From the NCBI GenBank assembly GCA_016839805.1, contig JAEOTO010000031.1:1-64000 (forward strand): a stretch of 64,000 nucleotides of DNA. Reading direction: 5' to 3'. Position numbers and translations under genes: made by a program. The notes below the pieces were generated by a model that saw nothing but the letters and a program-made list of their open reading frames with translations, was not told the origin of the DNA and made no database searches. How positions within the stretch are numbered: the stretch's first letter is position 1; every line of letters starts with the position of its first letter. Origin of the DNA: Candidatus Hermodarchaeota archaeon (GTDB lineage: Archaea; Asgardarchaeota; Hermodarchaeia; Hermodarchaeales; Hermodarchaeaceae). Below, piece after piece: positions 1 through 64,000 of the stretch.

Positions 1-1478
1 ATGAAGATTGCCTTAACGGTCCAGAAGGTTTGCGTTGAATACCACGTCTCTTTAGGAGTAGTTCGTAAAAGTCCCATAAGCCATAATCCTTCAATTAAGA
101 CGAATGGGAGTAGTAGTAAGAAATATATTGGAACGTAAAGTGCACGTAAGGGGGAGAGTGCTTTTAGAAAGGGGAGGAATGCGCGAAAGTCTAATGCGAG
201 AAGTAGGTCAACGGGAAGCACCCATAGATACAACCATGTAATACCAATTAAACCAAGGAGAAATCCGAGACCCATTGTTTTGAGAAGAGTGCGTGAATCA
301 CCATTGAATCCTCCATAATCATTCCAGGTTGGTGGATTCACGGTTTTTTTGCTTTGAGAGTATTTGATTCCCAATAATACTAGAAGAGTTACGAGTCCGC
401 CAGTAAAAAGTCCTAGAGCTATGGATAATCCCATACCTTGTGGGAAATATATGGGGAGATCAACAAGTAATAAGATAAAAAGGGTTCCTAGTCCAATGAA
501 CCCATATAGCAGACCAAACCCGAGATACACAAGTGTGTTGGCAGAATAGGTGGAGTTGGGAATGCATTGGATTTGTTGGAATGGTCTTAATTTGATAAGA
601 ATTGTGAACAGGGCTAGAACTGAAAGCATCGCACCAATGCAGGCGATTAACCCCCCAAGAATCCAGAATGGGTAGACGAGGTTTTGATAAGGTATCCAAT
701 ATGCGTCAGGAGAACCCTTGAGACTATTCATGAGCCAATCAAGAGACTCACTAATAGTGTATGGATCCACAATTTCAAACAAATGATTTGATAGGGGAAT
801 AATCACTTTGCGTGCTGTTCCCGCGGAAAAGTCTCCATAGAGTTGACCGGGCACTACCGGAGCTGAGGTGTTGAAGAACGATGCTAATGTATTCAGGAAC
901 GCTGGAATGTCATATAATTCATCATAAAGGCCCGTAACCACTAGCATGTTATGTGGATATGTCGTGTTACCCCACGCCCTACTCCCCACGATTACAAGAC
1001 TATCAACTTGAATTGATGATCGATTAATGGCTTGCCTAGCAATACCTGAACCCATACTATGCCCAACCATTCCAATCGTACTCACGTAAGGGAGGCTATC
1101 TAAGAATTCGAGTGCGACAATACCTCCAAGATCTGTTCCTGACCCAAGGCTAGCTCCAGAATTACCATGACCAACTGCATCAATAGTCAGGACAACGAAC
1201 CCACGTCGTGAGAGTTCATGACCAAACCCCATCATCCATTCTTTAGCACCCATTACACCATGAATAACGATAACACCAGGTAGTGGGGATGAAGGTGATG
1301 CTGCTTGGGGAACCTGTAGGATTCCTGCAATAGGTACACCCTCAGCTGTTATGAGTGTCACTTCACTAGTGTGAGTGAATCCAAAGTTGTTTTGTATTCC
1401 CCAAGCCAGAGAAATTCCACCGATGATCATTATAACGCTAACAAGAAATACGATGTAGCGAGGGCGAAGTCGAGGCAT
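1..1478 (-). CDS. Membrane-bound alpha/beta-fold hydrolase with multi-TM C-terminal region (3' end runs off the window; absent from ORF track)
   Basis: Manual translation from ATG 1478: MPRLRPRYIVFLVSVIMIIGG...PGVIVIHGVMGAKEWM...LSRRGFVVLTIDAVGHGNS...GMVGHSMGSG (GxSxG nucleophile elbow), followed by hydrophobic segments. Confidence 0.85.
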   Translation of the reverse strand, partial: MPRLRPRYIVFLVSVIMIIGGISLAWGIQNNFGFTHTSEVTLITAEGVPIAGILQVPQAASPSSPLPGVIVIHGVMGAKEWMMGFGHELSRRGFVVLTIDAVGHGNSGASLGSGTDLGGIVALEFLDSLPYVSTIGMVGHSMGSGIARQAINRSSIQVDSLVIVGSRAWGNTTYPHNMLVVTGLYDELYDIPAFLNTLASFFNTSAPVVPGQLYGDFSAGTARKVIIPLSNHLFEIVDPYTISESLDWLMNSLKGSPDAYWIPYQNLVYPFWILGGLIACIGAMLSVLALFTILIKLRPFQQIQCIPNSTYSANTLVYLGFGLLYGFIGLGTLFILLLVDLPIYFPQGMGLSIALGLFTGGLVTLLVLLGIKYSQSKKTVNPPTWNDYGGFNGDSRTLLKTMGLGFLLGLIGITWLYLWVLPVDLLLALDFRAFLPFLKALSPLRALYVPIYFLLLLPFVLIEGLWLMGLLRTTPKETWYSTQTFWTVKAIF

Positions 1479-1614
1479 ATTTACACGTCCTTATTCTATG
1501 AAATTACAACGGTTATGATTCGTTTATTATTATTTATGGAAAAACAAGATTATCCTTTGAAATTGTTCTAACTTAAATAATGAATTGTTTCGTTACTTTG
1601 CCTAGATGGTTTCG

Positions 1615-1889
1615 ATGAAACATGTTCTCCGTCTGTGTTCGTAATGCAGGGTGAAGTCAAATGGCAGCTGAATTTGCTTAAAAGTATGCTAAGGGTTGAA
1701 TAACCCCTGCTATTGAATGTACTCACCCAGCCGATAAGGTTCATAATGAAGTCGTGGAAGCGGCGGGCAATTGATTGGGAGTTGGATGATTCCAAAGACC
1801 AGTCTATTAAGAAAGTACGAGAAATTCGTGACGAAAATAAAAAACGCGTAATGCGACTAATCGAACGACTAACGGGTTACGAAAATTAG
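1615..1889 (+). pseudogene. arsC: Arsenate reductase (LMW-PTP family) pseudogene
   Basis: Reads MKHVL/frameshift/VCVRNAG*SQMAAEFA*KYAKG*...HPADKVHNEVVEA...IDWELDDSKDQSIKKVREIRDENKKRV. The CX5R loop Arg codon is TGA; there are further stops and an internal deletion. Confidence 0.85.
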
Positions 1890-1931
1890 TTATGCTACTC
1901 GTAGCATTTATTCTCGGATGTTGAATAGACA

Positions 1932-2651
1932 TTGTCAGAGAACCACAACACTCTCGAAGCTATAAAGGCCTTCTTCGAAATATCAATAGAAAAGCAGGAA
2001 ATCGCATTCATATACATTGGATATGCGGGCATTCTCCTACGAGTGCCAAAGGGCACTCTCGCTTTTGATCTTGGGAAGTCACTTAGCAAAGAGGCGGCGG
2101 AGGCTATTCCCTGTCTTGATCTGCTTTTTTTCACCCACACTCACTGGGATCATTATCACGCCCCAAATGCTAATCGTATCCTGAAAACCACTTCGTCACA
2201 CATTATCGCTGAACCGCAGGTGGCTGAGGACTTAAGTTCAAGAATCCCTCATGAATATCTAATAACCGCAAATCCCGCCTCACCGGTTACCCTAAAGGGA
2301 TATGAAGTGATTCCAGTTGTTGGTGTCCACCCACGACCTATTACCCTCTTTCATGTGACCCATAAAACAACAAGCATCTTTCATGGAGGAGACTCTGGTT
2401 ATGTACCGATAAAAAACCAGTCTGTGGATGTGGCATTTCTTCCTGTCGGAGCCCCTTCACCTTCCTGCACTCCGAAAACAGCACTTCAATTTTCCCAAGA
2501 CCTAATACCAAAAGTAGCAGTGGCAATGCACGGAAATTCCAAACAAATGAAGCAGTTCAAAGAATTAGTTAATGAAGCTCTTCCAGGAGTTCGTGTCATT
2601 ATACCTGAATTATTTACACCAACCCGAGTCAATCTTGAACCGGAGCAGTAA
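1932..2651 (+). CDS. MBL-fold metallo-hydrolase (UlaG-like)
   Basis: THTHWDH (HxHxDH), FHGGDS and AMHG motifs. Confidence 0.9.
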   Translation: MSENHNTLEAIKAFFEISIEKQEIAFIYIGYAGILLRVPKGTLAFDLGKSLSKEAAEAIPCLDLLFFTHTHWDHYHAPNANRILKTTSSHIIAEPQVAEDLSSRIPHEYLITANPASPVTLKGYEVIPVVGVHPRPITLFHVTHKTTSIFHGGDSGYVPIKNQSVDVAFLPVGAPSPSCTPKTALQFSQDLIPKVAVAMHGNSKQMKQFKELVNEALPGVRVIIPELFTPTRVNLEPEQ

Positions 2652-2719
2652 ATCAGAGATTCTTATAATAGAGGAGTCTGTTTAACACTAACAACGTCTT
2701 TCTTCAGGAGGAAAAACTA

Positions 2720-3268
2720 ATGCAACCCCTGAAACACCTCGTAATGGAACACCGTCTAATAAGTAAGGCCGTGACTGTAACCAAAACTTTTCGTGACAGA
2801 ATAGATACTGGTGGCCCCATTCGACCAAAACAGTATTGGTTACTAGTAGATTTCTGGAGCACCTATGCTGATATCGTTCACCACGGAAAAGAAGAGCAAC
2901 AACTATTTCCCACCTTATTAGACTACACCAAATCCTCGGAATTTGGAGCCACTATCGATAAGCTCGTTGAGGAGCACATGTATCTACTTGGTTATATTGG
3001 TGAGTTGCGTCGATTTGCCCGGCCTATGTTTACCGGTGACCGTCCAGCTCGGGAACGGGTCATTCAATGTCTGGATAAATATCTAAGACTCATTGAACCG
3101 CACATCCAATTAGAAGATGAGAAGCTCTTCCCCTCCGTAGCAAATCTACTCCCTGAGAAGAAATTGAATACATTAGCCAAAGAATTTAAGGCAATGGACG
3201 AAAGGACGGGAACCAAAGTCCAATCCTATTACAGTAACCTTGTGGAACAACTCAAGAAGGAAGTATAA
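2720..3268 (+). CDS. Hemerythrin (HHE) domain protein
   Basis: EH..I, HHGKEE..LFP, EEH and HIQLED..LFP repeats. Confidence 0.9.
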   Translation: MQPLKHLVMEHRLISKAVTVTKTFRDRIDTGGPIRPKQYWLLVDFWSTYADIVHHGKEEQQLFPTLLDYTKSSEFGATIDKLVEEHMYLLGYIGELRRFARPMFTGDRPARERVIQCLDKYLRLIEPHIQLEDEKLFPSVANLLPEKKLNTLAKEFKAMDERTGTKVQSYYSNLVEQLKKEV

Positions 3269-3270
3269 CT

Positions 3271-3681
3271 ATGACCTACGATCAACTCATCAAATTATTA
3301 GAAACGCAATTACAACTTGAGAAGGAATCAGCACGAGCCCTGCGAAAGGAAATGAAGGAAATCGATCATCTCGGGATTAAAGTCTTGTTTGAAATCTGTG
3401 CCGCAGATTCGACGAAACATGCAAGCATGGTTCAAATGATATTAGATGCAATAAAGAAAAGCGAGCTTTCCCGCGAAACTTTTACGAGTACATGGCAACA
3501 GCGGAACCAAGGACTTGAAGCAATCAAACAACATATTGATCGAGAAAAGAAAATGATAAGCCTCATCAAAGATGAGGTGCTGGCAACTGATGACAAAATC
3601 TTGAAGGTTCTCTTAAAACATATTCTTGCGGATGAGGAACGCCATCACAAAATTCTCAAAGACGAAGTTTGGGAATTCTAA
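3271..3681 (+). CDS. Ferritin-like/rubrerythrin-type di-iron protein
   Basis: DSTKHA and DEERHH (ExxH-type) motifs in a two-fold helical repeat. Confidence 0.8.
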   Translation: MTYDQLIKLLETQLQLEKESARALRKEMKEIDHLGIKVLFEICAADSTKHASMVQMILDAIKKSELSRETFTSTWQQRNQGLEAIKQHIDREKKMISLIKDEVLATDDKILKVLLKHILADEERHHKILKDEVWEF

Positions 3682-3765
3682 CTGCCATTTATGCCAAGAG
3701 CAGAAGTCTTTTTTATAGGTGAACCCCAGTTCGGAACATAACCAGAATCCCAGGTGTGAACACCC

Positions 3766-4188
3766 ATGACAAATGGTCCCCATGAAGAATTACTCCAATT
3801 AATTGAGAAAGCAATCAAAGTTGAAAACAAAGCTGTTGAGCTCTACAAAAAAACAGCGAAAACGGTGGACAACGCTGCCGTCAGACTCTTAATTGACGAA
3901 CTCGGAATGGATTCTGCCAAACATGCAAAGATGTACAAAACCATTGAAAAAGTCCTAAAGGAAACACCGTATTCATTCCGAGACTTTCACGTTGATAAGT
4001 GGACAGATAAATTAGTGGCAAAACGCGATCTTGGAGAGCACATCGAAGTCGAAAAACACATGATTGAACTCATCCAGGAACAAATCAAGGTTACTGAGCA
4101 ACCAACCGTTAAAGCTATTCTTGAACACATCCTCGAAGATGAGAAACGCCATCATCGCATACTGATGCAAGTCATTGGCGAACTCTAA
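3766..4188 (+). CDS. Ferritin-like/rubrerythrin-type di-iron protein (paralog of upstream gene)
   Basis: AIKVE..AVELY, DSAKHA, EDEKRHH. Confidence 0.85.
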   Translation: MTNGPHEELLQLIEKAIKVENKAVELYKKTAKTVDNAAVRLLIDELGMDSAKHAKMYKTIEKVLKETPYSFRDFHVDKWTDKLVAKRDLGEHIEVEKHMIELIQEQIKVTEQPTVKAILEHILEDEKRHHRILMQVIGEL

Positions 4189-4282
4189 CTTGACAGGGAC
4201 TCTGAACTTTAAGTTAAATTTCCTTCATTCTCTTCCTGTTTCCTAGGAAATTATTTATGAGATTTGCATAAGAACTGACGTC

Positions 4283-5236
4283 ATGGATGTTCGAATTACG
4301 ACCTGGGATGATGTGAACCCGGAAGAGATTGCACGATTCATATTTCAAGTTAGACAACAAGAGGGACTATTGACCGAAAACTCTACGGTAGATAATTACA
4401 TATCTGCCGTAGGATGGTGGAAAGAGCGCTTACACAGTACTCCCATCATTGCGTATTCGAAAAACCGCATGGTTGGGTGGCTCGTCTTTTTTTCATTTGT
4501 ACCGAGAATCTCTACGATCGGACGTTGGCATCCAATTGTAGAGGAAGGCCCCCAGAAAGAAGAGATTGTAAAACAACTCCTAAAGACTAGTATCACCCAT
4601 GCAAAGCAAAGTAACTTTGAACGGCTTGAAGCCGAATTGACTCACATCACACCTAACACAGAATCCCGGTATGAACAATATAAGACTTGGTATGAAAGCC
4701 AAGGATTTCACCTTGCTAGTGAAGAATCCCGATTAGAACGTGACCTCATACAAGAACCGCTACCTGAACCAGTTCTTCCCCCAACTTTTAAGCTCGTTCC
4801 CCTGATTCATTTCACTAACGATGAACTTGAAGCTCCATTTTTCGAAATGTTCGATAATAGCAAAGATCGCTTTTGGCTAGATCAAACCCCAGACCAACGT
4901 CTTGAGAGCTATAAATTCTGGTTCAACCGGGAAAGACCCTTCGTAGAAGAAGCAACTGCAGTCCTTCTGAAAGAAGACAAAATTGTGGGATTGACAGTTG
5001 TCCGTCCCGTTCAAGAAGTGGGCATGTTGGGACCAATAGCGATACTCCCGGAGTATCGTCGACGAGGTCTAGGTCGAACCCTAATGGCATTTAGTTTTCA
5101 CGGTGCCAGAAAAAGTGGATTTCCTAAAATCGCGTTAGAGTTTGATATCACGAATGAGCCAGCCTTTCAACTCTACAAAGAGTTGAGATTCAAGCAAGTA
5201 CACCGACTAGCGCTCTTCGCGCTAGCACTGATCTAG
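4283..5236 (+). CDS. Tandem GNAT N-acetyltransferase
   Basis: ILPEYRRRGLG acetyl-CoA motif, NEPAFQLY; two GNAT halves. Confidence 0.9.
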   Translation: MDVRITTWDDVNPEEIARFIFQVRQQEGLLTENSTVDNYISAVGWWKERLHSTPIIAYSKNRMVGWLVFFSFVPRISTIGRWHPIVEEGPQKEEIVKQLLKTSITHAKQSNFERLEAELTHITPNTESRYEQYKTWYESQGFHLASEESRLERDLIQEPLPEPVLPPTFKLVPLIHFTNDELEAPFFEMFDNSKDRFWLDQTPDQRLESYKFWFNRERPFVEEATAVLLKEDKIVGLTVVRPVQEVGMLGPIAILPEYRRRGLGRTLMAFSFHGARKSGFPKIALEFDITNEPAFQLYKELRFKQVHRLALFALALI

Positions 5237-5330
5237 TGTAGATTGCGAGAAACTTTACTCGTTTTCCGTTTAAACTCAAATTTACGGAAAAACAGTTAAT
5301 TTTATATGGAGGCAACTCCCCTTTCTCAGT

Positions 5331-6485
5331 GTGGAGACACCAACCTTGTCACCAACACCGACTTCACCACCAGACCGTTTCATTCCATCCAACCGTCCTA
5401 TACTAGGAGCAGAGGAGCTAGCAGCGGTCACTAAAGTACTTGAAAGTGGGATGCTTACTTCAAAATCAGGAGCAGGGAACTTCACCCTACAGTTCGAAGC
5501 TGATTTTGCCAAGTTCGTTGGCGCAAAGCATGCTATCGCTGTCAATACCGGGACCGCTGCTCTCCATGCCGCCTTATTAGCCTTCGACGTGAAGGCAGGT
5601 GACGAAGTTATTGCTCCTCCCTTCAGTTTCATTGCCACAACGAATATGGTGCTGCTCAATGGGGCCAAGGTGGTCTTCGCCGATATTTCTCCAAACACCT
5701 TCACATTGGATCCTGAGAAGGTAGAAGCCGCAATTACTTCAAAAACCCGAGCGATTATTCCCGTCCACTTGTATGGCCATCCCACAGATATGAATCCCTT
5801 ATGCGAGTTAGCCGAGAAACACGATATCGCAATCATCGAAGATGCCTGTCAGGCCCATGGCTCGAAGTATCGTGGTCATGATGTTGGAACCATCGGGGAC
5901 GTAGGGTGTTTTAGTCTATACCCCAGCAAATTAATAACGACGGGTGAAGGCGGGTTAATTACGACGAACGATAATCTTCTCGCTGAGCGTCTCCGGCAAA
6001 TCCGCACGCATGGTGAGATTCGCCCCTATGAATACGTTCAACTTGGACATAATTACCGATTACCCGAAATTCAGGCAGCAATCGGGATTGAACAACTAAA
6101 ACGGCTTCCCGATTTTTTGAAGAGCCGGAAAGCCAATGCGAAGTTCCTGACCGAACACTTGAATGACATAAAAGGTGTCACACTCCCGAAGGAGGCTTCT
6201 TGGGCAACACACAATTGGTATCTTTACACTATTCGAGTCCCTTCACCACGCAGTCGGGATAAAGTCCAGAAAACCTTATACAAAGCGAAGATTGGTGCAG
6301 CCGTCTACTATGAGGTACCCCTCCACCTTACACCAATCTACCAACAACTTTTCCATTATAAGGAAGGTCTGATGCCAGAATCCGAACGAGCCGCTAAGGA
6401 AGTTTTGTCTCTTCCCATTCATCCCGCTTTAACTGATGAAGAAAGAGAATGGGTCGTGCAGCAGAGCCGCCAAGCCCTCGCGTAA
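5331..6485 (+). CDS. DegT/DnrJ/EryC1/StrS PLP-dependent sugar aminotransferase
   Basis: GTAALH, PVHLYG, EDACQAHG, SLYPSKLITTGEGG, LSLPIHP. Confidence 0.95.
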   Translation: METPTLSPTPTSPPDRFIPSNRPILGAEELAAVTKVLESGMLTSKSGAGNFTLQFEADFAKFVGAKHAIAVNTGTAALHAALLAFDVKAGDEVIAPPFSFIATTNMVLLNGAKVVFADISPNTFTLDPEKVEAAITSKTRAIIPVHLYGHPTDMNPLCELAEKHDIAIIEDACQAHGSKYRGHDVGTIGDVGCFSLYPSKLITTGEGGLITTNDNLLAERLRQIRTHGEIRPYEYVQLGHNYRLPEIQAAIGIEQLKRLPDFLKSRKANAKFLTEHLNDIKGVTLPKEASWATHNWYLYTIRVPSPRSRDKVQKTLYKAKIGAAVYYEVPLHLTPIYQQLFHYKEGLMPESERAAKEVLSLPIHPALTDEEREWVVQQSRQALA

Positions 6486-6565
6486 CTGAGTTAAATCTGC
6501 TTTAGCCAGGGGCAGAAAACTTAGTTACGCGGGGCCTGGTGAATGTCTGTCTAATCAAGGAAATT

Positions 6566-7141
6566 TCAGGATTCATAGTCAACGAGTTCTTGAAGTCTTT
6601 CTGCAATTTCGGAAGCCAGTGGATGATTGGGAACTTTGGTAAGAAGATCCTGAGCCCGTTCGAGACAGTTGATCGCATCAAATCGATAGCCAGTTTCACG
6701 ATAATGAATTGTCGCATTCTTATAAAGCAGTTCAATAGCGAGGGAAGGTTCATCTAAGGCAATAGAGAGCTCGATAGCTTTATCAACGGTTTGGGTAATG
6801 GAAGTCCACAATTCCTGATTTTTGTCACGAACTGCAAAGTAAGCATTAGCTGCGGCCAAGTAACTATCTCGAGCATCTGTTTGCCGACCCGCTGCAGATT
6901 CTAGATCACCAAGGTGGAGATAACTTGTACCAGCTTGAAATGGTGCTTCCGCAGCAGTAAAGCCAGTTGCAGCATGACTCCAAAGTTGTTCCAACTGATC
7001 CTTTTTATCCGCAGCCTCCAGTTTTACAGCGGCGTTCTCGAACTCAATAAATGCACGATGCCGCTCACCTTTACGGATATATTCTTCGGCATTTTCAAGG
7101 TGTCCTTCAATTGAACGGCGAAGTTTTTCTTCATCTATCAC
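6566..7141 (-). CDS. TPR-like helical protein resembling alpha-SNAP (probable start GTG 7141)
   Basis: All-helical Ala-rich repeats (ARDSYLAAANAY, DAINCLERAQDLL); AGGTGG RBS before GTG 7141. The track's longer start overlaps the divergent promoter. Confidence 0.55.
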   Translation of the reverse strand: MIDEEKLRRSIEGHLENAEEYIRKGERHRAFIEFENAAVKLEAADKKDQLEQLWSHAATGFTAAEAPFQAGTSYLHLGDLESAAGRQTDARDSYLAAANAYFAVRDKNQELWTSITQTVDKAIELSIALDEPSLAIELLYKNATIHYRETGYRFDAINCLERAQDLLTKVPNHPLASEIAERLQELVDYES

Positions 7142-7268
7142 AGCTAATCCACCTGACACATTTACTGAAACACCCTTAATGAATAAAGCTATGATGGAAA
7201 CATCAAATAAAAAAAGAAGGGACACTGCCATATGAGAATAAAGAGAAGTATTTAGGAGCGAGTAAGCC

Positions 7269-8360
7269 ATGACACGAATCTGGTTTGATGTACTAACACC
7301 AAAACAAGCGTTGTTTTGCCAAAAGATTGCAGAGCAGTTTAAAGCCGCAAATTTTGATCTTGCGTTTACAACTCGAGACTATCAGCAAGTAGTTGGCAAA
7401 CTAAACCTGCTGGGCATGGAGGCAGAAATAATCGGAAAACATGGGGGAGCTGGACGTTATGAAAAGTTATTAGCTAGTGCCGAACGAATTGTCGCTTTGA
7501 CAAAATATATTAACAAAGTTAATCCCGACCTGGCCTTTGGCTTTGCTTCACCTGAAAGCGCTAGGGTCGCCTATGGATTAGGAATTCCTTATTATACAGG
7601 AAATGATTCTCCCCACTCCCGGTTTGTTGCCCAACTGACGATACCCTATGCAATTATGCTCTTCACGCCCTGGATTATGGAAAAAGCGTGGTACCAATTG
7701 GACGTGCCACCCAAGAAAATCATTACATACCAGGGACTTGACCCTTTTGCCTGGTTACAAGATTTCCAACCAAATACAACTATTTTAAGAGATTTGGGGC
7801 TGGAGCCAGGGAGCGATTATGTAATAATCCGACCAGAAGAGGCGCAAGCGTCGTATCTTCATGGATTGGCGGATGAGTTAAATCCAGTTACGAATCCAGT
7901 GATTCATCAAATTCTCAAATCATTTCCAGACCTCCCAATAGTGGTTTTGTGCCGATATGAAGCTCAACGGGAGGTCATGCGAAAACAATTTGGAAATAAA
8001 ATCATCTTGCCGGAGAATGTCGTGGATGCGACCACTCTTTTAGCATCAGCTTGTTTGTTTGTTGGTGCTGGTGGAACCATGAACCAGGAGGCAGGTATTT
8101 TGGGCACACCGGTTATCTCCTGTTATCCTGGTGGAGAACTGCTAACCGAACAATTTCTTATGAAGAGAAAACTGCTCTATCGCTTTTCAGACCCCTCTGA
8201 AGCAGTTAGTAAAGCAATATCTATTCTAGAAAAGAAAAGTCATTATCAGAAGTTGCATCGTGAACGTGCACAGAAGTTGAGGGTCGAAATGGAAAATCCT
8301 GTTGATGTGATTAGCAAGCATATTCTAGCACATTATAACAAAACACAAGAATACTCGTAA
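7269..8360 (+). CDS. DUF354-family predicted GT-B glycosyltransferase
   Basis: IWFDVLTPKQ, IGKHGG, IIRPEEAQASY, GAGGTMNQEAGILGTPVISCYPG. Confidence 0.9.
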   Translation: MTRIWFDVLTPKQALFCQKIAEQFKAANFDLAFTTRDYQQVVGKLNLLGMEAEIIGKHGGAGRYEKLLASAERIVALTKYINKVNPDLAFGFASPESARVAYGLGIPYYTGNDSPHSRFVAQLTIPYAIMLFTPWIMEKAWYQLDVPPKKIITYQGLDPFAWLQDFQPNTTILRDLGLEPGSDYVIIRPEEAQASYLHGLADELNPVTNPVIHQILKSFPDLPIVVLCRYEAQREVMRKQFGNKIILPENVVDATTLLASACLFVGAGGTMNQEAGILGTPVISCYPGGELLTEQFLMKRKLLYRFSDPSEAVSKAISILEKKSHYQKLHRERAQKLRVEMENPVDVISKHILAHYNKTQEYS

Positions 8361-8416
8361 GAATTCAACGTAACGTAAGGGATTTAAAAAGACCTTTCTA
8401 AGTCGGTTATTGAGGG

Positions 8417-9283
8417 TTGTTTATGAGATTGACTCGCCGATCATTAAGGTTGATTTCCGTTCTGATCATCAGTCTTGTCATAAGTTGGAACGGAGTTCTT
8501 TCAGGGCAAATGTTAACTTCTGCGTATTATCCAACCATAGGAGACCACACTGAATACAGCTATGGATTCATCAGCAATCAACCGAACCAAACAGCCGTCA
8601 ATATCAATTTTTGGACCGGCCTAAATCTTCCAGATAGTAACTACACGATGCACTGGCATCAGAACGTCAATCTTACCATTCAAGTTACTAATGTAGCTCA
8701 AGTTGGTTTGAATATTCTCGGTTCATACAATGTATCTGCCAACATACATAGTAACTATGTTACAATTTCTAACAGTTCTTGGGAAACCACCATCATCCTA
8801 AATAGTACAGCCTCCACCCCAGCTCCAACAGGTATAACGAATGGGACATTCCTCAGTGATGTACTAGTAGGGTACCCTGGATTTTTCCTCGATTACACAA
8901 CATTGTCACAAATCGCCCCTGGCTCGAACGTAATTATCGGTTCAAGCCGTTGGCAAATGGTTTCCTATTCTAGCTTTAGCCTTGGAGGAGTTGAACACAT
9001 CTGTTATCAGTTCTTCAACACTAGTTCTACGCCAACAGAGTTTCTAGAGACAACGTTTGTTATCGATCAAGATGTGGGAATCTACTTCCAAGCGAATGAA
9101 ACACGAATCCTCTCAGTCGGGTCCATTCAACAATCCCTCACGTATTACTACCAAGTCACAGCAACGAATATTGCATTAATTCCTCCACCTAATCCATTAT
9201 TGATTCTAGGTATTTTTGGGATCGCAGTAGTGGTGCTTATCATCATCATTTATGTGATTCGCGCATACTTATCGCGTCGCTAA
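8417..9283 (+). CDS. Secreted, C-terminally anchored surface glycoprotein
   Basis: Signal peptide, many NxS/T sequons, C-terminal TM helix followed by a basic tail. Confidence 0.75.
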   Translation: MFMRLTRRSLRLISVLIISLVISWNGVLSGQMLTSAYYPTIGDHTEYSYGFISNQPNQTAVNINFWTGLNLPDSNYTMHWHQNVNLTIQVTNVAQVGLNILGSYNVSANIHSNYVTISNSSWETTIILNSTASTPAPTGITNGTFLSDVLVGYPGFFLDYTTLSQIAPGSNVIIGSSRWQMVSYSSFSLGGVEHICYQFFNTSSTPTEFLETTFVIDQDVGIYFQANETRILSVGSIQQSLTYYYQVTATNIALIPPPNPLLILGIFGIAVVVLIIIIYVIRAYLSRR

Positions 9284-9412
9284 CAGTAATCCAGTTCGCC
9301 AAAAGTTGTCAGAATGGAGTTGGATGAGAACTTTTTGGTTTCAGAGAGTATTCTAAAACTTGGTGGAAACTCATTTATACGAACTTCGCGAACATGGAAA
9401 CGGGCTTGCACA

Positions 9413-10465
9413 TTGATTCATCAATTGTATCACTTTCACAAAAGTGGACTTGTCCTAACCTCAGTGGGATTTGGTCCGATGACAGTGAATGTAAGTCCGG
9501 AACTCGTCTCAGGATTTCTCTCTGCATTACGAATGTTTGGACAGGATCTTTTAGCTGATGACGTTGCCTCAATTGAAACAGGTAACTATCAATTCGTTTG
9601 GGATTTTGCTGACCCGGTTCTTAGCGTGGCTTTAGCTGACCGTGAAGATGATGATGTTTCAATTATGGCGGTTTTGAAGACGCTCAATGCTTTGTTCATT
9701 GATCGTTTCCAAAAGGAATTACGTCGCTGGACAGGCGAGGTAGCACCCTATCGAACATTCAATCCTGTGGCTAGAGAAGTTGTGCAAGACTACCTACCCA
9801 CCTTCGAAAAACCTCAAGAAATGGCCGAACTTCGGCCTGCAATTATTCGTTTGTGGCGACGATTTGGCCCAGGTCTGGACATTCTCTTATATGGACTTCT
9901 TCGGGGAACACCAATTCTAGCGGTGGGTCGGAAATCGCGGAACCAATCAGTGATTCGAGCTCTCCAAACTTTGCGTCGTCGACGAATCCCAGTCATGTAC
10001 TTTGACGACGCGGGTGCCGCCCTTCAAGTTCTTCGCGATCGACCTGCCAATATGTCTTTTATCTTAAGTCTCCCGAATCGCGCTTATGAAGCCACCTTCG
10101 CTGATTCGGCAAAAATGGGGCTTACCTACATTTGTTTACTCGTCGAGGAACACATCGTCTTACCTGTTGGATTCGAGGCCAAAACACTAGGTATCGCGGC
10201 GAATTTGGGACATGCTGAAAACGTCCTTGGTGAGAGGGGTGCTGAACTCCGTTCAGTCGCAGAAACCGCCTTTTTAACTATACGGAATCGTACAGAGGAC
10301 GTGGCGCACCTGCTTGTCCATTCACCAGAATTACCAGACAAGGAAGCAGCAAGACTCTTACGACTCTCGAAAGATGATTATCAGATTTTTAAAGAACTCG
10401 CCCAAGAAGGGGGGTATATTCGTCGTGAAAAAAAACGAGTCGAACAAGAACAACGACAAACCTGA
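9413..10465 (+). CDS. Longin-like domain protein with DENN-like alpha/beta domain and C-terminal HTH-like region (probable start TTG 9413)
   Basis: HQLYHFHKSGLVL...ELVSGFLSALRMFG...SIETGNYQFVW...LNALFIDRF..L..WTGEV..Y..F resembles Asgard longin domains; TTTATA box upstream. Confidence 0.7.
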   Translation: MIHQLYHFHKSGLVLTSVGFGPMTVNVSPELVSGFLSALRMFGQDLLADDVASIETGNYQFVWDFADPVLSVALADREDDDVSIMAVLKTLNALFIDRFQKELRRWTGEVAPYRTFNPVAREVVQDYLPTFEKPQEMAELRPAIIRLWRRFGPGLDILLYGLLRGTPILAVGRKSRNQSVIRALQTLRRRRIPVMYFDDAGAALQVLRDRPANMSFILSLPNRAYEATFADSAKMGLTYICLLVEEHIVLPVGFEAKTLGIAANLGHAENVLGERGAELRSVAETAFLTIRNRTEDVAHLLVHSPELPDKEAARLLRLSKDDYQIFKELAQEGGYIRREKKRVEQEQRQT

Positions 10466-10958
10466 TGTCGAAGAACCCCCATATGAGATAATCCATGCCC
10501 TTCCCAAACACTATTTCGAACGGATGAATGCCGGGAGTGAATTGGCCAAGCAAGGTAATTTTGAGAAAGCCACTGAAGAGTTTAACGCTGCCCGTAAAGA
10601 AGTTGGGCAGATCCTACGTCAACTACTTGAATTGAAAAAGGATCCCATAGCCCAGATGTGGCAGTTCTTCGGAATCTTATGGGCCTTTAAACTCATAAAA
10701 GGCGTCTTCTACTGGCTTCTCGCACTGAGTGAGACAGCAGATACACCTGAAGACCAAAAGGGACTTCTCATGGCGGCGATGGGTGCTCAACAAATCGGAG
10801 CTGACATGATTCCAGCATTTGAAAATCTTCACCAAAGCTTCAAAGGAGTAGATCGTGATTTGCTGCCAATGCTTGGAGAAGCTATCCGTAATTTTGAATA
10901 CCGACAACAAATTTTGAAAAAAGCACTTGAACAGCAAGGCATGGACTTCAAATTCTAA
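10425..10958 (+). CDS. Hypothetical helical (TPR-like) protein (probable start GTG 10425)
   Basis: GAAGGGGGG RBS before GTG; GSELAKQGNFEKATEEFNAA is a TPR-like helix pair. Confidence 0.65.
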   Translation: MKKNESNKNNDKPDVEEPPYEIIHALPKHYFERMNAGSELAKQGNFEKATEEFNAARKEVGQILRQLLELKKDPIAQMWQFFGILWAFKLIKGVFYWLLALSETADTPEDQKGLLMAAMGAQQIGADMIPAFENLHQSFKGVDRDLLPMLGEAIRNFEYRQQILKKALEQQGMDFKF

Positions 10959-11215
10959 GAATACAATCAGCAATTCGATTCACATTGAAGGATTTTCTAA
11001 AAAATCTCGGCTAAAAAACATCTTTTGAAGTGAATCTCCAAGGAAAAAGCGGTTTATAGAGAAATGAGGCGATTTATATAGTTAGAGTGAAAAATGGAGC
11101 CGACCCAAACGTTTTAATAGTAGAAGGCGCCGAACCTCAATTTAACGGCGTTTCATCTCATCCTAGAATGGATTAAGACGTGACGTCGAGCTACTTGAAT
11201 TGGAGGATTCCAAAA

Positions 11216-11392
11216 GTGGCAGTAGATAAAATTGTCAAAAAACAAGTTGCCGCAAAAGCCCATAAAATGGGCTTCAACGTTTCTGGTGGCGCATACCAAG
11301 CATTAGATGATAAGGTTGAAGAACTTATTACTAGGGCAACCCACCGGGCTAAGGCCAACAAGCGTAAGACCTTAATGCCACACGACTTTTAG
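11216..11392 (+). CDS. Short archaeal histone-fold protein (truncated alpha3, DUF1931/face-to-face type)
   Basis: 58 aa from GTG 11216 with GGAGGA RBS; VSGGAYQALDDKVEELITRATHRAKANKRKTLMPHDF contains the RKTxxxxD histone motif and ends right after it. Confidence 0.9.
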   Translation: MAVDKIVKKQVAAKAHKMGFNVSGGAYQALDDKVEELITRATHRAKANKRKTLMPHDF

Positions 11393-11433
11393 ATTAAATA
11401 ACTGTTAGTTTATGTAAAAGTCTTGTCGGGTTC

Positions 11434-11485
11434 GGGCAATCTCGCCGGTGCGTATGTCGCGGGGGATTGTCCACTCCTCTTTTTT
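11434..11485 (+). terminator. Stem-loop plus T-tract downstream of histone gene
   Basis: GGGCAATCTC (11434-11443) pairs with GGGATTGTCC (11463-11472), followed by a CT/T-rich tract, between convergent genes. Confidence 0.5.
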
Positions 11486-11495
11486 CTCACACTCT

Positions 11496-12113
11496 TCAGC
11501 AACCGGGCTCTTCTACTACCGGAGTCCTAGACGAGGAAGAGGAACCCCGAAATCGCTTCCGGAATGCAGTCCCTATGTAATTTCGGAACAACACGTAAAT
11601 GGAGAGAAAAACACCGACAAACCCAATCGCAATAACTGCAAAGTAGAGAAAGGTACTCACAAGGCTCGGGAGATAATGTAGATCAAATGGAATCCCGAAG
11701 AGATGAATTGGAGTCATAATGGTTAGCGCGGAGAGGCAGGCAAGAGGCATCGTCACCACTGGTATCATTGCCACAACTAGTAAGAGTAGTGAAATAATGA
11801 ACCCGGTTACAATGAGTGGAATTATCACAGGATCAATAGGGATACTCGATAGCCCTGTTAAGAGTATGAAGCTGTCTGCCAGGTTAACGAGTATGGTTAA
11901 CATAACAGTGGCCATGCATGTACTTAAAATCCAGCTGAATAAATATCGCACCCAAGCCGCATAGCCTGTTTCAATTCCAAAGAGCGAGAGGAAGGAGTCA
12001 TTATAGGTGTGCGCCCTCCTAAAATGACGTTTATCGAATGTAACGAAGATGGAGCATACTGTGATGATGATTGTCGCTACAAGCAACCAGGTATATCGAA
12101 GAGCAAGGCTCAT
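11496..12113 (-). CDS. Hypothetical multi-pass membrane protein
   Basis: About 5 hydrophobic segments; no recognised motif. Confidence 0.7.
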   Translation of the reverse strand: MSLALRYTWLLVATIIITVCSIFVTFDKRHFRRAHTYNDSFLSLFGIETGYAAWVRYLFSWILSTCMATVMLTILVNLADSFILLTGLSSIPIDPVIIPLIVTGFIISLLLLVVAMIPVVTMPLACLSALTIMTPIHLFGIPFDLHYLPSLVSTFLYFAVIAIGFVGVFLSIYVLFRNYIGTAFRKRFRGSSSSSRTPVVEEPGC

Positions 12114-12290
12114 GATGGATCACATCAAAAGTATGGAATTCTGAGGGAGCAGGTTCGCTAAAAGTTTACGTGTAGTGATTCTTTTTTTATTTTCTCGGGA
12201 AAAATCGAAGGCAAGCTGAATTTATAAAGCGTTACGCTAATTATTGGTGTGGCGTTTTGCCTAGATATTGGGTTCCAGAGGTTATCGTCG

Positions 12291-12677
12291 ATGTCTTCAA
12301 CCTTGGATTCGTTGACTGCAATTCTTAAGAAGTTAAATGAAACTGGACGAGTAAAAGCAAGTATTGTGGCAACTGATGAAGGATTTGTAATTGCATCAGC
12401 TGTGCAACGAGGTGTAGATGAGAAGGTGGCAGCAGCGATGGGAAGTTTCGTTCATAACGCTGCGGATAGGGCAAAGGATGAACTTGCTTTAGGTGCTATT
12501 CGCGATATCACGATTCGTTGTGAAAAAGGGACTCTTGTTTGTAAATCCACTGAGTTACAAGATGGCCGTCCAGTAGTATTAGCAGCGTTGGTTTCCCGTG
12601 ATACTCGTTTCTTCTTACGTGCAGTTAATAATGCTCTTCGTGAAGTTAGAATTGCATTGAAGGAATTAGAAATTTGA
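12291..12677 (+). CDS. Roadblock/LC7 (MglB-like) domain protein (probable start ATG 12291)
   Basis: VKASIVATDEGFVIAS...DEKVAAAMGS...ELALGAIRDITIRCEKG. Confidence 0.9.
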   Translation: MSSTLDSLTAILKKLNETGRVKASIVATDEGFVIASAVQRGVDEKVAAAMGSFVHNAADRAKDELALGAIRDITIRCEKGTLVCKSTELQDGRPVVLAALVSRDTRFFLRAVNNALREVRIALKELEI

Positions 12678-12719
12678 AATCGGAGTAATTATTCTCTGAG
12701 GTGCGTTAGGCTGGATTGG

Positions 12720-13445
12720 ATGCTGAATGGAGAGCGGGTCCTCGCATCATTCCAGAACGGGAATAACCTCCGACAACTTCTAACCGCGACTTCAGGCGAA
12801 ACAATTTTGGAAACTAGACATCTCCCCGAAGCCCTTCGAGAATCAACCATCCTTCAGGCTCTAGAATCCGTTAATATGCTTAGGAGGGACTCGGAGAGTC
12901 AGTGGTCTTTTCCTGGATATGCGAAAGTACAAGTGGCGATTCGAGCACTCCAATTAGGTGAACCCCAACGACCGATTTTAAACGCGTTGACTTGGCAAGA
13001 ATTCGAGGAATTTGTAGTTAATGTTCTAACCTACCATGAGTATCAGGTGTTACATCGATTTCGCTTTTCGACACACCGGCGGTTTGAAATAGACATCATC
13101 GCAGGACATAAACCTAAACTCCTCTGCATCGACTGTAAACAATTCGGAGTTCGGTTAGGTAAAGCATCCGCACTACGTAGTGCCAGCGAGGAACAATTGG
13201 TTCGAACTCAAACTTTAGCAGATAATTTTGCCCGGTTTCAAACGGATCTTGGATGTTTGGATTGGCAACAACCACTGTTGATTCCGATGCTTGTGACAAT
13301 GTTGCAAGAAGACATTCAATTCCATGAACGAATTCCCATTGTGTCAGCTGCGCATTTGAACGCCTTTCTTTTAGAGTTCGAAAAACAATTGGATTCGTTA
13401 TGTTTTGTACGCCCGGGGTCAGGGCGCCAGCAACGGTTAGTTTAG
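12720..13445 (+). CDS. PD-(D/E)xK restriction endonuclease-like (Mrr/NERD-type) protein
   Basis: LTWQEFEEFV...EIDIIA....LLCIDCKQ. Confidence 0.8.
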   Translation: MLNGERVLASFQNGNNLRQLLTATSGETILETRHLPEALRESTILQALESVNMLRRDSESQWSFPGYAKVQVAIRALQLGEPQRPILNALTWQEFEEFVVNVLTYHEYQVLHRFRFSTHRRFEIDIIAGHKPKLLCIDCKQFGVRLGKASALRSASEEQLVRTQTLADNFARFQTDLGCLDWQQPLLIPMLVTMLQEDIQFHERIPIVSAAHLNAFLLEFEKQLDSLCFVRPGSGRQQRLV

Positions 13446-13774
13446 AAAAGTTTGGGTTGTCCACCATGCTTGGCTATCGCACAATTTAGAACCCAAAGAA
13501 AGTCCTCGAGTAATGTAAGCAGTTGATCAAGGTTTTGATGAGATTGAGGGGCCAACATTGAACCACTTTCGTTAATGATACTATGACCTTGTTGAGTGAG
13601 GAATCCATAGATTTGTTGTAAGTTATGAAAAAGAGTATTTAGCTCATCAATGCGTTCTTGAATAATCCGCTTCTCCCCAATTCCTCGACCAGGTCCCCGT
13701 CGTTGAAGAGATTGAATTATTTTATCTCGATCTAGTTTGAAACTACGCGAGTTGAGATCCTTTCTGTCGTTCAT
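13442..13774 (-). CDS. Small helical hypothetical protein (probable start ATG 13774)
   Basis: AGGAG RBS before ATG 13774; lies directly downstream of the large regulator. Confidence 0.65.
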   Translation of the reverse strand: MNDRKDLNSRSFKLDRDKIIQSLQRRGPGRGIGEKRIIQERIDELNTLFHNLQQIYGFLTQQGHSIINESGSMLAPQSHQNLDQLLTLLEDFLWVLNCAIAKHGGQPKLF

Positions 13775-13793
13775 TTTTTTTCTCCTGGGATCA

Positions 13794-15557
13794 TTATCTT
13801 CTATCTTGGTTGTTTTCATAGCCGTGAAGTTCACGATGTTGTGGTTCTACATAATCAAAAGCCGTTGGAAAGTATTCTCGATGCCATTCCCATTGATTTA
13901 ATTCAATATTATATTGGCAACGTTTGAGGACAGGTGTCAACATGAAATCCTTCGAACCATTGCCATAAAATACCGCTGCGTCGAATTCGTCTTGTTCTAA
14001 GAACAGACGGTCAAGTTCTCGTCCAACCTTAAGAGCTAGACCAGTTGGGAGACCAAAAGCGACAATACAACCAGGGGTTGGATGATTGAAAACAGAGCCT
14101 CCATACATAGGAGCCTCCTGGCAACCGACAAGGAAGTTGCGGACTGTGTATCCACTACCTTCGAGGATAATGAAAATCGATTCATTGAGTCCTAGATGAT
14201 ACATACTCAGATCGGGGCGTTCGAAAACCACTCCTTGGTCGAATATTTTTTTCTGGTGACGTCGTATTACATGGACGGATACTCCTAGTAGTTGAGCAAG
14301 GCTATCAGCAGTACTATCAGGGTGCATATGAGCCAGGAGCTGATAATCAATAGATTCGAGTTCTACTGGTTCAATATTGGATTCGCTATATTGATAGATA
14401 TTAGGTTGTGTGAGAACTTCGCCATACCCTTCACGGATGAGAATGTCGCGAAGATATCGAATCCAGGCCACCCATCGGAACCTTTCAGCAATGGGAATAG
14501 CTGAATCATGGGCTAAGTAACTGCGGAGATTATAACCATTAAAGACACCACTTAGAGGGTAGAAACGATATCGAAGTAGATGACCAAGCCCCACGAGTTC
14601 TTGAAGCCATCTCTGCAATCGACTGAGTCGGAGTCGTGGAAGAATATAACTGAGGAGATAAGGCGCACCTGCACCGCCAAAGCGGTGTATTTTCCGCAGG
14701 TAAGGGCATTGCTCTAAATAGCGATTAACTCGACTGCCTGGTGCGGGATAAGCGAGAATTGCTACATGATTAAGGCGGATACGAGGAAAATCGATGCGGT
14801 AGAATCGTGAAAGAAGGAGTTTCTCACGGAAACTTGTCACGTAATTACTTAGACTACCTATGGAGAGGGAAGATTGTTCCTGTAGTTGTTTGAGGGTTGC
14901 CATGGGGTTTTCTTGGATGAGGTGGAGGACATAGAGTTCTTGTTCATTTAAAGGAGAGGTATAGTTCAGCATAAAGGTTTCAATTAATTCAACATATTCA
15001 CGAGGGGCGAGGGGGGTAATTGCAGGTTCGAGTTCGTGTAGAATGGGGAGGACTCGACGGAGGAAGCTGCCTTGCGTAACACGATTGAAGAGGGGAAAAG
15101 TCATGGGAGCATTGTATACGATGTCTCCATAATACCGACGAGGTGAGACAACTTGCCAAAGTTTTAGGAATTGTTCATGTTCGGTTAGGGGTAAATGATG
15201 AAAAGCACAAAGCAGCCCAAGATCTCTACTCTCAGAAACTTCCCGAACCACCAATGGAAGTAGAATTGAATACATCTCTCGATAGAGTACACTGTCAAGA
15301 AGAAATGGTCGATTGAAAAGTTGAGTTGCTAATCGGAACTCAGTATTTTCATAAGTACCGCAGAAGGTAGGGTCGGTAAGTGTTTCATCATCAAAGAAGT
15401 GGATACGAGTTGGTAGAGGAGGCGTGCGGTCGGTCAACTCCTTGATGTCTGCTTGAATTGATTGCAAACGTTTTTTGACCATTTGCCGTTGGTGCCGGCG
15501 TTTATTCGCACTGGGTTTTTTTGTTTTAGTTTCTTGTGTACGCGCCGTAGTCGCCAA
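13794..15557 (-). CDS. Large transcriptional regulator with two winged-HTH/Lrp-like units
   Basis: HTH1 LHLIQENPMATLKQLQEQSSLSIGSLSNYVTSF and HTH2 DYQLLAHM...TADSLAQLLGVSVHVIRRHQKKI, each followed by a ferredoxin-like (RAM-type) beta/alpha pattern. Confidence 0.7.
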   Translation of the reverse strand: MATTARTQETKTKKPSANKRRHQRQMVKKRLQSIQADIKELTDRTPPLPTRIHFFDDETLTDPTFCGTYENTEFRLATQLFNRPFLLDSVLYREMYSILLPLVVREVSESRDLGLLCAFHHLPLTEHEQFLKLWQVVSPRRYYGDIVYNAPMTFPLFNRVTQGSFLRRVLPILHELEPAITPLAPREYVELIETFMLNYTSPLNEQELYVLHLIQENPMATLKQLQEQSSLSIGSLSNYVTSFREKLLLSRFYRIDFPRIRLNHVAILAYPAPGSRVNRYLEQCPYLRKIHRFGGAGAPYLLSYILPRLRLSRLQRWLQELVGLGHLLRYRFYPLSGVFNGYNLRSYLAHDSAIPIAERFRWVAWIRYLRDILIREGYGEVLTQPNIYQYSESNIEPVELESIDYQLLAHMHPDSTADSLAQLLGVSVHVIRRHQKKIFDQGVVFERPDLSMYHLGLNESIFIILEGSGYTVRNFLVGCQEAPMYGGSVFNHPTPGCIVAFGLPTGLALKVGRELDRLFLEQDEFDAAVFYGNGSKDFMLTPVLKRCQYNIELNQWEWHREYFPTAFDYVEPQHRELHGYENNQDRR

Positions 15558-15874
15558 GCCTAGATTCGCCCCCTACTCGGCGGTTGCCATTGAAAAACTT
15601 CAAGAGCCGTTGATGCGTATTTAAAGCCCACGATAGATATAGAAAAAACAGCTTCTTAACGCTAGAATAGTAAAAAAACACCGAATATTACTTTAAAACA
15701 GATTTAAACATATTATAGCTCTACAGACAGAAAACTAAGCCAAATAAATCGTTAAAAATTGATTTGATGATACTTATTTCAACCGTACTGTGATAATAAT
15801 TTCAGTCACTTAATAATTCTGAAAAATAATTTTGTCATTTCTAGTCAGACCCGGATTGAGGTCAAAGAGGTTGC

Positions 15875-16810
15875 TCATTGTATTCGTCGGGTTAGTGGGT
15901 GCACCTCGCATGTTCGGTTCTTACAGGCTGTACATTCTGAACTTTGATGGACCCAATAGCGATCGAAGCGATCGACGAATTGAGATACAAAATCAGGATT
16001 ATTTGTTGCAGTGGCTTGTTCGCCGATACCTGACAGCCCCTTTGCGGTGAAGTTCGCGCTGCCTTCGAGGACTTCTGTTTCGTCGATGATTAGAGCTTTG
16101 ATATGCATCTGAGCACAAACCAGAATTTCAATCGTGGATGAGTCCTGAAGTAGTTTCTCGACAGCTTCTTGGAAGTGCTTTGAGGTTGCACCAAAGGCTT
16201 CAGGTTCTCGGATGATGATTCTGACCGTTACCCCTTCTTTCGATTTAGCTACGAGACGGTCGATAAGATTTACTTCACAACTTTCGGTACCAACGGTGAT
16301 AGTTTTGACATCTGTTAGATTCTGCACCATGATACGGATGCTTTGACTTGTACACTCTAACATTTCGACCATCTTACACGCGATAGCAATGCCATTGAGT
16401 AACTGATGTTGAGTGGGTTCTACATCTCCCTCTTCTTGCACTACTTCGTTGTCAGCATTAGAGACCAGTGATTCAGGGGATGCTTCTTCACTGGCGGGGG
16501 CATGTAGCGGTTCGTCGCTTTCTAGAGTTGGGGGTTGTGAAGATGTGGGATAGAAACTGTCTAACGCCTCTACTAGATCAATTGGTAAACTTTCACCACG
16601 ACGGAGCACCTTAGTAATTTCCACAAGAATTCTTGCACGTTTGTATGCGATTTTATGGGCGGAGCCTGTAGAGTGTTTCGCAATTTCCTTGAAGGCTTCG
16701 GCGGCTTTGAGGGCAGCTTCGGAGGCGTTGTAAAAGTCGCCTTGACCCATGAATTTGCGAATCAAGAGTAAAGCTTCTCGTGCTACTCGACCGAGTCGCG
16801 TTGTATTCAC
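15875..16810 (-). CDS. Single-HKD phospholipase D/Nuc-family protein with N-terminal MIT-like domain and C-terminal Cys/His motif
   Basis: HIKALIID (HxKxxxxD) and GSANFT; three-helix N-terminus; acidic linker; CTACKNRTCEVH tail. Confidence 0.8.
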   Translation of the reverse strand: MNTTRLGRVAREALLLIRKFMGQGDFYNASEAALKAAEAFKEIAKHSTGSAHKIAYKRARILVEITKVLRRGESLPIDLVEALDSFYPTSSQPPTLESDEPLHAPASEEASPESLVSNADNEVVQEEGDVEPTQHQLLNGIAIACKMVEMLECTSQSIRIMVQNLTDVKTITVGTESCEVNLIDRLVAKSKEGVTVRIIIREPEAFGATSKHFQEAVEKLLQDSSTIEILVCAQMHIKALIIDETEVLEGSANFTAKGLSGIGEQATATNNPDFVSQFVDRFDRYWVHQSSECTACKNRTCEVHPLTRRIQ

Positions 16811-16890
16811 AAGTAACCCTCACAGGAACCTTCTAACTAGCCTGTTCAACATTGGTATTAGAAGTTATGGACTCAAGAGTCCAGGCAGAT

Positions 16891-18483
16891 TCAAGGTTGG
16901 GGAGAATTGGTTGGACTTGATATTGTGAAATATTGTGCGTATTCAGCAAGTGCGGACTCCCCCTTTGGAGTAATGGTAAATACTGTGCGCCGATAGGGGC
17001 GCTTTCCCATTTCATGAGATTGGATATATCGGTGTGAGATGAGGGTTTCTAGGAGGTAGACAACTAAATCATCAGCATATCCGCTAGTTTGCGAAAGAGC
17101 AGTAGGAGTTAGTTGGTATTCACGTAAGAGCCCAAGAATGCGAACGGCTTCTTCTAAATAGTTCGTGAAATCTTTGTGGAGCATTGTGGGAGAAGGCAGA
17201 ATTTCAGGAGGTTGACTTGGGAGCTGAACCGTGAATGGATCGTAGTCAATTCCAAGGGGCCGGGGGGGCAGAGCAGTGATGCGAACAGGAATTGCCGTTT
17301 GTAGATCGGGACGTGTCATTAGAGCTGTTCCGGGTTCTAAGGTACGTAGCAATTCTCGTTGATGATGACTTTCACGTTTTGTTGAGTAAGGACTGGTGCG
17401 AATTCCAGAAAGTTTGAGTGGAACCTGGATGGCATCGATATCTCGTTTGAGTTTCAGTTGATGGACGATGAGGGTGCCAAATAGTCCCAGGGTTTCAGGG
17501 TAAAGCTGAGCTGGATGGTTTCCACTGAGATGAAGTGCGATATCGGATTGGGATAAGCGGTGTTGCCAATGACGAATATCTTTGATGCCTTCTATTTCTT
17601 TTTGGTATGTGCCTGAGGAATTGAATAGATACAAGTCGGCGTCATCGATGAGAAGGATAAGGGGGGGAATAAGGGTGCTTGGTTTGTGTTCTAGCCGCAA
17701 GGCACAAGCTTTTGCCAGAATTAAGTTAATCAGGAAGGTGTGGATTTGTCGATTTGATATAGGGCATTCGATAACTGTGATGCCACTGGAGATGAGCTGG
17801 GCAAATTGTGGGTGTGAATTCCCAGTAAAACAGGCCCCAGCAAGACCAGAAGTTAATGAGGAAAACAGCCGTTCAAGAAATTGAGCGTCGCGGCGTTCAC
17901 TAAAGTCAGAAAATTCACCTCGAGCTTGATAGGCACGAATTTCGTCAAGCAGATCTAACAATGTGGGTGGGGAATGAATTGAATAGATGTTTGCAAGTAA
18001 TCTTTGGAGAAGTAACCACTGTTTATCAGATAAAGCAAAAGGGTGTAAGGCGGCAATCAGCAGATCCGTATAAGAATTAATTTCATCAAGGTTTTCAGTA
18101 TCTAAGGGATTGATGCGAAGATTATGACCTAGTTTGTAGATTCGACATTCGGGTGTATATTGTACCAGGTTCCGATAGGTAGATCTTGTGGTAATAATAA
18201 TGTAAGCAAAAGCCCGACGTGATGCTTCGAGGGCTATACGTTGATTAGTTTGGATTCGAGATTTGGTCTGACCGAGAGTAAGAAGACCAGCAGAAAGGTC
18301 GTCGAAGCGGAGACCAACCCGAGTTTCTGATTGCATGGTTTCTGTTTCATAAGTATACCCAAGGAAGAGATCCGATTCTAAGTTTTCAGGAACTATGAAT
18401 TCAGCAGGGATTGAACTGCCCAGACCCTTAGCAAGTAATGGCGGAATCCGCAGGAAGAGGCGAACAGATTCCGCCCCGGTCAG
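16891..18483 (-). CDS. VirB4/HerA (DUF87)-like P-loop domain plus C-terminal winged helix; probable -1 frame part of a frameshifted gene (first ATG 18336)
   Basis: LRINPLD, Walker-B-like LLIDDAD, PAQL...LIVHQL, LEPGTALM; wHTH ending FTITPKG. The frame is open for 49 codons upstream of ATG 18336, back to the slippery site. Confidence 0.75.
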   Translation of the reverse strand: MTGAESVRLFLRIPPLLAKGLGSSIPAEFIVPENLESDLFLGYTYETETMQSETRVGLRFDDLSAGLLTLGQTKSRIQTNQRIALEASRRAFAYIIITTRSTYRNLVQYTPECRIYKLGHNLRINPLDTENLDEINSYTDLLIAALHPFALSDKQWLLLQRLLANIYSIHSPPTLLDLLDEIRAYQARGEFSDFSERRDAQFLERLFSSLTSGLAGACFTGNSHPQFAQLISSGITVIECPISNRQIHTFLINLILAKACALRLEHKPSTLIPPLILLIDDADLYLFNSSGTYQKEIEGIKDIRHWQHRLSQSDIALHLSGNHPAQLYPETLGLFGTLIVHQLKLKRDIDAIQVPLKLSGIRTSPYSTKRESHHQRELLRTLEPGTALMTRPDLQTAIPVRITALPPRPLGIDYDPFTVQLPSQPPEILPSPTMLHKDFTNYLEEAVRILGLLREYQLTPTALSQTSGYADDLVVYLLETLISHRYIQSHEMGKRPYRRTVFTITPKGESALAEYAQYFTISSPTNSPQP

Positions 18484-18489
18484 AAAAAA
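18440..18489 (-). other. Putative programmed -1 ribosomal frameshift signal
   Basis: In-frame T TTT TTC heptamer (18489-18483) directly before TGA, 7-nt spacer, then an 11-bp stem GGCGGAATCTG/CGGATTCCGCC (18475-18465 with 18450-18440). Confidence 0.8.
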
Positions 18490-19397
18490 TTGGGTGGTTT
18501 CCCTTGAAGGAGAAGTGATCGAATCCCATCTTCGAGTTCGGATCCGGTAAGGCGTCGGAGACGGATATGAGGGTAGGCTGTTCGGAAGGCAATTTGCAGG
18601 GTTTGGAGGTCATGTTGAGTCTGATTTTCAAGAACTTCTTCGGATACACTATCATTGCTGATTGAGCTATCTCGGCGTGTTCCTAAGAGTAACCGGGTTT
18701 TCCACATTCCACCCCATCGCCATGTAAATGCGGCTTGCTGGGTATTATCGAGATTACTCAAAGTATTTTGTGCCTCATTGGAGAGAGCAGCATGACTTGG
18801 CAGGGATTGGCTGGGAACTGGTGCATGTAATAGAGCGTAGAAGAGGGGGACGCCAGCACTGTATATGGCTCGGATAAAGGCGGACATATTTCCGCGTATA
18901 CCGACTGGAACTTTATCGATGACTAAGAGTGCTGTGGCAGAGATTCCTCCTTTGTGCGACATTAGTAGCACATCCTGATTAGGTGTAAGAAAAAATTCTA
19001 CATCAGCGAGTGGATAGATTTGGTGATTTTCAGTTGTGCTGAGATGTTTCTTGCTTTTGAAGACATTTCGCAGAATCTGTCGAGTACGTGGAAAGAAGAT
19101 GATGGTACTTATACTTTGTAATAGGAGAAAGAGTCCGATTGCTGTTGGTGTCGTGATAAGTGGAATGAGTATCATGCACAGTGCGGTATTAATGATGAGG
19201 GTTAGAAACCAGGATCTGCAAGAGCGTGTCTGTTGTTGATCTTCTGTGCTTCGCCAGAACCACCCGGTAAAACGCATTTCATCTTGGATGGAGACGGTTG
19301 GTCGTTGGCGTGAGGACGATGGGGTACCGGCTTGGGCCGCCAGAACACGTGTTTGTGTAGAAGTAGTTTCAAACCAAGATTCTTTTTTTGCACACAT
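18480..19397 (-). CDS. Two-TM membrane protein; zero-frame N-terminal part of the frameshifted VirB4/HerA-like gene (probable start ATG 19397)
   Basis: AGGTGA RBS before MCAKKESW; two TM helices then a soluble domain; ends PPNFF* on the slippery site. Confidence 0.75.
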   Translation of the reverse strand: MCAKKESWFETTSTQTRVLAAQAGTPSSSRQRPTVSIQDEMRFTGWFWRSTEDQQQTRSCRSWFLTLIINTALCMILIPLITTPTAIGLFLLLQSISTIIFFPRTRQILRNVFKSKKHLSTTENHQIYPLADVEFFLTPNQDVLLMSHKGGISATALLVIDKVPVGIRGNMSAFIRAIYSAGVPLFYALLHAPVPSQSLPSHAALSNEAQNTLSNLDNTQQAAFTWRWGGMWKTRLLLGTRRDSSISNDSVSEEVLENQTQHDLQTLQIAFRTAYPHIRLRRLTGSELEDGIRSLLLQGKPPNFF

Positions 19398-19411
19398 TTT
19401 TTGGTTCACCT

Positions 19412-19936
19412 TTAAAGGATGAGTAAGAGGAAGAGACCGAAGCCAAGACCGCTGAGGAAGAGGCTGAAGGTTGAATAGGTCTTGAGCTCGAGTATGTATG
19501 GAACTGTTAGGAAGGGTAGGGGAACAAGAAGGGGAAGAAAGATTAGGACCCATTGGAAGGTGTAGGGTCTATTCAGATAGTTTACAACAAGGAACGTGAT
19601 AGTAAAAATACTGGATACACAGGCGTAGAGGGCAAATTGTGACCATGAGTGCTTATATGGAGATTGGTTAGCTGAGGGTAGGATTATTTCTTGAATGTGG
19701 GGTTGTAGATTCGTATCTAACTTGTTATTATTTGTGGAGTGAAGGGGCTGTCCTTGATTTTGATTAGGTTGTGTGAAAACAAGTAAGAGATGTTGTTTTG
19801 CAAAGTCATTGGATTGTTTGCCTTGTCGGGTTTTTCGATAGATTTGCCATGCAATTAGAATCTCAATGAAAAATCCGATGATGATAATGATTGTGAGAGA
19901 ATTAAACCAGTTAGCCATGTGGGGACTCACCTTCAT
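19412..19936 (-). CDS. Hypothetical 4-TM membrane protein
   Basis: One N-terminal and three C-terminal hydrophobic helices; closely spaced or overlapping with its neighbours. Confidence 0.7.
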   Translation of the reverse strand: MKVSPHMANWFNSLTIIIIIGFFIEILIAWQIYRKTRQGKQSNDFAKQHLLLVFTQPNQNQGQPLHSTNNNKLDTNLQPHIQEIILPSANQSPYKHSWSQFALYACVSSIFTITFLVVNYLNRPYTFQWVLIFLPLLVPLPFLTVPYILELKTYSTFSLFLSGLGFGLFLLLIL

Positions 19937-22900
19937 TTGTTTTGGAGTTCATCTCCTTTGAGAAAAAGTGAAAGAGCCGGTTTACCAGTTCAGGATTTTC
20001 CCCTTTCACTTTTATGTGGAGTTCATTGCCGTTTTTCTCCCAGGTCAATACCACCCGATTTTTTGTACGGTCCTTTGTCTCAGCCTTGTTTAATCCAAAC
20101 TCTTTCATTGCTTGGGTGATTTGTCGGTGGACTTCAGGGGGAAGGATATTGAGCTGATGCTCTGTGGCATCTGTTGAGGACCCCCATTTCATCTCTCGAG
20201 AATTTGTGCCAGGAGGAATGAGGAGAGATGATGGCGTGGATTGAGTAGGAGGGTTGCGCTGGGCGCGTTTGCCGTTACGCATCCATATTATTCCGATAAC
20301 GCAGAGGCTGATAAGGAAGATTGGTGGGATTAATGTGATGATGAGATTTATTGTGGAGTGAGCAATGAAAATTTGATTTTCGACTGACATGATTCGGTAG
20401 GTTTCAAGATAGAGTGCGATGGAAACATAACGAATGCCGGTATCCATAATGGTTTGCGGGATGTACTGAACTGTTAATGAAATTGTTCGGATTTCATTGG
20501 GCTGGAGGATGGTTTGTGTAGAGCCGTAAAAATTCGCTTCGCCAACAATTTCAAAAGCGCGAGTTTGGGATCCAAGATTGGTTATATTTACTGTTACTTG
20601 GAAAGGTGTGTTTTGGATAACATCTTGGGGCATCTCAATGAGTGTTAACATGAAGGCAACCTGTACATTTAGAGGAACATGTTCACAATGTAGAATTAGG
20701 TCGGGTGTTGAAATCAGAAGAGTAAGGTTATGGAGTTGTGATGGACAATTGGGGAGAATTTGAACGTGTAGATGGTAGAGATTTTCACCTGGGGTGAGTA
20801 GGAGATTGGTTTTATTGATGTATCCAACTAGGGTTGCTGAGAGGCTTAGGTTGATGTTTGTTGGAGCATCCAAGCTTGAATTAATGAAACAGAATACTGA
20901 GAGCCGTTCACCTTGTTGAACGGATGACTCGTATTGTAAATAAGTTGAACATAGTGACAGTGGCGTTAAAATAAAGAGGGATTCAAGGTCAGGCTCAATG
21001 CAGGCATGGATGTAATGTGAGGCTGGGTTAGTGAGGAAGAGTGGAGTAGTGGTAATCCCTGATTCATTAGTGACTAGATGAGTGAGTTGTGGTTTGGGGA
21101 AATATTTGCAAGTGATGTTTACCTGGACTGGCTGATTAGAGTATCCTGTCCAATTGATGAAATTATAGACAAGAACATAAAGGATAGGAGTAGTTCCAAC
21201 GCGTGGATTTTTTTGGTCGATTCCTTGGCAAATCCCAAACGTAGTTTGATCGAGGAGCCATGAAAGACTGTTAGTAGCAATATGACCGCTATTGGAAGGT
21301 TGAGGTGTATTGAGTCCTAAGAAAACAATCGGAATTTGTGTTGATGTGGGTGGGAAATAGGCGAGGCTGCACCAGGAGGCATTTCCTACTAGGATGAGAG
21401 TGGGTGTTAATGGAGCAACCGCATAAACGAGGGGGCTATTTCTAAAGAGTTGTGCATCCTCTCCCATTAGTAAATGGGGACTTTGAATAATTGGATGAAA
21501 TGCCTTGAATCCCTCTACTCCGAGTGATTGGGTACCCCTTGAAGTTGTGGAGGTCATGGTTAATTCATGGAGTAACTGACAGCCAGCTTTTCCGAGAGCT
21601 AGAATAGGAATTGAGAGGTTAACTAATCGGAGTGCATTGATAGGTATGATGGTGAAACCTGGATCAAGGACCAGAGTCTGATATTGGTGGAGAGATGGAT
21701 CCAGGTAATCAGTGAGGGTGATATTGTTACTAGGGGATAATGTGGGATACCATTGAGCAAGGTAGTTGGGTGGTGTTGGGGGAAGATGGTAGGTTAGGGC
21801 AAGAATCGTTGCGATGATTAAACGAGTGATGTTTAATAGATTAATAGTACTGCATTGGATTTCTGTATCATGGAATGTGTGTTTGTACGGGTCAGGGTAT
21901 TGATCTGTTGAGAGAGTGAGTGAAGGGATAGAATTAGTATGAAACATCCACTCTGAAATACTCCATGCTTGAGACTTTTGAACTTCTTCCAACGTATTTG
22001 CGCGAGGTTTTTCAGTATCTAAGAGTGAGAATCCTAGATTAGTACTTGCAGCGGTTAAATTTGAAAGAAGGGGTTGGACGCCTTCATTGGGGTACCGATA
22101 GATTGCCAGGTTAGTGGGGAGGAACATACCCTTGTAGGCAATCTCATCGAGATTTAGAGCTATAGAGGTGGATTTGTTGATTCCTAATGTAGGTAGTCCG
22201 TGTTCTAGGAGTTGTAGTGATCCCCAAAGGGATAGGGAGCCATTGCCTTCTTCCCCACTGAGGAATGCGAATAGTACATTCCAATTCTGGTAAATTCCTG
22301 AGTGTTGCGTTAATACACAGATTGTTTCAAGGAGTGTTACGACACCGGAGGCATCGTCATTCGCACCTGGAGCGTTTGAGGATGCTAGACCTAATAGCGT
22401 GAAACGTGCTGAGTCAACGTGGCATGTGATGAGTAAGGTGGGAGCAGCCGGATTAACATCCCAGGGTGTCACGTATAGATTTCGAGTCCAGTATGTCTGA
22501 TAGACGTAGTCGATTCCATTCCAGACTCTTTTGGGTATGATGAACCAGTCTTCTGTATACGAAACGCCTATTTGGGTTAGGGAAGAGGTCACCCAGTCTA
22601 GTGAGGCATTTCCGTCGATATTGAAGGGATGACGACTGTCAAACCCTGTTAGGATGTGGAGAAGACCCAATAGACGCGTCACATTTACACGTGTTGCTAA
22701 TTCTCGCTGCCAGTGGGCTAGGCTTGATATATTTGCCACATATGCAACGGAAGGAGGGGACGATTCGGGTGGAGAAACATAGCAAGAATGTTGGAGGGGA
22801 AAAGCTGCTGTACGTGGCGGGGAACCGAGGGGAAAATGAGACGCAGATCTTGGCACTTCAGATACAGGTTGAGCTGAAGCTATGGCACCTAGCAGCAAGC

Positions 22901-22961
22901 TAGAAACAAATAGCGTATAGAGTGTGACGCGTCTCATGGGTTCTTCGATGAGTTGCGCCAA
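19911..22961 (-). CDS. Secreted, membrane-anchored M28-family metallopeptidase with Ig-like domains and cytoplasmic tail
   Basis: CHVDS, PGANDDASG, GEEG, LNLDEI, YKHTFHDT; signal peptide; TM near residue 880. Confidence 0.85.
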   Translation of the reverse strand: MAQLIEEPMRRVTLYTLFVSSLLLGAIASAQPVSEVPRSASHFPLGSPPRTAAFPLQHSCYVSPPESSPPSVAYVANISSLAHWQRELATRVNVTRLLGLLHILTGFDSRHPFNIDGNASLDWVTSSLTQIGVSYTEDWFIIPKRVWNGIDYVYQTYWTRNLYVTPWDVNPAAPTLLITCHVDSARFTLLGLASSNAPGANDDASGVVTLLETICVLTQHSGIYQNWNVLFAFLSGEEGNGSLSLWGSLQLLEHGLPTLGINKSTSIALNLDEIAYKGMFLPTNLAIYRYPNEGVQPLLSNLTAASTNLGFSLLDTEKPRANTLEEVQKSQAWSISEWMFHTNSIPSLTLSTDQYPDPYKHTFHDTEIQCSTINLLNITRLIIATILALTYHLPPTPPNYLAQWYPTLSPSNNITLTDYLDPSLHQYQTLVLDPGFTIIPINALRLVNLSIPILALGKAGCQLLHELTMTSTTSRGTQSLGVEGFKAFHPIIQSPHLLMGEDAQLFRNSPLVYAVAPLTPTLILVGNASWCSLAYFPPTSTQIPIVFLGLNTPQPSNSGHIATNSLSWLLDQTTFGICQGIDQKNPRVGTTPILYVLVYNFINWTGYSNQPVQVNITCKYFPKPQLTHLVTNESGITTTPLFLTNPASHYIHACIEPDLESLFILTPLSLCSTYLQYESSVQQGERLSVFCFINSSLDAPTNINLSLSATLVGYINKTNLLLTPGENLYHLHVQILPNCPSQLHNLTLLISTPDLILHCEHVPLNVQVAFMLTLIEMPQDVIQNTPFQVTVNITNLGSQTRAFEIVGEANFYGSTQTILQPNEIRTISLTVQYIPQTIMDTGIRYVSIALYLETYRIMSVENQIFIAHSTINLIITLIPPIFLISLCVIGIIWMRNGKRAQRNPPTQSTPSSLLIPPGTNSREMKWGSSTDATEHQLNILPPEVHRQITQAMKEFGLNKAETKDRTKNRVVLTWEKNGNELHIKVKGENPELVNRLFHFFSKEMNSKTNEGESPHG

Positions 22962-22988
22962 TTTGAATTGTTTATATGCGTTATGGTC

Positions 22989-23004
22989 TTGATTTTTAAA
23001 TCAA
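22989..23004. promoter_or_regulatory. Palindrome overlapping the TATA box of the M28 operon
   Basis: TTGATTT-TT-AAATCAA, about 30-40 nt upstream of the 22961 start. Confidence 0.4.
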
Positions 23005-23107
23005 TGATGATTAATACTTCCCAAGCAGAACTTTTTAGGAGGTTTTTTGATAGGAAAAAACAATTCTTTAAATATCACAGAGAGACGCTATTTTTACTAA
23101 CTGGGTA

Positions 23108-23374
23108 ATGGGAGAAAATAAAATGTCGAAAGTTCCAGATACCCCTGAAAATTTAGAAATCTGTAAACGATTTTGTGGACCCTGCCCTACCTTCAAACCC
23201 AACGAACTGAATAAGATTCCCCCGAATGCACTATTCTGTGCACGTGGCGCTTCCGAAAAACCCGCTGAAGAGATTGAAGATAAAGGTTGCAGTTGCTTCG
23301 GTTGTGAGGTCTTTCAGAAATACAAAATTAGTGGCGGGTGGTTCTGCATGCACGGTGTCGAGGGGCGCAAGTAG
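23108..23374 (+). CDS. Cys-rich DUF2769-family protein
   Basis: CGPCPTF...LFCARG...CSCFGCEV.....GWFC. Confidence 0.85.
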   Translation: MGENKMSKVPDTPENLEICKRFCGPCPTFKPNELNKIPPNALFCARGASEKPAEEIEDKGCSCFGCEVFQKYKISGGWFCMHGVEGRK

Positions 23375-23425
23375 CCCCTACCATTCTTTCTTTTTTCTTT
23401 CTCTCTTCGAATTATGATAATTACA

Positions 23426-24157
23426 CTTCTATAGAAAACCAAGAAAAATCTGAATAATGCTAAATTAAAATCAGTCTTATTTGCAGGTATTATATAAGAT
23501 GTACAAGGAGCGCTTGGGCGTAAACTTTTATTATGACAGCTCGTTGTATTAGAGATTGGATGGGAATACCAGTGCTCACCCAATAGAGGGAGGCACGTAG
23601 ATGCTTATCACACTCACGATTTGTTTGTTGATCTGGCTGATACTTCGATCCAAGAAATCACTCGTCCGATTTACAGTGTTTCTCCTGGCCTTGGGCATAG
23701 CCGCAGTTACCGCATATTTCAGCGCATTTTGGTTGATAGACCAGATTCAATTGGGACCTTACACCTACACCTTTTGGGCTCAGACAAGTTTTCCTCTATC
23801 CATTGTCGGGGTTCACGATGAAACCAATAACATCTACGAATACGCAGTCATGTTAGGTGGACCCGGTGGTTTAGGGGTGTTCAAATCGACGCTCTATTAT
23901 CCCACTGATGTATCAGCCCAGTTAGCCCAGTTACGGCTTGAAATGGGTATCATTATCTGGGTTCTAACAAGTGTCGTAACCACACTCGTTCTTCTGATAG
24001 CTGAAGCAATTCGAAAGACATCGCAGCGTGAACCGTCTTCCCAGTGAATGGGTATTAGAATTCTGTGGTGCGGAGAAGAACAAGATATGTGGCTTACTTC
24101 GGTCAGGGTTTCAAACTAAGAAATGATTCAGAATAATTTTCATCTTCTATAGAAAAC
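23426..24157 (+). repeat. Direct repeat CTTCTATAGAAAAC (23426-23439 and 24144-24157) flanking the 148-aa gene
   Basis: 14-bp identity, extending as ATAATT...CTTCTATAGAAAAC-N4-AAAAATC; the core TTCTATAGAA is palindromic. Confidence 0.7.
23601..24047 (+). CDS. Hypothetical membrane protein
   Basis: GGAGG RBS; three hydrophobic segments. Confidence 0.7.
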   Translation: MLITLTICLLIWLILRSKKSLVRFTVFLLALGIAAVTAYFSAFWLIDQIQLGPYTYTFWAQTSFPLSIVGVHDETNNIYEYAVMLGGPGGLGVFKSTLYYPTDVSAQLAQLRLEMGIIIWVLTSVVTTLVLLIAEAIRKTSQREPSSQ

Positions 24158-24223
24158 ATATAAAAATCAACTTAATTCCGCCGCAATCTGAAACACTACA
24201 GTGTTTGATTCGAGGCGTATTAT

Positions 24224-26428
24224 GTGAAACCAGAGCACAGAAGGACTCCTAATACAGTGCCAGTTGGTGATCGTTTCTCAGACTCTGAGTGGGGGATTCA
24301 TCCGGCTATTGCAGATATCTTGATTGATGAAGGGATTCGACAACTTCACACTATTCAATATCAGGCTTTGAAGCAAGGTGCGCTTCAAGGAGAAAATCTG
24401 CTCGTGTGCTCACCGAGTGGATCAGGAAAGACCCTGATTGGCGAATTGGTGTGTGTTCACAAGGGGATGGATGGGCAGAAATCCTTCTTTCTCGTTCCAT
24501 TGCGTGCCTTGGCTAGTGAAAAATTTCTACGATTTCAACGTCGGTATCACAAATTGGGTTTACGAATCGGTATTTCCACAGGAGATTATATAACGGAGCC
24601 TAGTGAACTCGAGAAAATCGACATAGCTATTCTCACCTATGAACGCTTTGACTGGTTAATTCGAATGGAGCCAGATTGGTTAGATCAATTAGGAGCAGTC
24701 GTGATTGATGAAATTCATAACATCGACACCCAAATCCGCGGTCCCCGCTTAGAATGTTCTATTACCCGATTACGTCAAGCTTATCCAAAGATTCAAATTA
24801 TTGGACTAAGTGCTACTGTCGCGAATCCTCAGGAACTAGGGGAATGGATGGGATGTAAATTAATTTATTCTGAGGACAGACCGGTGGCCCTATTGCATCG
24901 AGTAATCATTGCCCCCAAACCCCTGCAAACACTTGCTAGATTAGTTCGAGCCACAGTTCGGAAAGGAGGACAAGTACTCATTTTTACTCCTTCAAGACGT
25001 GAAGCGGAGCGAGTCAGTCTTACTCTCGTAAATGTCATTCGTCCACTTCTTGAATCGACTGACAAGAAGGCCCTCGAAGAATTCCATAGTCTTATCAATT
25101 TTTCTGAGGAAACTCCATTTGTACATGAGAGACTCGCAAAACGCTTACAGTTCGGAGTTGCGTTTCACCACGCAGGTCTTGATACCACGTCACGCCGAAT
25201 TATCGAAGCCCTGTACCAGAACCAGCTATTGAAAGTAATATGTTGCACAACCACGCTTGGATCTGGCATTAACACTCCTGCGCGTTTAGTGGTTTTGTTT
25301 CAGCCACTACTTACGCCACAAAGCCATAATGGTCAGTATACCATATCGCATCTTAAGGCCAATCGCGTACACCAGATTCTTGGTCGTGCAGGACGTCTTG
25401 GTCAGGAATCACTTGGATTTGCTATCCTTCTTGCCAACGGCCCCAAAGAAGCTGAAACTCTTCACGAATTATATTTCAATAATGAAAACGGAAACTCCGT
25501 GCCACGGTATAATCAGGTGTGTAGTCAACTGTTCTCTATTCAAAATCTCCGGGAACAAATCCTAGTCCTTGCAGCTCAATCAAATGGCACATCGCCTACA
25601 GAGATTGAACAGTTTTTCAAACGAACCTTTTGGTGGCATCAGAACCAGACAAAGAATCCACAATCCCGATTCGAACAGCTCATCCGAATTGGGAGCCTTG
25701 ATATTGAAACTTTGCTCTCAACCCAAAGTCAACTCAAATCAATCCAACGCCATAAAGAACGCGAACCGCGAGTAGAATTAACGCTTCTTGATCAAGATAG
25801 AATTGAAGGAAGGATTTTCGATGGTGGTTGGTTTACTAGCGCGTTTACCAAGTCAGGACCAGTGTGTAGCTGCTGCCAACAGCGGGAAGACTTAACCCTT
25901 TGCTCCCATCTATTAGCTTTGGCTCGATTTTCAGCAACACAATATCCTCAGTATGCACGTGAAATCGTACCAAGAAGCCTCAAAGAAGAATTTGTCCTTG
26001 ATTACCTAGAACGCCATGGATTACTTGCCCTGAGTGATAATCGATATTTAGCTACCATCTTGGGAAAAGTAGCTGTTAAGTTGTATATAAGACCAGAAAC
26101 CGCATTATGGATTCGATCTCGTCTACCTGTTATCACCTCAAGCTCTAGTTTCATCGAAGTTATAGTTCAGGGATTACGTTTTGAGTGCGACCCCCCGAAC
26201 AGTGTTGGATTATCCCGGGGTCTACTACATCTTGCAGAGAAAGCAGATTCCTCAATAGCCATTGCAGCGCAAAGAGAGAAGGTTGAGATAGGAGATTTAG
26301 AGAGCATACTCCAAACGGTTGTTTGGCTAGCAAAAGTAACGATAACAATTGCACGTTCAGTTGGTATTGATGGAGTTGCTTTGATAGGGGAACCGATTGT
26401 CCAAGCGTGGGACGGGTATCTAGGCTAG
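24224..26428 (+). CDS. Ski2-like (Hel308/Hjm-family) SF2 helicase with an inserted SWIM zinc finger
   Basis: PSGSGKT, DEIH, LSAT, FHHAGL, QILGRAGR; CSC...CSH SWIM motif. Confidence 0.9.
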   Translation: MKPEHRRTPNTVPVGDRFSDSEWGIHPAIADILIDEGIRQLHTIQYQALKQGALQGENLLVCSPSGSGKTLIGELVCVHKGMDGQKSFFLVPLRALASEKFLRFQRRYHKLGLRIGISTGDYITEPSELEKIDIAILTYERFDWLIRMEPDWLDQLGAVVIDEIHNIDTQIRGPRLECSITRLRQAYPKIQIIGLSATVANPQELGEWMGCKLIYSEDRPVALLHRVIIAPKPLQTLARLVRATVRKGGQVLIFTPSRREAERVSLTLVNVIRPLLESTDKKALEEFHSLINFSEETPFVHERLAKRLQFGVAFHHAGLDTTSRRIIEALYQNQLLKVICCTTTLGSGINTPARLVVLFQPLLTPQSHNGQYTISHLKANRVHQILGRAGRLGQESLGFAILLANGPKEAETLHELYFNNENGNSVPRYNQVCSQLFSIQNLREQILVLAAQSNGTSPTEIEQFFKRTFWWHQNQTKNPQSRFEQLIRIGSLDIETLLSTQSQLKSIQRHKEREPRVELTLLDQDRIEGRIFDGGWFTSAFTKSGPVCSCCQQREDLTLCSHLLALARFSATQYPQYAREIVPRSLKEEFVLDYLERHGLLALSDNRYLATILGKVAVKLYIRPETALWIRSRLPVITSSSSFIEVIVQGLRFECDPPNSVGLSRGLLHLAEKADSSIAIAAQREKVEIGDLESILQTVVWLAKVTITIARSVGIDGVALIGEPIVQAWDGYLG

Positions 26429-26451
26429 TTTTTTCAAAGCTTCTCTGCGAC

Positions 26452-27195
26452 TCACAGAGCTTGGAAACCTAAGTTATCGAGTTGGACTAAAAGGCGTTGA
26501 ACATTTGGATGTTTTCGACGACGAATTACCATCCAACGGTGAGTCGAATCTAGTCCCTTTCGGCGTTGGAGTTGAATTTCTAATATAGCATATCGGCTGA
26601 TGGCATCACCGCCTACGGGTCGGTCTTCCCCTTGCCAGGTAGAGATTTGGTTAATAACAAGGATTGCCAATTCATAATCTCGGGCTAGTCCGAGTAAGCG
26701 AGGAAGTTGATGTTCTGTTAACTCTCTGTAAAAAGTAATTGCTGTTTGAGGAGTCATTCGTTGACGGTATAATCCCGTGATTGGATCAATGACGATAAGA
26801 CGTATGGTTGGATCCAAGAATAGATGAAGTTTGGAAATAAGCTCAGATTGCTCGTTGAAGGTTCGGGGATAAAAGAGGGTGAGACGATGAGCCGGGAAAG
26901 AAGGGGCGGCTGCTAATTGAAGTAGACGCCGTGGGTTGTAGCTGCGAGCACAATCAATGATGAAACATCCACTACCTTTTCTGGCGAGGTGAAGAAATGC
27001 TTCCATTGCAAGGGTAGATTTTCCTACTCCTGCAGGTCCGTAGATATGGGTAATTCCGCCAAGTGGTAAACCACCTAATCCTACATCAATGAAGTGATTT
27101 CCTGTAAGAAGTGCTGGGGGGTTTTCGTGGTTGTGTGGACTAGTTGAGAGGAACGGCACGTACAGTATCCTCCCGTTTTTCGAGGAACCCTTCAA
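26452..27195 (-). CDS. radB: RadB-like RecA-family ATPase
   Basis: GGLPLGGITHIYGPAGVGKST, LIVIDPITGLYR, VINQI, PVGGD; lacks the RadA N-terminal domain. Confidence 0.75.
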   Translation of the reverse strand: MKGSSKNGRILYVPFLSTSPHNHENPPALLTGNHFIDVGLGGLPLGGITHIYGPAGVGKSTLAMEAFLHLARKGSGCFIIDCARSYNPRRLLQLAAAPSFPAHRLTLFYPRTFNEQSELISKLHLFLDPTIRLIVIDPITGLYRQRMTPQTAITFYRELTEHQLPRLLGLARDYELAILVINQISTWQGEDRPVGGDAISRYAILEIQLQRRKGLDSTHRWMVIRRRKHPNVQRLLVQLDNLGFQAL

Positions 27196-27571
27196 CCTTC
27201 AACAGTTCAATTGCCTCTTGGATCTCTTTGGGAAGTAATCCGACCTCAATACCTTGTTGATAGACTTCATGAATTGGTAACCATTGAGGATATGTTGATC
27301 GATGCCATCGGAGTATTTGAAGTAGTTGCTTTGCAGGGCTTTGATTGAGGTGTAGGTTTGGAGGTTGTTTCACGTTATGTAAGGCATATTGAGATGTTTG
27401 CACTAGCTGTTGGGCTTCGCGGGAGCTATTCACGATTTGTCCATCTAATTCATGAAGTGGTACTTTCGCGTCACAGCGTGGGCAATAATTACGATGAATC
27501 CCAATTGGTACATAAGTGAACTCTTTACATTTGGGACACTGAACAACTTTGTATTTGCGTGCCATTCTCAA
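27140..27571 (-). CDS. Zinc-ribbon (DUF1922/DUF5817-like) plus winged-helix protein
   Basis: CPKC...CPRC; C-terminal wHTH EIQEAIELLKVEGFL. Confidence 0.75.
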   Translation of the reverse strand: MRMARKYKVVQCPKCKEFTYVPIGIHRNYCPRCDAKVPLHELDGQIVNSSREAQQLVQTSQYALHNVKQPPNLHLNQSPAKQLLQILRWHRSTYPQWLPIHEVYQQGIEVGLLPKEIQEAIELLKVEGFLEKREDTVRAVPLN

Positions 27572-30500
27572 TCACCATTTTTATTTGGGTCATCAAGGTT
27601 TGAAGATGGATTTTCTTGATCGTCTAGTTCTAATCTTAAACTATCTGAAGAATCTGGGACAATTGTTTGATTGGGGAGAAACAGTTGCATTAAGCGGTTT
27701 AGCCTATTGCGTAGTCGTCGGAAGATGAGGATTCCTGAAAGTACACCAATGATCATAACCACCAGCGAGATGAGAATAATTGGAGAAAAGATACCAGCGA
27801 TTTGATTATGGGGAATTCGGACAAGGAAAGGCATCGATTGGGAACAGGGACCAAATCCGCGTTGTCCACTGAATGTGACATAAACAGTATAGATGCCGGG
27901 TTGAGGAGTCGGAATTGCAAGTTGGCTTAACCCGGTTTCGTTTGTTCTAAGCACGGTCTCAAGAATAATTGTGGAATCTTGAGTAATGAGTTGCAACGTA
28001 ATATTCGCAGTTAATCCATATACGGACGTACCGTTCACATAGATTAGCTGGATATCGATTGTTATTGATGGAGTTAGATAAAAGGCTTCGACTTCTAACG
28101 GGTCGATAATGAGGGTAAGTGTTGGTGTAATATTGGGTAACAGGTTAATCAGGACCAAAGATGAGCTTTCACTGTACACATCAGGAGAATCAAAGCGTCC
28201 AAATAGCACGACAATGATATGTTGTCCAGCAAGGTCTGAATAAGCGCTGGGTAGTGATGTGATACCGTATCCCTGATTAATAGAGAAATCATGTTGCCAC
28301 ACACCATCCCAGAATAGCGAAGCTGTGCCATTAGGAAGTCCTGAATTCCCCGTGGTAACAAAGACCTCAAGTTCGACTGTTTCTCCAAGAAAGAGAGTGG
28401 GAGTATTAGTTGTAACTTCTAAAGCTGAAGTGTCCCGAATTTGCAAGGATAGGTCAGAGGAGAGCCATCGGTCATAGGATGGGGTTTCAGCGATTTCCAC
28501 CTGAAGGGATCGTAGTCCTACTGGAACTGATACTAACCATTGACAAATGGCATGACCAGTTGCATTCGTTATTGATGAATCGATAAGCTCTTGATTTTCG
28601 TAGAGACTAATCAACATATTTGAGAGAGGTGAACTATTCAGACTATCTGTGACTTTGAGGAGAATGTGACTTTGATTTCCGATGAATAGAGTAGATGAGG
28701 GAAGGATTTGGATAGTGCATGTGATTTGACGGCGATTGATGTTTATGTGTGTGGAACTTGCACTAGCTTGGTACATATCCTTCCCGTTGAATGCATAGGT
28801 GATGAACCAATGACCAGCTGTATCGGGAGTCCAAGAACATGTGGCGATTCCCGAAGCGTTAGTCATTTCGGTAGTTATGATAATCGGGGAGGTCTCACCA
28901 GGTCGAGTAATATTGAAATGAACCTGATAATTCACAAGGGGCGCTCCGCTATCATTCCAAAGACCAACTTGTTGTGTAACTTGTTCGGAGAGCATAGGGA
29001 TTGAAGGAAGCGATTGTTCGGCAGTGAAGTATGTATCGAAAATAAGAATTGAGAGAAAATCAGTTGTAGTAAAGGGGATACAATAAGGAACTGTGGCATT
29101 CATTCTAAGCAGATGCGCGATTGGTGCAAGGTCTTCTGTCGAGATGATGACCTCATATCGACCACTACCCTGATGGATGGGATAGTAAACGTCTGCAGTT
29201 GTTTCAAGAGTTATGGAGAGATTTCCATTCGTAAGCCCTGCTTCAGTGCCGATGGCTCCTTCTAGTGTGAGCTGTAGAGATACATTGAGAGGAACACTAC
29301 GAGGTACTTGCAAACCTGGTGTATAGGTTTGTTGCAAAGCGAGAGTTCCCCAAACTTCACAAGTATCGTGGTAAAACATGTAGCACGGAATAGCTCCTGG
29401 AGCAAAAGCGATAAGCGTAAGGTTGTGGGGTCCAAGGGCACCTGGTGTTGCTGGAATGGATTCTTGAAGCTCCCAATATCTTGGCTGAGAAAGGTCACAG
29501 GAATTTAAAAACAGATGGTCGAAGATGAAGGCTCCTACACTAATATCATCATGAAGCAGACCCCAACGAGTTTCAGTCACCACAGCAGAGAAATCGACGG
29601 CATCTCCGATCGAGAACGTGCCATTCGGAAAACTTGCGTGGGATAGATCTAATACAGGATTCACATCGAGTTGTGAGAGGAACGATAAATGATTTGTAAG
29701 CTGAAGTGCGAGATCCACTAAATAAGGTGTCCATTTCTGGGAGGGCAAAGCAGGTTCAATGACGAGTCCTTCATATGTGAACGCACTAAGTAGTGACGTT
29801 TTGATTTCATCACGATCAAGGAGATTGAGAGCCTCACTGTAGAGTCCAGTTTCAACGAGAAGGAAGAGAATCTCTGTCGCGTAATATGAGGTGATGATGG
29901 TTGGGCCATTTGAAAGATAAGCACTCGCATAGGTTGCTAATTTCTGGCCATCTAGTCCTGTAAGGCTCGGATCCAGATAGGCGTAAGCTCTAAGCCCATA
30001 GAGAGTGTCAGCGAGATGTCCCCCAGCAGAACGCCAGGGAGCGGGATATGGGACAGAATGATCTGAATCATGGAAGAATTGATGAGTTCCATTATCGTGT
30101 AAGCAGTCGAGTAAGTACGCTAAGACACTGGATGAGTCGGTTAAGTCTACTGGTTGGCCTCCAAGAGCAGCATGAGCAATGATATTCCAACAAGTAGTGT
30201 CGAATCGAAAGGTGAGATCGCTTTCCCGACCTACATAGAGGTGGTGGATCCCGAACATCCCTAAATAACCGGAAGCACTCGATTGGCAGGCTTCGATTTC
30301 TTGACGGATTTGTATATTCCGGGTTAACCAAGGAGTTCCTGAGAGATTCAAGATGTCGGTTAAGAGGGCATATGAATAATGGTAGATGGGTCCGAATGTT
30401 CCTGCTTCGACCACCATGCGGTCAGGCGTGGGTGTATCAGTATCGGTGCCTACAGTCGAGGGCAGTTGGTGAGAACAAAACGAGATTCGTGTGGAAGACC

Positions 30501-32505
30501 AACAATTCTCAAGATACGCTAGAAAAACGGTGAGATTGATGACAGACAGAGCGTCACATTGGAATAAAGCTGACAGAATGTGTGTGCTGGTAAGAAAATC
30601 ACCAAATATTGCAGGTTCTGTTGCCCCGCCCCAGTTGGAACAACAACTGGTGAGAAATTCAGTGAGCGTAGAATTGGTCCCAGAGAGCCCACCTGTGAGG
30701 GCTAGACTATGCACAGCATACCAGGTCTCATCGGGTGAATTATGAAAGTCATGAAGAGTGTCTCCTCGCCCCCAACCTCCATTTGCGAATTGGTTGGTCA
30801 AAATAAAGGCACGACAGCTAGTGACATTAAATAACTCCAAGGAATCGATGATATCAAGGATTTGAATGGCACATGCAGTGCCTAACACCCATTCGTCAGA
30901 ATCCATATTGAGCTTTGTATCAAAGATACTCGATCCGAATGGATCTTCACACGCGGCTAAAAATGTAAGGAGAGCTGTCTGATTGATAGAATTTACTGCA
31001 CCTAGCTTGTTGAGAGCAACTAGCGCATCCAGGCTATGAACAAGACTTGTGGTTATGCTACCACTAATAGAAGCGTAAAAGCCTCCAAACTCAGGAGTCT
31101 CTGAATTCACTTCTTGGCATGCTGCGATATAATTGATTGCGGCTACCTCATCAATTTTAGAAAGTTGTCCAAGTTCGGATAAAGCTTCGATGGCAAATCG
31201 TGTAGCTCTCAGAGTTGTTTGAGGAACTCCGAGTTCAGTGAAGAAACCACCTGTGACAGCGTCTTGGCAGCTCGCAATATAATCACCAATTTGATTTTGG
31301 TCAAGCTGAGCGAGAATTCCTAGAGTCCTAGAAGTGAGTACACTCAAACTAGTAGTAACACAGCGATCGTGAAGTTGTGGGCTAGATAAGTCCTCGAAGC
31401 ATCCCTGAATAGGATTGAAACAATTAAGGAGCCATGATTTGAACGCTGAGATATTGACAGGTAATCCATAACTTTCAACCAGATCAGCTACATAATACGT
31501 GAAGGCGAGAGAAGGTTCTAGGGGGTATCCAAAGCCGCCTAGACCTTGTACCGCCCAGAAATCGTTTATGGGAGGATCAAAGAGTTGTAATACTGCAAAT
31601 GTGGTTCCAAGTCGTTGTTGCAAACTGGGTCGAACAAGCCAATGTAAGAGATTTTCGCAGAATAGAATTCCTTCGGTACTAAGATGGGCAACTTGATCCA
31701 GACCCCAGTAGTAGATGTAAGGATTAGTAGAAAGGGCTCGAAACCAGAGTAATTGAGCTCCTGATCCTAAGGCATTGGACCCAAGGATTTCTACTTTGTC
31801 GGGTAGTTCCGAGAGACGGTAGGCATCATAGCTGATATGTTGAGAATAAATCCCAAGCCGCTGATTGACAAATGGGATTGAATGGGGAAGTGTGAAAATT
31901 TGTTGATCTGCATCTGAGGTCCATAGATAACTTTCTATACTGACTACAAAATCCATGATAGGATCAAAACCCCAGAGTTGATCAAGGACCTCATGAGCGT
32001 ATCCTAAAAGGAGGATAGGATAAGAGCTGGCTCCGATTATCTGGGCTGATGCCTGTGACACACCGTAGGTTGCATTACTTGATCCTACGCTCGGAGTTAT
32101 TATTAGCAAATCATATTCTAATTGCGTTGGAAGAGCATTGATGTGAATTGAAGTAGTATTGAATCCCATATTCTCAAAGAGAGTAATCCAAACATGAACT
32201 GGCTCTTGTCCTGATTCATTAACAAGATCACCATAAACGAGAAGCAGGTTTCCAAATGGAAGTGACTCGAGGATTCCTTCTTGAGGATTAGGCTCTGGAA
32301 CAGGAGGGCTACGAGGGTCACTGAGCTTTGATGATAATAAGGAATTTTGTAAGTTCAATTCCTCTAGAGGAACATCGTCAGTTGATTCTAGTGCAGTTGA
32401 TTGGGTTGGGTAGTTAGTGGGTGCATTTGCGGGTAAACCAAGTAGGAGAAAAAGCATGACAGAAAGGACTATTAGTTGAGGAATTGCTTTTGTCGTGGAA
32501 ATCAT
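27568..32505 (-). CDS. Giant surface protein: prenyltransferase/squalene-cyclase-type alpha-alpha repeats, Ig-like domains, C-terminal TM
   Basis: Signal peptide; repeats such as YIASCQDAVTGGF, YIAACQE...GGF, FILTNQFANGGWG; TNASG/TNETG Ig-like repeats; C-terminal TM and basic tail. Confidence 0.8.
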   Translation of the reverse strand: MISTTKAIPQLIVLSVMLFLLLGLPANAPTNYPTQSTALESTDDVPLEELNLQNSLLSSKLSDPRSPPVPEPNPQEGILESLPFGNLLLVYGDLVNESGQEPVHVWITLFENMGFNTTSIHINALPTQLEYDLLIITPSVGSSNATYGVSQASAQIIGASSYPILLLGYAHEVLDQLWGFDPIMDFVVSIESYLWTSDADQQIFTLPHSIPFVNQRLGIYSQHISYDAYRLSELPDKVEILGSNALGSGAQLLWFRALSTNPYIYYWGLDQVAHLSTEGILFCENLLHWLVRPSLQQRLGTTFAVLQLFDPPINDFWAVQGLGGFGYPLEPSLAFTYYVADLVESYGLPVNISAFKSWLLNCFNPIQGCFEDLSSPQLHDRCVTTSLSVLTSRTLGILAQLDQNQIGDYIASCQDAVTGGFFTELGVPQTTLRATRFAIEALSELGQLSKIDEVAAINYIAACQEVNSETPEFGGFYASISGSITTSLVHSLDALVALNKLGAVNSINQTALLTFLAACEDPFGSSIFDTKLNMDSDEWVLGTACAIQILDIIDSLELFNVTSCRAFILTNQFANGGWGRGDTLHDFHNSPDETWYAVHSLALTGGLSGTNSTLTEFLTSCCSNWGGATEPAIFGDFLTSTHILSALFQCDALSVINLTVFLAYLENCWSSTRISFCSHQLPSTVGTDTDTPTPDRMVVEAGTFGPIYHYSYALLTDILNLSGTPWLTRNIQIRQEIEACQSSASGYLGMFGIHHLYVGRESDLTFRFDTTCWNIIAHAALGGQPVDLTDSSSVLAYLLDCLHDNGTHQFFHDSDHSVPYPAPWRSAGGHLADTLYGLRAYAYLDPSLTGLDGQKLATYASAYLSNGPTIITSYYATEILFLLVETGLYSEALNLLDRDEIKTSLLSAFTYEGLVIEPALPSQKWTPYLVDLALQLTNHLSFLSQLDVNPVLDLSHASFPNGTFSIGDAVDFSAVVTETRWGLLHDDISVGAFIFDHLFLNSCDLSQPRYWELQESIPATPGALGPHNLTLIAFAPGAIPCYMFYHDTCEVWGTLALQQTYTPGLQVPRSVPLNVSLQLTLEGAIGTEAGLTNGNLSITLETTADVYYPIHQGSGRYEVIISTEDLAPIAHLLRMNATVPYCIPFTTTDFLSILIFDTYFTAEQSLPSIPMLSEQVTQQVGLWNDSGAPLVNYQVHFNITRPGETSPIIITTEMTNASGIATCSWTPDTAGHWFITYAFNGKDMYQASASSTHININRRQITCTIQILPSSTLFIGNQSHILLKVTDSLNSSPLSNMLISLYENQELIDSSITNATGHAICQWLVSVPVGLRSLQVEIAETPSYDRWLSSDLSLQIRDTSALEVTTNTPTLFLGETVELEVFVTTGNSGLPNGTASLFWDGVWQHDFSINQGYGITSLPSAYSDLAGQHIIVVLFGRFDSPDVYSESSSLVLINLLPNITPTLTLIIDPLEVEAFYLTPSITIDIQLIYVNGTSVYGLTANITLQLITQDSTIILETVLRTNETGLSQLAIPTPQPGIYTVYVTFSGQRGFGPCSQSMPFLVRIPHNQIAGIFSPIILISLVVMIIGVLSGILIFRRLRNRLNRLMQLFLPNQTIVPDSSDSLRLELDDQENPSSNLDDPNKNGD

Positions 32506-32558
32506 TGAGTTGCTATCTCCCCAGGAATGGGTGTGCGGCGTGGGTTTTAGGTTCGTTT

Positions 32559-33392
32559 TTAAGCATTATGCTCACTGTGCGGAGGGAGGAGTCGGTTGTG
32601 ATGACGTGGTCGAAATCGTTGTAAAAGATAGTAGAAGAAAAGGGCAACTAGAGTAGCACCTGTGAAGGAAAGAATTATGGAATTGTAGTTGGTCCAATAA
32701 TGAAGGAGGGTAGAATTTGAAGGAAGTGGGGGATTTGCTGTTTGTAACTCAAGATAGATTTCATGCAGGTATTGAGTAGAGTCCTGAAGAAGCGAAATGG
32801 CACGAACAAGTATGCCAGTTCGATATTCATAGTAGTAAAGTTCGTGTTGTCGATTTCCCGATGAATACGATAATTGCCAACACAGAAAATATTGGTGAGC
32901 GACTTCAATTGATACTAAATCAGTAACGGTGAAGGGGGCGATCCGAAGAAAATTATTTGTCGCGGGGAGATCTCCATCAATTCGTATTTGTTCACCTAGT
33001 TGGATTGATGGATTAATCCACCAGGCTGTATAGCAATTCAGACCTGCATAGTTGTAAGTTCGATTTGAGGAGTAAGTATAGTTGGTGTTATCTGCATACC
33101 AGGTGTGACCATTATCCCAGGTGAGATTCCACGTGAGATAACCGAGATAGGAAAGGGATCCGGTTGAATTCAGGGTTAATTGTTCTTTCCCATAATAAGA
33201 AATTGATAGATTGTCGTTAGATGAAATGACCTGGAGCTGGTAGGTCCGAGTCTGCGTGACAGGAACGGGATTGGTGAATGTACAATAAGCAAAGGTATTG
33301 GACATGAAACTTAACGAGAAAATGAGGAGAAGCCCTAGCCAGCGAAGGGGGCGTTGTCGAGTGATTCTGTGTTGTGCATTAATGCGTTTCAC
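32559..33392 (-). CDS. Secreted, C-terminally anchored surface protein
   Basis: Signal peptide, sequons, YYYEYRTGILV beta-hairpin motif, C-terminal TM. Confidence 0.75.
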   Translation of the reverse strand: MKRINAQHRITRQRPLRWLGLLLIFSLSFMSNTFAYCTFTNPVPVTQTRTYQLQVISSNDNLSISYYGKEQLTLNSTGSLSYLGYLTWNLTWDNGHTWYADNTNYTYSSNRTYNYAGLNCYTAWWINPSIQLGEQIRIDGDLPATNNFLRIAPFTVTDLVSIEVAHQYFLCWQLSYSSGNRQHELYYYEYRTGILVRAISLLQDSTQYLHEIYLELQTANPPLPSNSTLLHYWTNYNSIILSFTGATLVALFFYYLLQRFRPRHHNRLLPPHSEHNA

Positions 33393-34420
33393 TCGGTGTC
33401 ACCATTATCAGTACTTGTGGGGTTAGCGAGGGTGCCAAGACCGTTTTTGTCTACGAGTCCAATGTCGGTGAGATAATAGGTGACTTCCTCTTCGGGAAGG
33501 TCAGGTGCGTCCCGGATGGTTGCTCGACGTTCTTCTCCTTTAATTGGGCGTAGTCGAATTCGGTAAGTTGAGCCATAAGCGAGGATATTCCCACCTGCCT
33601 CCTTGGTGGGGCTTCCAAAGGGTGAGGGATTAGCTCGAACTTGGTTTGTGAATATTACAACTGCTTGGTAGGCATCAGCATATTCGATGAGAAGCTGTAA
33701 CAAGCGACTAATAATCTGCTGTCGTCGTGCTAACGTTTCTCGACCAATAAATTCAGCACCAAAATGTCGAATTAGGCTATCAACGACGATGAGTTTAGCG
33801 TTTGTAGCGTCTAATACAAAGGGGAGGCGTTCTTCGATGAGCCAGCGGAGATGATGAGCATTGACAACCTTAACGTAGTTTATACTCTCAACAGCCATAT
33901 TGGGATCCATGCCAAACCGCTCTGCAATTCGGGAAACCCGATCTGGACGAAATGTCTTTTCTGTGTCTAGCCAGATAGCAGGACCACCTCGACCATGGAC
34001 GGTGTATTCTTCATCCTTTCCAATCTGAATAGTTCGTCCATCGGGTGGGAGTTGCACGGTTACACAGCACTGGCAGCACACCGAGGTTTTACCAGATCGG
34101 GCTGGTCCGACAAATTCATAGATAGCACCTGCACGAAGACCACCACCTAGAATCTTATCCAACCCAGCCACACCAGTAGAAAATATTGGTACATCTAATA
34201 CTTTGGCAGCTATACTACCTGGAACGAAATCCAAGGCCATTTTTTCTTTCAGCATAAGGCGGGCTTCAGTGATGAATCGGTTTCCAGTGCTTTCTGGTAA
34301 TCCCGTACGGTCTGCCATCACCTTAGGGTCCTGAATGGCTAGGGCTTCAAGTGTGAGAATTCCTGCGTCTTGCAGTTTTTGCAGGCTTTTAGGACCAAGT
34401 CCATTTACATCTTTAAGCAA
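33389..34420 (-). CDS. radA: RadA/Rad51-family recombinase (divergent paralog)
   Basis: N-terminal HhH domain (GLGPKSLQKLQDAG), GPARSGKT, DTEKTFRPDR, VVDSL...AEFIGRETLARRQQ, TNQV, GGNILAY. Confidence 0.85.
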   Translation of the reverse strand: MLKDVNGLGPKSLQKLQDAGILTLEALAIQDPKVMADRTGLPESTGNRFITEARLMLKEKMALDFVPGSIAAKVLDVPIFSTGVAGLDKILGGGLRAGAIYEFVGPARSGKTSVCCQCCVTVQLPPDGRTIQIGKDEEYTVHGRGGPAIWLDTEKTFRPDRVSRIAERFGMDPNMAVESINYVKVVNAHHLRWLIEERLPFVLDATNAKLIVVDSLIRHFGAEFIGRETLARRQQIISRLLQLLIEYADAYQAVVIFTNQVRANPSPFGSPTKEAGGNILAYGSTYRIRLRPIKGEERRATIRDAPDLPEEEVTYYLTDIGLVDKNGLGTLANPTSTDNGDTE

Positions 34421-34486
34421 GGTTTTACCACCAAATTTGACCTGATTGTTGAAGCGTCGAATTGGGGCGCAGATTTTGGTTGATTT

Positions 34487-35149
34487 TTATGAATTTCGGT
34501 GTGGTTTGAAAACTTGCCAGAATAATAAGGCGAGTAATGCACCTGCTAAGACTGCTCCACTGAAAAGCCATATTGAGAACGGGAGTGCCCACAAGGTTCG
34601 TAGGAATAGGTAGGTAAGGGCAGTGAATAGGGGTATGGATAATAGACCTAATTCCAGGATGGTTTGATTTGGTCTTTCTTTTGCCACTGATGTAACTAAT
34701 TTTATGTCTGCTTTGCTTGGGGCGAGTCCGATAAAAAAGCAGAAGGCGAAGTAATATTTGAGAATTTCATGCATAGGGATAATGACCCAGAAGGCAATTA
34801 GAAGATACAAAGCGAGTGCTAAAATGATAAGTGGGGCAAAACCGATAAGAACGCTGGTTGTGAAAGTGTGGATTTTACTGGCTTCAACAACTACACCTCC
34901 TGCAACGCCATTACGGTTACCAATGAAGATTCGGTGTTCCAGAATTGGAATGCCTGTAATGCGACAGAGGAGATCGTGGCATATCTCATGGAGAACTACA
35001 CCAGGAAAAGCAAGATAGCGAAGGAGGGTTCCAAGGCGATGGCTGATGAAATCAGTAAAGGTCATGAGGAGCAGGCTAGCAATAAGAAAGAGGGGAATAC
35101 AGAACATGACTTCTAGGAGCAGTCCCAGTGCATAGAGATCAGGATTCAC
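34487..35149 (-). CDS. Membrane zinc metalloprotease (DUF3267/M50B-like; probable start GTG 35149)
   Basis: PGVVLHEICH (HExxH), GFAP, PSKAD; multiple TM helices. Confidence 0.8.
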   Translation of the reverse strand: MNPDLYALGLLLEVMFCIPLFLIASLLLMTFTDFISHRLGTLLRYLAFPGVVLHEICHDLLCRITGIPILEHRIFIGNRNGVAGGVVVEASKIHTFTTSVLIGFAPLIILALALYLLIAFWVIIPMHEILKYYFAFCFFIGLAPSKADIKLVTSVAKERPNQTILELGLLSIPLFTALTYLFLRTLWALPFSIWLFSGAVLAGALLALLFWQVFKPHRNS

Positions 35150-35159
35150 CTGCACCGGT

Positions 35160-37592
35160 TCACCCTCGTTGTTGAATCTTCTGAGATTTGGTTTTTCGTC
35201 TTCGCCGTGGTTGGGGAAGTGTGTCATCGAGAAATTGATTTTGCGATTGACCATCGAGGGTGGGTAGCACATCCATAGCTCGGAGTTGGTGTATATTCGC
35301 GATTAGGTGCTCTGCTTTGGGTTTCGTTAAAAGGCGTTCTGTACCGTTAAAACAGAGTTTGACAGAGCCTGGGGGTAATTTCAATACTTTACTTGCAGTA
35401 GGGTGGTTTTCGCTGTCGATGTACTGGGCAATAAGATAGGGTTCTTCAGCTGCAGCTGTTTCGAGTGCATCGAGGATGAATTGATCCCGAGGAAGACGTA
35501 CAACGGCTAATGCAATAAGTTGCATACGCGCTAGGACTCGTCGTTCCTGAGCGACCGATAAATCGACTTCCATTACCCGCTGTGTGGCTGTGTTCAAAGG
35601 AGCAGTTATCACTTCTTCAATGACATCATCTATTTCCGCTACTACCGAAGATGGAAGTGAACCTGACTCAGATACTTTGGCAGGCTCTGTTTTGTTTTTA
35701 TCAGAGACGGATTCCGTTTTTTGATTAATTACCCCTTGGGGAGAAGCCGGTTCCAGTGCTTCAGGGTCAATCTGATAGGTTTGAGCCGTCTTGATGAGAC
35801 TTTCTACCTGGTCAAGAAATCCTTTGATTCGGTATTTGATAATGAGGTCGGTGGGAACTGGGAATGCATCTTCAACTATATGCATCAATAATTGACGTGA
35901 AAGCAAACAGATGAAAGGTAATGAAGGGGGCTCAGTGCTTCCTTCAACGCGAAAGAGCTGGTAATATTCCATAATTTCGGGGGTACGTTCGGAGTCACCA
36001 AGTCCCGGGAAAAGGATTACATTCAGTTTTGAGCCTAATTGCTGGGCGACTTGATTCACATGAGTTAGGAGTGTGCTCCAACTAGTGACATATCGGTTTG
36101 CGAAGACCAGGAGGTAAGGAGAAGCCCCACTTCGGATTAAATCAGATAGTAATCTCAAGTCATTTTTAGATTCCACTCGCAAAGGAACCCCTTGATCTAG
36201 AGTGGTTGGTGTTGATGGAGTATCTGTCGGTATAATTTGTCTTGGTTGTATAGGTATTGTCCGTGATGGTTCACGATTCATTTCTTGATCAAAAACCAAA
36301 GAATTGGGTGTAGGGAGTTTAGGTTGCGTTATAGGCAGTGATATTAAATTATTGACTCGTGGAATCACTTGGAAGACCTGGATTTCCCAAGTGGGGGGAA
36401 TGGCATGTTGTTGCCGAAGGATATGGACTGCATAATTCATGAGTTGCTGAGCTTCTGAGGGTAAAAGGGGCCGCTGTTGTCGGGCAATCGCAAGGCGTTG
36501 AAGCCAAGCAGCGAGCGATTGGCGTGTTTCATCAGAATCTATCTGGTTAAGAAGCGATGTTAGATTATCCGGTGGAGCTTCGCCACTTTGTTTCAAAACA
36601 CCCATTCGCAAGCCATTGATCAGGAAAGCACGGGCATGTTCGGAGAAGCCACGCCAATTCCCTGCCTGATAGGTGTTTAAAGAGGCCGTCATCGCGGCGT
36701 GAATTGTGTCCTGAAGATATGCTGCAGTGGTTGTAGCAGTCCAGGCAGTGTTAGTAGTAACTAGTTCATCATTGACATTTAGCTGGCTGAGCTCTGCTGG
36801 TTGCCCTTGAATACCAATAACTTCTGGAGGTGCCGATACCGTCGAGGGCGATTTAAGAAGCGTTACTTTGATGGAATGTTGCAATCTGAATCGATGAAAT
36901 GCGTTCAGGGCTTTTCGAAGCAATAAGATCGGGGCAAAAAGTCCACACAGCATTATTGGAATTCCTAGTAGAACCAGACCAAGTCCCCAAAGAATGCCTG
37001 AAAGTCCTAGCAAAAACGGGAAACAAATTAAGGCAAGACTCAGATACTGATATGCCCTTTGAAGGGGACGAAAAGTCCCTTCAAGTGGGTGCAGTTTTGT
37101 ATCACTTTGAATGATATTTTGAGTGAGATACGTTGCGAGTTGGTTTACCTGAATTATAGGTGGTGCAAACACCGAAGTAGAGTCTTGGAAGACTTCAGGG
37201 TTAGTGGAAGAATGCGAGATGAAAAGAGGGTAAATCCGACATTCGAGGAGATGACCAGATTCATCGGTGAGAATGTACGCCTTTTTACCGAGGAATGTGA
37301 TGGTTTGGCTTTGAGTTTTAGGGTTAAGGTGGAGAGTGGGGCTTTGGAGTTGAGTTTGGAGTTGTGAGATAGCTTGAATGAGAAGGGGAACCTCATTAGA
37401 GAGCGTCTCACCCTTCCCTTGGAGTTCTCGATAAACAAGAAAATCGCAGCAAACAACATCCTGAATATCATATTTGCGCACCGTGAGTTGAGTACCATCT
37501 ACTCCTGTCGGCAAGGGCACAAAATCCTGTTCTTGCAGGATTTGTTGTATATCAGTTGATCTAGGTTGATTCACTCTTTTCACTTCGCCCAT
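35160..37592 (-). CDS. Large multidomain membrane protein of unknown function
   Basis: 810-aa ORF; TM hairpin near residues 185-225, a helical domain, Pro/Thr linkers and two alpha/beta domains. Confidence 0.7.
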   Translation of the reverse strand: MGEVKRVNQPRSTDIQQILQEQDFVPLPTGVDGTQLTVRKYDIQDVVCCDFLVYRELQGKGETLSNEVPLLIQAISQLQTQLQSPTLHLNPKTQSQTITFLGKKAYILTDESGHLLECRIYPLFISHSSTNPEVFQDSTSVFAPPIIQVNQLATYLTQNIIQSDTKLHPLEGTFRPLQRAYQYLSLALICFPFLLGLSGILWGLGLVLLGIPIMLCGLFAPILLLRKALNAFHRFRLQHSIKVTLLKSPSTVSAPPEVIGIQGQPAELSQLNVNDELVTTNTAWTATTTAAYLQDTIHAAMTASLNTYQAGNWRGFSEHARAFLINGLRMGVLKQSGEAPPDNLTSLLNQIDSDETRQSLAAWLQRLAIARQQRPLLPSEAQQLMNYAVHILRQQHAIPPTWEIQVFQVIPRVNNLISLPITQPKLPTPNSLVFDQEMNREPSRTIPIQPRQIIPTDTPSTPTTLDQGVPLRVESKNDLRLLSDLIRSGASPYLLVFANRYVTSWSTLLTHVNQVAQQLGSKLNVILFPGLGDSERTPEIMEYYQLFRVEGSTEPPSLPFICLLSRQLLMHIVEDAFPVPTDLIIKYRIKGFLDQVESLIKTAQTYQIDPEALEPASPQGVINQKTESVSDKNKTEPAKVSESGSLPSSVVAEIDDVIEEVITAPLNTATQRVMEVDLSVAQERRVLARMQLIALAVVRLPRDQFILDALETAAAEEPYLIAQYIDSENHPTASKVLKLPPGSVKLCFNGTERLLTKPKAEHLIANIHQLRAMDVLPTLDGQSQNQFLDDTLPQPRRRRKTKSQKIQQRG

Positions 37593-37665
37593 GAATAAGG
37601 GCAGCTGTGGGCGGCTTTTGAATAATTTTTAAGGATTTCTATTCGTGACAACTTTGGGATTGACC

Positions 37666-38631
37666 ATGGGAGTGAAACTAGCTCAGCTCGTCACAAGCGA
37701 AATCCGTAATCTTTCCACATTAACTCGAAAACGAGTGGTACTTGATGGCAGCTATGTCATTATTTCCGCATTGAAAAAAATCCGTCCTAATGGACAGATG
37801 TTCGTAAATCGTTGGGGTGAACCGCTCGCTCCAGTGCACGTAATCTTCTATAAAACCCTGCGTCTGCTCGAAGAGGGGATTCGACCAATTTACGTCTTTG
37901 ATGGCATTCCACCAATCGAGAAAAGATGCAACGATCAGCGAATACAACTCCACATGCAACAACTTTGGAAGGCTTACGAGAGAGCAAAAGAGGTGCAAGA
38001 TGGAGAAACGATTCGAAACCTTTTCCAAAGCACCGCATTAACTTACCGCAAAGCTATCCTCGACGCTGTGGAGTTACTCAAAGCCATGGGGGCCCCAGCA
38101 ATTATTGCACCAAGTGAAGGAGAAGCACAGGGAGCAGCCCTCGTGAAGGAGAACCGAGCGGATTTTCTCTTTACACCGGATTATGACGCCCTCATTTTTG
38201 GGTGTCCAACAATTATCCGTCGCATAGACTTCGACCAACACCAAATCGAAGTTATTGTATTAGAAAACGTCCTGAAAACTCTGGATCTAAATCTATCACA
38301 ATTAATCGACTTAGCAATCCTGATTGGAACAGATTTCAATAAGGGTGTTCCCCGTATTGGTCCAAGACGGGGATTGGCATTAATCAAAAAATACGAAGCC
38401 CTTGAACAAATTCCAACCTTATCCTCGATAGAAGACTTACTAGAAATCCGACAGCTGTTCCAAACTCCACCAATTATATCCTTTGATCCACATGTCCGTC
38501 CACCCAATGTGGAAATGGTCCAACGGCTCCTCCTTGAAAAGGGATTCAATGCTCGTCGCGCTCTGAAAGCAAGAAATCGACTTGTAAATGCTTATTATTC
38601 ACACCGAACGGCCCAACAACACCTTACTTGA
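37666..38631 (+). CDS. fen: Flap endonuclease FEN1/XPG-family nuclease (divergent; probable start ATG 37666)
   Basis: MGV start, VLDG, YVFDG, SEGEAQ, DYD, GTDFN, IGP..GL. Confidence 0.85.
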   Translation: MGVKLAQLVTSEIRNLSTLTRKRVVLDGSYVIISALKKIRPNGQMFVNRWGEPLAPVHVIFYKTLRLLEEGIRPIYVFDGIPPIEKRCNDQRIQLHMQQLWKAYERAKEVQDGETIRNLFQSTALTYRKAILDAVELLKAMGAPAIIAPSEGEAQGAALVKENRADFLFTPDYDALIFGCPTIIRRIDFDQHQIEVIVLENVLKTLDLNLSQLIDLAILIGTDFNKGVPRIGPRRGLALIKKYEALEQIPTLSSIEDLLEIRQLFQTPPIISFDPHVRPPNVEMVQRLLLEKGFNARRALKARNRLVNAYYSHRTAQQHLT

Positions 38632-38934
38632 AAATAAGTAGTTGGATAAGCAGGAGAGTGGTGATCCAAAAAATTTCAGGATTTCACTCAGTTTACTGAA
38701 ATTCCTAGCAAATCCTCACCATTGAGTAACTAAATAAGCTGCTCCACAAGCGTCGATAAAGAAAGGCATTGATGGAGTAACGTACGTATTTTGCAATGAT
38801 ACTTGTTTCCAAAGGAGTTTGAAAGATTTCAACAAATGCCTGAATTCGATGAAATTCATTTCTCGGTTTATGGTTATTTAGCAGAAGACTTCATGATACT
38901 TGTGTGGTTTAAGTAACATTTACTCGAGGGAGGG

Positions 38935-39237
38935 GTGAGGAGCGTTTATAATATGAGCGAGTCGCATTGGCTGATTAGAGAAACTCTAAGACGCATTGCT
39001 TTGAATGCCAGGGGACCAGCGCTCCCCTTAGCTAGAGGAATGTTAGAGCAGATTCCTCAGTTTTTATCCACTGGTATGCCTATTGTAAACGCTCTACGTG
39101 AATCATTGTTAATTGCGATTCACACAGCGCAACTAAGGGCGCAACATTGTGTGGGCACGGAACGATATGCGTTAGACGATTTCATTAAAACTTGTGTTGA
39201 AATGGAATCAGAAACTGAATATCTCGTGACGGTCTAA
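38935..39237 (+). CDS. Small helical hypothetical protein (alternative start ATG 38953)
   Basis: Open frame with purine-rich RBS; fills an intergenic gap. Confidence 0.6.
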   Translation: MRSVYNMSESHWLIRETLRRIALNARGPALPLARGMLEQIPQFLSTGMPIVNALRESLLIAIHTAQLRAQHCVGTERYALDDFIKTCVEMESETEYLVTV

Positions 39238-39323
39238 CCTGTTATGTAATTTAAGAGGGAAAAGGTCACAGAAAACCTTTAATCGCTGATTGAAGGGGTT
39301 GGCATCAGCTAGTGTGGTAGAGG

Positions 39324-39572
39324 TTGATTGATGTGACTGTCTCTGCATATATCATGTGTAAGGTTTTCATGGGTTACATTCAGGATGTTGTGAATGCACT
39401 TCGTGAGCTTGAAGCGGCCACGAGTATCACGGTGACGACAGGGGATTATGATATCATCGCTCGATTCGATGTATCCAACCTGGAAGCCCTCTATGATTTG
39501 ACCGTTAATGCGATTGGTAAAATCAAGGGGATGGAGAGCGTCACAACAGCAGTTGTAGAAAAGGAATTCTAA
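39324..39572 (+). CDS. Stand-alone Lrp/AsnC ligand-binding (RAM) domain protein
   Basis: AYIMCKV...VTTGDYDIIAR...IGKIKGMESVTTAV. Confidence 0.9.
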   Translation: MIDVTVSAYIMCKVFMGYIQDVVNALRELEAATSITVTTGDYDIIARFDVSNLEALYDLTVNAIGKIKGMESVTTAVVEKEF

Positions 39573-39601
39573 GATCGGGTTATGACTAAGAATAGGCGGG
39601 A

Positions 39602-40867
39602 TTGACCTTGCGGGCGGCAATGGAACGACGAATGGGGTCGCAACGCACCCGGACCGTGTTTTATTTCTTAGCCCTCATTTCTGGTGTCTTGTATGCCTTT
39701 TCGGTGTTTTATGATGTGTTTATCTATCGCGTGTTTTTACCCAATCCTATCGCCTTTGCCCTTGCGGAGCAATGGCTTGCCCTCCTCTTTACGGTAGCGA
39801 TGCTCCTTGTGCTAAGTATTCCGACAAATAGGGCTCGTCGTCGTAGTTTGGGAACACAACTTGATCGATCCTTTGCTCACATCTCTTTACCCTCACGCAA
39901 AGTAATTTTCGATATTATTCTAGCGGGTATTTTCGCAGGTGCTGCGACCTTTGCCTATTACTACGTTACAGGCCTTAGTGCTGACGTTTCAGCAGTAATC
40001 CCCTTCTCACGGTTTTCTCTTATCTATCTCATGATTGGTGATTTGATCTTAATCCGCGATTGGCCAAGTCCCATCGAAGCGCTCTCGATTCTTGCCATTA
40101 CCTTTGGTGTCATCCTTGTTGGTACAACGCCTGGAATTTTTGATCCAGCGATGCTGCTGTTTGTCATTGGTTCATGGGCAGGTGGAGTTGCCGTGAGTAT
40201 CTTCTTTCAAAGTCGGGCTAAGCGCAAAGAGATACGTCCAGGTGCAACTATCGACTCCTTAAACTTGCGATTATGGATACTTCTCTTCCTCAACCTTATC
40301 ATGACACTCATGATGATCCCCCTGATAACTCCAGATACCGTGACTCTGCTCATCGTTCAATTTCCGATTGTTGCTCCCTGGCTGCTGCTTCCTGTCTGCC
40401 TCACCTTCTTTTCATTGGTCGCATATCTACAAGCCTTAGGTCAGGGTAAAATGTCTATAGTGCAAAGTGTTGGTTCCGTATCGATTATTTTGGGCATTCC
40501 ACTCACACTGTTGGGTGCTTTTTTGTATCCTGGCGTCTTCAACCCGCCAGCCACTGATGTTCTCTCGTGGCTTCTGAAATTAACTGGAACTATTTTTGTA
40601 ATTGCGGGAATCGTCGCTTTGTCCATGAGTGAAATGCGTGGCTTTGTTCTAGTGAAATTGCGACCGGGAACAGGTGATATTATGAAAGAATTGCGTGGTA
40701 TTCATGGTGTAAGCCGAGTCTCAGCCATTTCAGGAAAATGGGATTACATCATTCGAATTGATATTCGAAGCCTCAGTAGCGCCCGGGTCAAGACGCTGCA
40801 ACGGATTGAGGAAACACCTGGTGTAATAGATATGGAAACCCAGCTTATACTCAGAGAATGGGCCTAA
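39602..40867 (+). CDS. EamA/DMT-type transporter fused to a C-terminal Lrp/AsnC ligand-binding domain
   Basis: About 10 TM helices in two repeats; C-terminal GFVLVKL...ISGKWDYIIRI...PGVIDMETQLI. Confidence 0.8.
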   Translation: MTLRAAMERRMGSQRTRTVFYFLALISGVLYAFSVFYDVFIYRVFLPNPIAFALAEQWLALLFTVAMLLVLSIPTNRARRRSLGTQLDRSFAHISLPSRKVIFDIILAGIFAGAATFAYYYVTGLSADVSAVIPFSRFSLIYLMIGDLILIRDWPSPIEALSILAITFGVILVGTTPGIFDPAMLLFVIGSWAGGVAVSIFFQSRAKRKEIRPGATIDSLNLRLWILLFLNLIMTLMMIPLITPDTVTLLIVQFPIVAPWLLLPVCLTFFSLVAYLQALGQGKMSIVQSVGSVSIILGIPLTLLGAFLYPGVFNPPATDVLSWLLKLTGTIFVIAGIVALSMSEMRGFVLVKLRPGTGDIMKELRGIHGVSRVSAISGKWDYIIRIDIRSLSSARVKTLQRIEETPGVIDMETQLILREWA

Positions 40868-40953
40868 CTACTCTCTCAAGAAGCGGTTTACTTCTCAGAC
40901 AGCGTCCAAAACTTATTTAATAATCCCAAAAAACGGCGAGTCATTGAATCGCC

Positions 40954-41901
40954 ATGGAACCAAGTACACTTCTTCCACTGGATGGGCTCACCGAAGGTTA
41001 TGGTCTTCGTGATGATGCCCTTGATCAAATGCTAATGACCTCCGAATATCGTGAGGTGACGATTCAATATCGTTCAGCAATCAAGACTATTCAGGAAGCT
41101 TTTTGCAGCGATACACGAATCCGTGTAATTGCCTTTCCTCTCAATGACGACCAAGACCCGCTCTGGCCGCATATGGCATGGGTGCCGTTATGGTCGAACC
41201 GAGATACCTGCGTCCTCGTTGCTGATCCTTTAGAGCCTCCAAGCCGACACGACCTCGATTACCTTATTCCACAAGGATTTGCCCAACACGCTGCTCATGT
41301 AACCGAAGGATTTCCCTATTATTTACCAAACACCACACCGGAGATGCTTTGGCCTCAATATTTAGACTGTCATCCCATTCGGATATCTCCATTACATGTT
41401 TTGAATCCAAAGGTACCCCATCAGCCAGAAGAAAGCGAGCCCACAATGTTCGCATTAACTCTGGAAGCTATTCTCCGGTTACGAGCATTCATTGCGGACT
41501 ACTTGTTAATTGATCGTGGTTTTTCCACAGGTGTCGCATATCAACATGCTACCCTCCTCTATGAACTACCATTACCCGCATATTCCGATGCAGCAAACTC
41601 GCCTTGGCTTCTCTCCTTTCTCCTGATTGATGCCGCACGGGCAGCCGTTACCCTCGGGAAAACTAACTGTTTCACTTGGACTGGACTCCGGAACATGATT
41701 GACCAAGCACGGTGTCGACTTAGTGAACTTGATCATCTACTTGGAAACATCCAGCCAATGCCAACATTTACAAAACAATTTGACCAGATTCATCACTGCT
41801 TTACGACGTTGCATCCGTCTAGTTTGCGAGACTCCTCTGATACTAATCGGTTCATCTGCGAATTATTAGAGAAAGCAGATATCTATCAGGAAGAGCGTTA
41901 A
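40954..41901 (+). CDS. Hypothetical protein
   Basis: 315-aa ORF directly upstream of the Hef-like helicase; no recognised motif. Confidence 0.65.
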   Translation: MEPSTLLPLDGLTEGYGLRDDALDQMLMTSEYREVTIQYRSAIKTIQEAFCSDTRIRVIAFPLNDDQDPLWPHMAWVPLWSNRDTCVLVADPLEPPSRHDLDYLIPQGFAQHAAHVTEGFPYYLPNTTPEMLWPQYLDCHPIRISPLHVLNPKVPHQPEESEPTMFALTLEAILRLRAFIADYLLIDRGFSTGVAYQHATLLYELPLPAYSDAANSPWLLSFLLIDAARAAVTLGKTNCFTWTGLRNMIDQARCRLSELDHLLGNIQPMPTFTKQFDQIHHCFTTLHPSSLRDSSDTNRFICELLEKADIYQEER

Positions 41902-41960
41902 ATCGGATGAGCAACCAGTCACAAGATATAAAAACAGAGTAAAAACTGCACAGCATCTCG

Positions 41961-43529
41961 GTGACCGTGAACGCTGACTACTTTGACCTTCCACTTCTAA
42001 GGCCCCAAACAGTGAAGCGTCGTCTGTATCAGGAAGTAATTTTCGCCTCCGCCATCAACCAAAATACGTTAGTTGTTTTACCAACTGGATTGGGAAAAAC
42101 CATAATCGCAGTGGTTTTATGCGCATATCGTCTCGAAAAAGAGCCTATAGCAAAGGTTGTGATGTTAGCCCCTACACGACCTCTAGTGGGACAGCATCAT
42201 AAACGGTTTTCTGAGATGCTAATGATAATTCCCGAGAAGCTTCGCATGATTACAGGTAGAACACCTGTGAAACAACGGGCGAGGATATGGGAGAGGAGTA
42301 GTGTAATTTTCATGACCCCCCAAACCTTGCGAAATGATCTGGAACAGAATCGGTATTCTCTGAATGAGGTAGCGCTATTAATTTTCGATGAAGCGCACCG
42401 GGCGACTGGACGTTATGACTACATCGCACTAGCTGATTATTATCTTCGTCAACGAGATGATGGTCGAATTCTCGCTCTCACGGCTTCACCCAGAAAGGTG
42501 AGAGAACTAGGTGAGGCGTTGTATATCGAGAACATTGAAGTCCGAACAGAACAGAGCCCGGATTTAATTCCTTATATTCAACAGGTAGGCATCCATTATG
42601 TAATAGTAGATTTACCCCCCGAATATCAACAGATAGAAGCTTTACTTATACAGGGTACTCAAATGGCTGCCATACCCCTTATTGAATTGGGGCTAGTCAA
42701 ACCCAGCGAACTCAAGTTTCTCAGTCGACGTGATCTCCTCAAATATAGAATCTCTTTAGGACAACGAATTAAGTTTGGAGAGGGAACTTCTGAGCCACGT
42801 CTTTTTGATGCAATGCTTGGAATTGCCCTGATTCTCCGATTGTCGCATGCACGTGAAGTCCTCGAAACTCAGGGTGTACCACAACTCTTCGAATATTTTC
42901 GTGGAATTGAACGAAAAGCTCAAGATGAGAAGGCTCCAAAAAACGTTCACGTTCTCTTATCTAGCCCGTGGTATCATGAAGCCCGAAATCTCCTTGAAAC
43001 CTTGACACAACAAGGAGAAAATCATCCTAAACATCCTATTCTCCTTCGGATACTCCAAGAGCAGCTTCAACAGAAAGCTAATAGTCGTATTCTCGTATTT
43101 ACGCGATTTCGTGTCTCCGCAAAGATACTCACGAAGTATTTGAATGACCATGAAAAATTACGTGCTGCTCGATTTGTGGGTCAAACAAATATTCCTGGCG
43201 ATCGAGGCCTAAGTCAGAAAGAACAATTAGACCTTTTAGATGGCTTCCGAGCGAATACCTACAATGTGCTGGTTGCTACAAACGTGGGCGAAGAGGGATT
43301 AGATATCAGTGAGTGTAATCTTGTCGTCTTTTATGACAGTGTTCCGAGTGCAATTCGTCGAATTCAACGCGCAGGTCGTACAGGTCGACGGACACCGGGT
43401 CAGCTCATAGTCCTTATCACTAGAGGAACCCGTGATGAAAGTTACCATTACAGCAGCCTCCACAAAGAACGAAATATGCAATCAAAACTCATTCATTATT
43501 CGCGACGGTTACAAAATTCATCCAGATAG
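41961..43529 (+). CDS. Hef/Mph1/FANCM-family DEAH helicase lacking the ERCC4 nuclease domain
   Basis: RLYQE, LPTGLGKT, DEAHRATG.YDY, TASP, EEGLDI, IQRAGRTGR; ends shortly after motif VI. Confidence 0.9.
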   Translation: MTVNADYFDLPLLRPQTVKRRLYQEVIFASAINQNTLVVLPTGLGKTIIAVVLCAYRLEKEPIAKVVMLAPTRPLVGQHHKRFSEMLMIIPEKLRMITGRTPVKQRARIWERSSVIFMTPQTLRNDLEQNRYSLNEVALLIFDEAHRATGRYDYIALADYYLRQRDDGRILALTASPRKVRELGEALYIENIEVRTEQSPDLIPYIQQVGIHYVIVDLPPEYQQIEALLIQGTQMAAIPLIELGLVKPSELKFLSRRDLLKYRISLGQRIKFGEGTSEPRLFDAMLGIALILRLSHAREVLETQGVPQLFEYFRGIERKAQDEKAPKNVHVLLSSPWYHEARNLLETLTQQGENHPKHPILLRILQEQLQQKANSRILVFTRFRVSAKILTKYLNDHEKLRAARFVGQTNIPGDRGLSQKEQLDLLDGFRANTYNVLVATNVGEEGLDISECNLVVFYDSVPSAIRRIQRAGRTGRRTPGQLIVLITRGTRDESYHYSSLHKERNMQSKLIHYSRRLQNSSR

Positions 43530-43594
43530 TAGTTTAAATGCTTAAAAGTCGAAACGGATAACAGATACCCTAACATCCCCCCTGGTGGCATGAT

Positions 43595-44248
43595 ATGGCA
43601 TTCCCGTCCCCTGACCCTCTATGGATATTAGAACTTGTAAAAGTCATCATTCTATTCGCGTTAGGTTTACTCCTCCTCATCCGATGGAGCCGTGCCGAAC
43701 GCCGTTTCTATACGGATATCCCCTTCCTTTTCGCTCTAGGATTCTTCATCCTTGCCGGTGCTGAATCAGTTGATGTGTTAATTCACTCAGGGTTATTACC
43801 CCCGTTTGATCTCTTCACATATAAAATCCGAGCCGCCTTTACCGCTATCAGTCTTGGTTTCTTTCTATATCCCACACTGCTCATTTGGATTAGTGAGCGT
43901 CGACGAATCAGGGATCTGATTCCAATCATCTACATAATCTCCGTTCTACTGATAATTCTCCTATCCCCCACAGAGCAGCTTTTGCGGCTCCTACTGATTC
44001 CCTTTATGTTAGTTGTGTATATTGGCTTTACAGTTTCTTTCTTCCTTGCATGGATGTGGAAGCGCCTCACTGAAGTCCATGGTTTACTTATCAGTCTAGG
44101 TGGAACAGTTACCATCCTCGGTCAAATTCTCAAGGTGTTCGTTCCACCTACACTAGTATGGGTTTCAGAGGTGGTTGAAATCCTTGGCCTGATAATTCTT
44201 TGGGGTGGTCTCAACATTAAGACTAAGACTGCTAAAGCGCCTTCGTAA
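43595..44248 (+). CDS. Hypothetical 7-TM membrane protein
   Basis: Seven hydrophobic segments, no soluble domain. Confidence 0.7.
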   Translation: MAFPSPDPLWILELVKVIILFALGLLLLIRWSRAERRFYTDIPFLFALGFFILAGAESVDVLIHSGLLPPFDLFTYKIRAAFTAISLGFFLYPTLLIWISERRRIRDLIPIIYIISVLLIILLSPTEQLLRLLLIPFMLVVYIGFTVSFFLAWMWKRLTEVHGLLISLGGTVTILGQILKVFVPPTLVWVSEVVEILGLIILWGGLNIKTKTAKAPS

Positions 44249-44302
44249 TTACCTTAGAGAGACACGTAATAACTACGTACAGATTCCCATTGTCTTCATT
44301 AG

Positions 44303-45877
44303 CTAGGCAGCGGTTGCTGTTACTATTAGTAGCTGTTCTTGAGCTTGGTCAAAAGTTGTAATTCGTGGCATCTTTGTTTGCCCAATTGTACATTGCTGGG
44401 ATTGAAGCTTGTTAAACTCGTAATCATCAAAGCGACCTGAGGGAACGGGATGAATAACCGCAGGGCTAATTGTGCTTGCCGTACGAACCTCCCAATAAAG
44501 GCGATTAACCGCTTGGAGCGCTGAATCAAACCCTTTTGTAAATCCTTGTAAATCATGAGGTGCACGGCTAAATTCTACGAATAGATGATAACAAGCACCA
44601 GTAGAACCCACTTGGGGAGCAACAACGAAATCTCGGACTAACGCATCCTGTTCTTCACTTGTAATAGTAAGAGCAGCACTAATGTGTTGTTCAGAGACTT
44701 TTTCACCACTAAGATTTAGGATATTCGTGCTTTTGCCAAGGCACTGAAGGGTTAGTGGATTAAGGGATGAAAACATTACTACATCATGTAGGTCGTAACG
44801 CCACAAAGTACTGGGAGTTGACACGATGATACGATATGGTGTGTTTTTCTTAACTTCGATTAGAGGAATCGTTTCAACATCTGGGGGTAGCGGACCCTTC
44901 TGCATACTAGCAAATTCAAAAACTATGTCATCCAGCATTGGAACGACGCCAGCTAGATCTTCGTAGAGCTGAATTCCATAACAGGCCTCTGTACCGGCAT
45001 AGACCTCATGAATATGAACATCACCAGCAAGATCACAAATCATCGGTTCGTAAAGATCACGAACAACGCCTCCATGAAAAATCACTGAAAGCTTAGGCCA
45101 CAAAGCTCTGAGGTCAAGAGTATTTTCATCAGTGAGAGCCGCTTGGAGTCGATGTTGTGTCTTTGAAGAAAGTGTAGGATCATTCTTCAGCCAATCAATG
45201 GATTCATACTTGATTCGTCGAAGGAGTGCGAGTATGAAAGAAGTAATTCCACCACAAGCTGTGACTTTGGGAGTGTTAATGCCTTGACGAATCGTCTCGC
45301 GGAATTTAAGCTCCCAATCCTTGATATCAAAAACATCAGGACTAGGCACAACTTTGCTCTTGATGAGTCGGCTGCCTCCCTTCATCGCTTGACCAGTCCC
45401 ATAACCTACATCCCATTCGCCGATCTTAGTATAAACTGCAGGAGCGACCATGACTAAGATTTTACCATGCAGAAATGGCCGAATGTTAGCAGCGGCGGCA
45501 AATGACATGATACGCAACCGCTTGAGTGATTTCAGGCATGTCGCGGTTTGAGGAATAAGCTTGGGTTTACCTGTGCTACCACTTGTTGATAAGACAACTT
45601 GGATGGGTTCGGGATACAAAGAATTATTGATTCCCTCTAATTCCTGCTGAATATAGGGTTGCAGATCTGAATATTGATTGATTGGGATGTGATCCACAAA
45701 TTCTTCATAACATCCAATGTCACTAAATCGGTGGCGCTTACCATAAGTTGTTCCTTCAGCATAGCGGAGAAGTTCAAGAAGTCGTTGTTCTTGGGCAGCC
45801 ACAGGGTCCTCAACGGTCTTAAGAAATGGTTTGAGCTTCATTCGATAGAGAATTTTGGATGCAAGTGACCAAATCAT
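44303..45877 (-). CDS. GH3-family acyl-acid amido synthetase-like protein (probable start ATG 45877)
   Basis: TSGSTGKPKLIP, YAGTEA, LWRYDLHDVV, GEKVSE, GQTKMPR; GGAG RBS. Confidence 0.9.
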   Translation of the reverse strand: MIWSLASKILYRMKLKPFLKTVEDPVAAQEQRLLELLRYAEGTTYGKRHRFSDIGCYEEFVDHIPINQYSDLQPYIQQELEGINNSLYPEPIQVVLSTSGSTGKPKLIPQTATCLKSLKRLRIMSFAAAANIRPFLHGKILVMVAPAVYTKIGEWDVGYGTGQAMKGGSRLIKSKVVPSPDVFDIKDWELKFRETIRQGINTPKVTACGGITSFILALLRRIKYESIDWLKNDPTLSSKTQHRLQAALTDENTLDLRALWPKLSVIFHGGVVRDLYEPMICDLAGDVHIHEVYAGTEACYGIQLYEDLAGVVPMLDDIVFEFASMQKGPLPPDVETIPLIEVKKNTPYRIIVSTPSTLWRYDLHDVVMFSSLNPLTLQCLGKSTNILNLSGEKVSEQHISAALTITSEEQDALVRDFVVAPQVGSTGACYHLFVEFSRAPHDLQGFTKGFDSALQAVNRLYWEVRTASTISPAVIHPVPSGRFDDYEFNKLQSQQCTIGQTKMPRITTFDQAQEQLLIVTATAA

Positions 45878-45916
45878 TTTTTTCTCTCCATTTTGTTTTA
45901 ATCTTCTTTTTGAATG

Positions 45917-46040
45917 AGAGCGGAACATTCGCTTCGTACCGTCTTCCAGTATGCCGGGTGTACCACATTCGCCTTGAGCTGCTGACACATCCAGAACTGG
46001 TGGGGCTCAGAGAACCCTTATGTCCGCGAGTTCTCGCTCT
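45917..46040 (-). ncRNA. Candidate structured RNA leader upstream of the GH3 gene
   Basis: GC-rich island with closing stem AGAGCG/CGCTCT and three internal hairpins; no known family recognised. Confidence 0.35.
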
Positions 46041-46570
46041 TTCCTGAAAATCCGACTAATTTGATCCTCTTTTAAGCGATACGGGGAGAGAGTAAGATTA
46101 ATCCAAAAGAGATCTCTGTTGAATGCATCGAAAAATGTACTGAGAAGCCGTTTCCAGCCTAGTAATCAATAATAGAATTCTTCCCGAAAAACTGAACTAG
46201 AGATAAAAAAAATCGATAGTTTTTTTAATTTCAGGAGTTTTTTGAGAATAAAATTTTCACTACTGCAATTTGATCTGGTTCTCAGCTACTTGAAGAGTAA
46301 AAATTAAGGTTAAACCACCCCTGAAGGGGGTTTGAGAGCGAATATTATCAATCTCGGGTTCGCATAGTTGCCCGTAACGCTTAAAAACTCATCAAAATCC
46401 GCGGGGAAATGGACACAACTCAACCCTCACCCAAGAATCCGAGGCGAGGAACAAATGGACCCAAGAGAACATGGACCAGGTGCCCCTCTTCCCTGTTAAA
46501 ATTTAATATGAATTAAAATCGAGGGATGTGCAATGCATTCTGACACTGCCTCCCTCTTTCCCCTTTTTAA

Positions 46571-47467
46571 TTAAGACTGCAGTTGATGAAAAATGTAATC
46601 CACGATTTCTTCTGCTGCATCCACTCCAGTTGCCTTCTGCAGTCCACTCCAGTTTGGCGCAGCGTTAATTTCATTAACAACATAGCCTTCATCGGATTCG
46701 AGAATATCAATACCAGCAAAATCCATTTTCATTGCCTTCGCAGCCTGTAAAGCAATCGACTCAAGATCCTTAGAGAGAGTACATTCCGTGGGCTTTCCAC
46801 CTCGCGAGATGTTGGTTTTCCAATCGCCAGGTTTTGCATACCGATACATTGCACCAATTATCCGCTCTCCTACTACGAATACACGAATATCACGACCAGG
46901 TGTTTCTATGAACTCCTGAATCAGGATGGTTTGGTTTGCGGTTTGTAATATCTTAAAAATACGAAAAGCCAAATCAGGTTCCTGTAGTCGAAAGATACCT
47001 TGCCCTTGAGATCCACGAAGAGGTTTCGATACGATGTCACTATAGCGTTTGGTTGCAGCGACAGCGACTGCTAGCCGCTCCGTGACGGTCGTCCGTGGAA
47101 TAGGAATCCCATGATGGGCAAGCCAAACCAGTGTTGCGAGTTTATCCTTTGCACGACGATGACTATAGGCCGAATTGAAAATCCGAACTCCCGAGAATTC
47201 AAGGGCCTCTAAAATCGAAATACGGCTAGTGATTTGATCTGTCGATCCACCACCGATACTTCGAAGAATAATCCCGTTAACATCAAGAGGACGTCGACGG
47301 GGTAGTAAGAATTGCACAGACTCTGAATTCATGTGAATGGAAAGATCCTTTAGACGAAATGTGATTACCTCACATTGCCTCGTTTCTAACGCCCGAGTTA
47401 ATCGTCGAACAGGCCAATTTGGACGCTCTCGACTCATTGCAATCCCGATTCGCATGGCATCGCACAT
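46571..47467 (-). CDS. RimK-family ATP-grasp alpha-L-glutamate ligase (MptN/CofF/LysX-like)
   Basis: DKLAT, KPLRGSQGQG, QEFI, DIRVFVVG, WKTNISRGG, GIDI, NEINAAP. Confidence 0.9.
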   Translation of the reverse strand: MCDAMRIGIAMSRERPNWPVRRLTRALETRQCEVITFRLKDLSIHMNSESVQFLLPRRRPLDVNGIILRSIGGGSTDQITSRISILEALEFSGVRIFNSAYSHRRAKDKLATLVWLAHHGIPIPRTTVTERLAVAVAATKRYSDIVSKPLRGSQGQGIFRLQEPDLAFRIFKILQTANQTILIQEFIETPGRDIRVFVVGERIIGAMYRYAKPGDWKTNISRGGKPTECTLSKDLESIALQAAKAMKMDFAGIDILESDEGYVVNEINAAPNWSGLQKATGVDAAEEIVDYIFHQLQS

Positions 47468-47534
47468 CCATAGTAACTACTAGTGCTACTGTCGTTTGAC
47501 GCCATAACTTATAAGAACGGTGGACAGCGCTTCG

Positions 47535-48602
47535 CTAGACAGGTCGAGTACTTCGAATAAAGTGTTCGAATATTGTTTCACTTAATGAGAGAGGATAAGG
47601 TCGAGGAGGTGCTTTAAAGCCATAAGAACACACCGCATCAATTGGCCCAGCGAACCCACGGTCAATACCAATTTGCACACCACGGATAACATCTAAGAGA
47701 ATAGAGGTACTATTAGGTGCATCTTGGCTCACCAATCGAAGATCAATTTTGAAATCTGCATCACCGACATAGCGACCCTGTAGATAGAAATAACTTTCCC
47801 GGCGATTACCCAAGAAATAAACGTAATCAGTTGAGCCAGCTGTAACTGGTACTTCGTATGGGATTTCAGTAGAGACAATATTAGTTTTCATGGACCGTTT
47901 CTGATCCCGAGCACGATGAAGTGATTCTAAGGATTCTGTGCCTCCGCCGACATCCAGTTGATAACTTTCGATGATACGGACACCTCGTTTGACAAGAAAA
48001 TCAAGAAGTGCCCGATGGAGCGCAGTAGCTCCAATTTGGCTCATCAAATCATCACCGACAAGGGGAACTTTCCTGTCAGTAAACCGTTGTGCCCATTCTC
48101 GGTTGCATGCAAGAAAAACGGGAGAAGTGTTGATATAACCACACCCGGCTTTCAAAGCCTCCTCCGCATAAAACAAAGTAGCGTCATTCGCTCCACTTGG
48201 TAATAATCCCACAAGAATCTGGGCTCCGCTTTCTTCAAGTTGTTTAGCCACATCTGCTGGTTTGGCATCACTCTCTTCCACTAGCTCATTGAGTTCAGTG
48301 GGAATCCCATCCAATGTAGGTCCACGTTGAACCATAATTTTCGTGATGGGCATTTCGGTGAATTTGGGGGCATTATTAGGTTTGGCAAATATCGCCTTGC
48401 TAAGATCTTGACCCACCTTTTGCTTGTTTACATCGAAGGCAGCAACGATTTCAATATCACTCACTGCATAGTTTCCCAACATTGGATGGGCAAGACCAGC
48501 ACCTTCGCCAACATCGGTCAGATTACCATAATGATGAAGGGTTTGCACTAAACTACTCGCGCAATTGCCAACGCCGGCAAGGGCAACTTTGATTTTTTTC
48601 AA
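47535..48602 (-). CDS. ino1: Myo-inositol-1-phosphate synthase
   Basis: GVGNCASSLVQ, GDDLMSQIGAT, QLDVGGGTE, DAPNS, GFKAPP. Confidence 0.9.
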   Translation of the reverse strand: MKKIKVALAGVGNCASSLVQTLHHYGNLTDVGEGAGLAHPMLGNYAVSDIEIVAAFDVNKQKVGQDLSKAIFAKPNNAPKFTEMPITKIMVQRGPTLDGIPTELNELVEESDAKPADVAKQLEESGAQILVGLLPSGANDATLFYAEEALKAGCGYINTSPVFLACNREWAQRFTDRKVPLVGDDLMSQIGATALHRALLDFLVKRGVRIIESYQLDVGGGTESLESLHRARDQKRSMKTNIVSTEIPYEVPVTAGSTDYVYFLGNRRESYFYLQGRYVGDADFKIDLRLVSQDAPNSTSILLDVIRGVQIGIDRGFAGPIDAVCSYGFKAPPRPYPLSLSETIFEHFIRSTRPV

Positions 48603-48749
48603 CAGAGACGCCTCCGTAATTATTTTATAGTCATGAAATAAGTAGCGGGTAAAGGGCGTTCATTCATAAACCCATTTAAGCGTTTCTCTTTACAAAGGCA
48701 AAACCTGTATAACATGACGGGGAGAGAATAAATGGCATAAAGGGAATGT

Positions 48750-49199
48750 ATGTGGATGGTTGATATAATGTCAGGACGTATCACTCCTTGTGTGGGTGCA
48801 GTAATTCTCGACAATCAGGAGCGAGTGCTTCTTGTGAAACATGTTCCAGAGAAAGGTGGGTTTTGGGCTGAGAAGTACATTTGTCCTGGGGGACGATTAG
48901 AGCCGGGTGAGGCTCTTGAGGAAGGCGTGCGACGTGAAATTTGGGAAGAGACAGGTCTAGAGATTAATATCGTGCGTTGGGTTCGACCAATGGAACGAGT
49001 CATTCGAGATGCGCAAGGAATTCTCTTAGATCATGTTCTTTACCTCGATGTAATTGCCAAAGTAAAGAAAGGAACCTTTCAACCAGCATCAGATGTAGGC
49101 TCGGGAGCTTGGTTTACCAAAAAAGAACTCCAAGAAATTGTGAATGAAATTCATGAGGATACCCAGGAACTTCTTCGAGAAGCAGGTTTACTAACCTAA
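48750..49199 (+). CDS. NUDIX hydrolase
   Basis: Nudix box GGRLEPGEALEEGVRREIWEETGL. Confidence 0.95.
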   Translation: MWMVDIMSGRITPCVGAVILDNQERVLLVKHVPEKGGFWAEKYICPGGRLEPGEALEEGVRREIWEETGLEINIVRWVRPMERVIRDAQGILLDHVLYLDVIAKVKKGTFQPASDVGSGAWFTKKELQEIVNEIHEDTQELLREAGLLT

Positions 49200-49211
49200 A
49201 CGAACCAAAGT

Positions 49212-49760
49212 TCATTTCAAATATTTTGGCAAATGTTCCTTGATTTCAGAGGGGCAACTAAGGATCGTCATGCCCGTCATTGCACGTAATCGTTCAACAT
49301 TCTCTAAGTCTACTTCTCGGGTGGCTAATTCTAATTTATCGCCACTAGGCAAAACTGTAGTTACTATCCCGGGTTTCTGATCCACAGGGTACACATAAAT
49401 TGGTACAGCTGTTTTCATAGCCTGAGCAACTGAATTAGTAATCAGCGTGTCGGCAATGCCATGGGCAATTTTCGCTACTGTGTTGGCAGTGGCTGGCATC
49501 ACCACCAAAAATTGGTAAACCTTGCGCTGGAGAGCACTCACGACAAAAGGAGTATTAGCATCAATCTCAGTTCGAATTTTCGAAGTAATGGATTTCAACT
49601 CATCCATCAGTTTATACCATTTTAGAACTTGCAAGCCAGCCTTTGAAACGAAAACCAGAACCGTCACATCATGTTCGGTCACAATTTCTTTCATAACCTG
49701 AACTGATTCGGGCATGAAATCACCAGCACCAGTAATCCCCCATGCAAATTTTACTGTCAA
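49212..49760 (-). CDS. afpA: Archaeoflavoprotein AfpA
   Basis: AWGITGAGD, PATANTVAKIAHGIADTLITN, PVDQ. Confidence 0.85.
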   Translation of the reverse strand: MTVKFAWGITGAGDFMPESVQVMKEIVTEHDVTVLVFVSKAGLQVLKWYKLMDELKSITSKIRTEIDANTPFVVSALQRKVYQFLVVMPATANTVAKIAHGIADTLITNSVAQAMKTAVPIYVYPVDQKPGIVTTVLPSGDKLELATREVDLENVERLRAMTGMTILSCPSEIKEHLPKYLK

Positions 49761-49901
49761 CCAAGTTGCCTCCTAGCTTAATGAGTAACATGAACTTAAC
49801 AGCTTATTTTGATTATGTCTTGTCCTAGATGACCTTTGCATATTATCTTGATACTTGATAATTGATAAGGTTGAAAAAACAGGTTCACTGAGTAGTGATA
49901 G

Positions 49902-50525
49902 GTGAAAGTAATGTCCAGCAAGAAAATTCGCTTATTGGGAATCTCAGGTAGCCCACGGAAAGCTGCAACAGTGTACGCCATTCAAGAAGCGCTGAACTAT
50001 GCAAAAGAGAAGTATAATGCGGAGGTTCGATCCTTTTCAGTCGCAAATAAGAAAATTAATTTTTGCATTCATTGTGATCATTGCATTCGGACTCGGGAAG
50101 GGTGTGTCTTTAAAGACGATATGGAAGAAATTTATGAATTAATGGAGTGGGCGGATGCGTATATCATTGGAAGTCCTGTATACCAAGGCAATATTAGTGG
50201 ACAATTAAAGACCGTATTAGATCGGACTCGAGCCTTGGTGGCTAGAACTCCTAAGGTCTTTGATGGGAAATTTGGTGCAGGAATTGCTGTTGGAGGAGAT
50301 CGAGTTGGAGGGCAAGAACCTACTTTACGGACTATCCATGATTTTTACACAATCAATTTCATCTTATCGCTAGGAGGAGGTGCCTTTGGAGCGAACCTTG
50401 GGGCAACGATTTGGTCAAAAGATAAGGGAGCTGCTGGAGCAGAAGCAGATAAACGTGGATTAAAGACACTTTACAAGACAATGGACCGACTTATTCTAGT
50501 CGCGCAAAGACTCCGAAAATCATAG
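49902..50525 (+). CDS. Iron-sulfur flavoprotein (Isf; NADPH-dependent FMN reductase family)
   Basis: SGSPRK, CIHCDHC.....C, GSPVY, GGDRVGGQE. Confidence 0.9.
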   Translation: MKVMSSKKIRLLGISGSPRKAATVYAIQEALNYAKEKYNAEVRSFSVANKKINFCIHCDHCIRTREGCVFKDDMEEIYELMEWADAYIIGSPVYQGNISGQLKTVLDRTRALVARTPKVFDGKFGAGIAVGGDRVGGQEPTLRTIHDFYTINFILSLGGGAFGANLGATIWSKDKGAAGAEADKRGLKTLYKTMDRLILVAQRLRKS

Positions 50526-50722
50526 ACCTAAGTCTTATTTGCTGATTTCAGTTTTGGTAAAAGAACCAAGAAATATGACCAGAAACTTTGATTCGATGAA
50601 TTCGAGACTAATTTTTGTATCTGCGATGGCTCAGGATGGTCTGTACTCATTTGTACACCCTATTGATTAATAGAAGACCTCTATTCAGAGGTTACATTGA
50701 AAAAAAGTATATCAAAGAGTAA

Positions 50723-52441
50723 TCAACCATCAATGAGCAAGGACCTAGCCAAGATTTTGCCAATTATATAATTGAGAAGAATTCCTAGCCATAATCCAGC
50801 AAAGCCGATTATGTGAGCAGTTTCTACAATTCCTGTAATAATCGAACCTATGATCCAAAATATGCCAAAGAACCCGATTGGTATGAAGGATATAAAGGCA
50901 CTAATAAAACTCACTAATATCATTTGAGTGATATGTTGTCCAATCTCAAATCCAATCAATCGACCACCGCCAATAATCCGTGTGAAGAGTACAAGCGAAA
51001 TCATCGCTGAAACGTAAACTACAGGTATTTGAGAAAAAGCAATCGCAAACGAGATGGGATTGGTAAATGGCTTAAAGAAAGATACTGCGATTACAAAGAG
51101 GGGAATCACGACACTAATGCAGGTTAAAAGTTGGGCTTTCGATCGGAGAATGCGTTCTGTTCTAATCGGCAAGGTCAGGGTGTAAACCATTCCTCGAGCT
51201 TCAAGGCTTAGAAAGAAAATCGAAGTAAACCCAAGCATCATGGTTGGGATAACCACATAGATGAGGACATCCGAGACGTATACGTATCCAGCATCCCAAA
51301 AGAACTGGAGAAAGATTGGAACCATTACAAGAATTGGTAGAAAGAACATTATCGCTTGTCCTGGTGTCCGTAATGCAATGCGCAAATCCTTGCGGAGTAA
51401 AGCGATACTTGTACTACTTACTTTCACCTTAACAGGACGAACCACACTTGGACCAGTTTGGATAATACTACCAGTTCCTATTTGCAGGAGAAATCGTCTT
51501 GACCACCTGACACCGACAAAAGCTAAGAAACCATAGATTATGACAGCGATTATGTCGGGCCAGAGGGCTGGAGTTCCATGAACCCCGGATATTAACACTA
51601 CAAAGGTTCCAAGCGAGAAGGGATAGCTGAAGGTGATAATAAACCAAACGGGGAGTAAAAGAACAGCAAAAGTTTCGACGAGGGGAATGATATAGGGAAG
51701 TATTTGAAATGAGAAGGATAAACCCATGAAAGCTACAACCCAAAGGAAAATGAAGATAATTCTGATTATTGAGCCAAGACGGGAACCACCAGTTGTTTGA
51801 ATACGGGTATAAAAGTATAGGGCGAGTATAAGCATCAAGGTGATGGCTAATCCCACTGTAATTAGAAATGAGACAAAACAAGCTAATGCTCCAATGATAG
51901 ACATTGTCGCAAGGCCATAGGCAAGAGGAAATCCGATGATAATAGTAAACATCTGAGCATCAAAAAGGCGGATGTAAGCTAAAAGTGCCAGTTTTCCTGT
52001 ATCTGAATGGGAGAGGGGAAGGTAATGTCCAATGGAAGCGGCATTGGTGGAAATAAACGAAGTGGAAATCATAAGCCCCCAAAAAACCAGGAAGCCTAAA
52101 CCGATTAAATTGAAAACTGATACAGTAAAAGCGATGGTAATCCAGCGGTTTTCAACAAGGGTTCCTAAAAGACCATTGAGCGTACTCCAGATAATGAGTC
52201 CGAAGACTCCCGCTAGCATTGCAATGAAAAAACTCACAAATCCCTTGTTTCGTTTAGTATTTGCCCGAGCTTTCTCAATTTGCTTTTCAACTAATTGGTC
52301 CATCCCCCCTTGACTCATCGACATCGCTGAACGGAATTGGATCTCAAACGCAATCTTACCTGCAATTTTCCATGCATCACCCCAACTTAGATTTTGCTTG
52401 GATTCTATGATTTCGGACACGTCTTGTCGACCATCCAGCAC
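50723..52441 (-). CDS. ABC-2-type transporter permease
   Basis: Many TM helices, ALLRKDLR motif; follows the ABC ATPase. Confidence 0.8.
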   Translation of the reverse strand: MLDGRQDVSEIIESKQNLSWGDAWKIAGKIAFEIQFRSAMSMSQGGMDQLVEKQIEKARANTKRNKGFVSFFIAMLAGVFGLIIWSTLNGLLGTLVENRWITIAFTVSVFNLIGLGFLVFWGLMISTSFISTNAASIGHYLPLSHSDTGKLALLAYIRLFDAQMFTIIIGFPLAYGLATMSIIGALACFVSFLITVGLAITLMLILALYFYTRIQTTGGSRLGSIIRIIFIFLWVVAFMGLSFSFQILPYIIPLVETFAVLLLPVWFIITFSYPFSLGTFVVLISGVHGTPALWPDIIAVIIYGFLAFVGVRWSRRFLLQIGTGSIIQTGPSVVRPVKVKVSSTSIALLRKDLRIALRTPGQAIMFFLPILVMVPIFLQFFWDAGYVYVSDVLIYVVIPTMMLGFTSIFFLSLEARGMVYTLTLPIRTERILRSKAQLLTCISVVIPLFVIAVSFFKPFTNPISFAIAFSQIPVVYVSAMISLVLFTRIIGGGRLIGFEIGQHITQMILVSFISAFISFIPIGFFGIFWIIGSIITGIVETAHIIGFAGLWLGILLNYIIGKILARSLLIDG

Positions 52442-52442
52442 C

Positions 52443-53252
52443 TTAGTCGCTATTTTTTGCTAGTGCAAGGCGAAGGGCTTTCACAGTCTGAGCAACTTCG
52501 TCATCTTGTTGAACTGCCCGAAGAAAGATTTCTTCAAGAGACCCATGAGCTTTGACCATTTCACGGAGTTCGTCAACGGTACCCTCGGCTACCATTTTCC
52601 CCTTATCTATGATGCCTATTCGATTACAAAGACTTTCAGCAACCTCAAGAATATGGCTGCTGAAAAGAATACCGCCTCCATTCTCCAAGTGAATATTCAA
52701 CACGTCTTTCAGGACGCGAACCGTTCGTGCATCTAAACCACTAAAAGGTTCATCTAAAACCAATAAGGGAGGATCATGGACGAGTGCAGAGAGAATACTG
52801 GCTTTCTGCCGATTGCCATGGCTTAAGACTGCAATCGGTTTATCATAATATTCTGCAAATTCGAAAGCTTCAACAAGAGATGTAATTCGCTTTTCAATAT
52901 GTTCTTGGTCTAGTTGTCGTACTGAGGCAACAAAATCAAAGAACTCGCGGGGGGTCAGGGATTCATAGAGAATATGGTCCTCAGGGACCAATCCAATTCG
53001 TTTTTTCACTTCAATGGGTTGAATCATCGGATCAAACCCAAAGACTTCAACATGACCTTCAGTGGGAGGAAGAAGTCCACTAACCATCTTTACGGTGGTT
53101 GTTTTTCCAGCTCCATTTGGTCCAAGTAAGCCATAGATTTCACCTGCTTGAACTCGGAAGGAAAGCTGATCAACAGCTACGGTGTCACCAAAATGGCGGA
53201 CCAAGTTAGTAGAAACGATGGGGTAACCATTACCCATGATGGATTCCGTCAT
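52443..53252 (-). CDS. ABC transporter ATP-binding protein
   Basis: GPNGAGKTT, LSHGNRQ, LDEPFSGLD, SSH. Confidence 0.95.
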   Translation of the reverse strand: MTESIMGNGYPIVSTNLVRHFGDTVAVDQLSFRVQAGEIYGLLGPNGAGKTTTVKMVSGLLPPTEGHVEVFGFDPMIQPIEVKKRIGLVPEDHILYESLTPREFFDFVASVRQLDQEHIEKRITSLVEAFEFAEYYDKPIAVLSHGNRQKASILSALVHDPPLLVLDEPFSGLDARTVRVLKDVLNIHLENGGGILFSSHILEVAESLCNRIGIIDKGKMVAEGTVDELREMVKAHGSLEEIFLRAVQQDDEVAQTVKALRLALAKNSD

Positions 53253-53312
53253 TTACTGTCTCCTGATTTCATCAATAAAGTTCAAGGCTAAAAGATTTCG
53301 GAATCAGGGAAA

Positions 53313-54527
53313 TTATTCAGTCTCTTTGGATGACTGACGTTGGTGGACAAGTGGGATTAATAATGTGGCAAGAAATGCTAGAAGTGCCATCATGAAGAAA
53401 CCAGTAACCCATGTGCCAAAGTATACTTGACTCAAAGCTACTATAGGAATGCCGAAAGCGCCTAATCCAAATCGCGCAAAGAAGCTCCAGCCAAACACGG
53501 TTCCTCGGCTTTCAGGGCTAGATAATATGGAGACCATAGTGTTATTCGCAGCTTGCGCAGAGAAAAAGGAGAAGCCAAAAAGTAACATAGCTACGACGAG
53601 TAACACATCGTTGAATACCGTTTGTACATAGGGTATAGCCAACAGTAAGAGAGCTACACCAGATAATGCTGTCATGAATATGAGTGTTTTACGCCAACCA
53701 TAAGAGTCTGTTAACCGACCCCCTACCTCTTGACCCACCATTCCACCGATATAGATGAGAGTGCCAAATAACCCAGCCAGGATAAGTAGTGCGTTTAGTT
53801 CGGTTGTAATATAGACAGGGAGCGCAGTCACTGTTCCTCGATATAGCATCCCACGAAATGCAAAGATGATGGTAACAATAATCATGACAACTGGCGTCAT
53901 CAAACTGAAGAAGCCAGTAGACGACTTGGCTTCTGTGTCAGACCTTGGTTTAACGTCGTAGACCTCTCCTTTCATTCGTAGAGTTACAAAGATGATGAGT
54001 AATCCGACTGCTGAAAGAAAGATGAAGATAACAGGCCAAAATATGGTACTGAGTATGAAAGCTGAGATGAGAGGAGCAGAGGCTTGACCAATACTACCAC
54101 CGATACCATGACGTCCTAGGGCTCTTCCACGATTCTTTTCAAAGGCGTTTGAAACCCAAGTTGTACCAGCTGGATGATACAAACCTGCTCCAAAGGCATA
54201 AATAATAAAAAGAATCGTAATGGCAATGATGCCAAGGGGCCAGAGGAAGAATAGAGCAATCCCGGCTATTACAGAGAGTGATAGGCCCATGACAATTGTT
54301 TGACGGGGTCCAATACGATCACAAAGGACTCCAGCAGGAAGTGCTCCAAAGCCAAAAATGAAGTAGGCTGGAGTATTGAGGAGTAGAACCACTAATCCTT
54401 CTTGACCAGGAAGCACAGGCGTAATTAGAAGAAGTTTAGCTGTAATAAAAGGCAAGGCAAGCATTAGTAAATGAACCAACCCATGAGATGCTCCCGTAAT
54501 GAGCAACGTCGCATTCTGGTGGTTCAT
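53313..54527 (-). CDS. MFS transporter
   Basis: GVLCDRIGPR and GRLTDSYGWRK motif A; 12 TM. Confidence 0.9.
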   Translation of the reverse strand: MNHQNATLLITGASHGLVHLLMLALPFITAKLLLITPVLPGQEGLVVLLLNTPAYFIFGFGALPAGVLCDRIGPRQTIVMGLSLSVIAGIALFFLWPLGIIAITILFIIYAFGAGLYHPAGTTWVSNAFEKNRGRALGRHGIGGSIGQASAPLISAFILSTIFWPVIFIFLSAVGLLIIFVTLRMKGEVYDVKPRSDTEAKSSTGFFSLMTPVVMIIVTIIFAFRGMLYRGTVTALPVYITTELNALLILAGLFGTLIYIGGMVGQEVGGRLTDSYGWRKTLIFMTALSGVALLLLAIPYVQTVFNDVLLVVAMLLFGFSFFSAQAANNTMVSILSSPESRGTVFGWSFFARFGLGAFGIPIVALSQVYFGTWVTGFFMMALLAFLATLLIPLVHQRQSSKETE

Positions 54528-54704
54528 GATTCAATACACCTGCTTTCCTGTTGTTGTAAGGAAGTTGGCTATTTCATCTCCCCTTTAAGTTCTTTTCACA
54601 TAGTTGAAATACAGATACGTTTAGCTAATGAGGACTTTATCAAGCAGAAGAGAAAAACATTAAATTGACAAAGAAACTGGTAGCTGCACTCAACGGGGAT
54701 ATCA

Positions 54705-56090
54705 ATGACTGCCAATAATGAGAAACCAGAGACACCGCCATGGGCTGGTCGTGATCGCCTAACCTACGGTATACTCTTTTTTCTCTCCGTAATCATCAGT
54801 GCCGCTAGTGCGCTCCTCCCACCCATGACGGGAATCATCGCCCCCATTCTTGGTGTACCCTCTGATGACTGGATTGCCTTGATAGTAACCGTCTTTCTAC
54901 TCATCTCAGGATTTGCTGCTATCCCCTGGGCATACATGGCCGATCGCACAACCCGACGGAAGCTTCTCATTATCAGCACCTTTTTTTGGGTCTTCTGGTT
55001 TATTCCCATTCTACTCCCAAACATATCGTATTGGACCCTCTTTCTCTTCTATAGTTTAGCAGCCATTGGAATAGGTGCGACAGGACCCCTTGCCCTGTCA
55101 ATGACCATTGATTGTGTACCCTCTCACTTCCGGTCCACGACCATTGGCTTATTAGGCACCGCAGCAGGAGCAGGGTATGGCTTGGGCTTCATTATCAGCG
55201 GGCTCCTCGTTGAAACCGTTGGGTGGCAAATGCCCTTCCTCATCATCATAGTAATTGGATTTGCCACTGGATTTTTTCTATTACTCACTCGAGAACCCCC
55301 ACGAGGACAACACGACGAATGCCTGATTGACCTCCATCAGGCTGGTCACGTCTACAGCTACAAGCTAAACCGACAGGACCTGCATCGCATGTGGCGTAGA
55401 CGATCGAATATTTGGCTCATCGTAGTAGGTATAATTGCCATCATTCCCACCGCTGCCTTCGGTGCATGGGCCGTTCGATGGCTTAATGTGGACCATAGCC
55501 TCAGCATTTTTGTTGCAACCATCTTCATGACGCTAGCGTTAGCTAGCCAAATTGCTGGCACAGCTTTTTTTGGTCGATGGGGCGACCGCTTGTTCCAGAA
55601 GGATAAACGTGGACGCACCTATCTCATCCTACTCTGCTGTTTGGCAGCCGGACCACTCCTTCTCATAGCATGTTTCTATCCATTCACCGTAGCTCCTACA
55701 TCCACCATCTTTGACCTCTTCTTAAATCCAATTACCCTGATCTTTTTCATCCTCGTGTTCGCAGGTACTTTCTTTGATGCAGGTATCTCACCTTTGATCT
55801 ATGTAAGCGCAGGAGACATCAATCCACCTGAAATTCGCAGCACCGCTTTATCACTTCACCTTCTAGCGCACGTAATGGGGGTAGCCCTTGGCACTCAACT
55901 AGCGCCTACTTTCGCAGTTCTTTTCTTCGGGGGAATCTACTCACCCGCCTTAGCTGTAATTTGCATTTTCTTTTTCATTGCAGCAGTAACCACAATACCA
56001 ATTGTCCGGGGCATTCGCCAAGATATCACCTCCACAGAAAAGGATGTCAGAAGTCGCATTGAAAATACTTCACCCAGCAAACACGACTAG
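54705..56090 (+). CDS. MFS transporter (Spinster-like)
   Basis: AYMADRTTRRK, GWQMPF, REPPRG, GRWGDRL; 12 TM. Confidence 0.9.
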   Translation: MTANNEKPETPPWAGRDRLTYGILFFLSVIISAASALLPPMTGIIAPILGVPSDDWIALIVTVFLLISGFAAIPWAYMADRTTRRKLLIISTFFWVFWFIPILLPNISYWTLFLFYSLAAIGIGATGPLALSMTIDCVPSHFRSTTIGLLGTAAGAGYGLGFIISGLLVETVGWQMPFLIIIVIGFATGFFLLLTREPPRGQHDECLIDLHQAGHVYSYKLNRQDLHRMWRRRSNIWLIVVGIIAIIPTAAFGAWAVRWLNVDHSLSIFVATIFMTLALASQIAGTAFFGRWGDRLFQKDKRGRTYLILLCCLAAGPLLLIACFYPFTVAPTSTIFDLFLNPITLIFFILVFAGTFFDAGISPLIYVSAGDINPPEIRSTALSLHLLAHVMGVALGTQLAPTFAVLFFGGIYSPALAVICIFFFIAAVTTIPIVRGIRQDITSTEKDVRSRIENTSPSKHD

Positions 56091-56152
56091 CTGACTAAGA
56101 ATCTTTTAATCTACCAACTGGACCTAAGCATGACTGAGAGTACGTATTAGCG

Positions 56153-57190
56153 TTGAAGGTGATTGTTATGACTAAATCTGCCTTAACAGCTGGAATTGTT
56201 AGCACAGGGGTTTATTTGCCTAAACACCGTCACATGGCTTCCTACATCTCAGAACAAACCGGAATTCCTGAAGAGATCTTAAAAACAAAATTTGGACTCA
56301 CAAGCAAAACCGTCGGCGGCCCCGAGGACGGCCCAGTCAAGATGGGTATCCGTGCCTCCCAAAATGCTCTCGACAAAACTACCGAAGTTAAGCCCAAGGA
56401 TATTGATGTGATTCTTTGGACCGGTGAAACCTTCATTGAACGACCCATGCAAGTTGCCGGTGTCAAACTTGCCTATGAAATCGGAGCCACTGATGCATGG
56501 TCTCTCGATATCAGTGCAAGATGTGCAACGCTGATGGGTGGAATCCGACTTGCCAAAGCTCTAATGACCGCTGAACCAGAAATTCAAACAGTTTTACTTG
56601 CAAGTGGCTATCAAAACTGCGATTTAATCAATTACAAAAACGAGCGAAGCCGCTTCATGTTCAGTCTAGCGGCAAGTGGTGTAGCAGCAATCATTCAAAA
56701 GGACTATCCCCACAATCAGGTTCTTGAAACGACCATCATCACAGATGGAGCCTTTGCTGATGATGTCTATTGCCCAGCAGGTGGCACGGAGTTGCCAGTA
56801 AGCTGTGAAGCAATTGAAAAGGGACTTCATTATCTCGATGTTCCAGACCCAGCTGGGATGAAGGAACGACTGGATAAATTATCTATGCAAAACTTCATTC
56901 GCGTCGTTAAGGATGCCACTGAAAGAAGTGGTTATTCGATTAACGATATTGATTATCTAGCACTACTTCACATGAAACGCAGTGCCTTCACCTACGTCCT
57001 CAACAAACTAGGATTAACAATGGAGCAAACCACCTATTTTGAGGAATGGGGGCACATGGGCCAAAACGACGCAATTGTATCTATCGAAGAAGGGTTAAAA
57101 GCCGGAAAAATCAAACCTGGCGACCTAATATGCATGGCCGCAGCAGGGATTGGCTACACCTGGTCTGCAAGTTGTATTAAATGGGGATAA
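56153..57190 (+). CDS. FabH-like 3-oxoacyl-ACP synthase III family protein
   Basis: Catalytic Cys in ARCAT, LLHMK, WGHMGQND, AAGIGYTW. Confidence 0.9.
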   Translation: MKVIVMTKSALTAGIVSTGVYLPKHRHMASYISEQTGIPEEILKTKFGLTSKTVGGPEDGPVKMGIRASQNALDKTTEVKPKDIDVILWTGETFIERPMQVAGVKLAYEIGATDAWSLDISARCATLMGGIRLAKALMTAEPEIQTVLLASGYQNCDLINYKNERSRFMFSLAASGVAAIIQKDYPHNQVLETTIITDGAFADDVYCPAGGTELPVSCEAIEKGLHYLDVPDPAGMKERLDKLSMQNFIRVVKDATERSGYSINDIDYLALLHMKRSAFTYVLNKLGLTMEQTTYFEEWGHMGQNDAIVSIEEGLKAGKIKPGDLICMAAAGIGYTWSASCIKWG

Positions 57191-57239
57191 ATTCCAGTTT
57201 CATGCATTTCCAGCGAGCGTAGCAGAATTTCTGGAATTG

Positions 57240-57398
57240 CTAGATTTCCTTTAGATGTCGTTCAACACAGTTGAGCTGATGTTCTGCACCTTTGATATCG
57301 CCTTCGGCTAAAAGCTTACGAGCGGTGGTAATGTGTTTAAGTGCACAACCCTTGAAATCGTTCGTATGTTCACATTCCTGACACTTGCTCTCTTTCAT
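57240..57398 (-). CDS. Small Cys/His-rich protein, 52 aa (below the ORF-track cutoff)
   Basis: AAGGTGA RBS then MKESKCQECEHTNDFKGCALKHITTARKLLAEGDIKGAEHQLNCVERHLKEI*. Confidence 0.65.
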   Translation of the reverse strand: MKESKCQECEHTNDFKGCALKHITTARKLLAEGDIKGAEHQLNCVERHLKEI

Positions 57399-57548
57399 CA
57401 ATGATGAGTCACCTTAGATGGACAAAAGTTCACAAGTTCCTCTTATGTCTTATCACCGAACCTATCAATTCAATTTGATTATGAAGAAAAATCGGTTTGA
57501 ATCCTCCCATATCCAAATCTAAAATCATAACGAATTGAAGAAGACATT

Positions 57549-58613
57549 TCAGGGGGAATTGCGTGGTGAAGAAGTACTCAGTTTCACCGCATCCATTATT
57601 GAAACAATTTTGCCAGTAGAAAGATGATAACCAGCGACGGCATTCGCAAATTTTGTGGCTTCAGGGATGGTTAATCCAATTTGTTGTCCTGCTAAGAAAC
57701 CAGCGTGCCAACAGTCACCCGCTCCCGTTGATCGAATAATAGGAACTTGAAAACTAGCTTCAAGAGCAAGTTGTTTATTTTTTTGCCAAATTTCAGCTTT
57801 TGTAGGTGTATGTAATCCAAATAGTATGTTAGGAAAGGTTGAGGATAGAAATCGGATTGCCTCCTCAGGTGTTTTCTTTGGTTTTCTGGCCAACAATCTA
57901 ATTTCAGTCGCATTACCAAAAATTTGTGAAGGAGGTCGTGTATGTTTTAAGATTCGCTTCCAAATTTTATTTATTCGGTGAATATGTGGGGTGAGGTCCG
58001 AAAAATCGATTGAAATCTTCACATTGTTTGGCGTTTTATGAAGAATCGCCTCCACAAGTTCTTCCATTTTTAAGTTATGAGCATTGGTAATTACAATCGC
58101 ATCACTCTTTTTCATGATGTTCCATTGTTCTTGCGTCAGTTTAGCGGATGAGAAATCTGCCACACTTCCTGAACTATTTACCATTACATTATTCTTACTT
58201 GAGCCATGTGGAATCTCAAGAATCATAGAACTTGCTAAGTCACCTGTGTCAGTTATTATGGTATTAACGTTTAGAGGATGTAAGAAAAATTCGATGAGAT
58301 GTTTACCAAGTGGAGATGTTTCAGTTAAGAAAGTAGTCGATACACCCAGTCCGGCTAATATTTTAGCAACATTCCCTGCATTTCCTCCCGAAACGAGTTG
58401 AATGCTTGGTCCTAATAAATTCCCTCCACCTCTTGAATAAATGTCACTTATTCCAGCCATTAATTTCTCGTAAGACATATGTGGATTAACAATGATGTCC
58501 AAATAGAAATCCGGCAGAACTGTCACATTGGATTTTTTTATCTTTTCTAATGCTGATTGAATATCAATTGATACCATAACGACTAACCCCAGTATGTCGC
58601 CCAAGATAATCAA
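57549..58613 (-). CDS. PfkB-family carbohydrate kinase
   Basis: GGNAGN, STGAGDCWHAGF, FANAVA. Confidence 0.9.
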   Translation of the reverse strand: MIILGDILGLVVMVSIDIQSALEKIKKSNVTVLPDFYLDIIVNPHMSYEKLMAGISDIYSRGGGNLLGPSIQLVSGGNAGNVAKILAGLGVSTTFLTETSPLGKHLIEFFLHPLNVNTIITDTGDLASSMILEIPHGSSKNNVMVNSSGSVADFSSAKLTQEQWNIMKKSDAIVITNAHNLKMEELVEAILHKTPNNVKISIDFSDLTPHIHRINKIWKRILKHTRPPSQIFGNATEIRLLARKPKKTPEEAIRFLSSTFPNILFGLHTPTKAEIWQKNKQLALEASFQVPIIRSTGAGDCWHAGFLAGQQIGLTIPEATKFANAVAGYHLSTGKIVSIMDAVKLSTSSPRNSP

Positions 58614-58751
58614 ATCTTATAAATTAAAATCATTACTTTTGATAGAGTAGCACTCCTAAAAGTGGAAAGTTTAGTTTTGAAATGCAGGAAAGCCTATTCT
58701 TTTGTATTACTTGCCAGCTTTTGTATCCCACCTTGACTGAGGTTTGAGACA

Positions 58752-59231
58752 ATGTCAGATTGGATACGACAAGCTTTCACCGATGGGCTCTATGGCAAAC
58801 TCGCACACTACGATGTGCTCAAAGCCCTTGAAGGAATCACACCAGAACAGGCAAAGAAAAAATCATACAAGGGTGGGCATTCGATTTGGGATCACCTCTT
58901 CCATATCGTGTTTTGGCATGATATCACGATGAAAGCAATTCAGGGAAAAGCCATTGATTGGGATGCCATCAAGGGTACTGACTGGTTACAATCCGATGCA
59001 AAGCTTACGAAAAAATCGTGGGAGAAACTCGTCAAGAGCTTTGCCAAGCATCTTATCGAATTGAAAGAACTTGCTGAGACTGAGGACTTGACACAACTTA
59101 TCAAAGGATTCGGGGACATGCCACTGGGAAAAGGTATTCTTGTAGAAATTCAGCATAATAGCTACCATATCGGGCAAATCGTCATCCTACGCCAACTCCA
59201 AGGAAATTGGCCGCCACCTGATGACAAGTGA
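58752..59231 (+). CDS. DinB/DUF664-family protein
   Basis: SIWDHLFH...HNSYHIGQI. Confidence 0.9.
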   Translation: MSDWIRQAFTDGLYGKLAHYDVLKALEGITPEQAKKKSYKGGHSIWDHLFHIVFWHDITMKAIQGKAIDWDAIKGTDWLQSDAKLTKKSWEKLVKSFAKHLIELKELAETEDLTQLIKGFGDMPLGKGILVEIQHNSYHIGQIVILRQLQGNWPPPDDK

Positions 59232-59498
59232 GCTCCACAAATACTTGCTCTGTACACTTGCTTGAATAGGTCGGAAACAAGATAGCTTCTAAGTTAATCT
59301 GTTCATCACGGCGCGTAATTTCGAGAATATTTGTTGGTACAGGTTTCACCTCATTAAATGTCTATTGCAGATTTGTCAACATCTTATGAGGGGAACTACT
59401 CCAAACAGAATCTTTTTACACTAATTTTGGGCGGGATAAATTAAAGAATATGTGACTTGGAAGGTTGCGAAAGATCTGACACTTCCATCAGTTGAAAA

Positions 59499-59924
59499 CT
59501 AGTACCTCTCTCCCCTCTCAGGGGAAACAGTGTTTTCAGAAGTGTTAAATCCGCGATCGCCTTCGAGCACACCAGGTTTAGCAGTAATATGCTGTACTGC
59601 GGTTTTGAGAATTTTTCGTAAACGTTCGGGTTCTAACTGTGATAGCTGTCGATAACGGAGACAACTCTTCCCCACACTTAATTTCGCTAATGATACTCGA
59701 TATTGATCCAAAACCTGAGGATCTAAATAGAGACTCACATAGTGTTTTTGAGCAGCCAAAGAGGCAAGAGTAACTCCATTCAGCGAATAATGAAGCATCC
59801 CATATTTCACCCCTTCATGGACAGTGGGAGCAACTTCGAATATCAGACTGCGTACTGACTCCAGGATTTCCCGGAGCTCCCCAGAAACATCAGCACGATA
59901 AGCCGACGGAGAAGATGCACTCAC
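59499..59924 (-). CDS. DUF1801 (YdhG-like) protein
   Basis: EGVKYGM, QKHYVSLY, GKSCLRY. Confidence 0.85.
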   Translation of the reverse strand: MSASSPSAYRADVSGELREILESVRSLIFEVAPTVHEGVKYGMLHYSLNGVTLASLAAQKHYVSLYLDPQVLDQYRVSLAKLSVGKSCLRYRQLSQLEPERLRKILKTAVQHITAKPGVLEGDRGFNTSENTVSPERGERY

Positions 59925-59950
59925 AGGATGATCATTGTAGAGTCTAGGAT

Positions 59951-60679
59951 TTACTTATGGTCGAAGTTTCCTCCATCAACATGAAGGGTTTCGCCAGTAA
60001 TATATGACGCCTTGCTAGAGGCGAGAAAGAGAATGGCATTCGCAACGTCTGTGGGATGTCCAGTACGTTTGATGAGGGCTTGCTTGATAAACACAGCTTT
60101 CTCTTCTTTGGTCATACCCCAGGTGTCAATCGGTCCTGGTGAGACGGCATTAACGCGGATTGGTGCCAGTTCACGGGCTAGCCCCCGTGTAATTGGTGTA
60201 CCCGCGGTTTTAGTCAGCGCGTAACCGATGCCGCCAAGATGGTAATCCATAACGACATTCACGATGTTTCCATGTGTTTCCTTCAAGTAAGGGGCTACAT
60301 AATGAGAGCAGACTAATATGCCCATGATATTGACTCGTACCATTCGTATCCAGAGATCCCAATCCGGATTTTTAAATTGAAACAGTGGAGGCGGATGGGC
60401 TGCTGCATTATTGACGAGCACATCAATTCTTCCAAATTGATCTATGACTTCTTTGGTCATAGTAGATACGTCGGTTGGGTTTGAGACATCCGCTTTGAGG
60501 CACAAGGCTTGCCTTCCTAATTGTTGAATAGCGTCTACTACTTCATCAGCTTTCGTTGAAGAAGAATAATAATTGACGACCACATCAGCACCATTTTCTG
60601 CAAATAATCGAGCTGTTGCACTACCAATTCCTCCACTTGCTCCCGTAATAATCACGGATTTTCCATCAAAACTATGCAT
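59951..60679 (-). CDS. SDR-family oxidoreductase
   Basis: TGASGGIG, VNNAA, YALTK, VNAVSPG, VDGG. Confidence 0.95.
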   Translation of the reverse strand: MHSFDGKSVIITGASGGIGSATARLFAENGADVVVNYYSSSTKADEVVDAIQQLGRQALCLKADVSNPTDVSTMTKEVIDQFGRIDVLVNNAAAHPPPLFQFKNPDWDLWIRMVRVNIMGILVCSHYVAPYLKETHGNIVNVVMDYHLGGIGYALTKTAGTPITRGLARELAPIRVNAVSPGPIDTWGMTKEEKAVFIKQALIKRTGHPTDVANAILFLASSKASYITGETLHVDGGNFDHK

Positions 60680-60950
60680 AGAAATCTCCCTTCAAGTAAA
60701 TTACGTGAATAATCTACAGTATCAACCTTTTCATTCAGATTATTCAGAAGTTGTAGGCATCCGTTTGAACACAGTTCGCGTTTTTATTTATTTTAAAACG
60801 CTTTCATAAGCACACAACCACTCACAAATAATTCAGATACAATAGGGAATACTACAACCAACTCGTGTTTGAATGAAAATTAATATTTCATTAAATAAAA
60901 GTGATGATGAGGAAGGGGAATAGGATGAGCGTGCTTGTGAACAAACAGGG

Positions 60951-61261
60951 CATTTTCTCCGTGATATCTACGACCATGTGGTACGGATTCTTGATACAAT
61001 CGAAACTTACCGCGATATGTTATCTGGGATGTTGGACATTTATCTATCGAGCACAAGTTTTCGCATGAACGAAGTCATGAAAGTTCTAACAATTATCGCG
61101 ACAATCTTCATCCCCCTCACACTCCTTGTTGGCATCTATGGCATGAATTTTCCAAATATGCCAGAATATACTTTCCCCTGGAGCTATTCTATCCTGCTAG
61201 TATTGATGCTTGTCATTACAATCAGCCTTCTTGTTTATTTTCGGAAAAAAGGTGGCTCTAA
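60951..61261 (+). pseudogene. corA: CorA Mg/Co transporter 3' remnant
   Basis: FLRDIYDH...MNEVMKVLTI...GIYGMNF..MPE; in-frame TAG at 60921 with no N-terminal domain upstream; the usual KKGWL* end is frameshifted. Confidence 0.85.
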
Positions 61262-62850
61262 CGAGCTTCAGAATTGGGTGTCGTTTTACTTAACGCACTA
61301 GCTTGCTTTTCGAGTACTCGTTTCGCTATCTTTCCGGCGCTGGTTTTTGGAAAGGCATCAGTAAAGACAAGGTGCTTGGGAACCTTATAACGTGCAAGCT
61401 TCGACCGCATGAAAGCAAAAAGCTCGGTCTCTGAGACCTGCATTCCCTGCTTACGCATGATGAAAGCACAGCCAACTTCCCCCCACTTCTCATCAGGAAC
61501 TCCGACAACTGCGGCTTGATCGACTGCCGGATGCTCATCCAACACCCGTTCAATCTCGATTGGAAACACATTCTCACCCCCCGAAATGAAAAGGTCTTTC
61601 TTTCGACCAGCAATGAAGAAGAAGCCGTCTTCGTCTTGCCGAGCGAGATCTCCTGTATGAATCCAACCATCAGGTTCAATGACATCCTGAGTAGCTTGTG
61701 GGTTATTCCAATACCCACTGAACGCGTGAGGTCCCCTGAGAAGGAGTTCGCCTACCTCGCCTTGCGGAACATCTTCAAGCTCGTCATTTATGATGCGGAC
61801 TTCATTGTGGAAGAAGGGAAGGCCAATGGCGGTTGGTTTCTGTTTTGATGTTCCGGGTGGCATATAGAAGTTATTGGGTCCCACTTCAGTGAGCCCGTAT
61901 CCCATAGCAAATTCCTGACCACGTTTCCAGAAGGATTCCATTATTGAGACTGGACAGGGTGCCCCGCCACTGAGCCAGAAGCGTACAGAGCTAAAATCAG
62001 TCTTAGCGAATTCCGGTGTATTGATCATCATGTGGTACATAGTAGGAACCCCGATGACAATGGTGCAGCTTTCTTCTTCGATTCGACGGAGGACATCGAT
62101 GGGATCAAAATTTTGCCAAAGAATCATGCGGGCACCAACGTGGAGGAGAGAGACGAGAAGGACGTTCCACCCACCGGTGTGGAAGAGAGGAAAGATGATC
62201 GGACAGACATCGGTGGGGTTGATACCCCAGCAGACGATGGTGTTCACTGAGTTCCAGAAAACGTGGCGATGTGAGAGTACTGCGCCTTTGGGTAGCCCGG
62301 TTGTTCCCCCAGTGGGAAGGATGAGAAACGGGTCTTCAAATCGTAGTGTTGGACGTGGCGGTGGCGTTGTGGGCTGGGTTTTGATGGATTTGTAATAAGA
62401 TGTGGTGCTAGAAAGTGAGGTTTCTTCTATAGCAAGAAAGTTGATGAGACTTGGAGTTTGTTTGCGGAACGCTAAGATGGTTTCATCAAATGTGTTTTCA
62501 TATATCAGCACTTTTGGCGAGGTATTATTGATGTATTCTTGGTGCTCAACAGGGGTGAGCCGAGCATTGAGGGGAACTAGAATAGCACCGAGTTTTCCAC
62601 AGGCAGCAAAGGCGTCGATGCATTCGACGCGATTGTTCATCAAAAACGCTACCCGGTCTCCTTTTCTAATATTATATTTGTTAGATAGAAGATTGGCGAG
62701 TTGGTTTCCTCGTTGATTAAGTTCGTCATATGTGTATCGGCGATTAGTTCTGGAGTCAAGCAGGGCCTCCAGTTTGGGCGTGAGGCCAGTGCGGCGTCCG
62801 AGCCAGTCACCTATCCAATGCCAGTCCTCTGGGGGTGAGATATTCATCAT
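61258..62850 (-). CDS. Long-chain acyl-CoA synthetase / AMP-binding ligase
   Basis: TGGTTGLPKG, GYGLTE, TGD, GRKKD..ISGGEN, GKI. Confidence 0.95.
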   Translation of the reverse strand: MMNISPPEDWHWIGDWLGRRTGLTPKLEALLDSRTNRRYTYDELNQRGNQLANLLSNKYNIRKGDRVAFLMNNRVECIDAFAACGKLGAILVPLNARLTPVEHQEYINNTSPKVLIYENTFDETILAFRKQTPSLINFLAIEETSLSSTTSYYKSIKTQPTTPPPRPTLRFEDPFLILPTGGTTGLPKGAVLSHRHVFWNSVNTIVCWGINPTDVCPIIFPLFHTGGWNVLLVSLLHVGARMILWQNFDPIDVLRRIEEESCTIVIGVPTMYHMMINTPEFAKTDFSSVRFWLSGGAPCPVSIMESFWKRGQEFAMGYGLTEVGPNNFYMPPGTSKQKPTAIGLPFFHNEVRIINDELEDVPQGEVGELLLRGPHAFSGYWNNPQATQDVIEPDGWIHTGDLARQDEDGFFFIAGRKKDLFISGGENVFPIEIERVLDEHPAVDQAAVVGVPDEKWGEVGCAFIMRKQGMQVSETELFAFMRSKLARYKVPKHLVFTDAFPKTSAGKIAKRVLEKQASALSKTTPNSEAR

Positions 62851-62885
62851 TACGTCTCACTTTAAATGGTTAGTAATCTACCAAG

Positions 62886-63707
62886 CTATGTTTTGTCGAC
62901 TTCAGCCAAGAAATTGAGCACAAGTTTGTTGAATTCATCAGGGTTATCAACAGGTGTCATATGAGAAGCCCCTTTCATGATGATGAATTTGTTACCAGGA
63001 ATCCAGTTCTTTAGCTGTTCAGCATGCCACATTGGAACAGTTTCATCCTTCTCTCCTTGAATAATCAGCGTAGGGGATTGGATTTTTTTCAACTCATTTG
63101 CGATGTTGAACCCTGCCGTTGAAATGAGGGCTAACCGATAATCAGTTCTATCAACTCGGCGAATCATTTCCCGAACATGATTCTTTGCTTCATCCGATGC
63201 AAGCCGTAGGATTTTCTTGACTCCCCAGTTGGCAAACCAGTTCATATCGTGATCAGCTGTGAGAGTGAGTCGATCGCTCACTGCATGATCTGCTATCATG
63301 GCAGCAGAATCAGCCAGAATGAGTCCCTTTACAAGTTTAGGGTATTTTATCGCTAACACTTCTGCGACCATTCCTCCCATCGAGAGGCCACAAACGTGGG
63401 TTTGGCTGATATTCAGATGGTGAAGAAATGCATTAAGATCGTTCGCATGTGAGTGAACCTGATATTCTTCACTAGGTTTGGTGGATTTACCGAACCCCTT
63501 CAAATCGACAGTGATGACGCGATAATGTTTGGCAAAGGGATCAATCTGGTATCGCCAGCTAGTTAGGTCACTTAGTAATCCATGGATGAGAAGTAGTGGG
63601 AACCCTTCGCCTTCTTCTTCATAATAGAGTGTTACATCATCACTTACTTGGGCTTCTGGCATGCTAAACCCTCTTTTGCGTAAATATACATTGAAAGGGT
63701 CGTTCAT
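62886..63707 (-). CDS. Alpha/beta hydrolase (PcaD/MhpC-like)
   Basis: HGLL, DLKGFGKS, GLSMGG, GEKD, ASH; the true start may be ATG 63662. Confidence 0.9.
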   Translation of the reverse strand: MNDPFNVYLRKRGFSMPEAQVSDDVTLYYEEEGEGFPLLLIHGLLSDLTSWRYQIDPFAKHYRVITVDLKGFGKSTKPSEEYQVHSHANDLNAFLHHLNISQTHVCGLSMGGMVAEVLAIKYPKLVKGLILADSAAMIADHAVSDRLTLTADHDMNWFANWGVKKILRLASDEAKNHVREMIRRVDRTDYRLALISTAGFNIANELKKIQSPTLIIQGEKDETVPMWHAEQLKNWIPGNKFIIMKGASHMTPVDNPDEFNKLVLNFLAEVDKT

Positions 63708-63751
63708 TTACGCTTAAATATCTTGACTGCGTGATATAGGATTCGCCAAAA

Positions 63752-63769
63752 TGTCAACAGGTGTTGACA
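63752..63769. promoter_or_regulatory. Perfect inverted repeat over the RBS of the last gene
   Basis: TGTCAACA-GG-TGTTGACA. Confidence 0.45.
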
Positions 63770-63771
63770 CA

Positions 63772-64000
63772 ATGACAGAAGAAAAACCATTAGAAAAACA
63801 GATGTGGCGTCCAGTCATTACGGAACGTCGTTGGAACTGGATTGTTTCAGGTTTAGTGAATTTCATCATCGTTTTCATCGTTGCTCTATTGTTCTGGTAT
63901 GTCTTCATGGACTGGCGATTCTCCCTCTTTTACTGGTTTGGATGGATGTTCCTAGGATCTGCGATAGCTGGATGGGGAATTCTCGTTGTTGTTCTTCAAA
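63772..64000 (+). CDS. Membrane protein, 5' part only (runs off the window)
   Basis: MTEEKPLEKQMWRPVITERRWNWIVSGLVNFIIVFIVALLFWYVFMDW...; AGGTG RBS. Confidence 0.7.
   Translation, partial: MTEEKPLEKQMWRPVITERRWNWIVSGLVNFIIVFIVALLFWYVFMDWRFSLFYWFGWMFLGSAIAGWGILVVVLQ

Follow-up and report, generated by a model that had tools for sequence, protein, structure and literature searches.

An Asgard gene set that joins extra recombination enzymes to a catalytically dead VirB4-like protein and may serve DNA uptake

Why should genes for recombination enzymes lie among genes for membrane and surface proteins in an archaeal genome? The question is raised by a locus of a Hermodarchaeia archaeon, found in the window (the whole stretch of 64,000 nucleotides that was analysed), which the original prediction had read as a candidate locus for recombination and DNA transfer at cell contact. 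On the basis of sequence comparison, the locus is the Hermodarchaeia copy of a pan-Asgard gene set, composed of an extra RadA, a RadB-like protein, a SWIM-Hel308, a FEN1 and a nuclease-less Hef, together with a membrane-anchored VirB4/CedD-like protein whose Walker motifs are dead. We are very confident that this set is a real functional module. Since a dead relative of VirB4 is paired in it with spare recombination enzymes, it may be an undescribed machine for DNA uptake and recombination, and we lean towards the view that it serves to import or exchange DNA. The literature searched, in which coverage of subscription journals was thin, contained no description of the operon. The region and its enzyme genes are as follows.

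13442-43529, region of the original prediction: two minus-strand gene runs plus plus-strand enzyme genes
24224..26428, plus strand: Hel308 paralog with an inserted SWIM zinc finger (Pfam DEAD/Helicase_C and motif)
26452..27195, minus strand: RadB-like Rad51 paralog (Pfam Rad51-family; Walker A intact)
33389..34420, minus strand: module RadA paralog (Pfam Rad51-family; intact Walker motifs, some 37% identity with canonical RadA)
37645..38631, plus strand: module FEN1 paralog (Pfam XPG_N/I; all seven catalytic acids intact)
41961..43529, plus strand: nuclease-less Hef (FANCM-like helicase) paralog (Pfam DEAD/Helicase_C)

The positions and strands of the open reading frames originally named were all verified, and Pfam found the domains indicated above as well as Peptidase_M28 and PLDc_2 where these had been claimed. 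The enzymes are extra copies. That they could be the sole housekeeping ones was discarded: contig C22 carries canonical Hef, Hel308, RadB and XPD, whereas the canonical radA and fen lie in parts that the assembly lacks (radA in the gap between C7 and C21), and a second, canonical FEN copy is present in 5 of 5 well-assembled genomes checked. In the RadA tree the module RadA is a separate lineage that tracks host classes, with a clade of Hermod, Thor, Freya/Jord and Hel sequences supported at 97/90, and a single clade for all 26 module RadA proteins was not rejected (p 0.51). The dN/dS values of module genes range from 0.03 to 0.17, that of RadA being 0.03. The Hel308 paralog has the SWIM motif CxC-x11-CxH, as do all of its module orthologs that were examined. 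SWIM-Hel308 adjoins the VirB4 gene in most classes, and in a second Hermod genus the short Hef has the dead VirB4 or M50B as its neighbour, while in Loki it lies nearby. A stand-alone ERCC4 nuclease that could pair with the short Hef was not found in genome G000; the Promethearchaeum syntrophicum locus includes a weak ERCC4-like gene. The predicted likeness to eukaryotic RAD51 paralogs, HELQ, FANCM and XPG appears to hold at the level of families only.

Co-occurrence across Asgard classes was observed in 86 of 301 Asgard genomes matched with one query, and a comparison of neighbourhoods in about 29 loci rendered a gene set that recurs across classes, with orthologous clusters in genomes of Thor, Freya/Jord, Baldr, Hel and Loki, among them the cultured P. 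syntrophicum, whose locus lies at about 1.73-1.78 Mb. In six families the module is linked to giant surface proteins. At least 11 genomes of the same genus are devoid of the enzymes, which are encoded at five separate sites, and of both VirB4 halves; these losses represent at least two independent events, and as related genomes are not independent, it is two or three events that support the co-loss. G002 keeps RadA, FEN, Hef and the whole gene of an 810-aa protein, all of which its close sister G006 has lost. The VirB4-like gene of the locus is split at a frame break, with the following features.

18480..19397, minus strand: two-helix membrane protein with an alpha/beta domain, the N-terminal half of the dead VirB4
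16891..18483, minus strand: C-terminal VirB4/CedD-like ATPase fold with a winged helix, in a -1 frame ORF, catalytically dead
18483..18489, minus strand: slippery heptamer U-UUU-UUC in the zero frame of the upstream gene, with the stop (18482-18480) immediately after it
18440..18475, minus strand: candidate frameshift-stimulator stem-loop of 12 bp, beginning 7 nt past the heptamer

The protein had been announced as a VirB4/HerA-like ATPase, a description that is correct for the fold and the membrane anchor but not for a working Walker A or B, which read G-Q-T-K-S-R and D-D-A-D here and G-G-[TS]-x-x-E-R and DD/DG in orthologs. In the structural comparison that the original prediction had proposed, VirB4 was the top match of the model of a fused ortholog (Z 29.6), ahead of HerA and TrwB, with HerA anti-phage structures also among the fold matches; in NCBIfam, CedD was the sole match of the dead VirB4 (E 3.4e-6). 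The true herA operons, on C42, C43 and C22, constitute a separate clade, and the protein is not the active HerA of HerA-NurA end resection, which has a HAS barrel and is encoded beside nurA, mre11 and rad50. The N-terminal half comprises about 305 aa from a probable ATG at 19397 (the longest ORF begins at 19553), has as homologs the separate Thor gene c26 and the N-terminal part of the fused Thor/Hel orthologs, and is lost together with the enzymes in relatives. A word-index homolog search with the fused ortholog returned two near copies only. In G006 the place of VirB4 is taken by an 815-aa gene, which turned out to encode an unrelated NosD-type protein.

The frame break at 18483, already noticed in the original prediction, is real. 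Sequencing error at the T run is discarded because the same break occurs in 15 loci, and a pseudogene because dN/dS of the dead VirB4 is 0.11. The -1 frame ORF has 530 codons from a CTG that overlaps the stop of the upstream gene, and its first standard start is an ATG at 18336; its first 49 codons contain no ATG, GTG or TTG, yet they show purifying selection (dN/dS 0.07 and 0.13). The heptamer (or U7) plus stop is common to the 15 loci, which belong to Hermod, Freya, Hel and one further family, with hairpins 3-7 nt downstream (7 at 18475). The stem-loop at 18440..18475 (-20.8 kcal/mol, z -3.1) is retained in 5 Hermod loci, and an equally stable fold just past the stop was found for 8 of 2254 G000 genes. 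In five other loci the downstream structure has z values of -1.6 to -4.3, and it is weak in some Freya loci. Covariation of the hairpin is weak: no double-sided pair in Hermod, a signal not above shuffles in Freya, and 4 pairs in 3 Hel-type sequences. A genome-wide scan for the slippery-site pattern, which in AT-rich genomes gives mostly chance matches, recovered known loci only.

These data point, at the sequence level, to a programmed -1 ribosomal frameshift, which we regard as the probable explanation. It is rather doubtful that the junction instead represents stop-start coupling of two separate genes, with CTG/CTA as a non-standard start, or slippage along the T run during transcription. 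Baldr and Jord loci do have true ATG/TTG starts here, as have G306 (TTG) and one Hel locus (ATG), several loci having a usable start codon at or close to the junction, and T runs are likely at this point because fused orthologs carry Phe/Tyr there. Nevertheless, CTA, which is no start codon, stands at the junction in 10 of the 15 loci; a T precedes TTT-TTC in all loci despite a changing codon (Asn, His, Ser, Arg, Ala, Pro); the T run is just 6-8 long; and three different hairpins are placed at the same distance, with none in five fused orthologs folded. Frameshifting in Hermod, Freya and Hel would yield two products, a short membrane subunit and a full-length ring subunit, and in Thor a similar short form would be made from a separate gene.

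Archaeal -1 programmed frameshifting has been described for Sulfolobus solfataricus fucA1, methanogen chlD and haloviruses (PMC8211752). The present case resembles these in its X-XXY-YYZ heptamer, a structure 5-9 nt downstream and a startless -1 ORF; it differs in that the heptamer is U-rich, the gene is cellular and T4SS-derived and is kept across several Asgard classes, and two subunits of one machine would result. Very few archaeal cellular genes are known with -1 frameshifting, so that a signal across several Asgard classes would constitute a clear new case; this VirB4 frameshift was not found described in the same thinly covered literature.

If the VirB4 of the locus is dead, is there an active one? 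A second locus provides a candidate.

G000 contig C22, 175660-178515: ATP-intact membrane VirB4/CedD-like paralog, unlinked to the module and 4.5 kb from a VirB2-like gene
G000 contig C22, 183005-183250: VirB2-like gene (Pfam TrbC/VirB2, E 7.5e-5)

The dead and the active VirB4 are sister clades of the same architecture (HHalign 99.8% over 612 columns), and CedD is the best family match of both. The active paralog is present in G000, G002, G013 and G016 and has been deleted from the syntenic site in 8 of 8 losers checked, so that co-loss takes place in trans as well as in cis; it was not found in G017 and G018 (80-83% complete), both of which carry the dead VirB4. It occurs in 227 of 301 genomes and is therefore, being much more widely spread than the module, able to serve without it. 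The VirB2-like gene scores 23.3 bits, below the Pfam cut-off of 27.9, and in G000 has no standard start at the expected place; Hermod, Thor and Baldr all show it in linkage with the active VirB4. For a VirB6/CedA channel, no TrbL/VirB6 match was obtained in the 87% complete genome, a search that remote homologs would escape.

The active VirB4 is the likely motor of the system. One might argue that the module simply repairs or recombines the cell's own DNA at the membrane (genome copies, division, sporadic stress), the dead VirB4 being a mere anchor and no DNA being transported: the VirB4 in the locus cannot hydrolyse ATP, it bears a winged helix, no channel was found and the enzymes are all intact. 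We consider this unlikely, as it leaves unexplained why six families have the module linked to giant surface proteins, and why an unlinked, ATP-intact VirB4 with a VirB2-like gene close by has been deleted in the lineages that lost the module. A still less likely possibility is DNA export, or two-way exchange at cell contact or fusion, with the helicases and FEN1 making the substrate on the donor side. VirB4, the TrwB-like fold and the VirB2-like pilin are donor parts in bacteria, and CedA1 and CedE also act in export (PMC11868833); on the other hand, the locus has no relaxase match, and a strand-exchange protein with its loaders is a recipient function. The surface and neighbouring genes bear on these readings as well.

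13794..16810, minus strand: HTH587 regulator and PLD genes, local neighbours retained in losers
19412..19936, minus strand: small membrane protein with 3-4 helices, encoded immediately upstream of VirB4
19911..22961, minus strand: M28 peptidase surface protein (Pfam Peptidase_M28)
27140..27571, minus strand: Zn-ribbon plus winged-helix protein, conserved in Thor, Freya, Jord and Loki loci
27568..32505, minus strand: 1645-aa surface protein with alpha/alpha toroid, Ig-like domains and C-terminal anchor
32559..33392, minus strand: 277-aa membrane-anchored surface protein, beside module RadA
34487..35272, minus strand: M50B-like intramembrane protease (HExxH and PSxxD motifs)
35160..37592, minus strand: 810-aa protein with an N-terminal domain, a two-helix hairpin, a HEPN-fold domain and thioredoxin-like domains (low-confidence)

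Surface and membrane genes, which the original prediction had included in the module, are linked to it across classes but are kept under purifying selection in enzyme-less relatives. Orthologs of the 1645-aa protein (Pfam prenyltransferase toroid and Ig domains) flank the module in Thor, Baldr, Hel, Loki and family f4, and the gene is kept in losers with dN/dS of ca. 0.2. The 277-aa gene lies beside module RadA also in one Hel genome and in the second Hermod genus. Small membrane ORFs occupy the slot upstream of VirB4 in Freya, Baldr and Hel loci too, and the M28 gene is upstream of VirB4 in Freya as well; the C-terminal helix and cytoplasmic domain of the M28 protein (871-988) match a small Baldrarchaeia module protein (HMM E 5e-6). 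Most losers retain the 19412..19936 membrane gene and the Zn-ribbon/winged-helix gene. The M50B-like protein shows the motifs of the predicted protease without a Pfam match, its HExxH being kept in Hermod, Loki and Hel and lost in Thor. A 148-aa ORF at 23601-24047 is a local insertion.

The enzymes and the set as such are real, but the gene membership originally drawn is not supported: HTH587 and PLD persist (dN/dS 0.12-0.13) in all losers with contigs that reach them, PLD was not seen in loci of other families, and the genes encoding 130-aa, EamA-like and 315-aa proteins are local neighbours that also stay after module loss. The C-terminal part of the 810-aa protein, in turn, disappears along with the enzymes. 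Described previously as a membrane protein, it has one two-helix hairpin only, followed by a predicted HEPN-fold domain (residues 285-401, Z 12.1 to 2hsb); Atlas searches gave no usable match for the whole protein, and a part gave weak thioredoxin-like leads only. This HEPN domain and the adjacent PLD gene, as well as the HerA anti-phage structures mentioned above, could indicate membrane defence or nucleic-acid sensing with a HerA-type pseudo-ATPase, and repeated loss would suit defence or a decaying domesticated mobile element. We judge all of this highly improbable. Only Hermod-type orthologs were seen to have HEPN, and PLD does not disappear with the module; the RadA and VirB4 trees track the host across the phylum; GC is even (42-46%) across the locus; integrase, relaxase and capsid had zero matches in a Pfam scan of 20 ORFs, in agreement with the original prediction, and there are no tRNA genes within the 64-kb window, findings that do not fit an integrative conjugative element; and the dN/dS values of module genes speak against decay.

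We return to import, and slightly favour an Asgard system that is chromosomal, dispensable and inherited vertically, and whose T4SS-derived membrane machine imports DNA for its own recombination toolkit. Against it, losers retain the VirB2-like and the surface genes. The active VirB4 would be the motor bringing DNA in, probably from neighbouring cells, and the dead one a non-catalytic partner or docking ring with its winged helix toward the cytoplasm; RadB-like paralogs would load module RadA, SWIM-Hel308 and the short Hef would remodel the D-loop, and the FEN1 paralog would trim flaps. The module may moreover be inducible; no shared promoter motif was evident by eye among its genes, and no module-specific TFB could be singled out among the many Hermod TFBs. 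More tentatively, and below even confidence, the ancestor of most Asgard archaea could have had a switchable programme of cell-to-cell DNA transfer, with a domesticated T4SS machine and a private recombinase, loaders, helicases and nuclease, one VirB4 being active and one dead in a ratio set by frameshifting in some classes. If true, it would be a prokaryotic parallel to the eukaryotic split between repair and sexual recombination.

Asgard archaea are the closest microbial relatives of eukaryotes, and their DNA exchange bears on the origin of sex. The module makes Asgard DNA exchange testable: its parts can be named, near-sister genomes that have or lack it act as natural knock-outs, a second locus supplies a candidate motor, and P. 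syntrophicum carries a copy. New here are the conserved -1 signal in the VirB4 gene, the co-deletion of the unlinked active VirB4, and the finding that surface and VirB2-like genes are kept while PLD and HTH are bystanders.

With regard to known systems, the Shu complex of eukaryotes combines the SWIM protein SWS1 with the RadA-like SWSAP1, and HELQ acts with RAD51 paralogs; the module likewise brings together a SWIM finger, a Hel308-family helicase and Rad51 paralogs, a likeness of parts that does not imply orthology or binding. A RadA duplication, with a second RadA clade, has been reported in some Asgard groups, Rad51/DMC1 being placed outside all archaeal RadA (PMC12722695); that clade, presented without gene context, may be the one to which module RadA belongs. 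Bacterial conjugative VirB4 (R388 TrwK, T. pseudethanolicus VirB4) gives the best structural matches for both the N-terminal and the ATPase domains, whereas the Asgard dead VirB4 has 12-14% identity to it, dead motifs, no relaxase or VirB6 found and no mobile element. The nearest described relative is, as predicted, the Ced system of Sulfolobales (CedA, A1, A2, B, D, E), to be considered with Ted of Thermoproteales (PMC9905601, PMC11868833), in papers that make no mention of Asgard. Ced requires two VirB4-like proteins, CedB and CedD (PMC11868833). Ced/Ted and the Asgard module are alike in being chromosomal and T4SS-derived, in having two VirB4-like proteins that are anchored in the membrane and carry an alpha/beta domain at the N-terminus, and in their tie to homologous recombination; the small VirB2-like protein of Ced/Ted has a candidate counterpart in Asgard. 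The Asgard VirB4 paralogs score 54.5 and 26 bits against a CedD cut-off of 600, which does not amount to orthology with CedB/CedD, and no CedA/VirB6 was found; in contrast to Ced/Ted, one VirB4-like protein, with a winged helix at its end, is catalytically dead, and private RadA, RadB, Hel308, FEN1 and Hef (and XPD in Thor) are encoded within the same operon.

The gene set comprising the extra RadA, RadB-like protein, SWIM-Hel308, FEN1, nuclease-less Hef and VirB4-like protein lies in the opening 64 kb of contig C21 of the host genome (G000; 2.3 Mb, 87% complete), and the VirB4-like protein is 92% identical to that of a Hermodarchaeia MAG, the nearest named relative. All the ORFs of the original prediction were found in the window, and the enzyme families that it named were confirmed by family searches. 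RadA, Hel308 and FEN1 preserve their catalytic residues, as does the RadB-like protein in its Walker A motif, and the module Hel308 has an invariant SWIM finger. GC is flat across the locus, and no tRNA genes were found in the window. The 810-aa protein contains a HEPN-fold domain and a hairpin common to its Thor orthologs, and the tail of the M28 protein resembles a small module protein of Baldr. The stretch between M28 and Hel308 (22961-24224) is variable: it contains a DUF2769 gene (23108-23374), which some relatives have and others lack, and a 148-aa ORF that shares 88% DNA identity with an unlinked site in genome G011. Just outside the noted locus, a PD-(D/E)xK nuclease-like gene is coupled to a Roadblock-like one (12249-13445), and all relatives keep the pair.

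The module enzymes are additional copies. The check for canonical versions found a full-length Hef with its nuclease, Hel308 and RadB on G000 contig C22, which also encodes XPD. Canonical radA and fen, as well as their neighbour genes, are absent from the G000 assembly; in the sister genome radA lies immediately beyond the point where G000 contig C7 ends, and in G001 between C7 and C21 sequence. Canonical RadA was present in 10/10 other Asgard genomes, nine of which have a divergent second copy near the dead VirB4 gene, and two FEN1 copies were found in 5/5 Asgard genomes. The canonical Hel308 (C22:56276-60085) carries a long insertion of ~510 aa, probably an intein; it is also long in G006, G015 and G018, and not in other genomes. 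C22 further encodes a paralog of the Zn-ribbon/winged-helix protein, 251 aa long and with an additional winged helix (C22:118676-119431, locus L205), and each Hermodarchaeia genome (family f1) has ~5-8 TFB genes (10-17 repeat matches).

Judged by its motifs, the VirB4-like protein of the locus is catalytically dead: across 43 orthologs Walker A has no lysine, with DD, DG or the like at Walker B. VirB4 was the best match to a structure modelled for a fused ortholog (pLDDT 74.6): the match spans both R388 TrwK domains (E 1e-13), and Z was 29.6 against the VirB4 ATPase domain, 25.9 against HerA and 23.9 against TrwB. On C22, 4.5 kb from a VirB2-like gene, lies a live 951-aa paralog that has two membrane helices and whose motifs are intact:

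C22:175660-178515 (locus L203:13660-16515), live VirB4/CedD-like gene, membrane, ATP motifs intact
C22:183005-183250 (locus L204:1005-1250), minus strand, small VirB2-like gene, two helices, weak TrbC/VirB2 match

Comparable linkage occurs in Thor and Baldr. The dead and live families are sister clades of identical architecture, separate from true HerA, and CedD is the top family match for both, well under cut-off. The live VirB4 and VirB2-like genes adjoin Ig-like surface genes, an HTH587 paralog and a roadblock/small-GTPase cluster, the last resembling the module-flanking cluster of Freya, Jord and Promethearchaeum syntrophicum. Two further VirB2-like genes were found at C2:3475 and C32:27992.

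Host-genus chromosomes are syntenic, and 11 genomes (losers) lack both VirB4 halves, Hel308, RadB-like, RadA, FEN1, Hef and the C-terminal part of the 810-aa gene, which occupied five separate sites. Remnants differ among G001, G006, G008 and G012. At least two losses occurred, since G002 and G006 are close sisters in the flanking-gene tree, yet G002 still has RadA, FEN1, Hef and the complete 810-aa gene whereas G006 has lost them. The live VirB4 was found in G000, G002, G013 and G016; in 8/8 losers checked it has been excised from its own site, with the flanks now adjacent, and the second locus is therefore tied to the enzymes. The single locus of membrane, surface and enzyme genes originally proposed held in part: the VirB4 halves and enzymes were lost together, but surface proteins and M50B are kept in losers, as are the Zn-ribbon and VirB2-like genes and the N-terminal portion of the 810-aa gene. 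The dN/dS of the retained genes (0.18-0.46, versus 0.04-0.19 for flanking genes) indicates that they serve some other purpose or are slow to decay. HTH587 and PLD, also assigned to the locus, behave like ordinary neighbours. A GH3-family acyl-adenylate ligase gene and a 7-helix membrane gene (44303-45988 and 43595-44248) are retained in Hermod losers, and in several genomes their homologs immediately precede the Thor operon.

The upstream VirB4 half ends in U-UUU-UUC plus a stop (18489-18480). The -1 frame there reads Phe-Phe-Leu-Thr-Gly-Ala-Glu and runs for 49 codons before the first standard start, a stretch that aligns with fused orthologs and has a dN/dS of 0.07-0.13. A 12-bp hairpin starts 7 nt past the heptamer (z -3.1); 8/2254 G000 genes have an equally strong fold after the stop, and 8/2258 end in any slippery heptamer. 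The identical heptamer and stop recur in five Hermod-type, seven Freya, two Hel and one f30 loci, with a hairpin whose register varies by lineage and which starts 3-7 nt past the heptamer. Double-sided changes affect 4/14 pairs of the Hel/f30 hairpins, whereas those of Hermod show one-sided changes only and Freya is mixed. No comparable hairpin was found in fused orthologs, and the Baldr and Jord junctions have genuine start codons. The junction sequence conforms to the -1 frameshifting rule, a process with few known archaeal examples (PMC8211752); the gene would yield two products, a membrane subunit of 305 aa and a ring subunit of 835 aa. In Thor a homologous short protein comes from a separate gene, and in Loki the N-terminal unit is apparently present twice, which suggests that the machine needs both forms. 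A second frameshift candidate (C22:208805-209653, plus strand) ends in the slippery heptamer A-AAT-TTT; its -1 frame stays open for 300 codons or more, and a fold of -16.4 kcal/mol follows the stop.

The gene set is pan-Asgard. In the co-occurrence check originally advised, the VirB4-like protein matched in 86 of 301 Asgard genomes; a profile search matched 220/400, in which weak matches may represent the active paralog. Recurring neighbours are a RadA paralog, one or two RadB-like genes, SWIM-Hel308, a FEN1 paralog, the Zn-ribbon/winged-helix gene, an M50B-like gene and a giant toroid/Ig surface protein, joined by XPD in Thor and Hel and by nuclease-less Hef in Hermod and Loki. Carriers include Thorarchaeota, Freyarchaeum, Jordarchaeales, Baldrarchaeia, Helarchaeota, P. 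syntrophicum and family f4; the module was not found in four small (~1.4 Mb) genomes of family f2 or in family f13. In the RadA tree the module sequences of Hermod, Thor, Freya/Jord and Hel group in one clade apart from canonical RadA, with subgroups that track the host, and a topology test did not reject a single clade for all 26, on long branches for which attraction is possible. In Baldrarchaeia (L066/L067, L068, L240, L242) the dead VirB4 gene runs straight into a nifH-like/nitrogenase-like oxidoreductase operon, and Loki-type genomes (L063-L064 of G026; others of f9) often have two or three copies of a ~1280-aa dead VirB4.

The module is real, ancient and dispensable, and we lean slightly towards DNA import coupled to recombination as its likeliest predicted job. 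Ced/Ted is the nearest known system, yet by the tests run the module is not a member: no channel was found, one ATPase is dead and the recombination enzymes are private. Ced requires two VirB4-like proteins (PMC11868833), and Asgard likewise has two paralogs, one dead and one live.

Follow-up and report, generated by a model that had tools for sequence, protein, structure and literature searches.

Conserved slippery heptamer, adjacent stop codon and hairpin suggest a programmed -1 ribosomal frameshift in a VirB4/HerA-like membrane protein gene of Asgard archaea

The window, i.e. the whole stretch of 64,000 nucleotides analysed from contig JAEOTO010000031.1 of a Candidatus Hermodarchaeota archaeon (assembly GCA_016839805.1), carries two adjacent open reading frames (ORFs) on its minus strand that together occupy positions 16891..19397. 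The upstream ORF (18480..19397, minus strand) starts with the ATG at 19397, encodes 305 amino acids and ends in CCC AAT TTT TTC TGA, such that a slippery heptamer U UUU UUC (18483..18489) lies in the X XXY YYZ phase (frame-0 codons AAU UUU UUC at 18491-18483) with the frame-0 stop TGA (18480..18482) immediately 3' of it. A 7-nt spacer, TGACCGG (18482-18476), separates the heptamer from a hairpin (18440..18475) formed by the arms GGCGGAATCTG (18475-18465) and CGGATTCCGCC (18450-18440), which pair over 11 bp around a 14-nt loop (18464-18451). The -1 frame from 18483, beginning LTGAESVRLFLRIPP..., is open for 530 codons until the stop at 16891, with no ATG/GTG/TTG before codon 50. This leaves a 49-codon extension free of such codons (18337..18483; LTGAES..FLRIPPLLAKGLG..) ahead of the 481-aa ORF that is callable from the ATG at 18336 (16891..18336). 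Read as one recoded gene, the 305 frame-0 codons and the 530 codons after a -1 shift would give an 835-aa product with the junction ...GKPPNFF followed by LTGAESVR..., the predicted junction peptide being ...PPNFFLTGAESVR. Each of the elements listed in the sequence-only reading, from the end of the 305-aa ORF through the heptamer, spacer and stem to the 49-codon open -1 frame and the 481-aa ORF, was found in place.

The 305-aa ORF codes for a disordered N-terminus, approximately two transmembrane helices (about residues 60-110), and a soluble alpha/beta domain (118-305), and its start MCAKKE is conserved among homologues as MCA[KND].E. Against the VirB4 N-terminal domain of TrwK, the soluble domain gave a match over residues 8-276 (Foldseek E 1.7e-3, VIA Z 8.0-8.2) that is weak and of a level reachable by unrelated models. 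In the 481-aa ORF, a P-loop domain of the HerA/VirB4 type, which carries a Walker B-like LLIDD, is accompanied by a winged helix at the C-terminus. A RecA-like ATPase fold of the HerA/VirB4 type was present in its structural model (pLDDT 77), for which Foldseek returned HerA 4d2i (E 1e-11), the VirB4 C-terminal domain 4ag5 (TM 0.73), and the DndH C-domain, while an alignment-built profile matched HerA/DUF87 (E 4e-8), in agreement with the VirB4/HerA-like label originally given to this ORF. The canonical Walker A GxxxxGK[ST] was absent, being replaced by GQTKSR in the window and by GESEPR, GTSIER or GTAKSR in relatives without conservation of the lysine. The Walker B hhhhD[DE] was present as LLIDD, LLIDE or LLLDE in the close clade and G025 and was lost in the fused homologue P0015 (LIIPH). 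Pfam offered no family for either ORF beyond weak winged-helix matches, PADLOC returned nothing for either ORF, and the NCBIfam CedD match reached 28 bits against a cutoff of 600.

The bare motif TTTTTTYTRA occurred once in the window against 2.56 expected, no more commonly than by chance, so that the significance of the site derives from its placement and conservation and not from the motif itself. In-frame heptamers of the types T_TTT_TTY (odds ratio 0.53, p 1e-6) and A_AAA_AAR (odds ratio 0.59, p 2e-8) were depleted in the ORFs of this genome, a bias for which the avoidance of replication slippage or of oligo-T terminators of transcription may be another cause. Among the long ORFs of the genome that end in the motif, only the gene described here has a long -1 continuation. 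A second ORF ending in T TTT TTC TGA (C19) was discarded as a frameshift candidate because its -1 frame closes after 30 codons.

A survey of homologues bore out the expectation that the split and the heptamer would be retained by relatives, with T TTT TTY and an immediate 0-frame stop kept in 19 distinct homologous loci from four Asgard families and metagenomes. These included 10 distinct close homologues (51-92% amino acid identity), L028, and members of the three other Asgard families f22 (G129-G134), f23 (G135), and f25 (G140), whose proteins are only ~20-25% identical to that of the window; a metagenome scan added two further loci only. The G378 locus reaches the end of its contig and is hence truncated. 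The heptamer was invariant and in the same phase in all frameshift-type homologues (19/19, as UUU UUU U in G135), and TGA or TAA occupied the exact stop position in 19 of 19, including G135, where the overlapping -1 residues are L-S instead of L-T. The residue preceding Phe-Phe varied between N, H, S, A, and R, yet its codon ended in T every time; the predicted junction peptide in f22 reads ...VS[NH]FFLTGLE.... The frameshift lineages are more than 2 substitutions per site apart in a quick tree, the long branches of which make the number of frameshift origins uncertain.

The pattern of substitutions also changed frame at the heptamer. Third-position variability in the f1 clade followed frame 0 as far as the heptamer (1.3-1.4 bits at position 3 of that frame) and frame -1 directly past it (1.15-1.25 bits at frame -1 position 3), and the same switch was found in f22 independently of f1. 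Of 52 columns with an invariant, degenerate amino acid, only five had an invariant codon, namely CCC (two before Phe-Phe, with the N/H codon between), the stem-arm codons GCG, TCT, and CGG, and the loop codon TTC (Fisher p = 0.002, to be read, as for all statistical tests here, with the kinship of the homologues in mind, which makes such tests overstate independence). The amino acid sequence of the 49-codon extension was conserved down to relatives of 22-23% identity. Ahead of the heptamer, the -1 frame had no ATG/GTG/TTG in any of 10 homologues, and in three of the 10 this frame was closed 5 codons upstream of the site, so that the shift must fall within ~18 nt. By this evolutionary pattern the extension is translated sequence and not spacer, and its translation, which follows a signal shown by the alignments to be conserved, is explained by no start codon.

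The downstream structure was examined with ViennaRNA, which extended the window hairpin by one U-G pair to 12 bp with a 12-nt loop. Its folding energy was -20.8 kcal/mol (z = -4.8; 0 of 200 shuffles folded equally well), a significance limited to the hairpin itself given that the 96-nt region folded as a whole reached a z of only -1.55. The distance of 7 nt between the heptamer and this putative stimulatory hairpin lies within the 5-9 nt spacing of -1 frameshift sites. The stem that had been proposed from the window sequence was upheld as to its position and its pairing, with the core 10 bp formed in 10 of 10 close homologues and every change leading to G-U. The covariation expected of it was not found, in that no fully compensatory pair change was present among the 10 sequences of the close clade, a test that is uninformative because the stem is nearly invariant and changes only to G-U. 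As the stem also overlaps conserved coding sequence, its conservation is in part that of the protein. Other lineages possessed hairpins of differing sequence 5-8 nt past the heptamer (-11.7 to -23.1 kcal/mol, z -3.8 to -5.4), with a weak hairpin (z about 0) in some f22 members, and the mean z at the site was -2.56 for frameshift-type loci vs. -0.79 for fused or split homologues (Mann-Whitney p 6e-5). A pseudoknot between the loop bases CUCUU and AAGGG (18429-18425) had also been suggested and found no support, as it displayed no double changes, had two of its five pairs broken in 2-3 of 10 sequences, and is impossible as a conserved feature with the 4-5 nt loops of f22, f23, and f25.

Relatives were identified in 198 of the 400 genomes searched in the phylum, mainly as a single ORF, and the alignments showed distant relatives to encode the same protein as one chain (about 790-1320 aa). 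The single-ORF homologue P0015 (1294 aa) was collinear with the whole recoded gene, its residues 310-558 aligning to the upstream ORF and 591-982 to the downstream ORF in one frame. Split forms with true start codons, which lack the T-run, were found in G025, where two genes are divided at exactly this residue by a TGATG stop/start overlap with a normal ATG and Leu1 of the -1 frame corresponds to Met1 in the alignment, and in G042, where the ATG lies 9 codons upstream.

The sequence-only reading had taken the two window ORFs for a membrane protein and a VirB4/HerA-like domain joined by programmed -1 frameshifting, and this claim gained support from the conserved signal, the frame switch, the frozen synonymous sites, the want of a conserved start codon in the -1 frame, and the collinearity of single-ORF homologues over the junction. 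The features by which programmed -1 frameshifts are recognized, i.e. an in-phase heptamer, a downstream structure, a start-less -1 ORF, and a conserved site with suppressed synonymous variation, were all found, and the two ORFs are very probably a single gene recoded by a programmed -1 ribosomal frameshift at U UUU UUC. Ribosomes translating the 305-codon ORF would meet the heptamer with UGA right behind it and the stable hairpin 7 nt on. Some would terminate and release the 305-aa protein with two transmembrane helices and a VirB4-N-terminal-like domain, and others would slip back one nucleotide and continue for 530 codons in the -1 frame, giving an 835-aa protein composed in order of the transmembrane helices, the VirB4-like N-terminal domain, the HerA/VirB4-type P-loop domain, and the winged helix. 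Slippage might proceed in tandem by both tRNA-Phe or by the P-site tRNA-Phe from UUC to UUU with the stop codon in the A site, and both routes would produce an identical peptide. We infer that the slippage is ribosomal rather than transcriptional, likewise its efficiency, and that both products are functional.

The alternative that fared best, itself unlikely, is that of two separate genes, the downstream one started at the codon-50 ATG or, through termination-reinitiation, at a non-canonical codon that overlaps the stop, with the T-run and hairpin serving otherwise, e.g. in transcription attenuation between the genes. The ordinary starts of the split homologues G025 and G042 are precedents for such an arrangement, the first -1 codon in the window is CTG, a near-cognate start, and the codon-50 ATG is conserved in the close clade, which makes an internally started, ATPase-only additional product possible. 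However, the 49 codons before this ATG evolve as frame -1 coding sequence from the very first codon and align to the N-terminus of the G025 protein, the first -1 codon is CTA, which is no start codon, in most homologues, and the T-run is absent from the split forms that have real start codons. Moreover, no start codon for the -1 frame was conserved among 10 homologues, positions inside the extension being variable in this respect, and the starts assigned to the downstream ORF by public gene callers vary between loci.

Somewhat less probable still is transcriptional slippage, in which the T6 run would lead RNA polymerase to insert an extra U, so that the fused protein would be read in a single frame from a T7 mRNA. 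The homopolymer at the junction, the restoration of the frame by one added U, and the T7 run of G135 are compatible with this mechanism, but the known productive sites of transcriptional slippage are generally runs of 9 or more, and it would be left unexplained why the X XXY YYZ phase is strict, why a stop adjoins the site, and why a hairpin lies at canonical frameshift spacing. A homopolymer assembly error or a recently frameshifted pseudogene, of both of which a one-base frame break within a T-run is the classic mark, has a negligible probability, given that an independent contig from another study crosses the junction with 7 substitutions and 0 indels, the T6/T7 run and the break recur in homologues from upwards of 15 independent assemblies over four families, and both frames are under purifying selection; the T6 run assumed in the sequence-only reading is borne out by these assemblies, a comparison of sequences by which assembly error is excluded as the cause of the frame break.

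The -1 frameshift of fucA1 in Saccharolobus solfataricus (SSO11867/SSO3060) is the only one reported in Archaea according to a 2021 review, which names no further archaeon or gene with a site of this type (PMC8211752). Both fucA1 and the Asgard gene are archaeal cellular genes of two ORFs with a -1 shift at an X XXY YYZ heptamer and a putative downstream stem-loop, with the heptamer being A AAA AAT in fucA1 as opposed to U UUU UUC. The fucA1 ORFs overlap by 40 bases (PMC8211752), so no stop lies directly after the fucA1 site, whereas the Asgard site is kept over four families, has an adjacent stop, and connects membrane and ATPase-fold modules. The fucA1 shift is experimentally proven, whereas that of the Asgard gene is predicted from sequence, and literature searches found no Asgard -1 frameshift.

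Among bacterial systems, IS3-family orfA-orfB (e.g. IS911) and Escherichia coli dnaX use -1 slippage at a heptamer (A AAA AAG) with a downstream hairpin or pseudoknot to obtain two functional products from one mRNA, dnaX having in addition an upstream Shine-Dalgarno-like element. The IS3 products are the upstream protein alone and the upstream-downstream fusion, as proposed for the Asgard gene, while the dnaX shift shortens the protein instead of extending it. At the Bacillus subtilis cdd site and other sites of shifting at a stop codon, as at the Asgard site, a frame-0 stop comes immediately after the shift site, so that slippage can occur in the P site while the A site of the ribosome is occupied by the stop. 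Those sites lack a full tandem heptamer and depend for their efficiency on a Shine-Dalgarno-like element, whereas the Asgard site has a full heptamer and a hairpin. In type IV secretion systems (T4SS), VirB3, a small membrane protein, can stand on its own or be fused to VirB4, which parallels the split, fused, and frameshift forms of the Asgard family. The Asgard protein resembles VirB4 (TrwK) and HerA in the HerA/VirB4 fold of its C-terminal half and in the weak VirB4 N-terminal match of its upstream soluble domain, and it differs from them by the degenerate Walker A and the C-terminal winged helix.

The gene neighbourhood was partially conserved. A 174-aa hydrophobic ORF (19412..19936, minus strand) lies directly upstream, and ORFs of similar size (150-189 aa) occupy the same place in related loci, the positional counterpart in G129 having no detectable sequence similarity to it. 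Further upstream in the same orientation is a 1016-aa M28-peptidase-like protein (19911..22961, minus strand) that has a homologue at the corresponding place in G129 (27% identity, E 2e-34). Downstream are a phospholipase-D-family (HKD) nuclease-like gene (15875..16810, minus strand; Pfam PLDc_2 E 2e-17), which resembles DpdK and DrmC and keeps its synteny within the close clade, and, conserved beyond it, a 587-aa protein with weak HTH matches (13794..15557, minus strand). A divergent DEAD/Helicase_C helicase (Hel308-like; 24224..26428, plus strand) has an orthologue that adjoins the frameshift gene pair in G140 (37% identity, E 2e-133) and in metagenomic loci. The conserved neighbours comprised the Hel308-like helicase, PLD, FEN1 or NYN nucleases, and RadA, and suggest a membrane-anchored DNA-handling complex as the cellular role. 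The repair-type helicase and nuclease genes are a further difference from the VirB4 and HerA systems, and none of the neighbours was identified as a T4SS or Ced component. A fixed ratio of the two products and a part in a translocation machine, as put forward in the sequence-only reading, may be envisaged as suggestions only, the Walker A being degenerate. It is possible, if rather doubtful, that the frameshift is ancient in the clade and kept to set the stoichiometry of an N-domain-only membrane subunit vs. the full-length VirB4/HerA-like subunit in an Asgard-specific membrane machine, regulated by recoding, that would take up, exchange or repair DNA together with RadA, a nuclease, and a Hel308-like helicase dedicated to it. 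It would then be the first -1 frameshift in a cellular gene of Archaea to show phylogenetic conservation.

The alignments argue that selection has preserved a canonical frameshift cassette over Asgard lineages that have diverged to ~20% protein identity. Its conservation implies that the signals of heptamer plus structure at work in bacterial, eukaryotic, and viral systems also act on Asgard ribosomes and that public annotations of the family, in which 472-514-aa "hypothetical proteins" are given arbitrary TTG starts, are wrong. The occurrence of fused, split, and frameshift versions in one family offers a ready comparison for the purpose of two products per gene, and the site represents a natural cassette for recoding studies on the archaeal ribosome nearest to that of eukaryotes.

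On the minus strand of the window, the upstream ORF of 305 aa (ATG at 19397) ended in the codons CCC AAT TTT TTC TGA, so that a heptamer T TTT TTC (18489-18483) phased as X XXY YYZ was followed directly on its 3' side by the frame-0 stop TGA (18482-18480). A 7-nt spacer (TGACCGG) led into a hairpin with arms at 18475-18465 and 18450-18440 and a 14-nt loop (12 bp and a 12-nt loop if the terminal U-G pair is counted), which folded by itself at -20.8 kcal/mol (z = -4.8) and was equaled by 0 of 200 shuffles. The -1 frame, entered at 18483, began LTGAESVRLFLRIPP and was open for 530 codons until a stop at 16891, its earliest ATG, GTG, or TTG being codon 50, where the 481-aa ORF called by the ORF finder starts. 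The -1 heptamer at the stop, the spacer, and the stem with its 14-nt loop were therefore all present where the sequence-only reading had placed them, as was the open extension into the 481-aa ORF that lacks a start codon until codon 50. The bare motif TTTTTTYTRA was not unusual, with one occurrence in the window vs. 2.6 expected, and the case was therefore built on context and conservation.

The close clade comprised ten distinct loci with 51-92% amino acid identity in the downstream ORF plus locus L028 at 59%, and in all of them the upstream ORF terminated in [N/H/S]-F-F, encoded by AAT, CAT, or AGT followed by TTT TTC and then TAA or TGA, with the same hairpin. Per-column variability showed a textbook third-position periodicity. 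Until the heptamer it was in frame 0, with 1.3-1.4 bits at the third position of that frame, and starting with the codon right after the heptamer it was in frame -1, with 1.15-1.25 bits at that frame's third position. Among 52 columns with an invariant, degenerate amino acid, just five had an invariant codon: CCC two codons ahead of the Phe-Phe pair with the N/H codon between, GCG, TCT, and CGG in the two stem arms, and TTC in the loop. Outside the stem, 46 of 48 such columns varied (Fisher p = 0.002, indicative as the sequences are related), and the sole variable stem-arm codon, GAA/GAG, preserved pairing as A-U or G-U. In 10/10 sequences the 10-bp core of the stem was paired, with all changes leading to G-U wobble and no fully compensatory stem change among them.

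The most likely mechanism is a -1 slip of tRNA-Phe on U UUU UUC in the ribosome. The downstream hairpin would favor the slip, as probably would the stop codon on reaching the A site. Tandem or P-site slippage would give the identical junction ...NFF-LTG..., and terminating ribosomes would release the 305-aa product while shifting ribosomes would make the 835-aa product.

Independent initiation or reinitiation of the downstream protein was considered very unlikely. Public gene callers did choose a TTG at extension positions 10, 20, or 34 to give 505-514-aa products; these positions varied by locus, with CTG or CTT elsewhere. Going back in the -1 frame from the heptamer to the first -1 stop before it, no ATG, GTG, or TTG was found (0/10 loci), and in three of the ten loci that stop was just five codons away, which confines the frame change to approximately 18 nt including the heptamer. 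The first -1 codon was CTG in the window and CTA in most homologs, therefore excluding it as a near-cognate start. In the public records P0004, P0005, P0007, P0008, and P0011, the downstream ORF was called from an arbitrary TTG inside the hairpin or extension (505-514 aa) or from the codon-50 ATG (472-484 aa), and the frameshift was annotated in none of them.

Fused and split relatives served as controls. In the fused protein P0015 of genome G026 (1294 aa; L026:6215-10099), residues 310-558 aligned to the upstream ORF (E 4e-8) and residues 591-982 to the downstream ORF (E 4e-17), in the same frame and about 30 residues further on. Genome G025 was split exactly at the junction by a TGATG stop/start overlap, its downstream Met1 aligning to Leu1 of the -1 frame in the window, and the split downstream gene of G042 had an ATG nine codons upstream and no T-run. 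The fused gene of G138 retained the T6 run, read through in frame. Lineages losing the frameshift therefore fused the halves or gained a real start codon, and the slippery site is kept in lineages that have no start codon. The fused proteins of family f9 (about 1290 aa) seem to contain two tandem transmembrane-plus-N-domain modules, residues about 100-300 weakly repeating 310-560, and in many of these proteins an in-frame Met stands at the very site that corresponds by homology to the frameshift junction. One or two internal stops (TAA/TAG) occurred in the fused f9 copies G193:C23:230343-231986, G238:C14:47755-49389, and G188:C4:90651-92296, which may be pseudogenised paralogs.

Transcriptional slippage at the T6 run was even less probable. 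An assembly artefact or pseudogene can practically be dismissed: a contig from an unrelated study upheld the T-run, with seven substitutions and no indel over 18372-18650, and the identical frame break occurred in every close homolog in independent assemblies from ENA, NCBI, JGI, and Logan, such that it is not an artefact.

Ribosomal frameshifting can also be viewed against heptamer usage genome-wide. Across ORFs of 120 aa or longer in the window's own genome, in-frame T_TTT_TTY was rarer among Phe-Phe pairs (94 observed vs. 132 expected; odds ratio 0.53, p = 1e-6) and A_AAA_AAR among Lys-Lys pairs (odds ratio 0.59, p = 2e-8), with no depletion for the other preceding bases used as controls. 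This fits selection against slippery heptamers and could also arise from general homopolymer avoidance, including oligo-T terminator avoidance. Just one further long ORF of this genome ended in the motif (123 aa, C19:16930-17299, minus strand, T TTT TTC TGA); its -1 frame closed after 30 codons, and it was rejected as a second frameshift gene, probably reflecting chance.

A profile search identified relatives in 198/400 genomes of the phylum, most being single ORFs, either about 1260-1320 aa long (family f9) or in the range of about 780-830 aa. Inspection of junctions revealed the two-ORF form in three further Asgard families: f22, with ...GGGVS[N/H]FF* encoded by AAT or CAT TTT TTC TAA in six genomes including a complete single-contig genome, f25 (G140) with CGT TTT TTC TAA, and f23 (G135) with GCT TTT TTT TGA. 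Their upstream and downstream proteins had only about 20-25% identity to those of the window. The frameshift lineages were more than two substitutions per site apart in a quick maximum-likelihood tree, where one clade contained them along with three fused forms and two split ones; a single origin is conceivable. The residue ahead of Phe-Phe varied (N, H, S, A, or R), yet the last base of its codon was always T, and the frame-0 stop was always directly adjacent to the heptamer, including in G135, whose overlapping -1 residues are Leu-Ser instead of Leu-Thr. Third-position variability likewise switched frame at the heptamer in the f22 set alone.

Each lineage had its own hairpin 5-8 nt past the heptamer (z -3.8 to -5.4): GGGUUGGAG-(4 nt)-CUCCAACYU in f22 (-11.7 to -15.4 kcal/mol), in which one pair switches from U-A to C-G, a 16-bp interrupted stem in f23 (-23.1 kcal/mol), and a 14-bp stem in f25 (-23.0 kcal/mol). 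The 56 nt past the junction had a mean z of -2.56 in frameshift-type loci vs. -0.79 at the homologous position of fused and split loci (Mann-Whitney p = 6e-5); frameshift-type loci were thus more structured. The hairpins of four f22 genomes were only weak. The Gly-Gly-Gly codons of f22 (L060-L065) read GGAGG(A/G)GG 10-20 nt upstream of the heptamer, a Shine-Dalgarno-like purine tract whose end lies about 9-10 nt before the slippery heptamer. The tract is absent in the window's clade and recalls the upstream stimulator of Escherichia coli dnaX. One MAG, GCA_016550415.1, listed as Hermodarchaeia by Eme et al., carried the entire cassette twice, as paralogs (L014 and L015) about 60% identical to the window and each with intact heptamer, stop, and hairpin. 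The genomes of the searched phylum were of Asgard type, in agreement with the sequence-only reading.

The VirB4/HerA-like label of the downstream half was borne out by an AlphaFold model from an 11-sequence alignment (pLDDT 77), with Foldseek matches to HerA 4d2i (E 1e-11), the VirB4 C-terminal domain 4ag5 (TM 0.73), the DndH C-domain, and HerA subunits of defence systems, and by a sequence profile match to HerA/DUF87 (E 4e-8); weak winged-helix matches lay at its C-terminus. The Walker A position was degenerate and not conserved (GQTKSR, GESEPR, GTSIER, or GTAKSR), so that ATP hydrolysis is doubtful; a Walker B-like LLIDD/LLLDE was retained in the close clade. The upstream model (pLDDT 73) contained two long hydrophobic helices followed by an alpha/beta domain whose top structural matches were to the TrwK/VirB4 N-terminal domain over residues 8-276 (Foldseek E 1.7e-3, VIA Z 8.0-8.2), a weak predicted similarity that is positionally sensible. 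Combined, the two ORFs resemble a VirB4-like protein anchored in the membrane. Membership of CedD was not supported (NCBIfam score of 28 bits vs. a cutoff of 600).

The operon comprised an M28-like protein (1016 aa), a 174-aa hydrophobic protein, the recoded gene (16891-19397), a PLD-family nuclease, and a 587-aa HTH-like protein, the last two trailing the recoded gene across the close clade. A divergent DEAD/Helicase_C helicase (Hel308-like) adjoined the gene in several loci, its ortholog in the window (24224-26428) being 37% identical to the G140 neighbor, and the M28-peptidase-like gene was common to the window and G129 (27% identical). RadA, a FEN1/XPG nuclease, a NYN nuclease, or an HhH protein adjoined the VirB4/HerA-like gene in other lineages; from these neighbors we infer DNA handling at the membrane. 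A neighborhood of helicase, M28-like gene, small hydrophobic ORF, and variable nuclease around the VirB4/HerA-like gene was conserved in Asgard loci (window 13794-26428, L075, L076, L026, and L027), the nuclease being PLD in the window, FEN1/XPG in G140, and NYN in G026, with RadA adjacent in G129. This composition suggests a module for DNA repair, exchange, or defence.

As a mechanism, such frameshifting is canonical. Literature searches on Asgard and archaeal frameshifting and on Asgard VirB4 brought up nothing on this VirB4/HerA-like family, and according to a 2021 review (PMC8211752), fucA1 of Saccharolobus solfataricus was the only archaeal -1 frameshift reported so far. The recoded Asgard gene would be the first conserved cellular -1 frameshift in Archaea.
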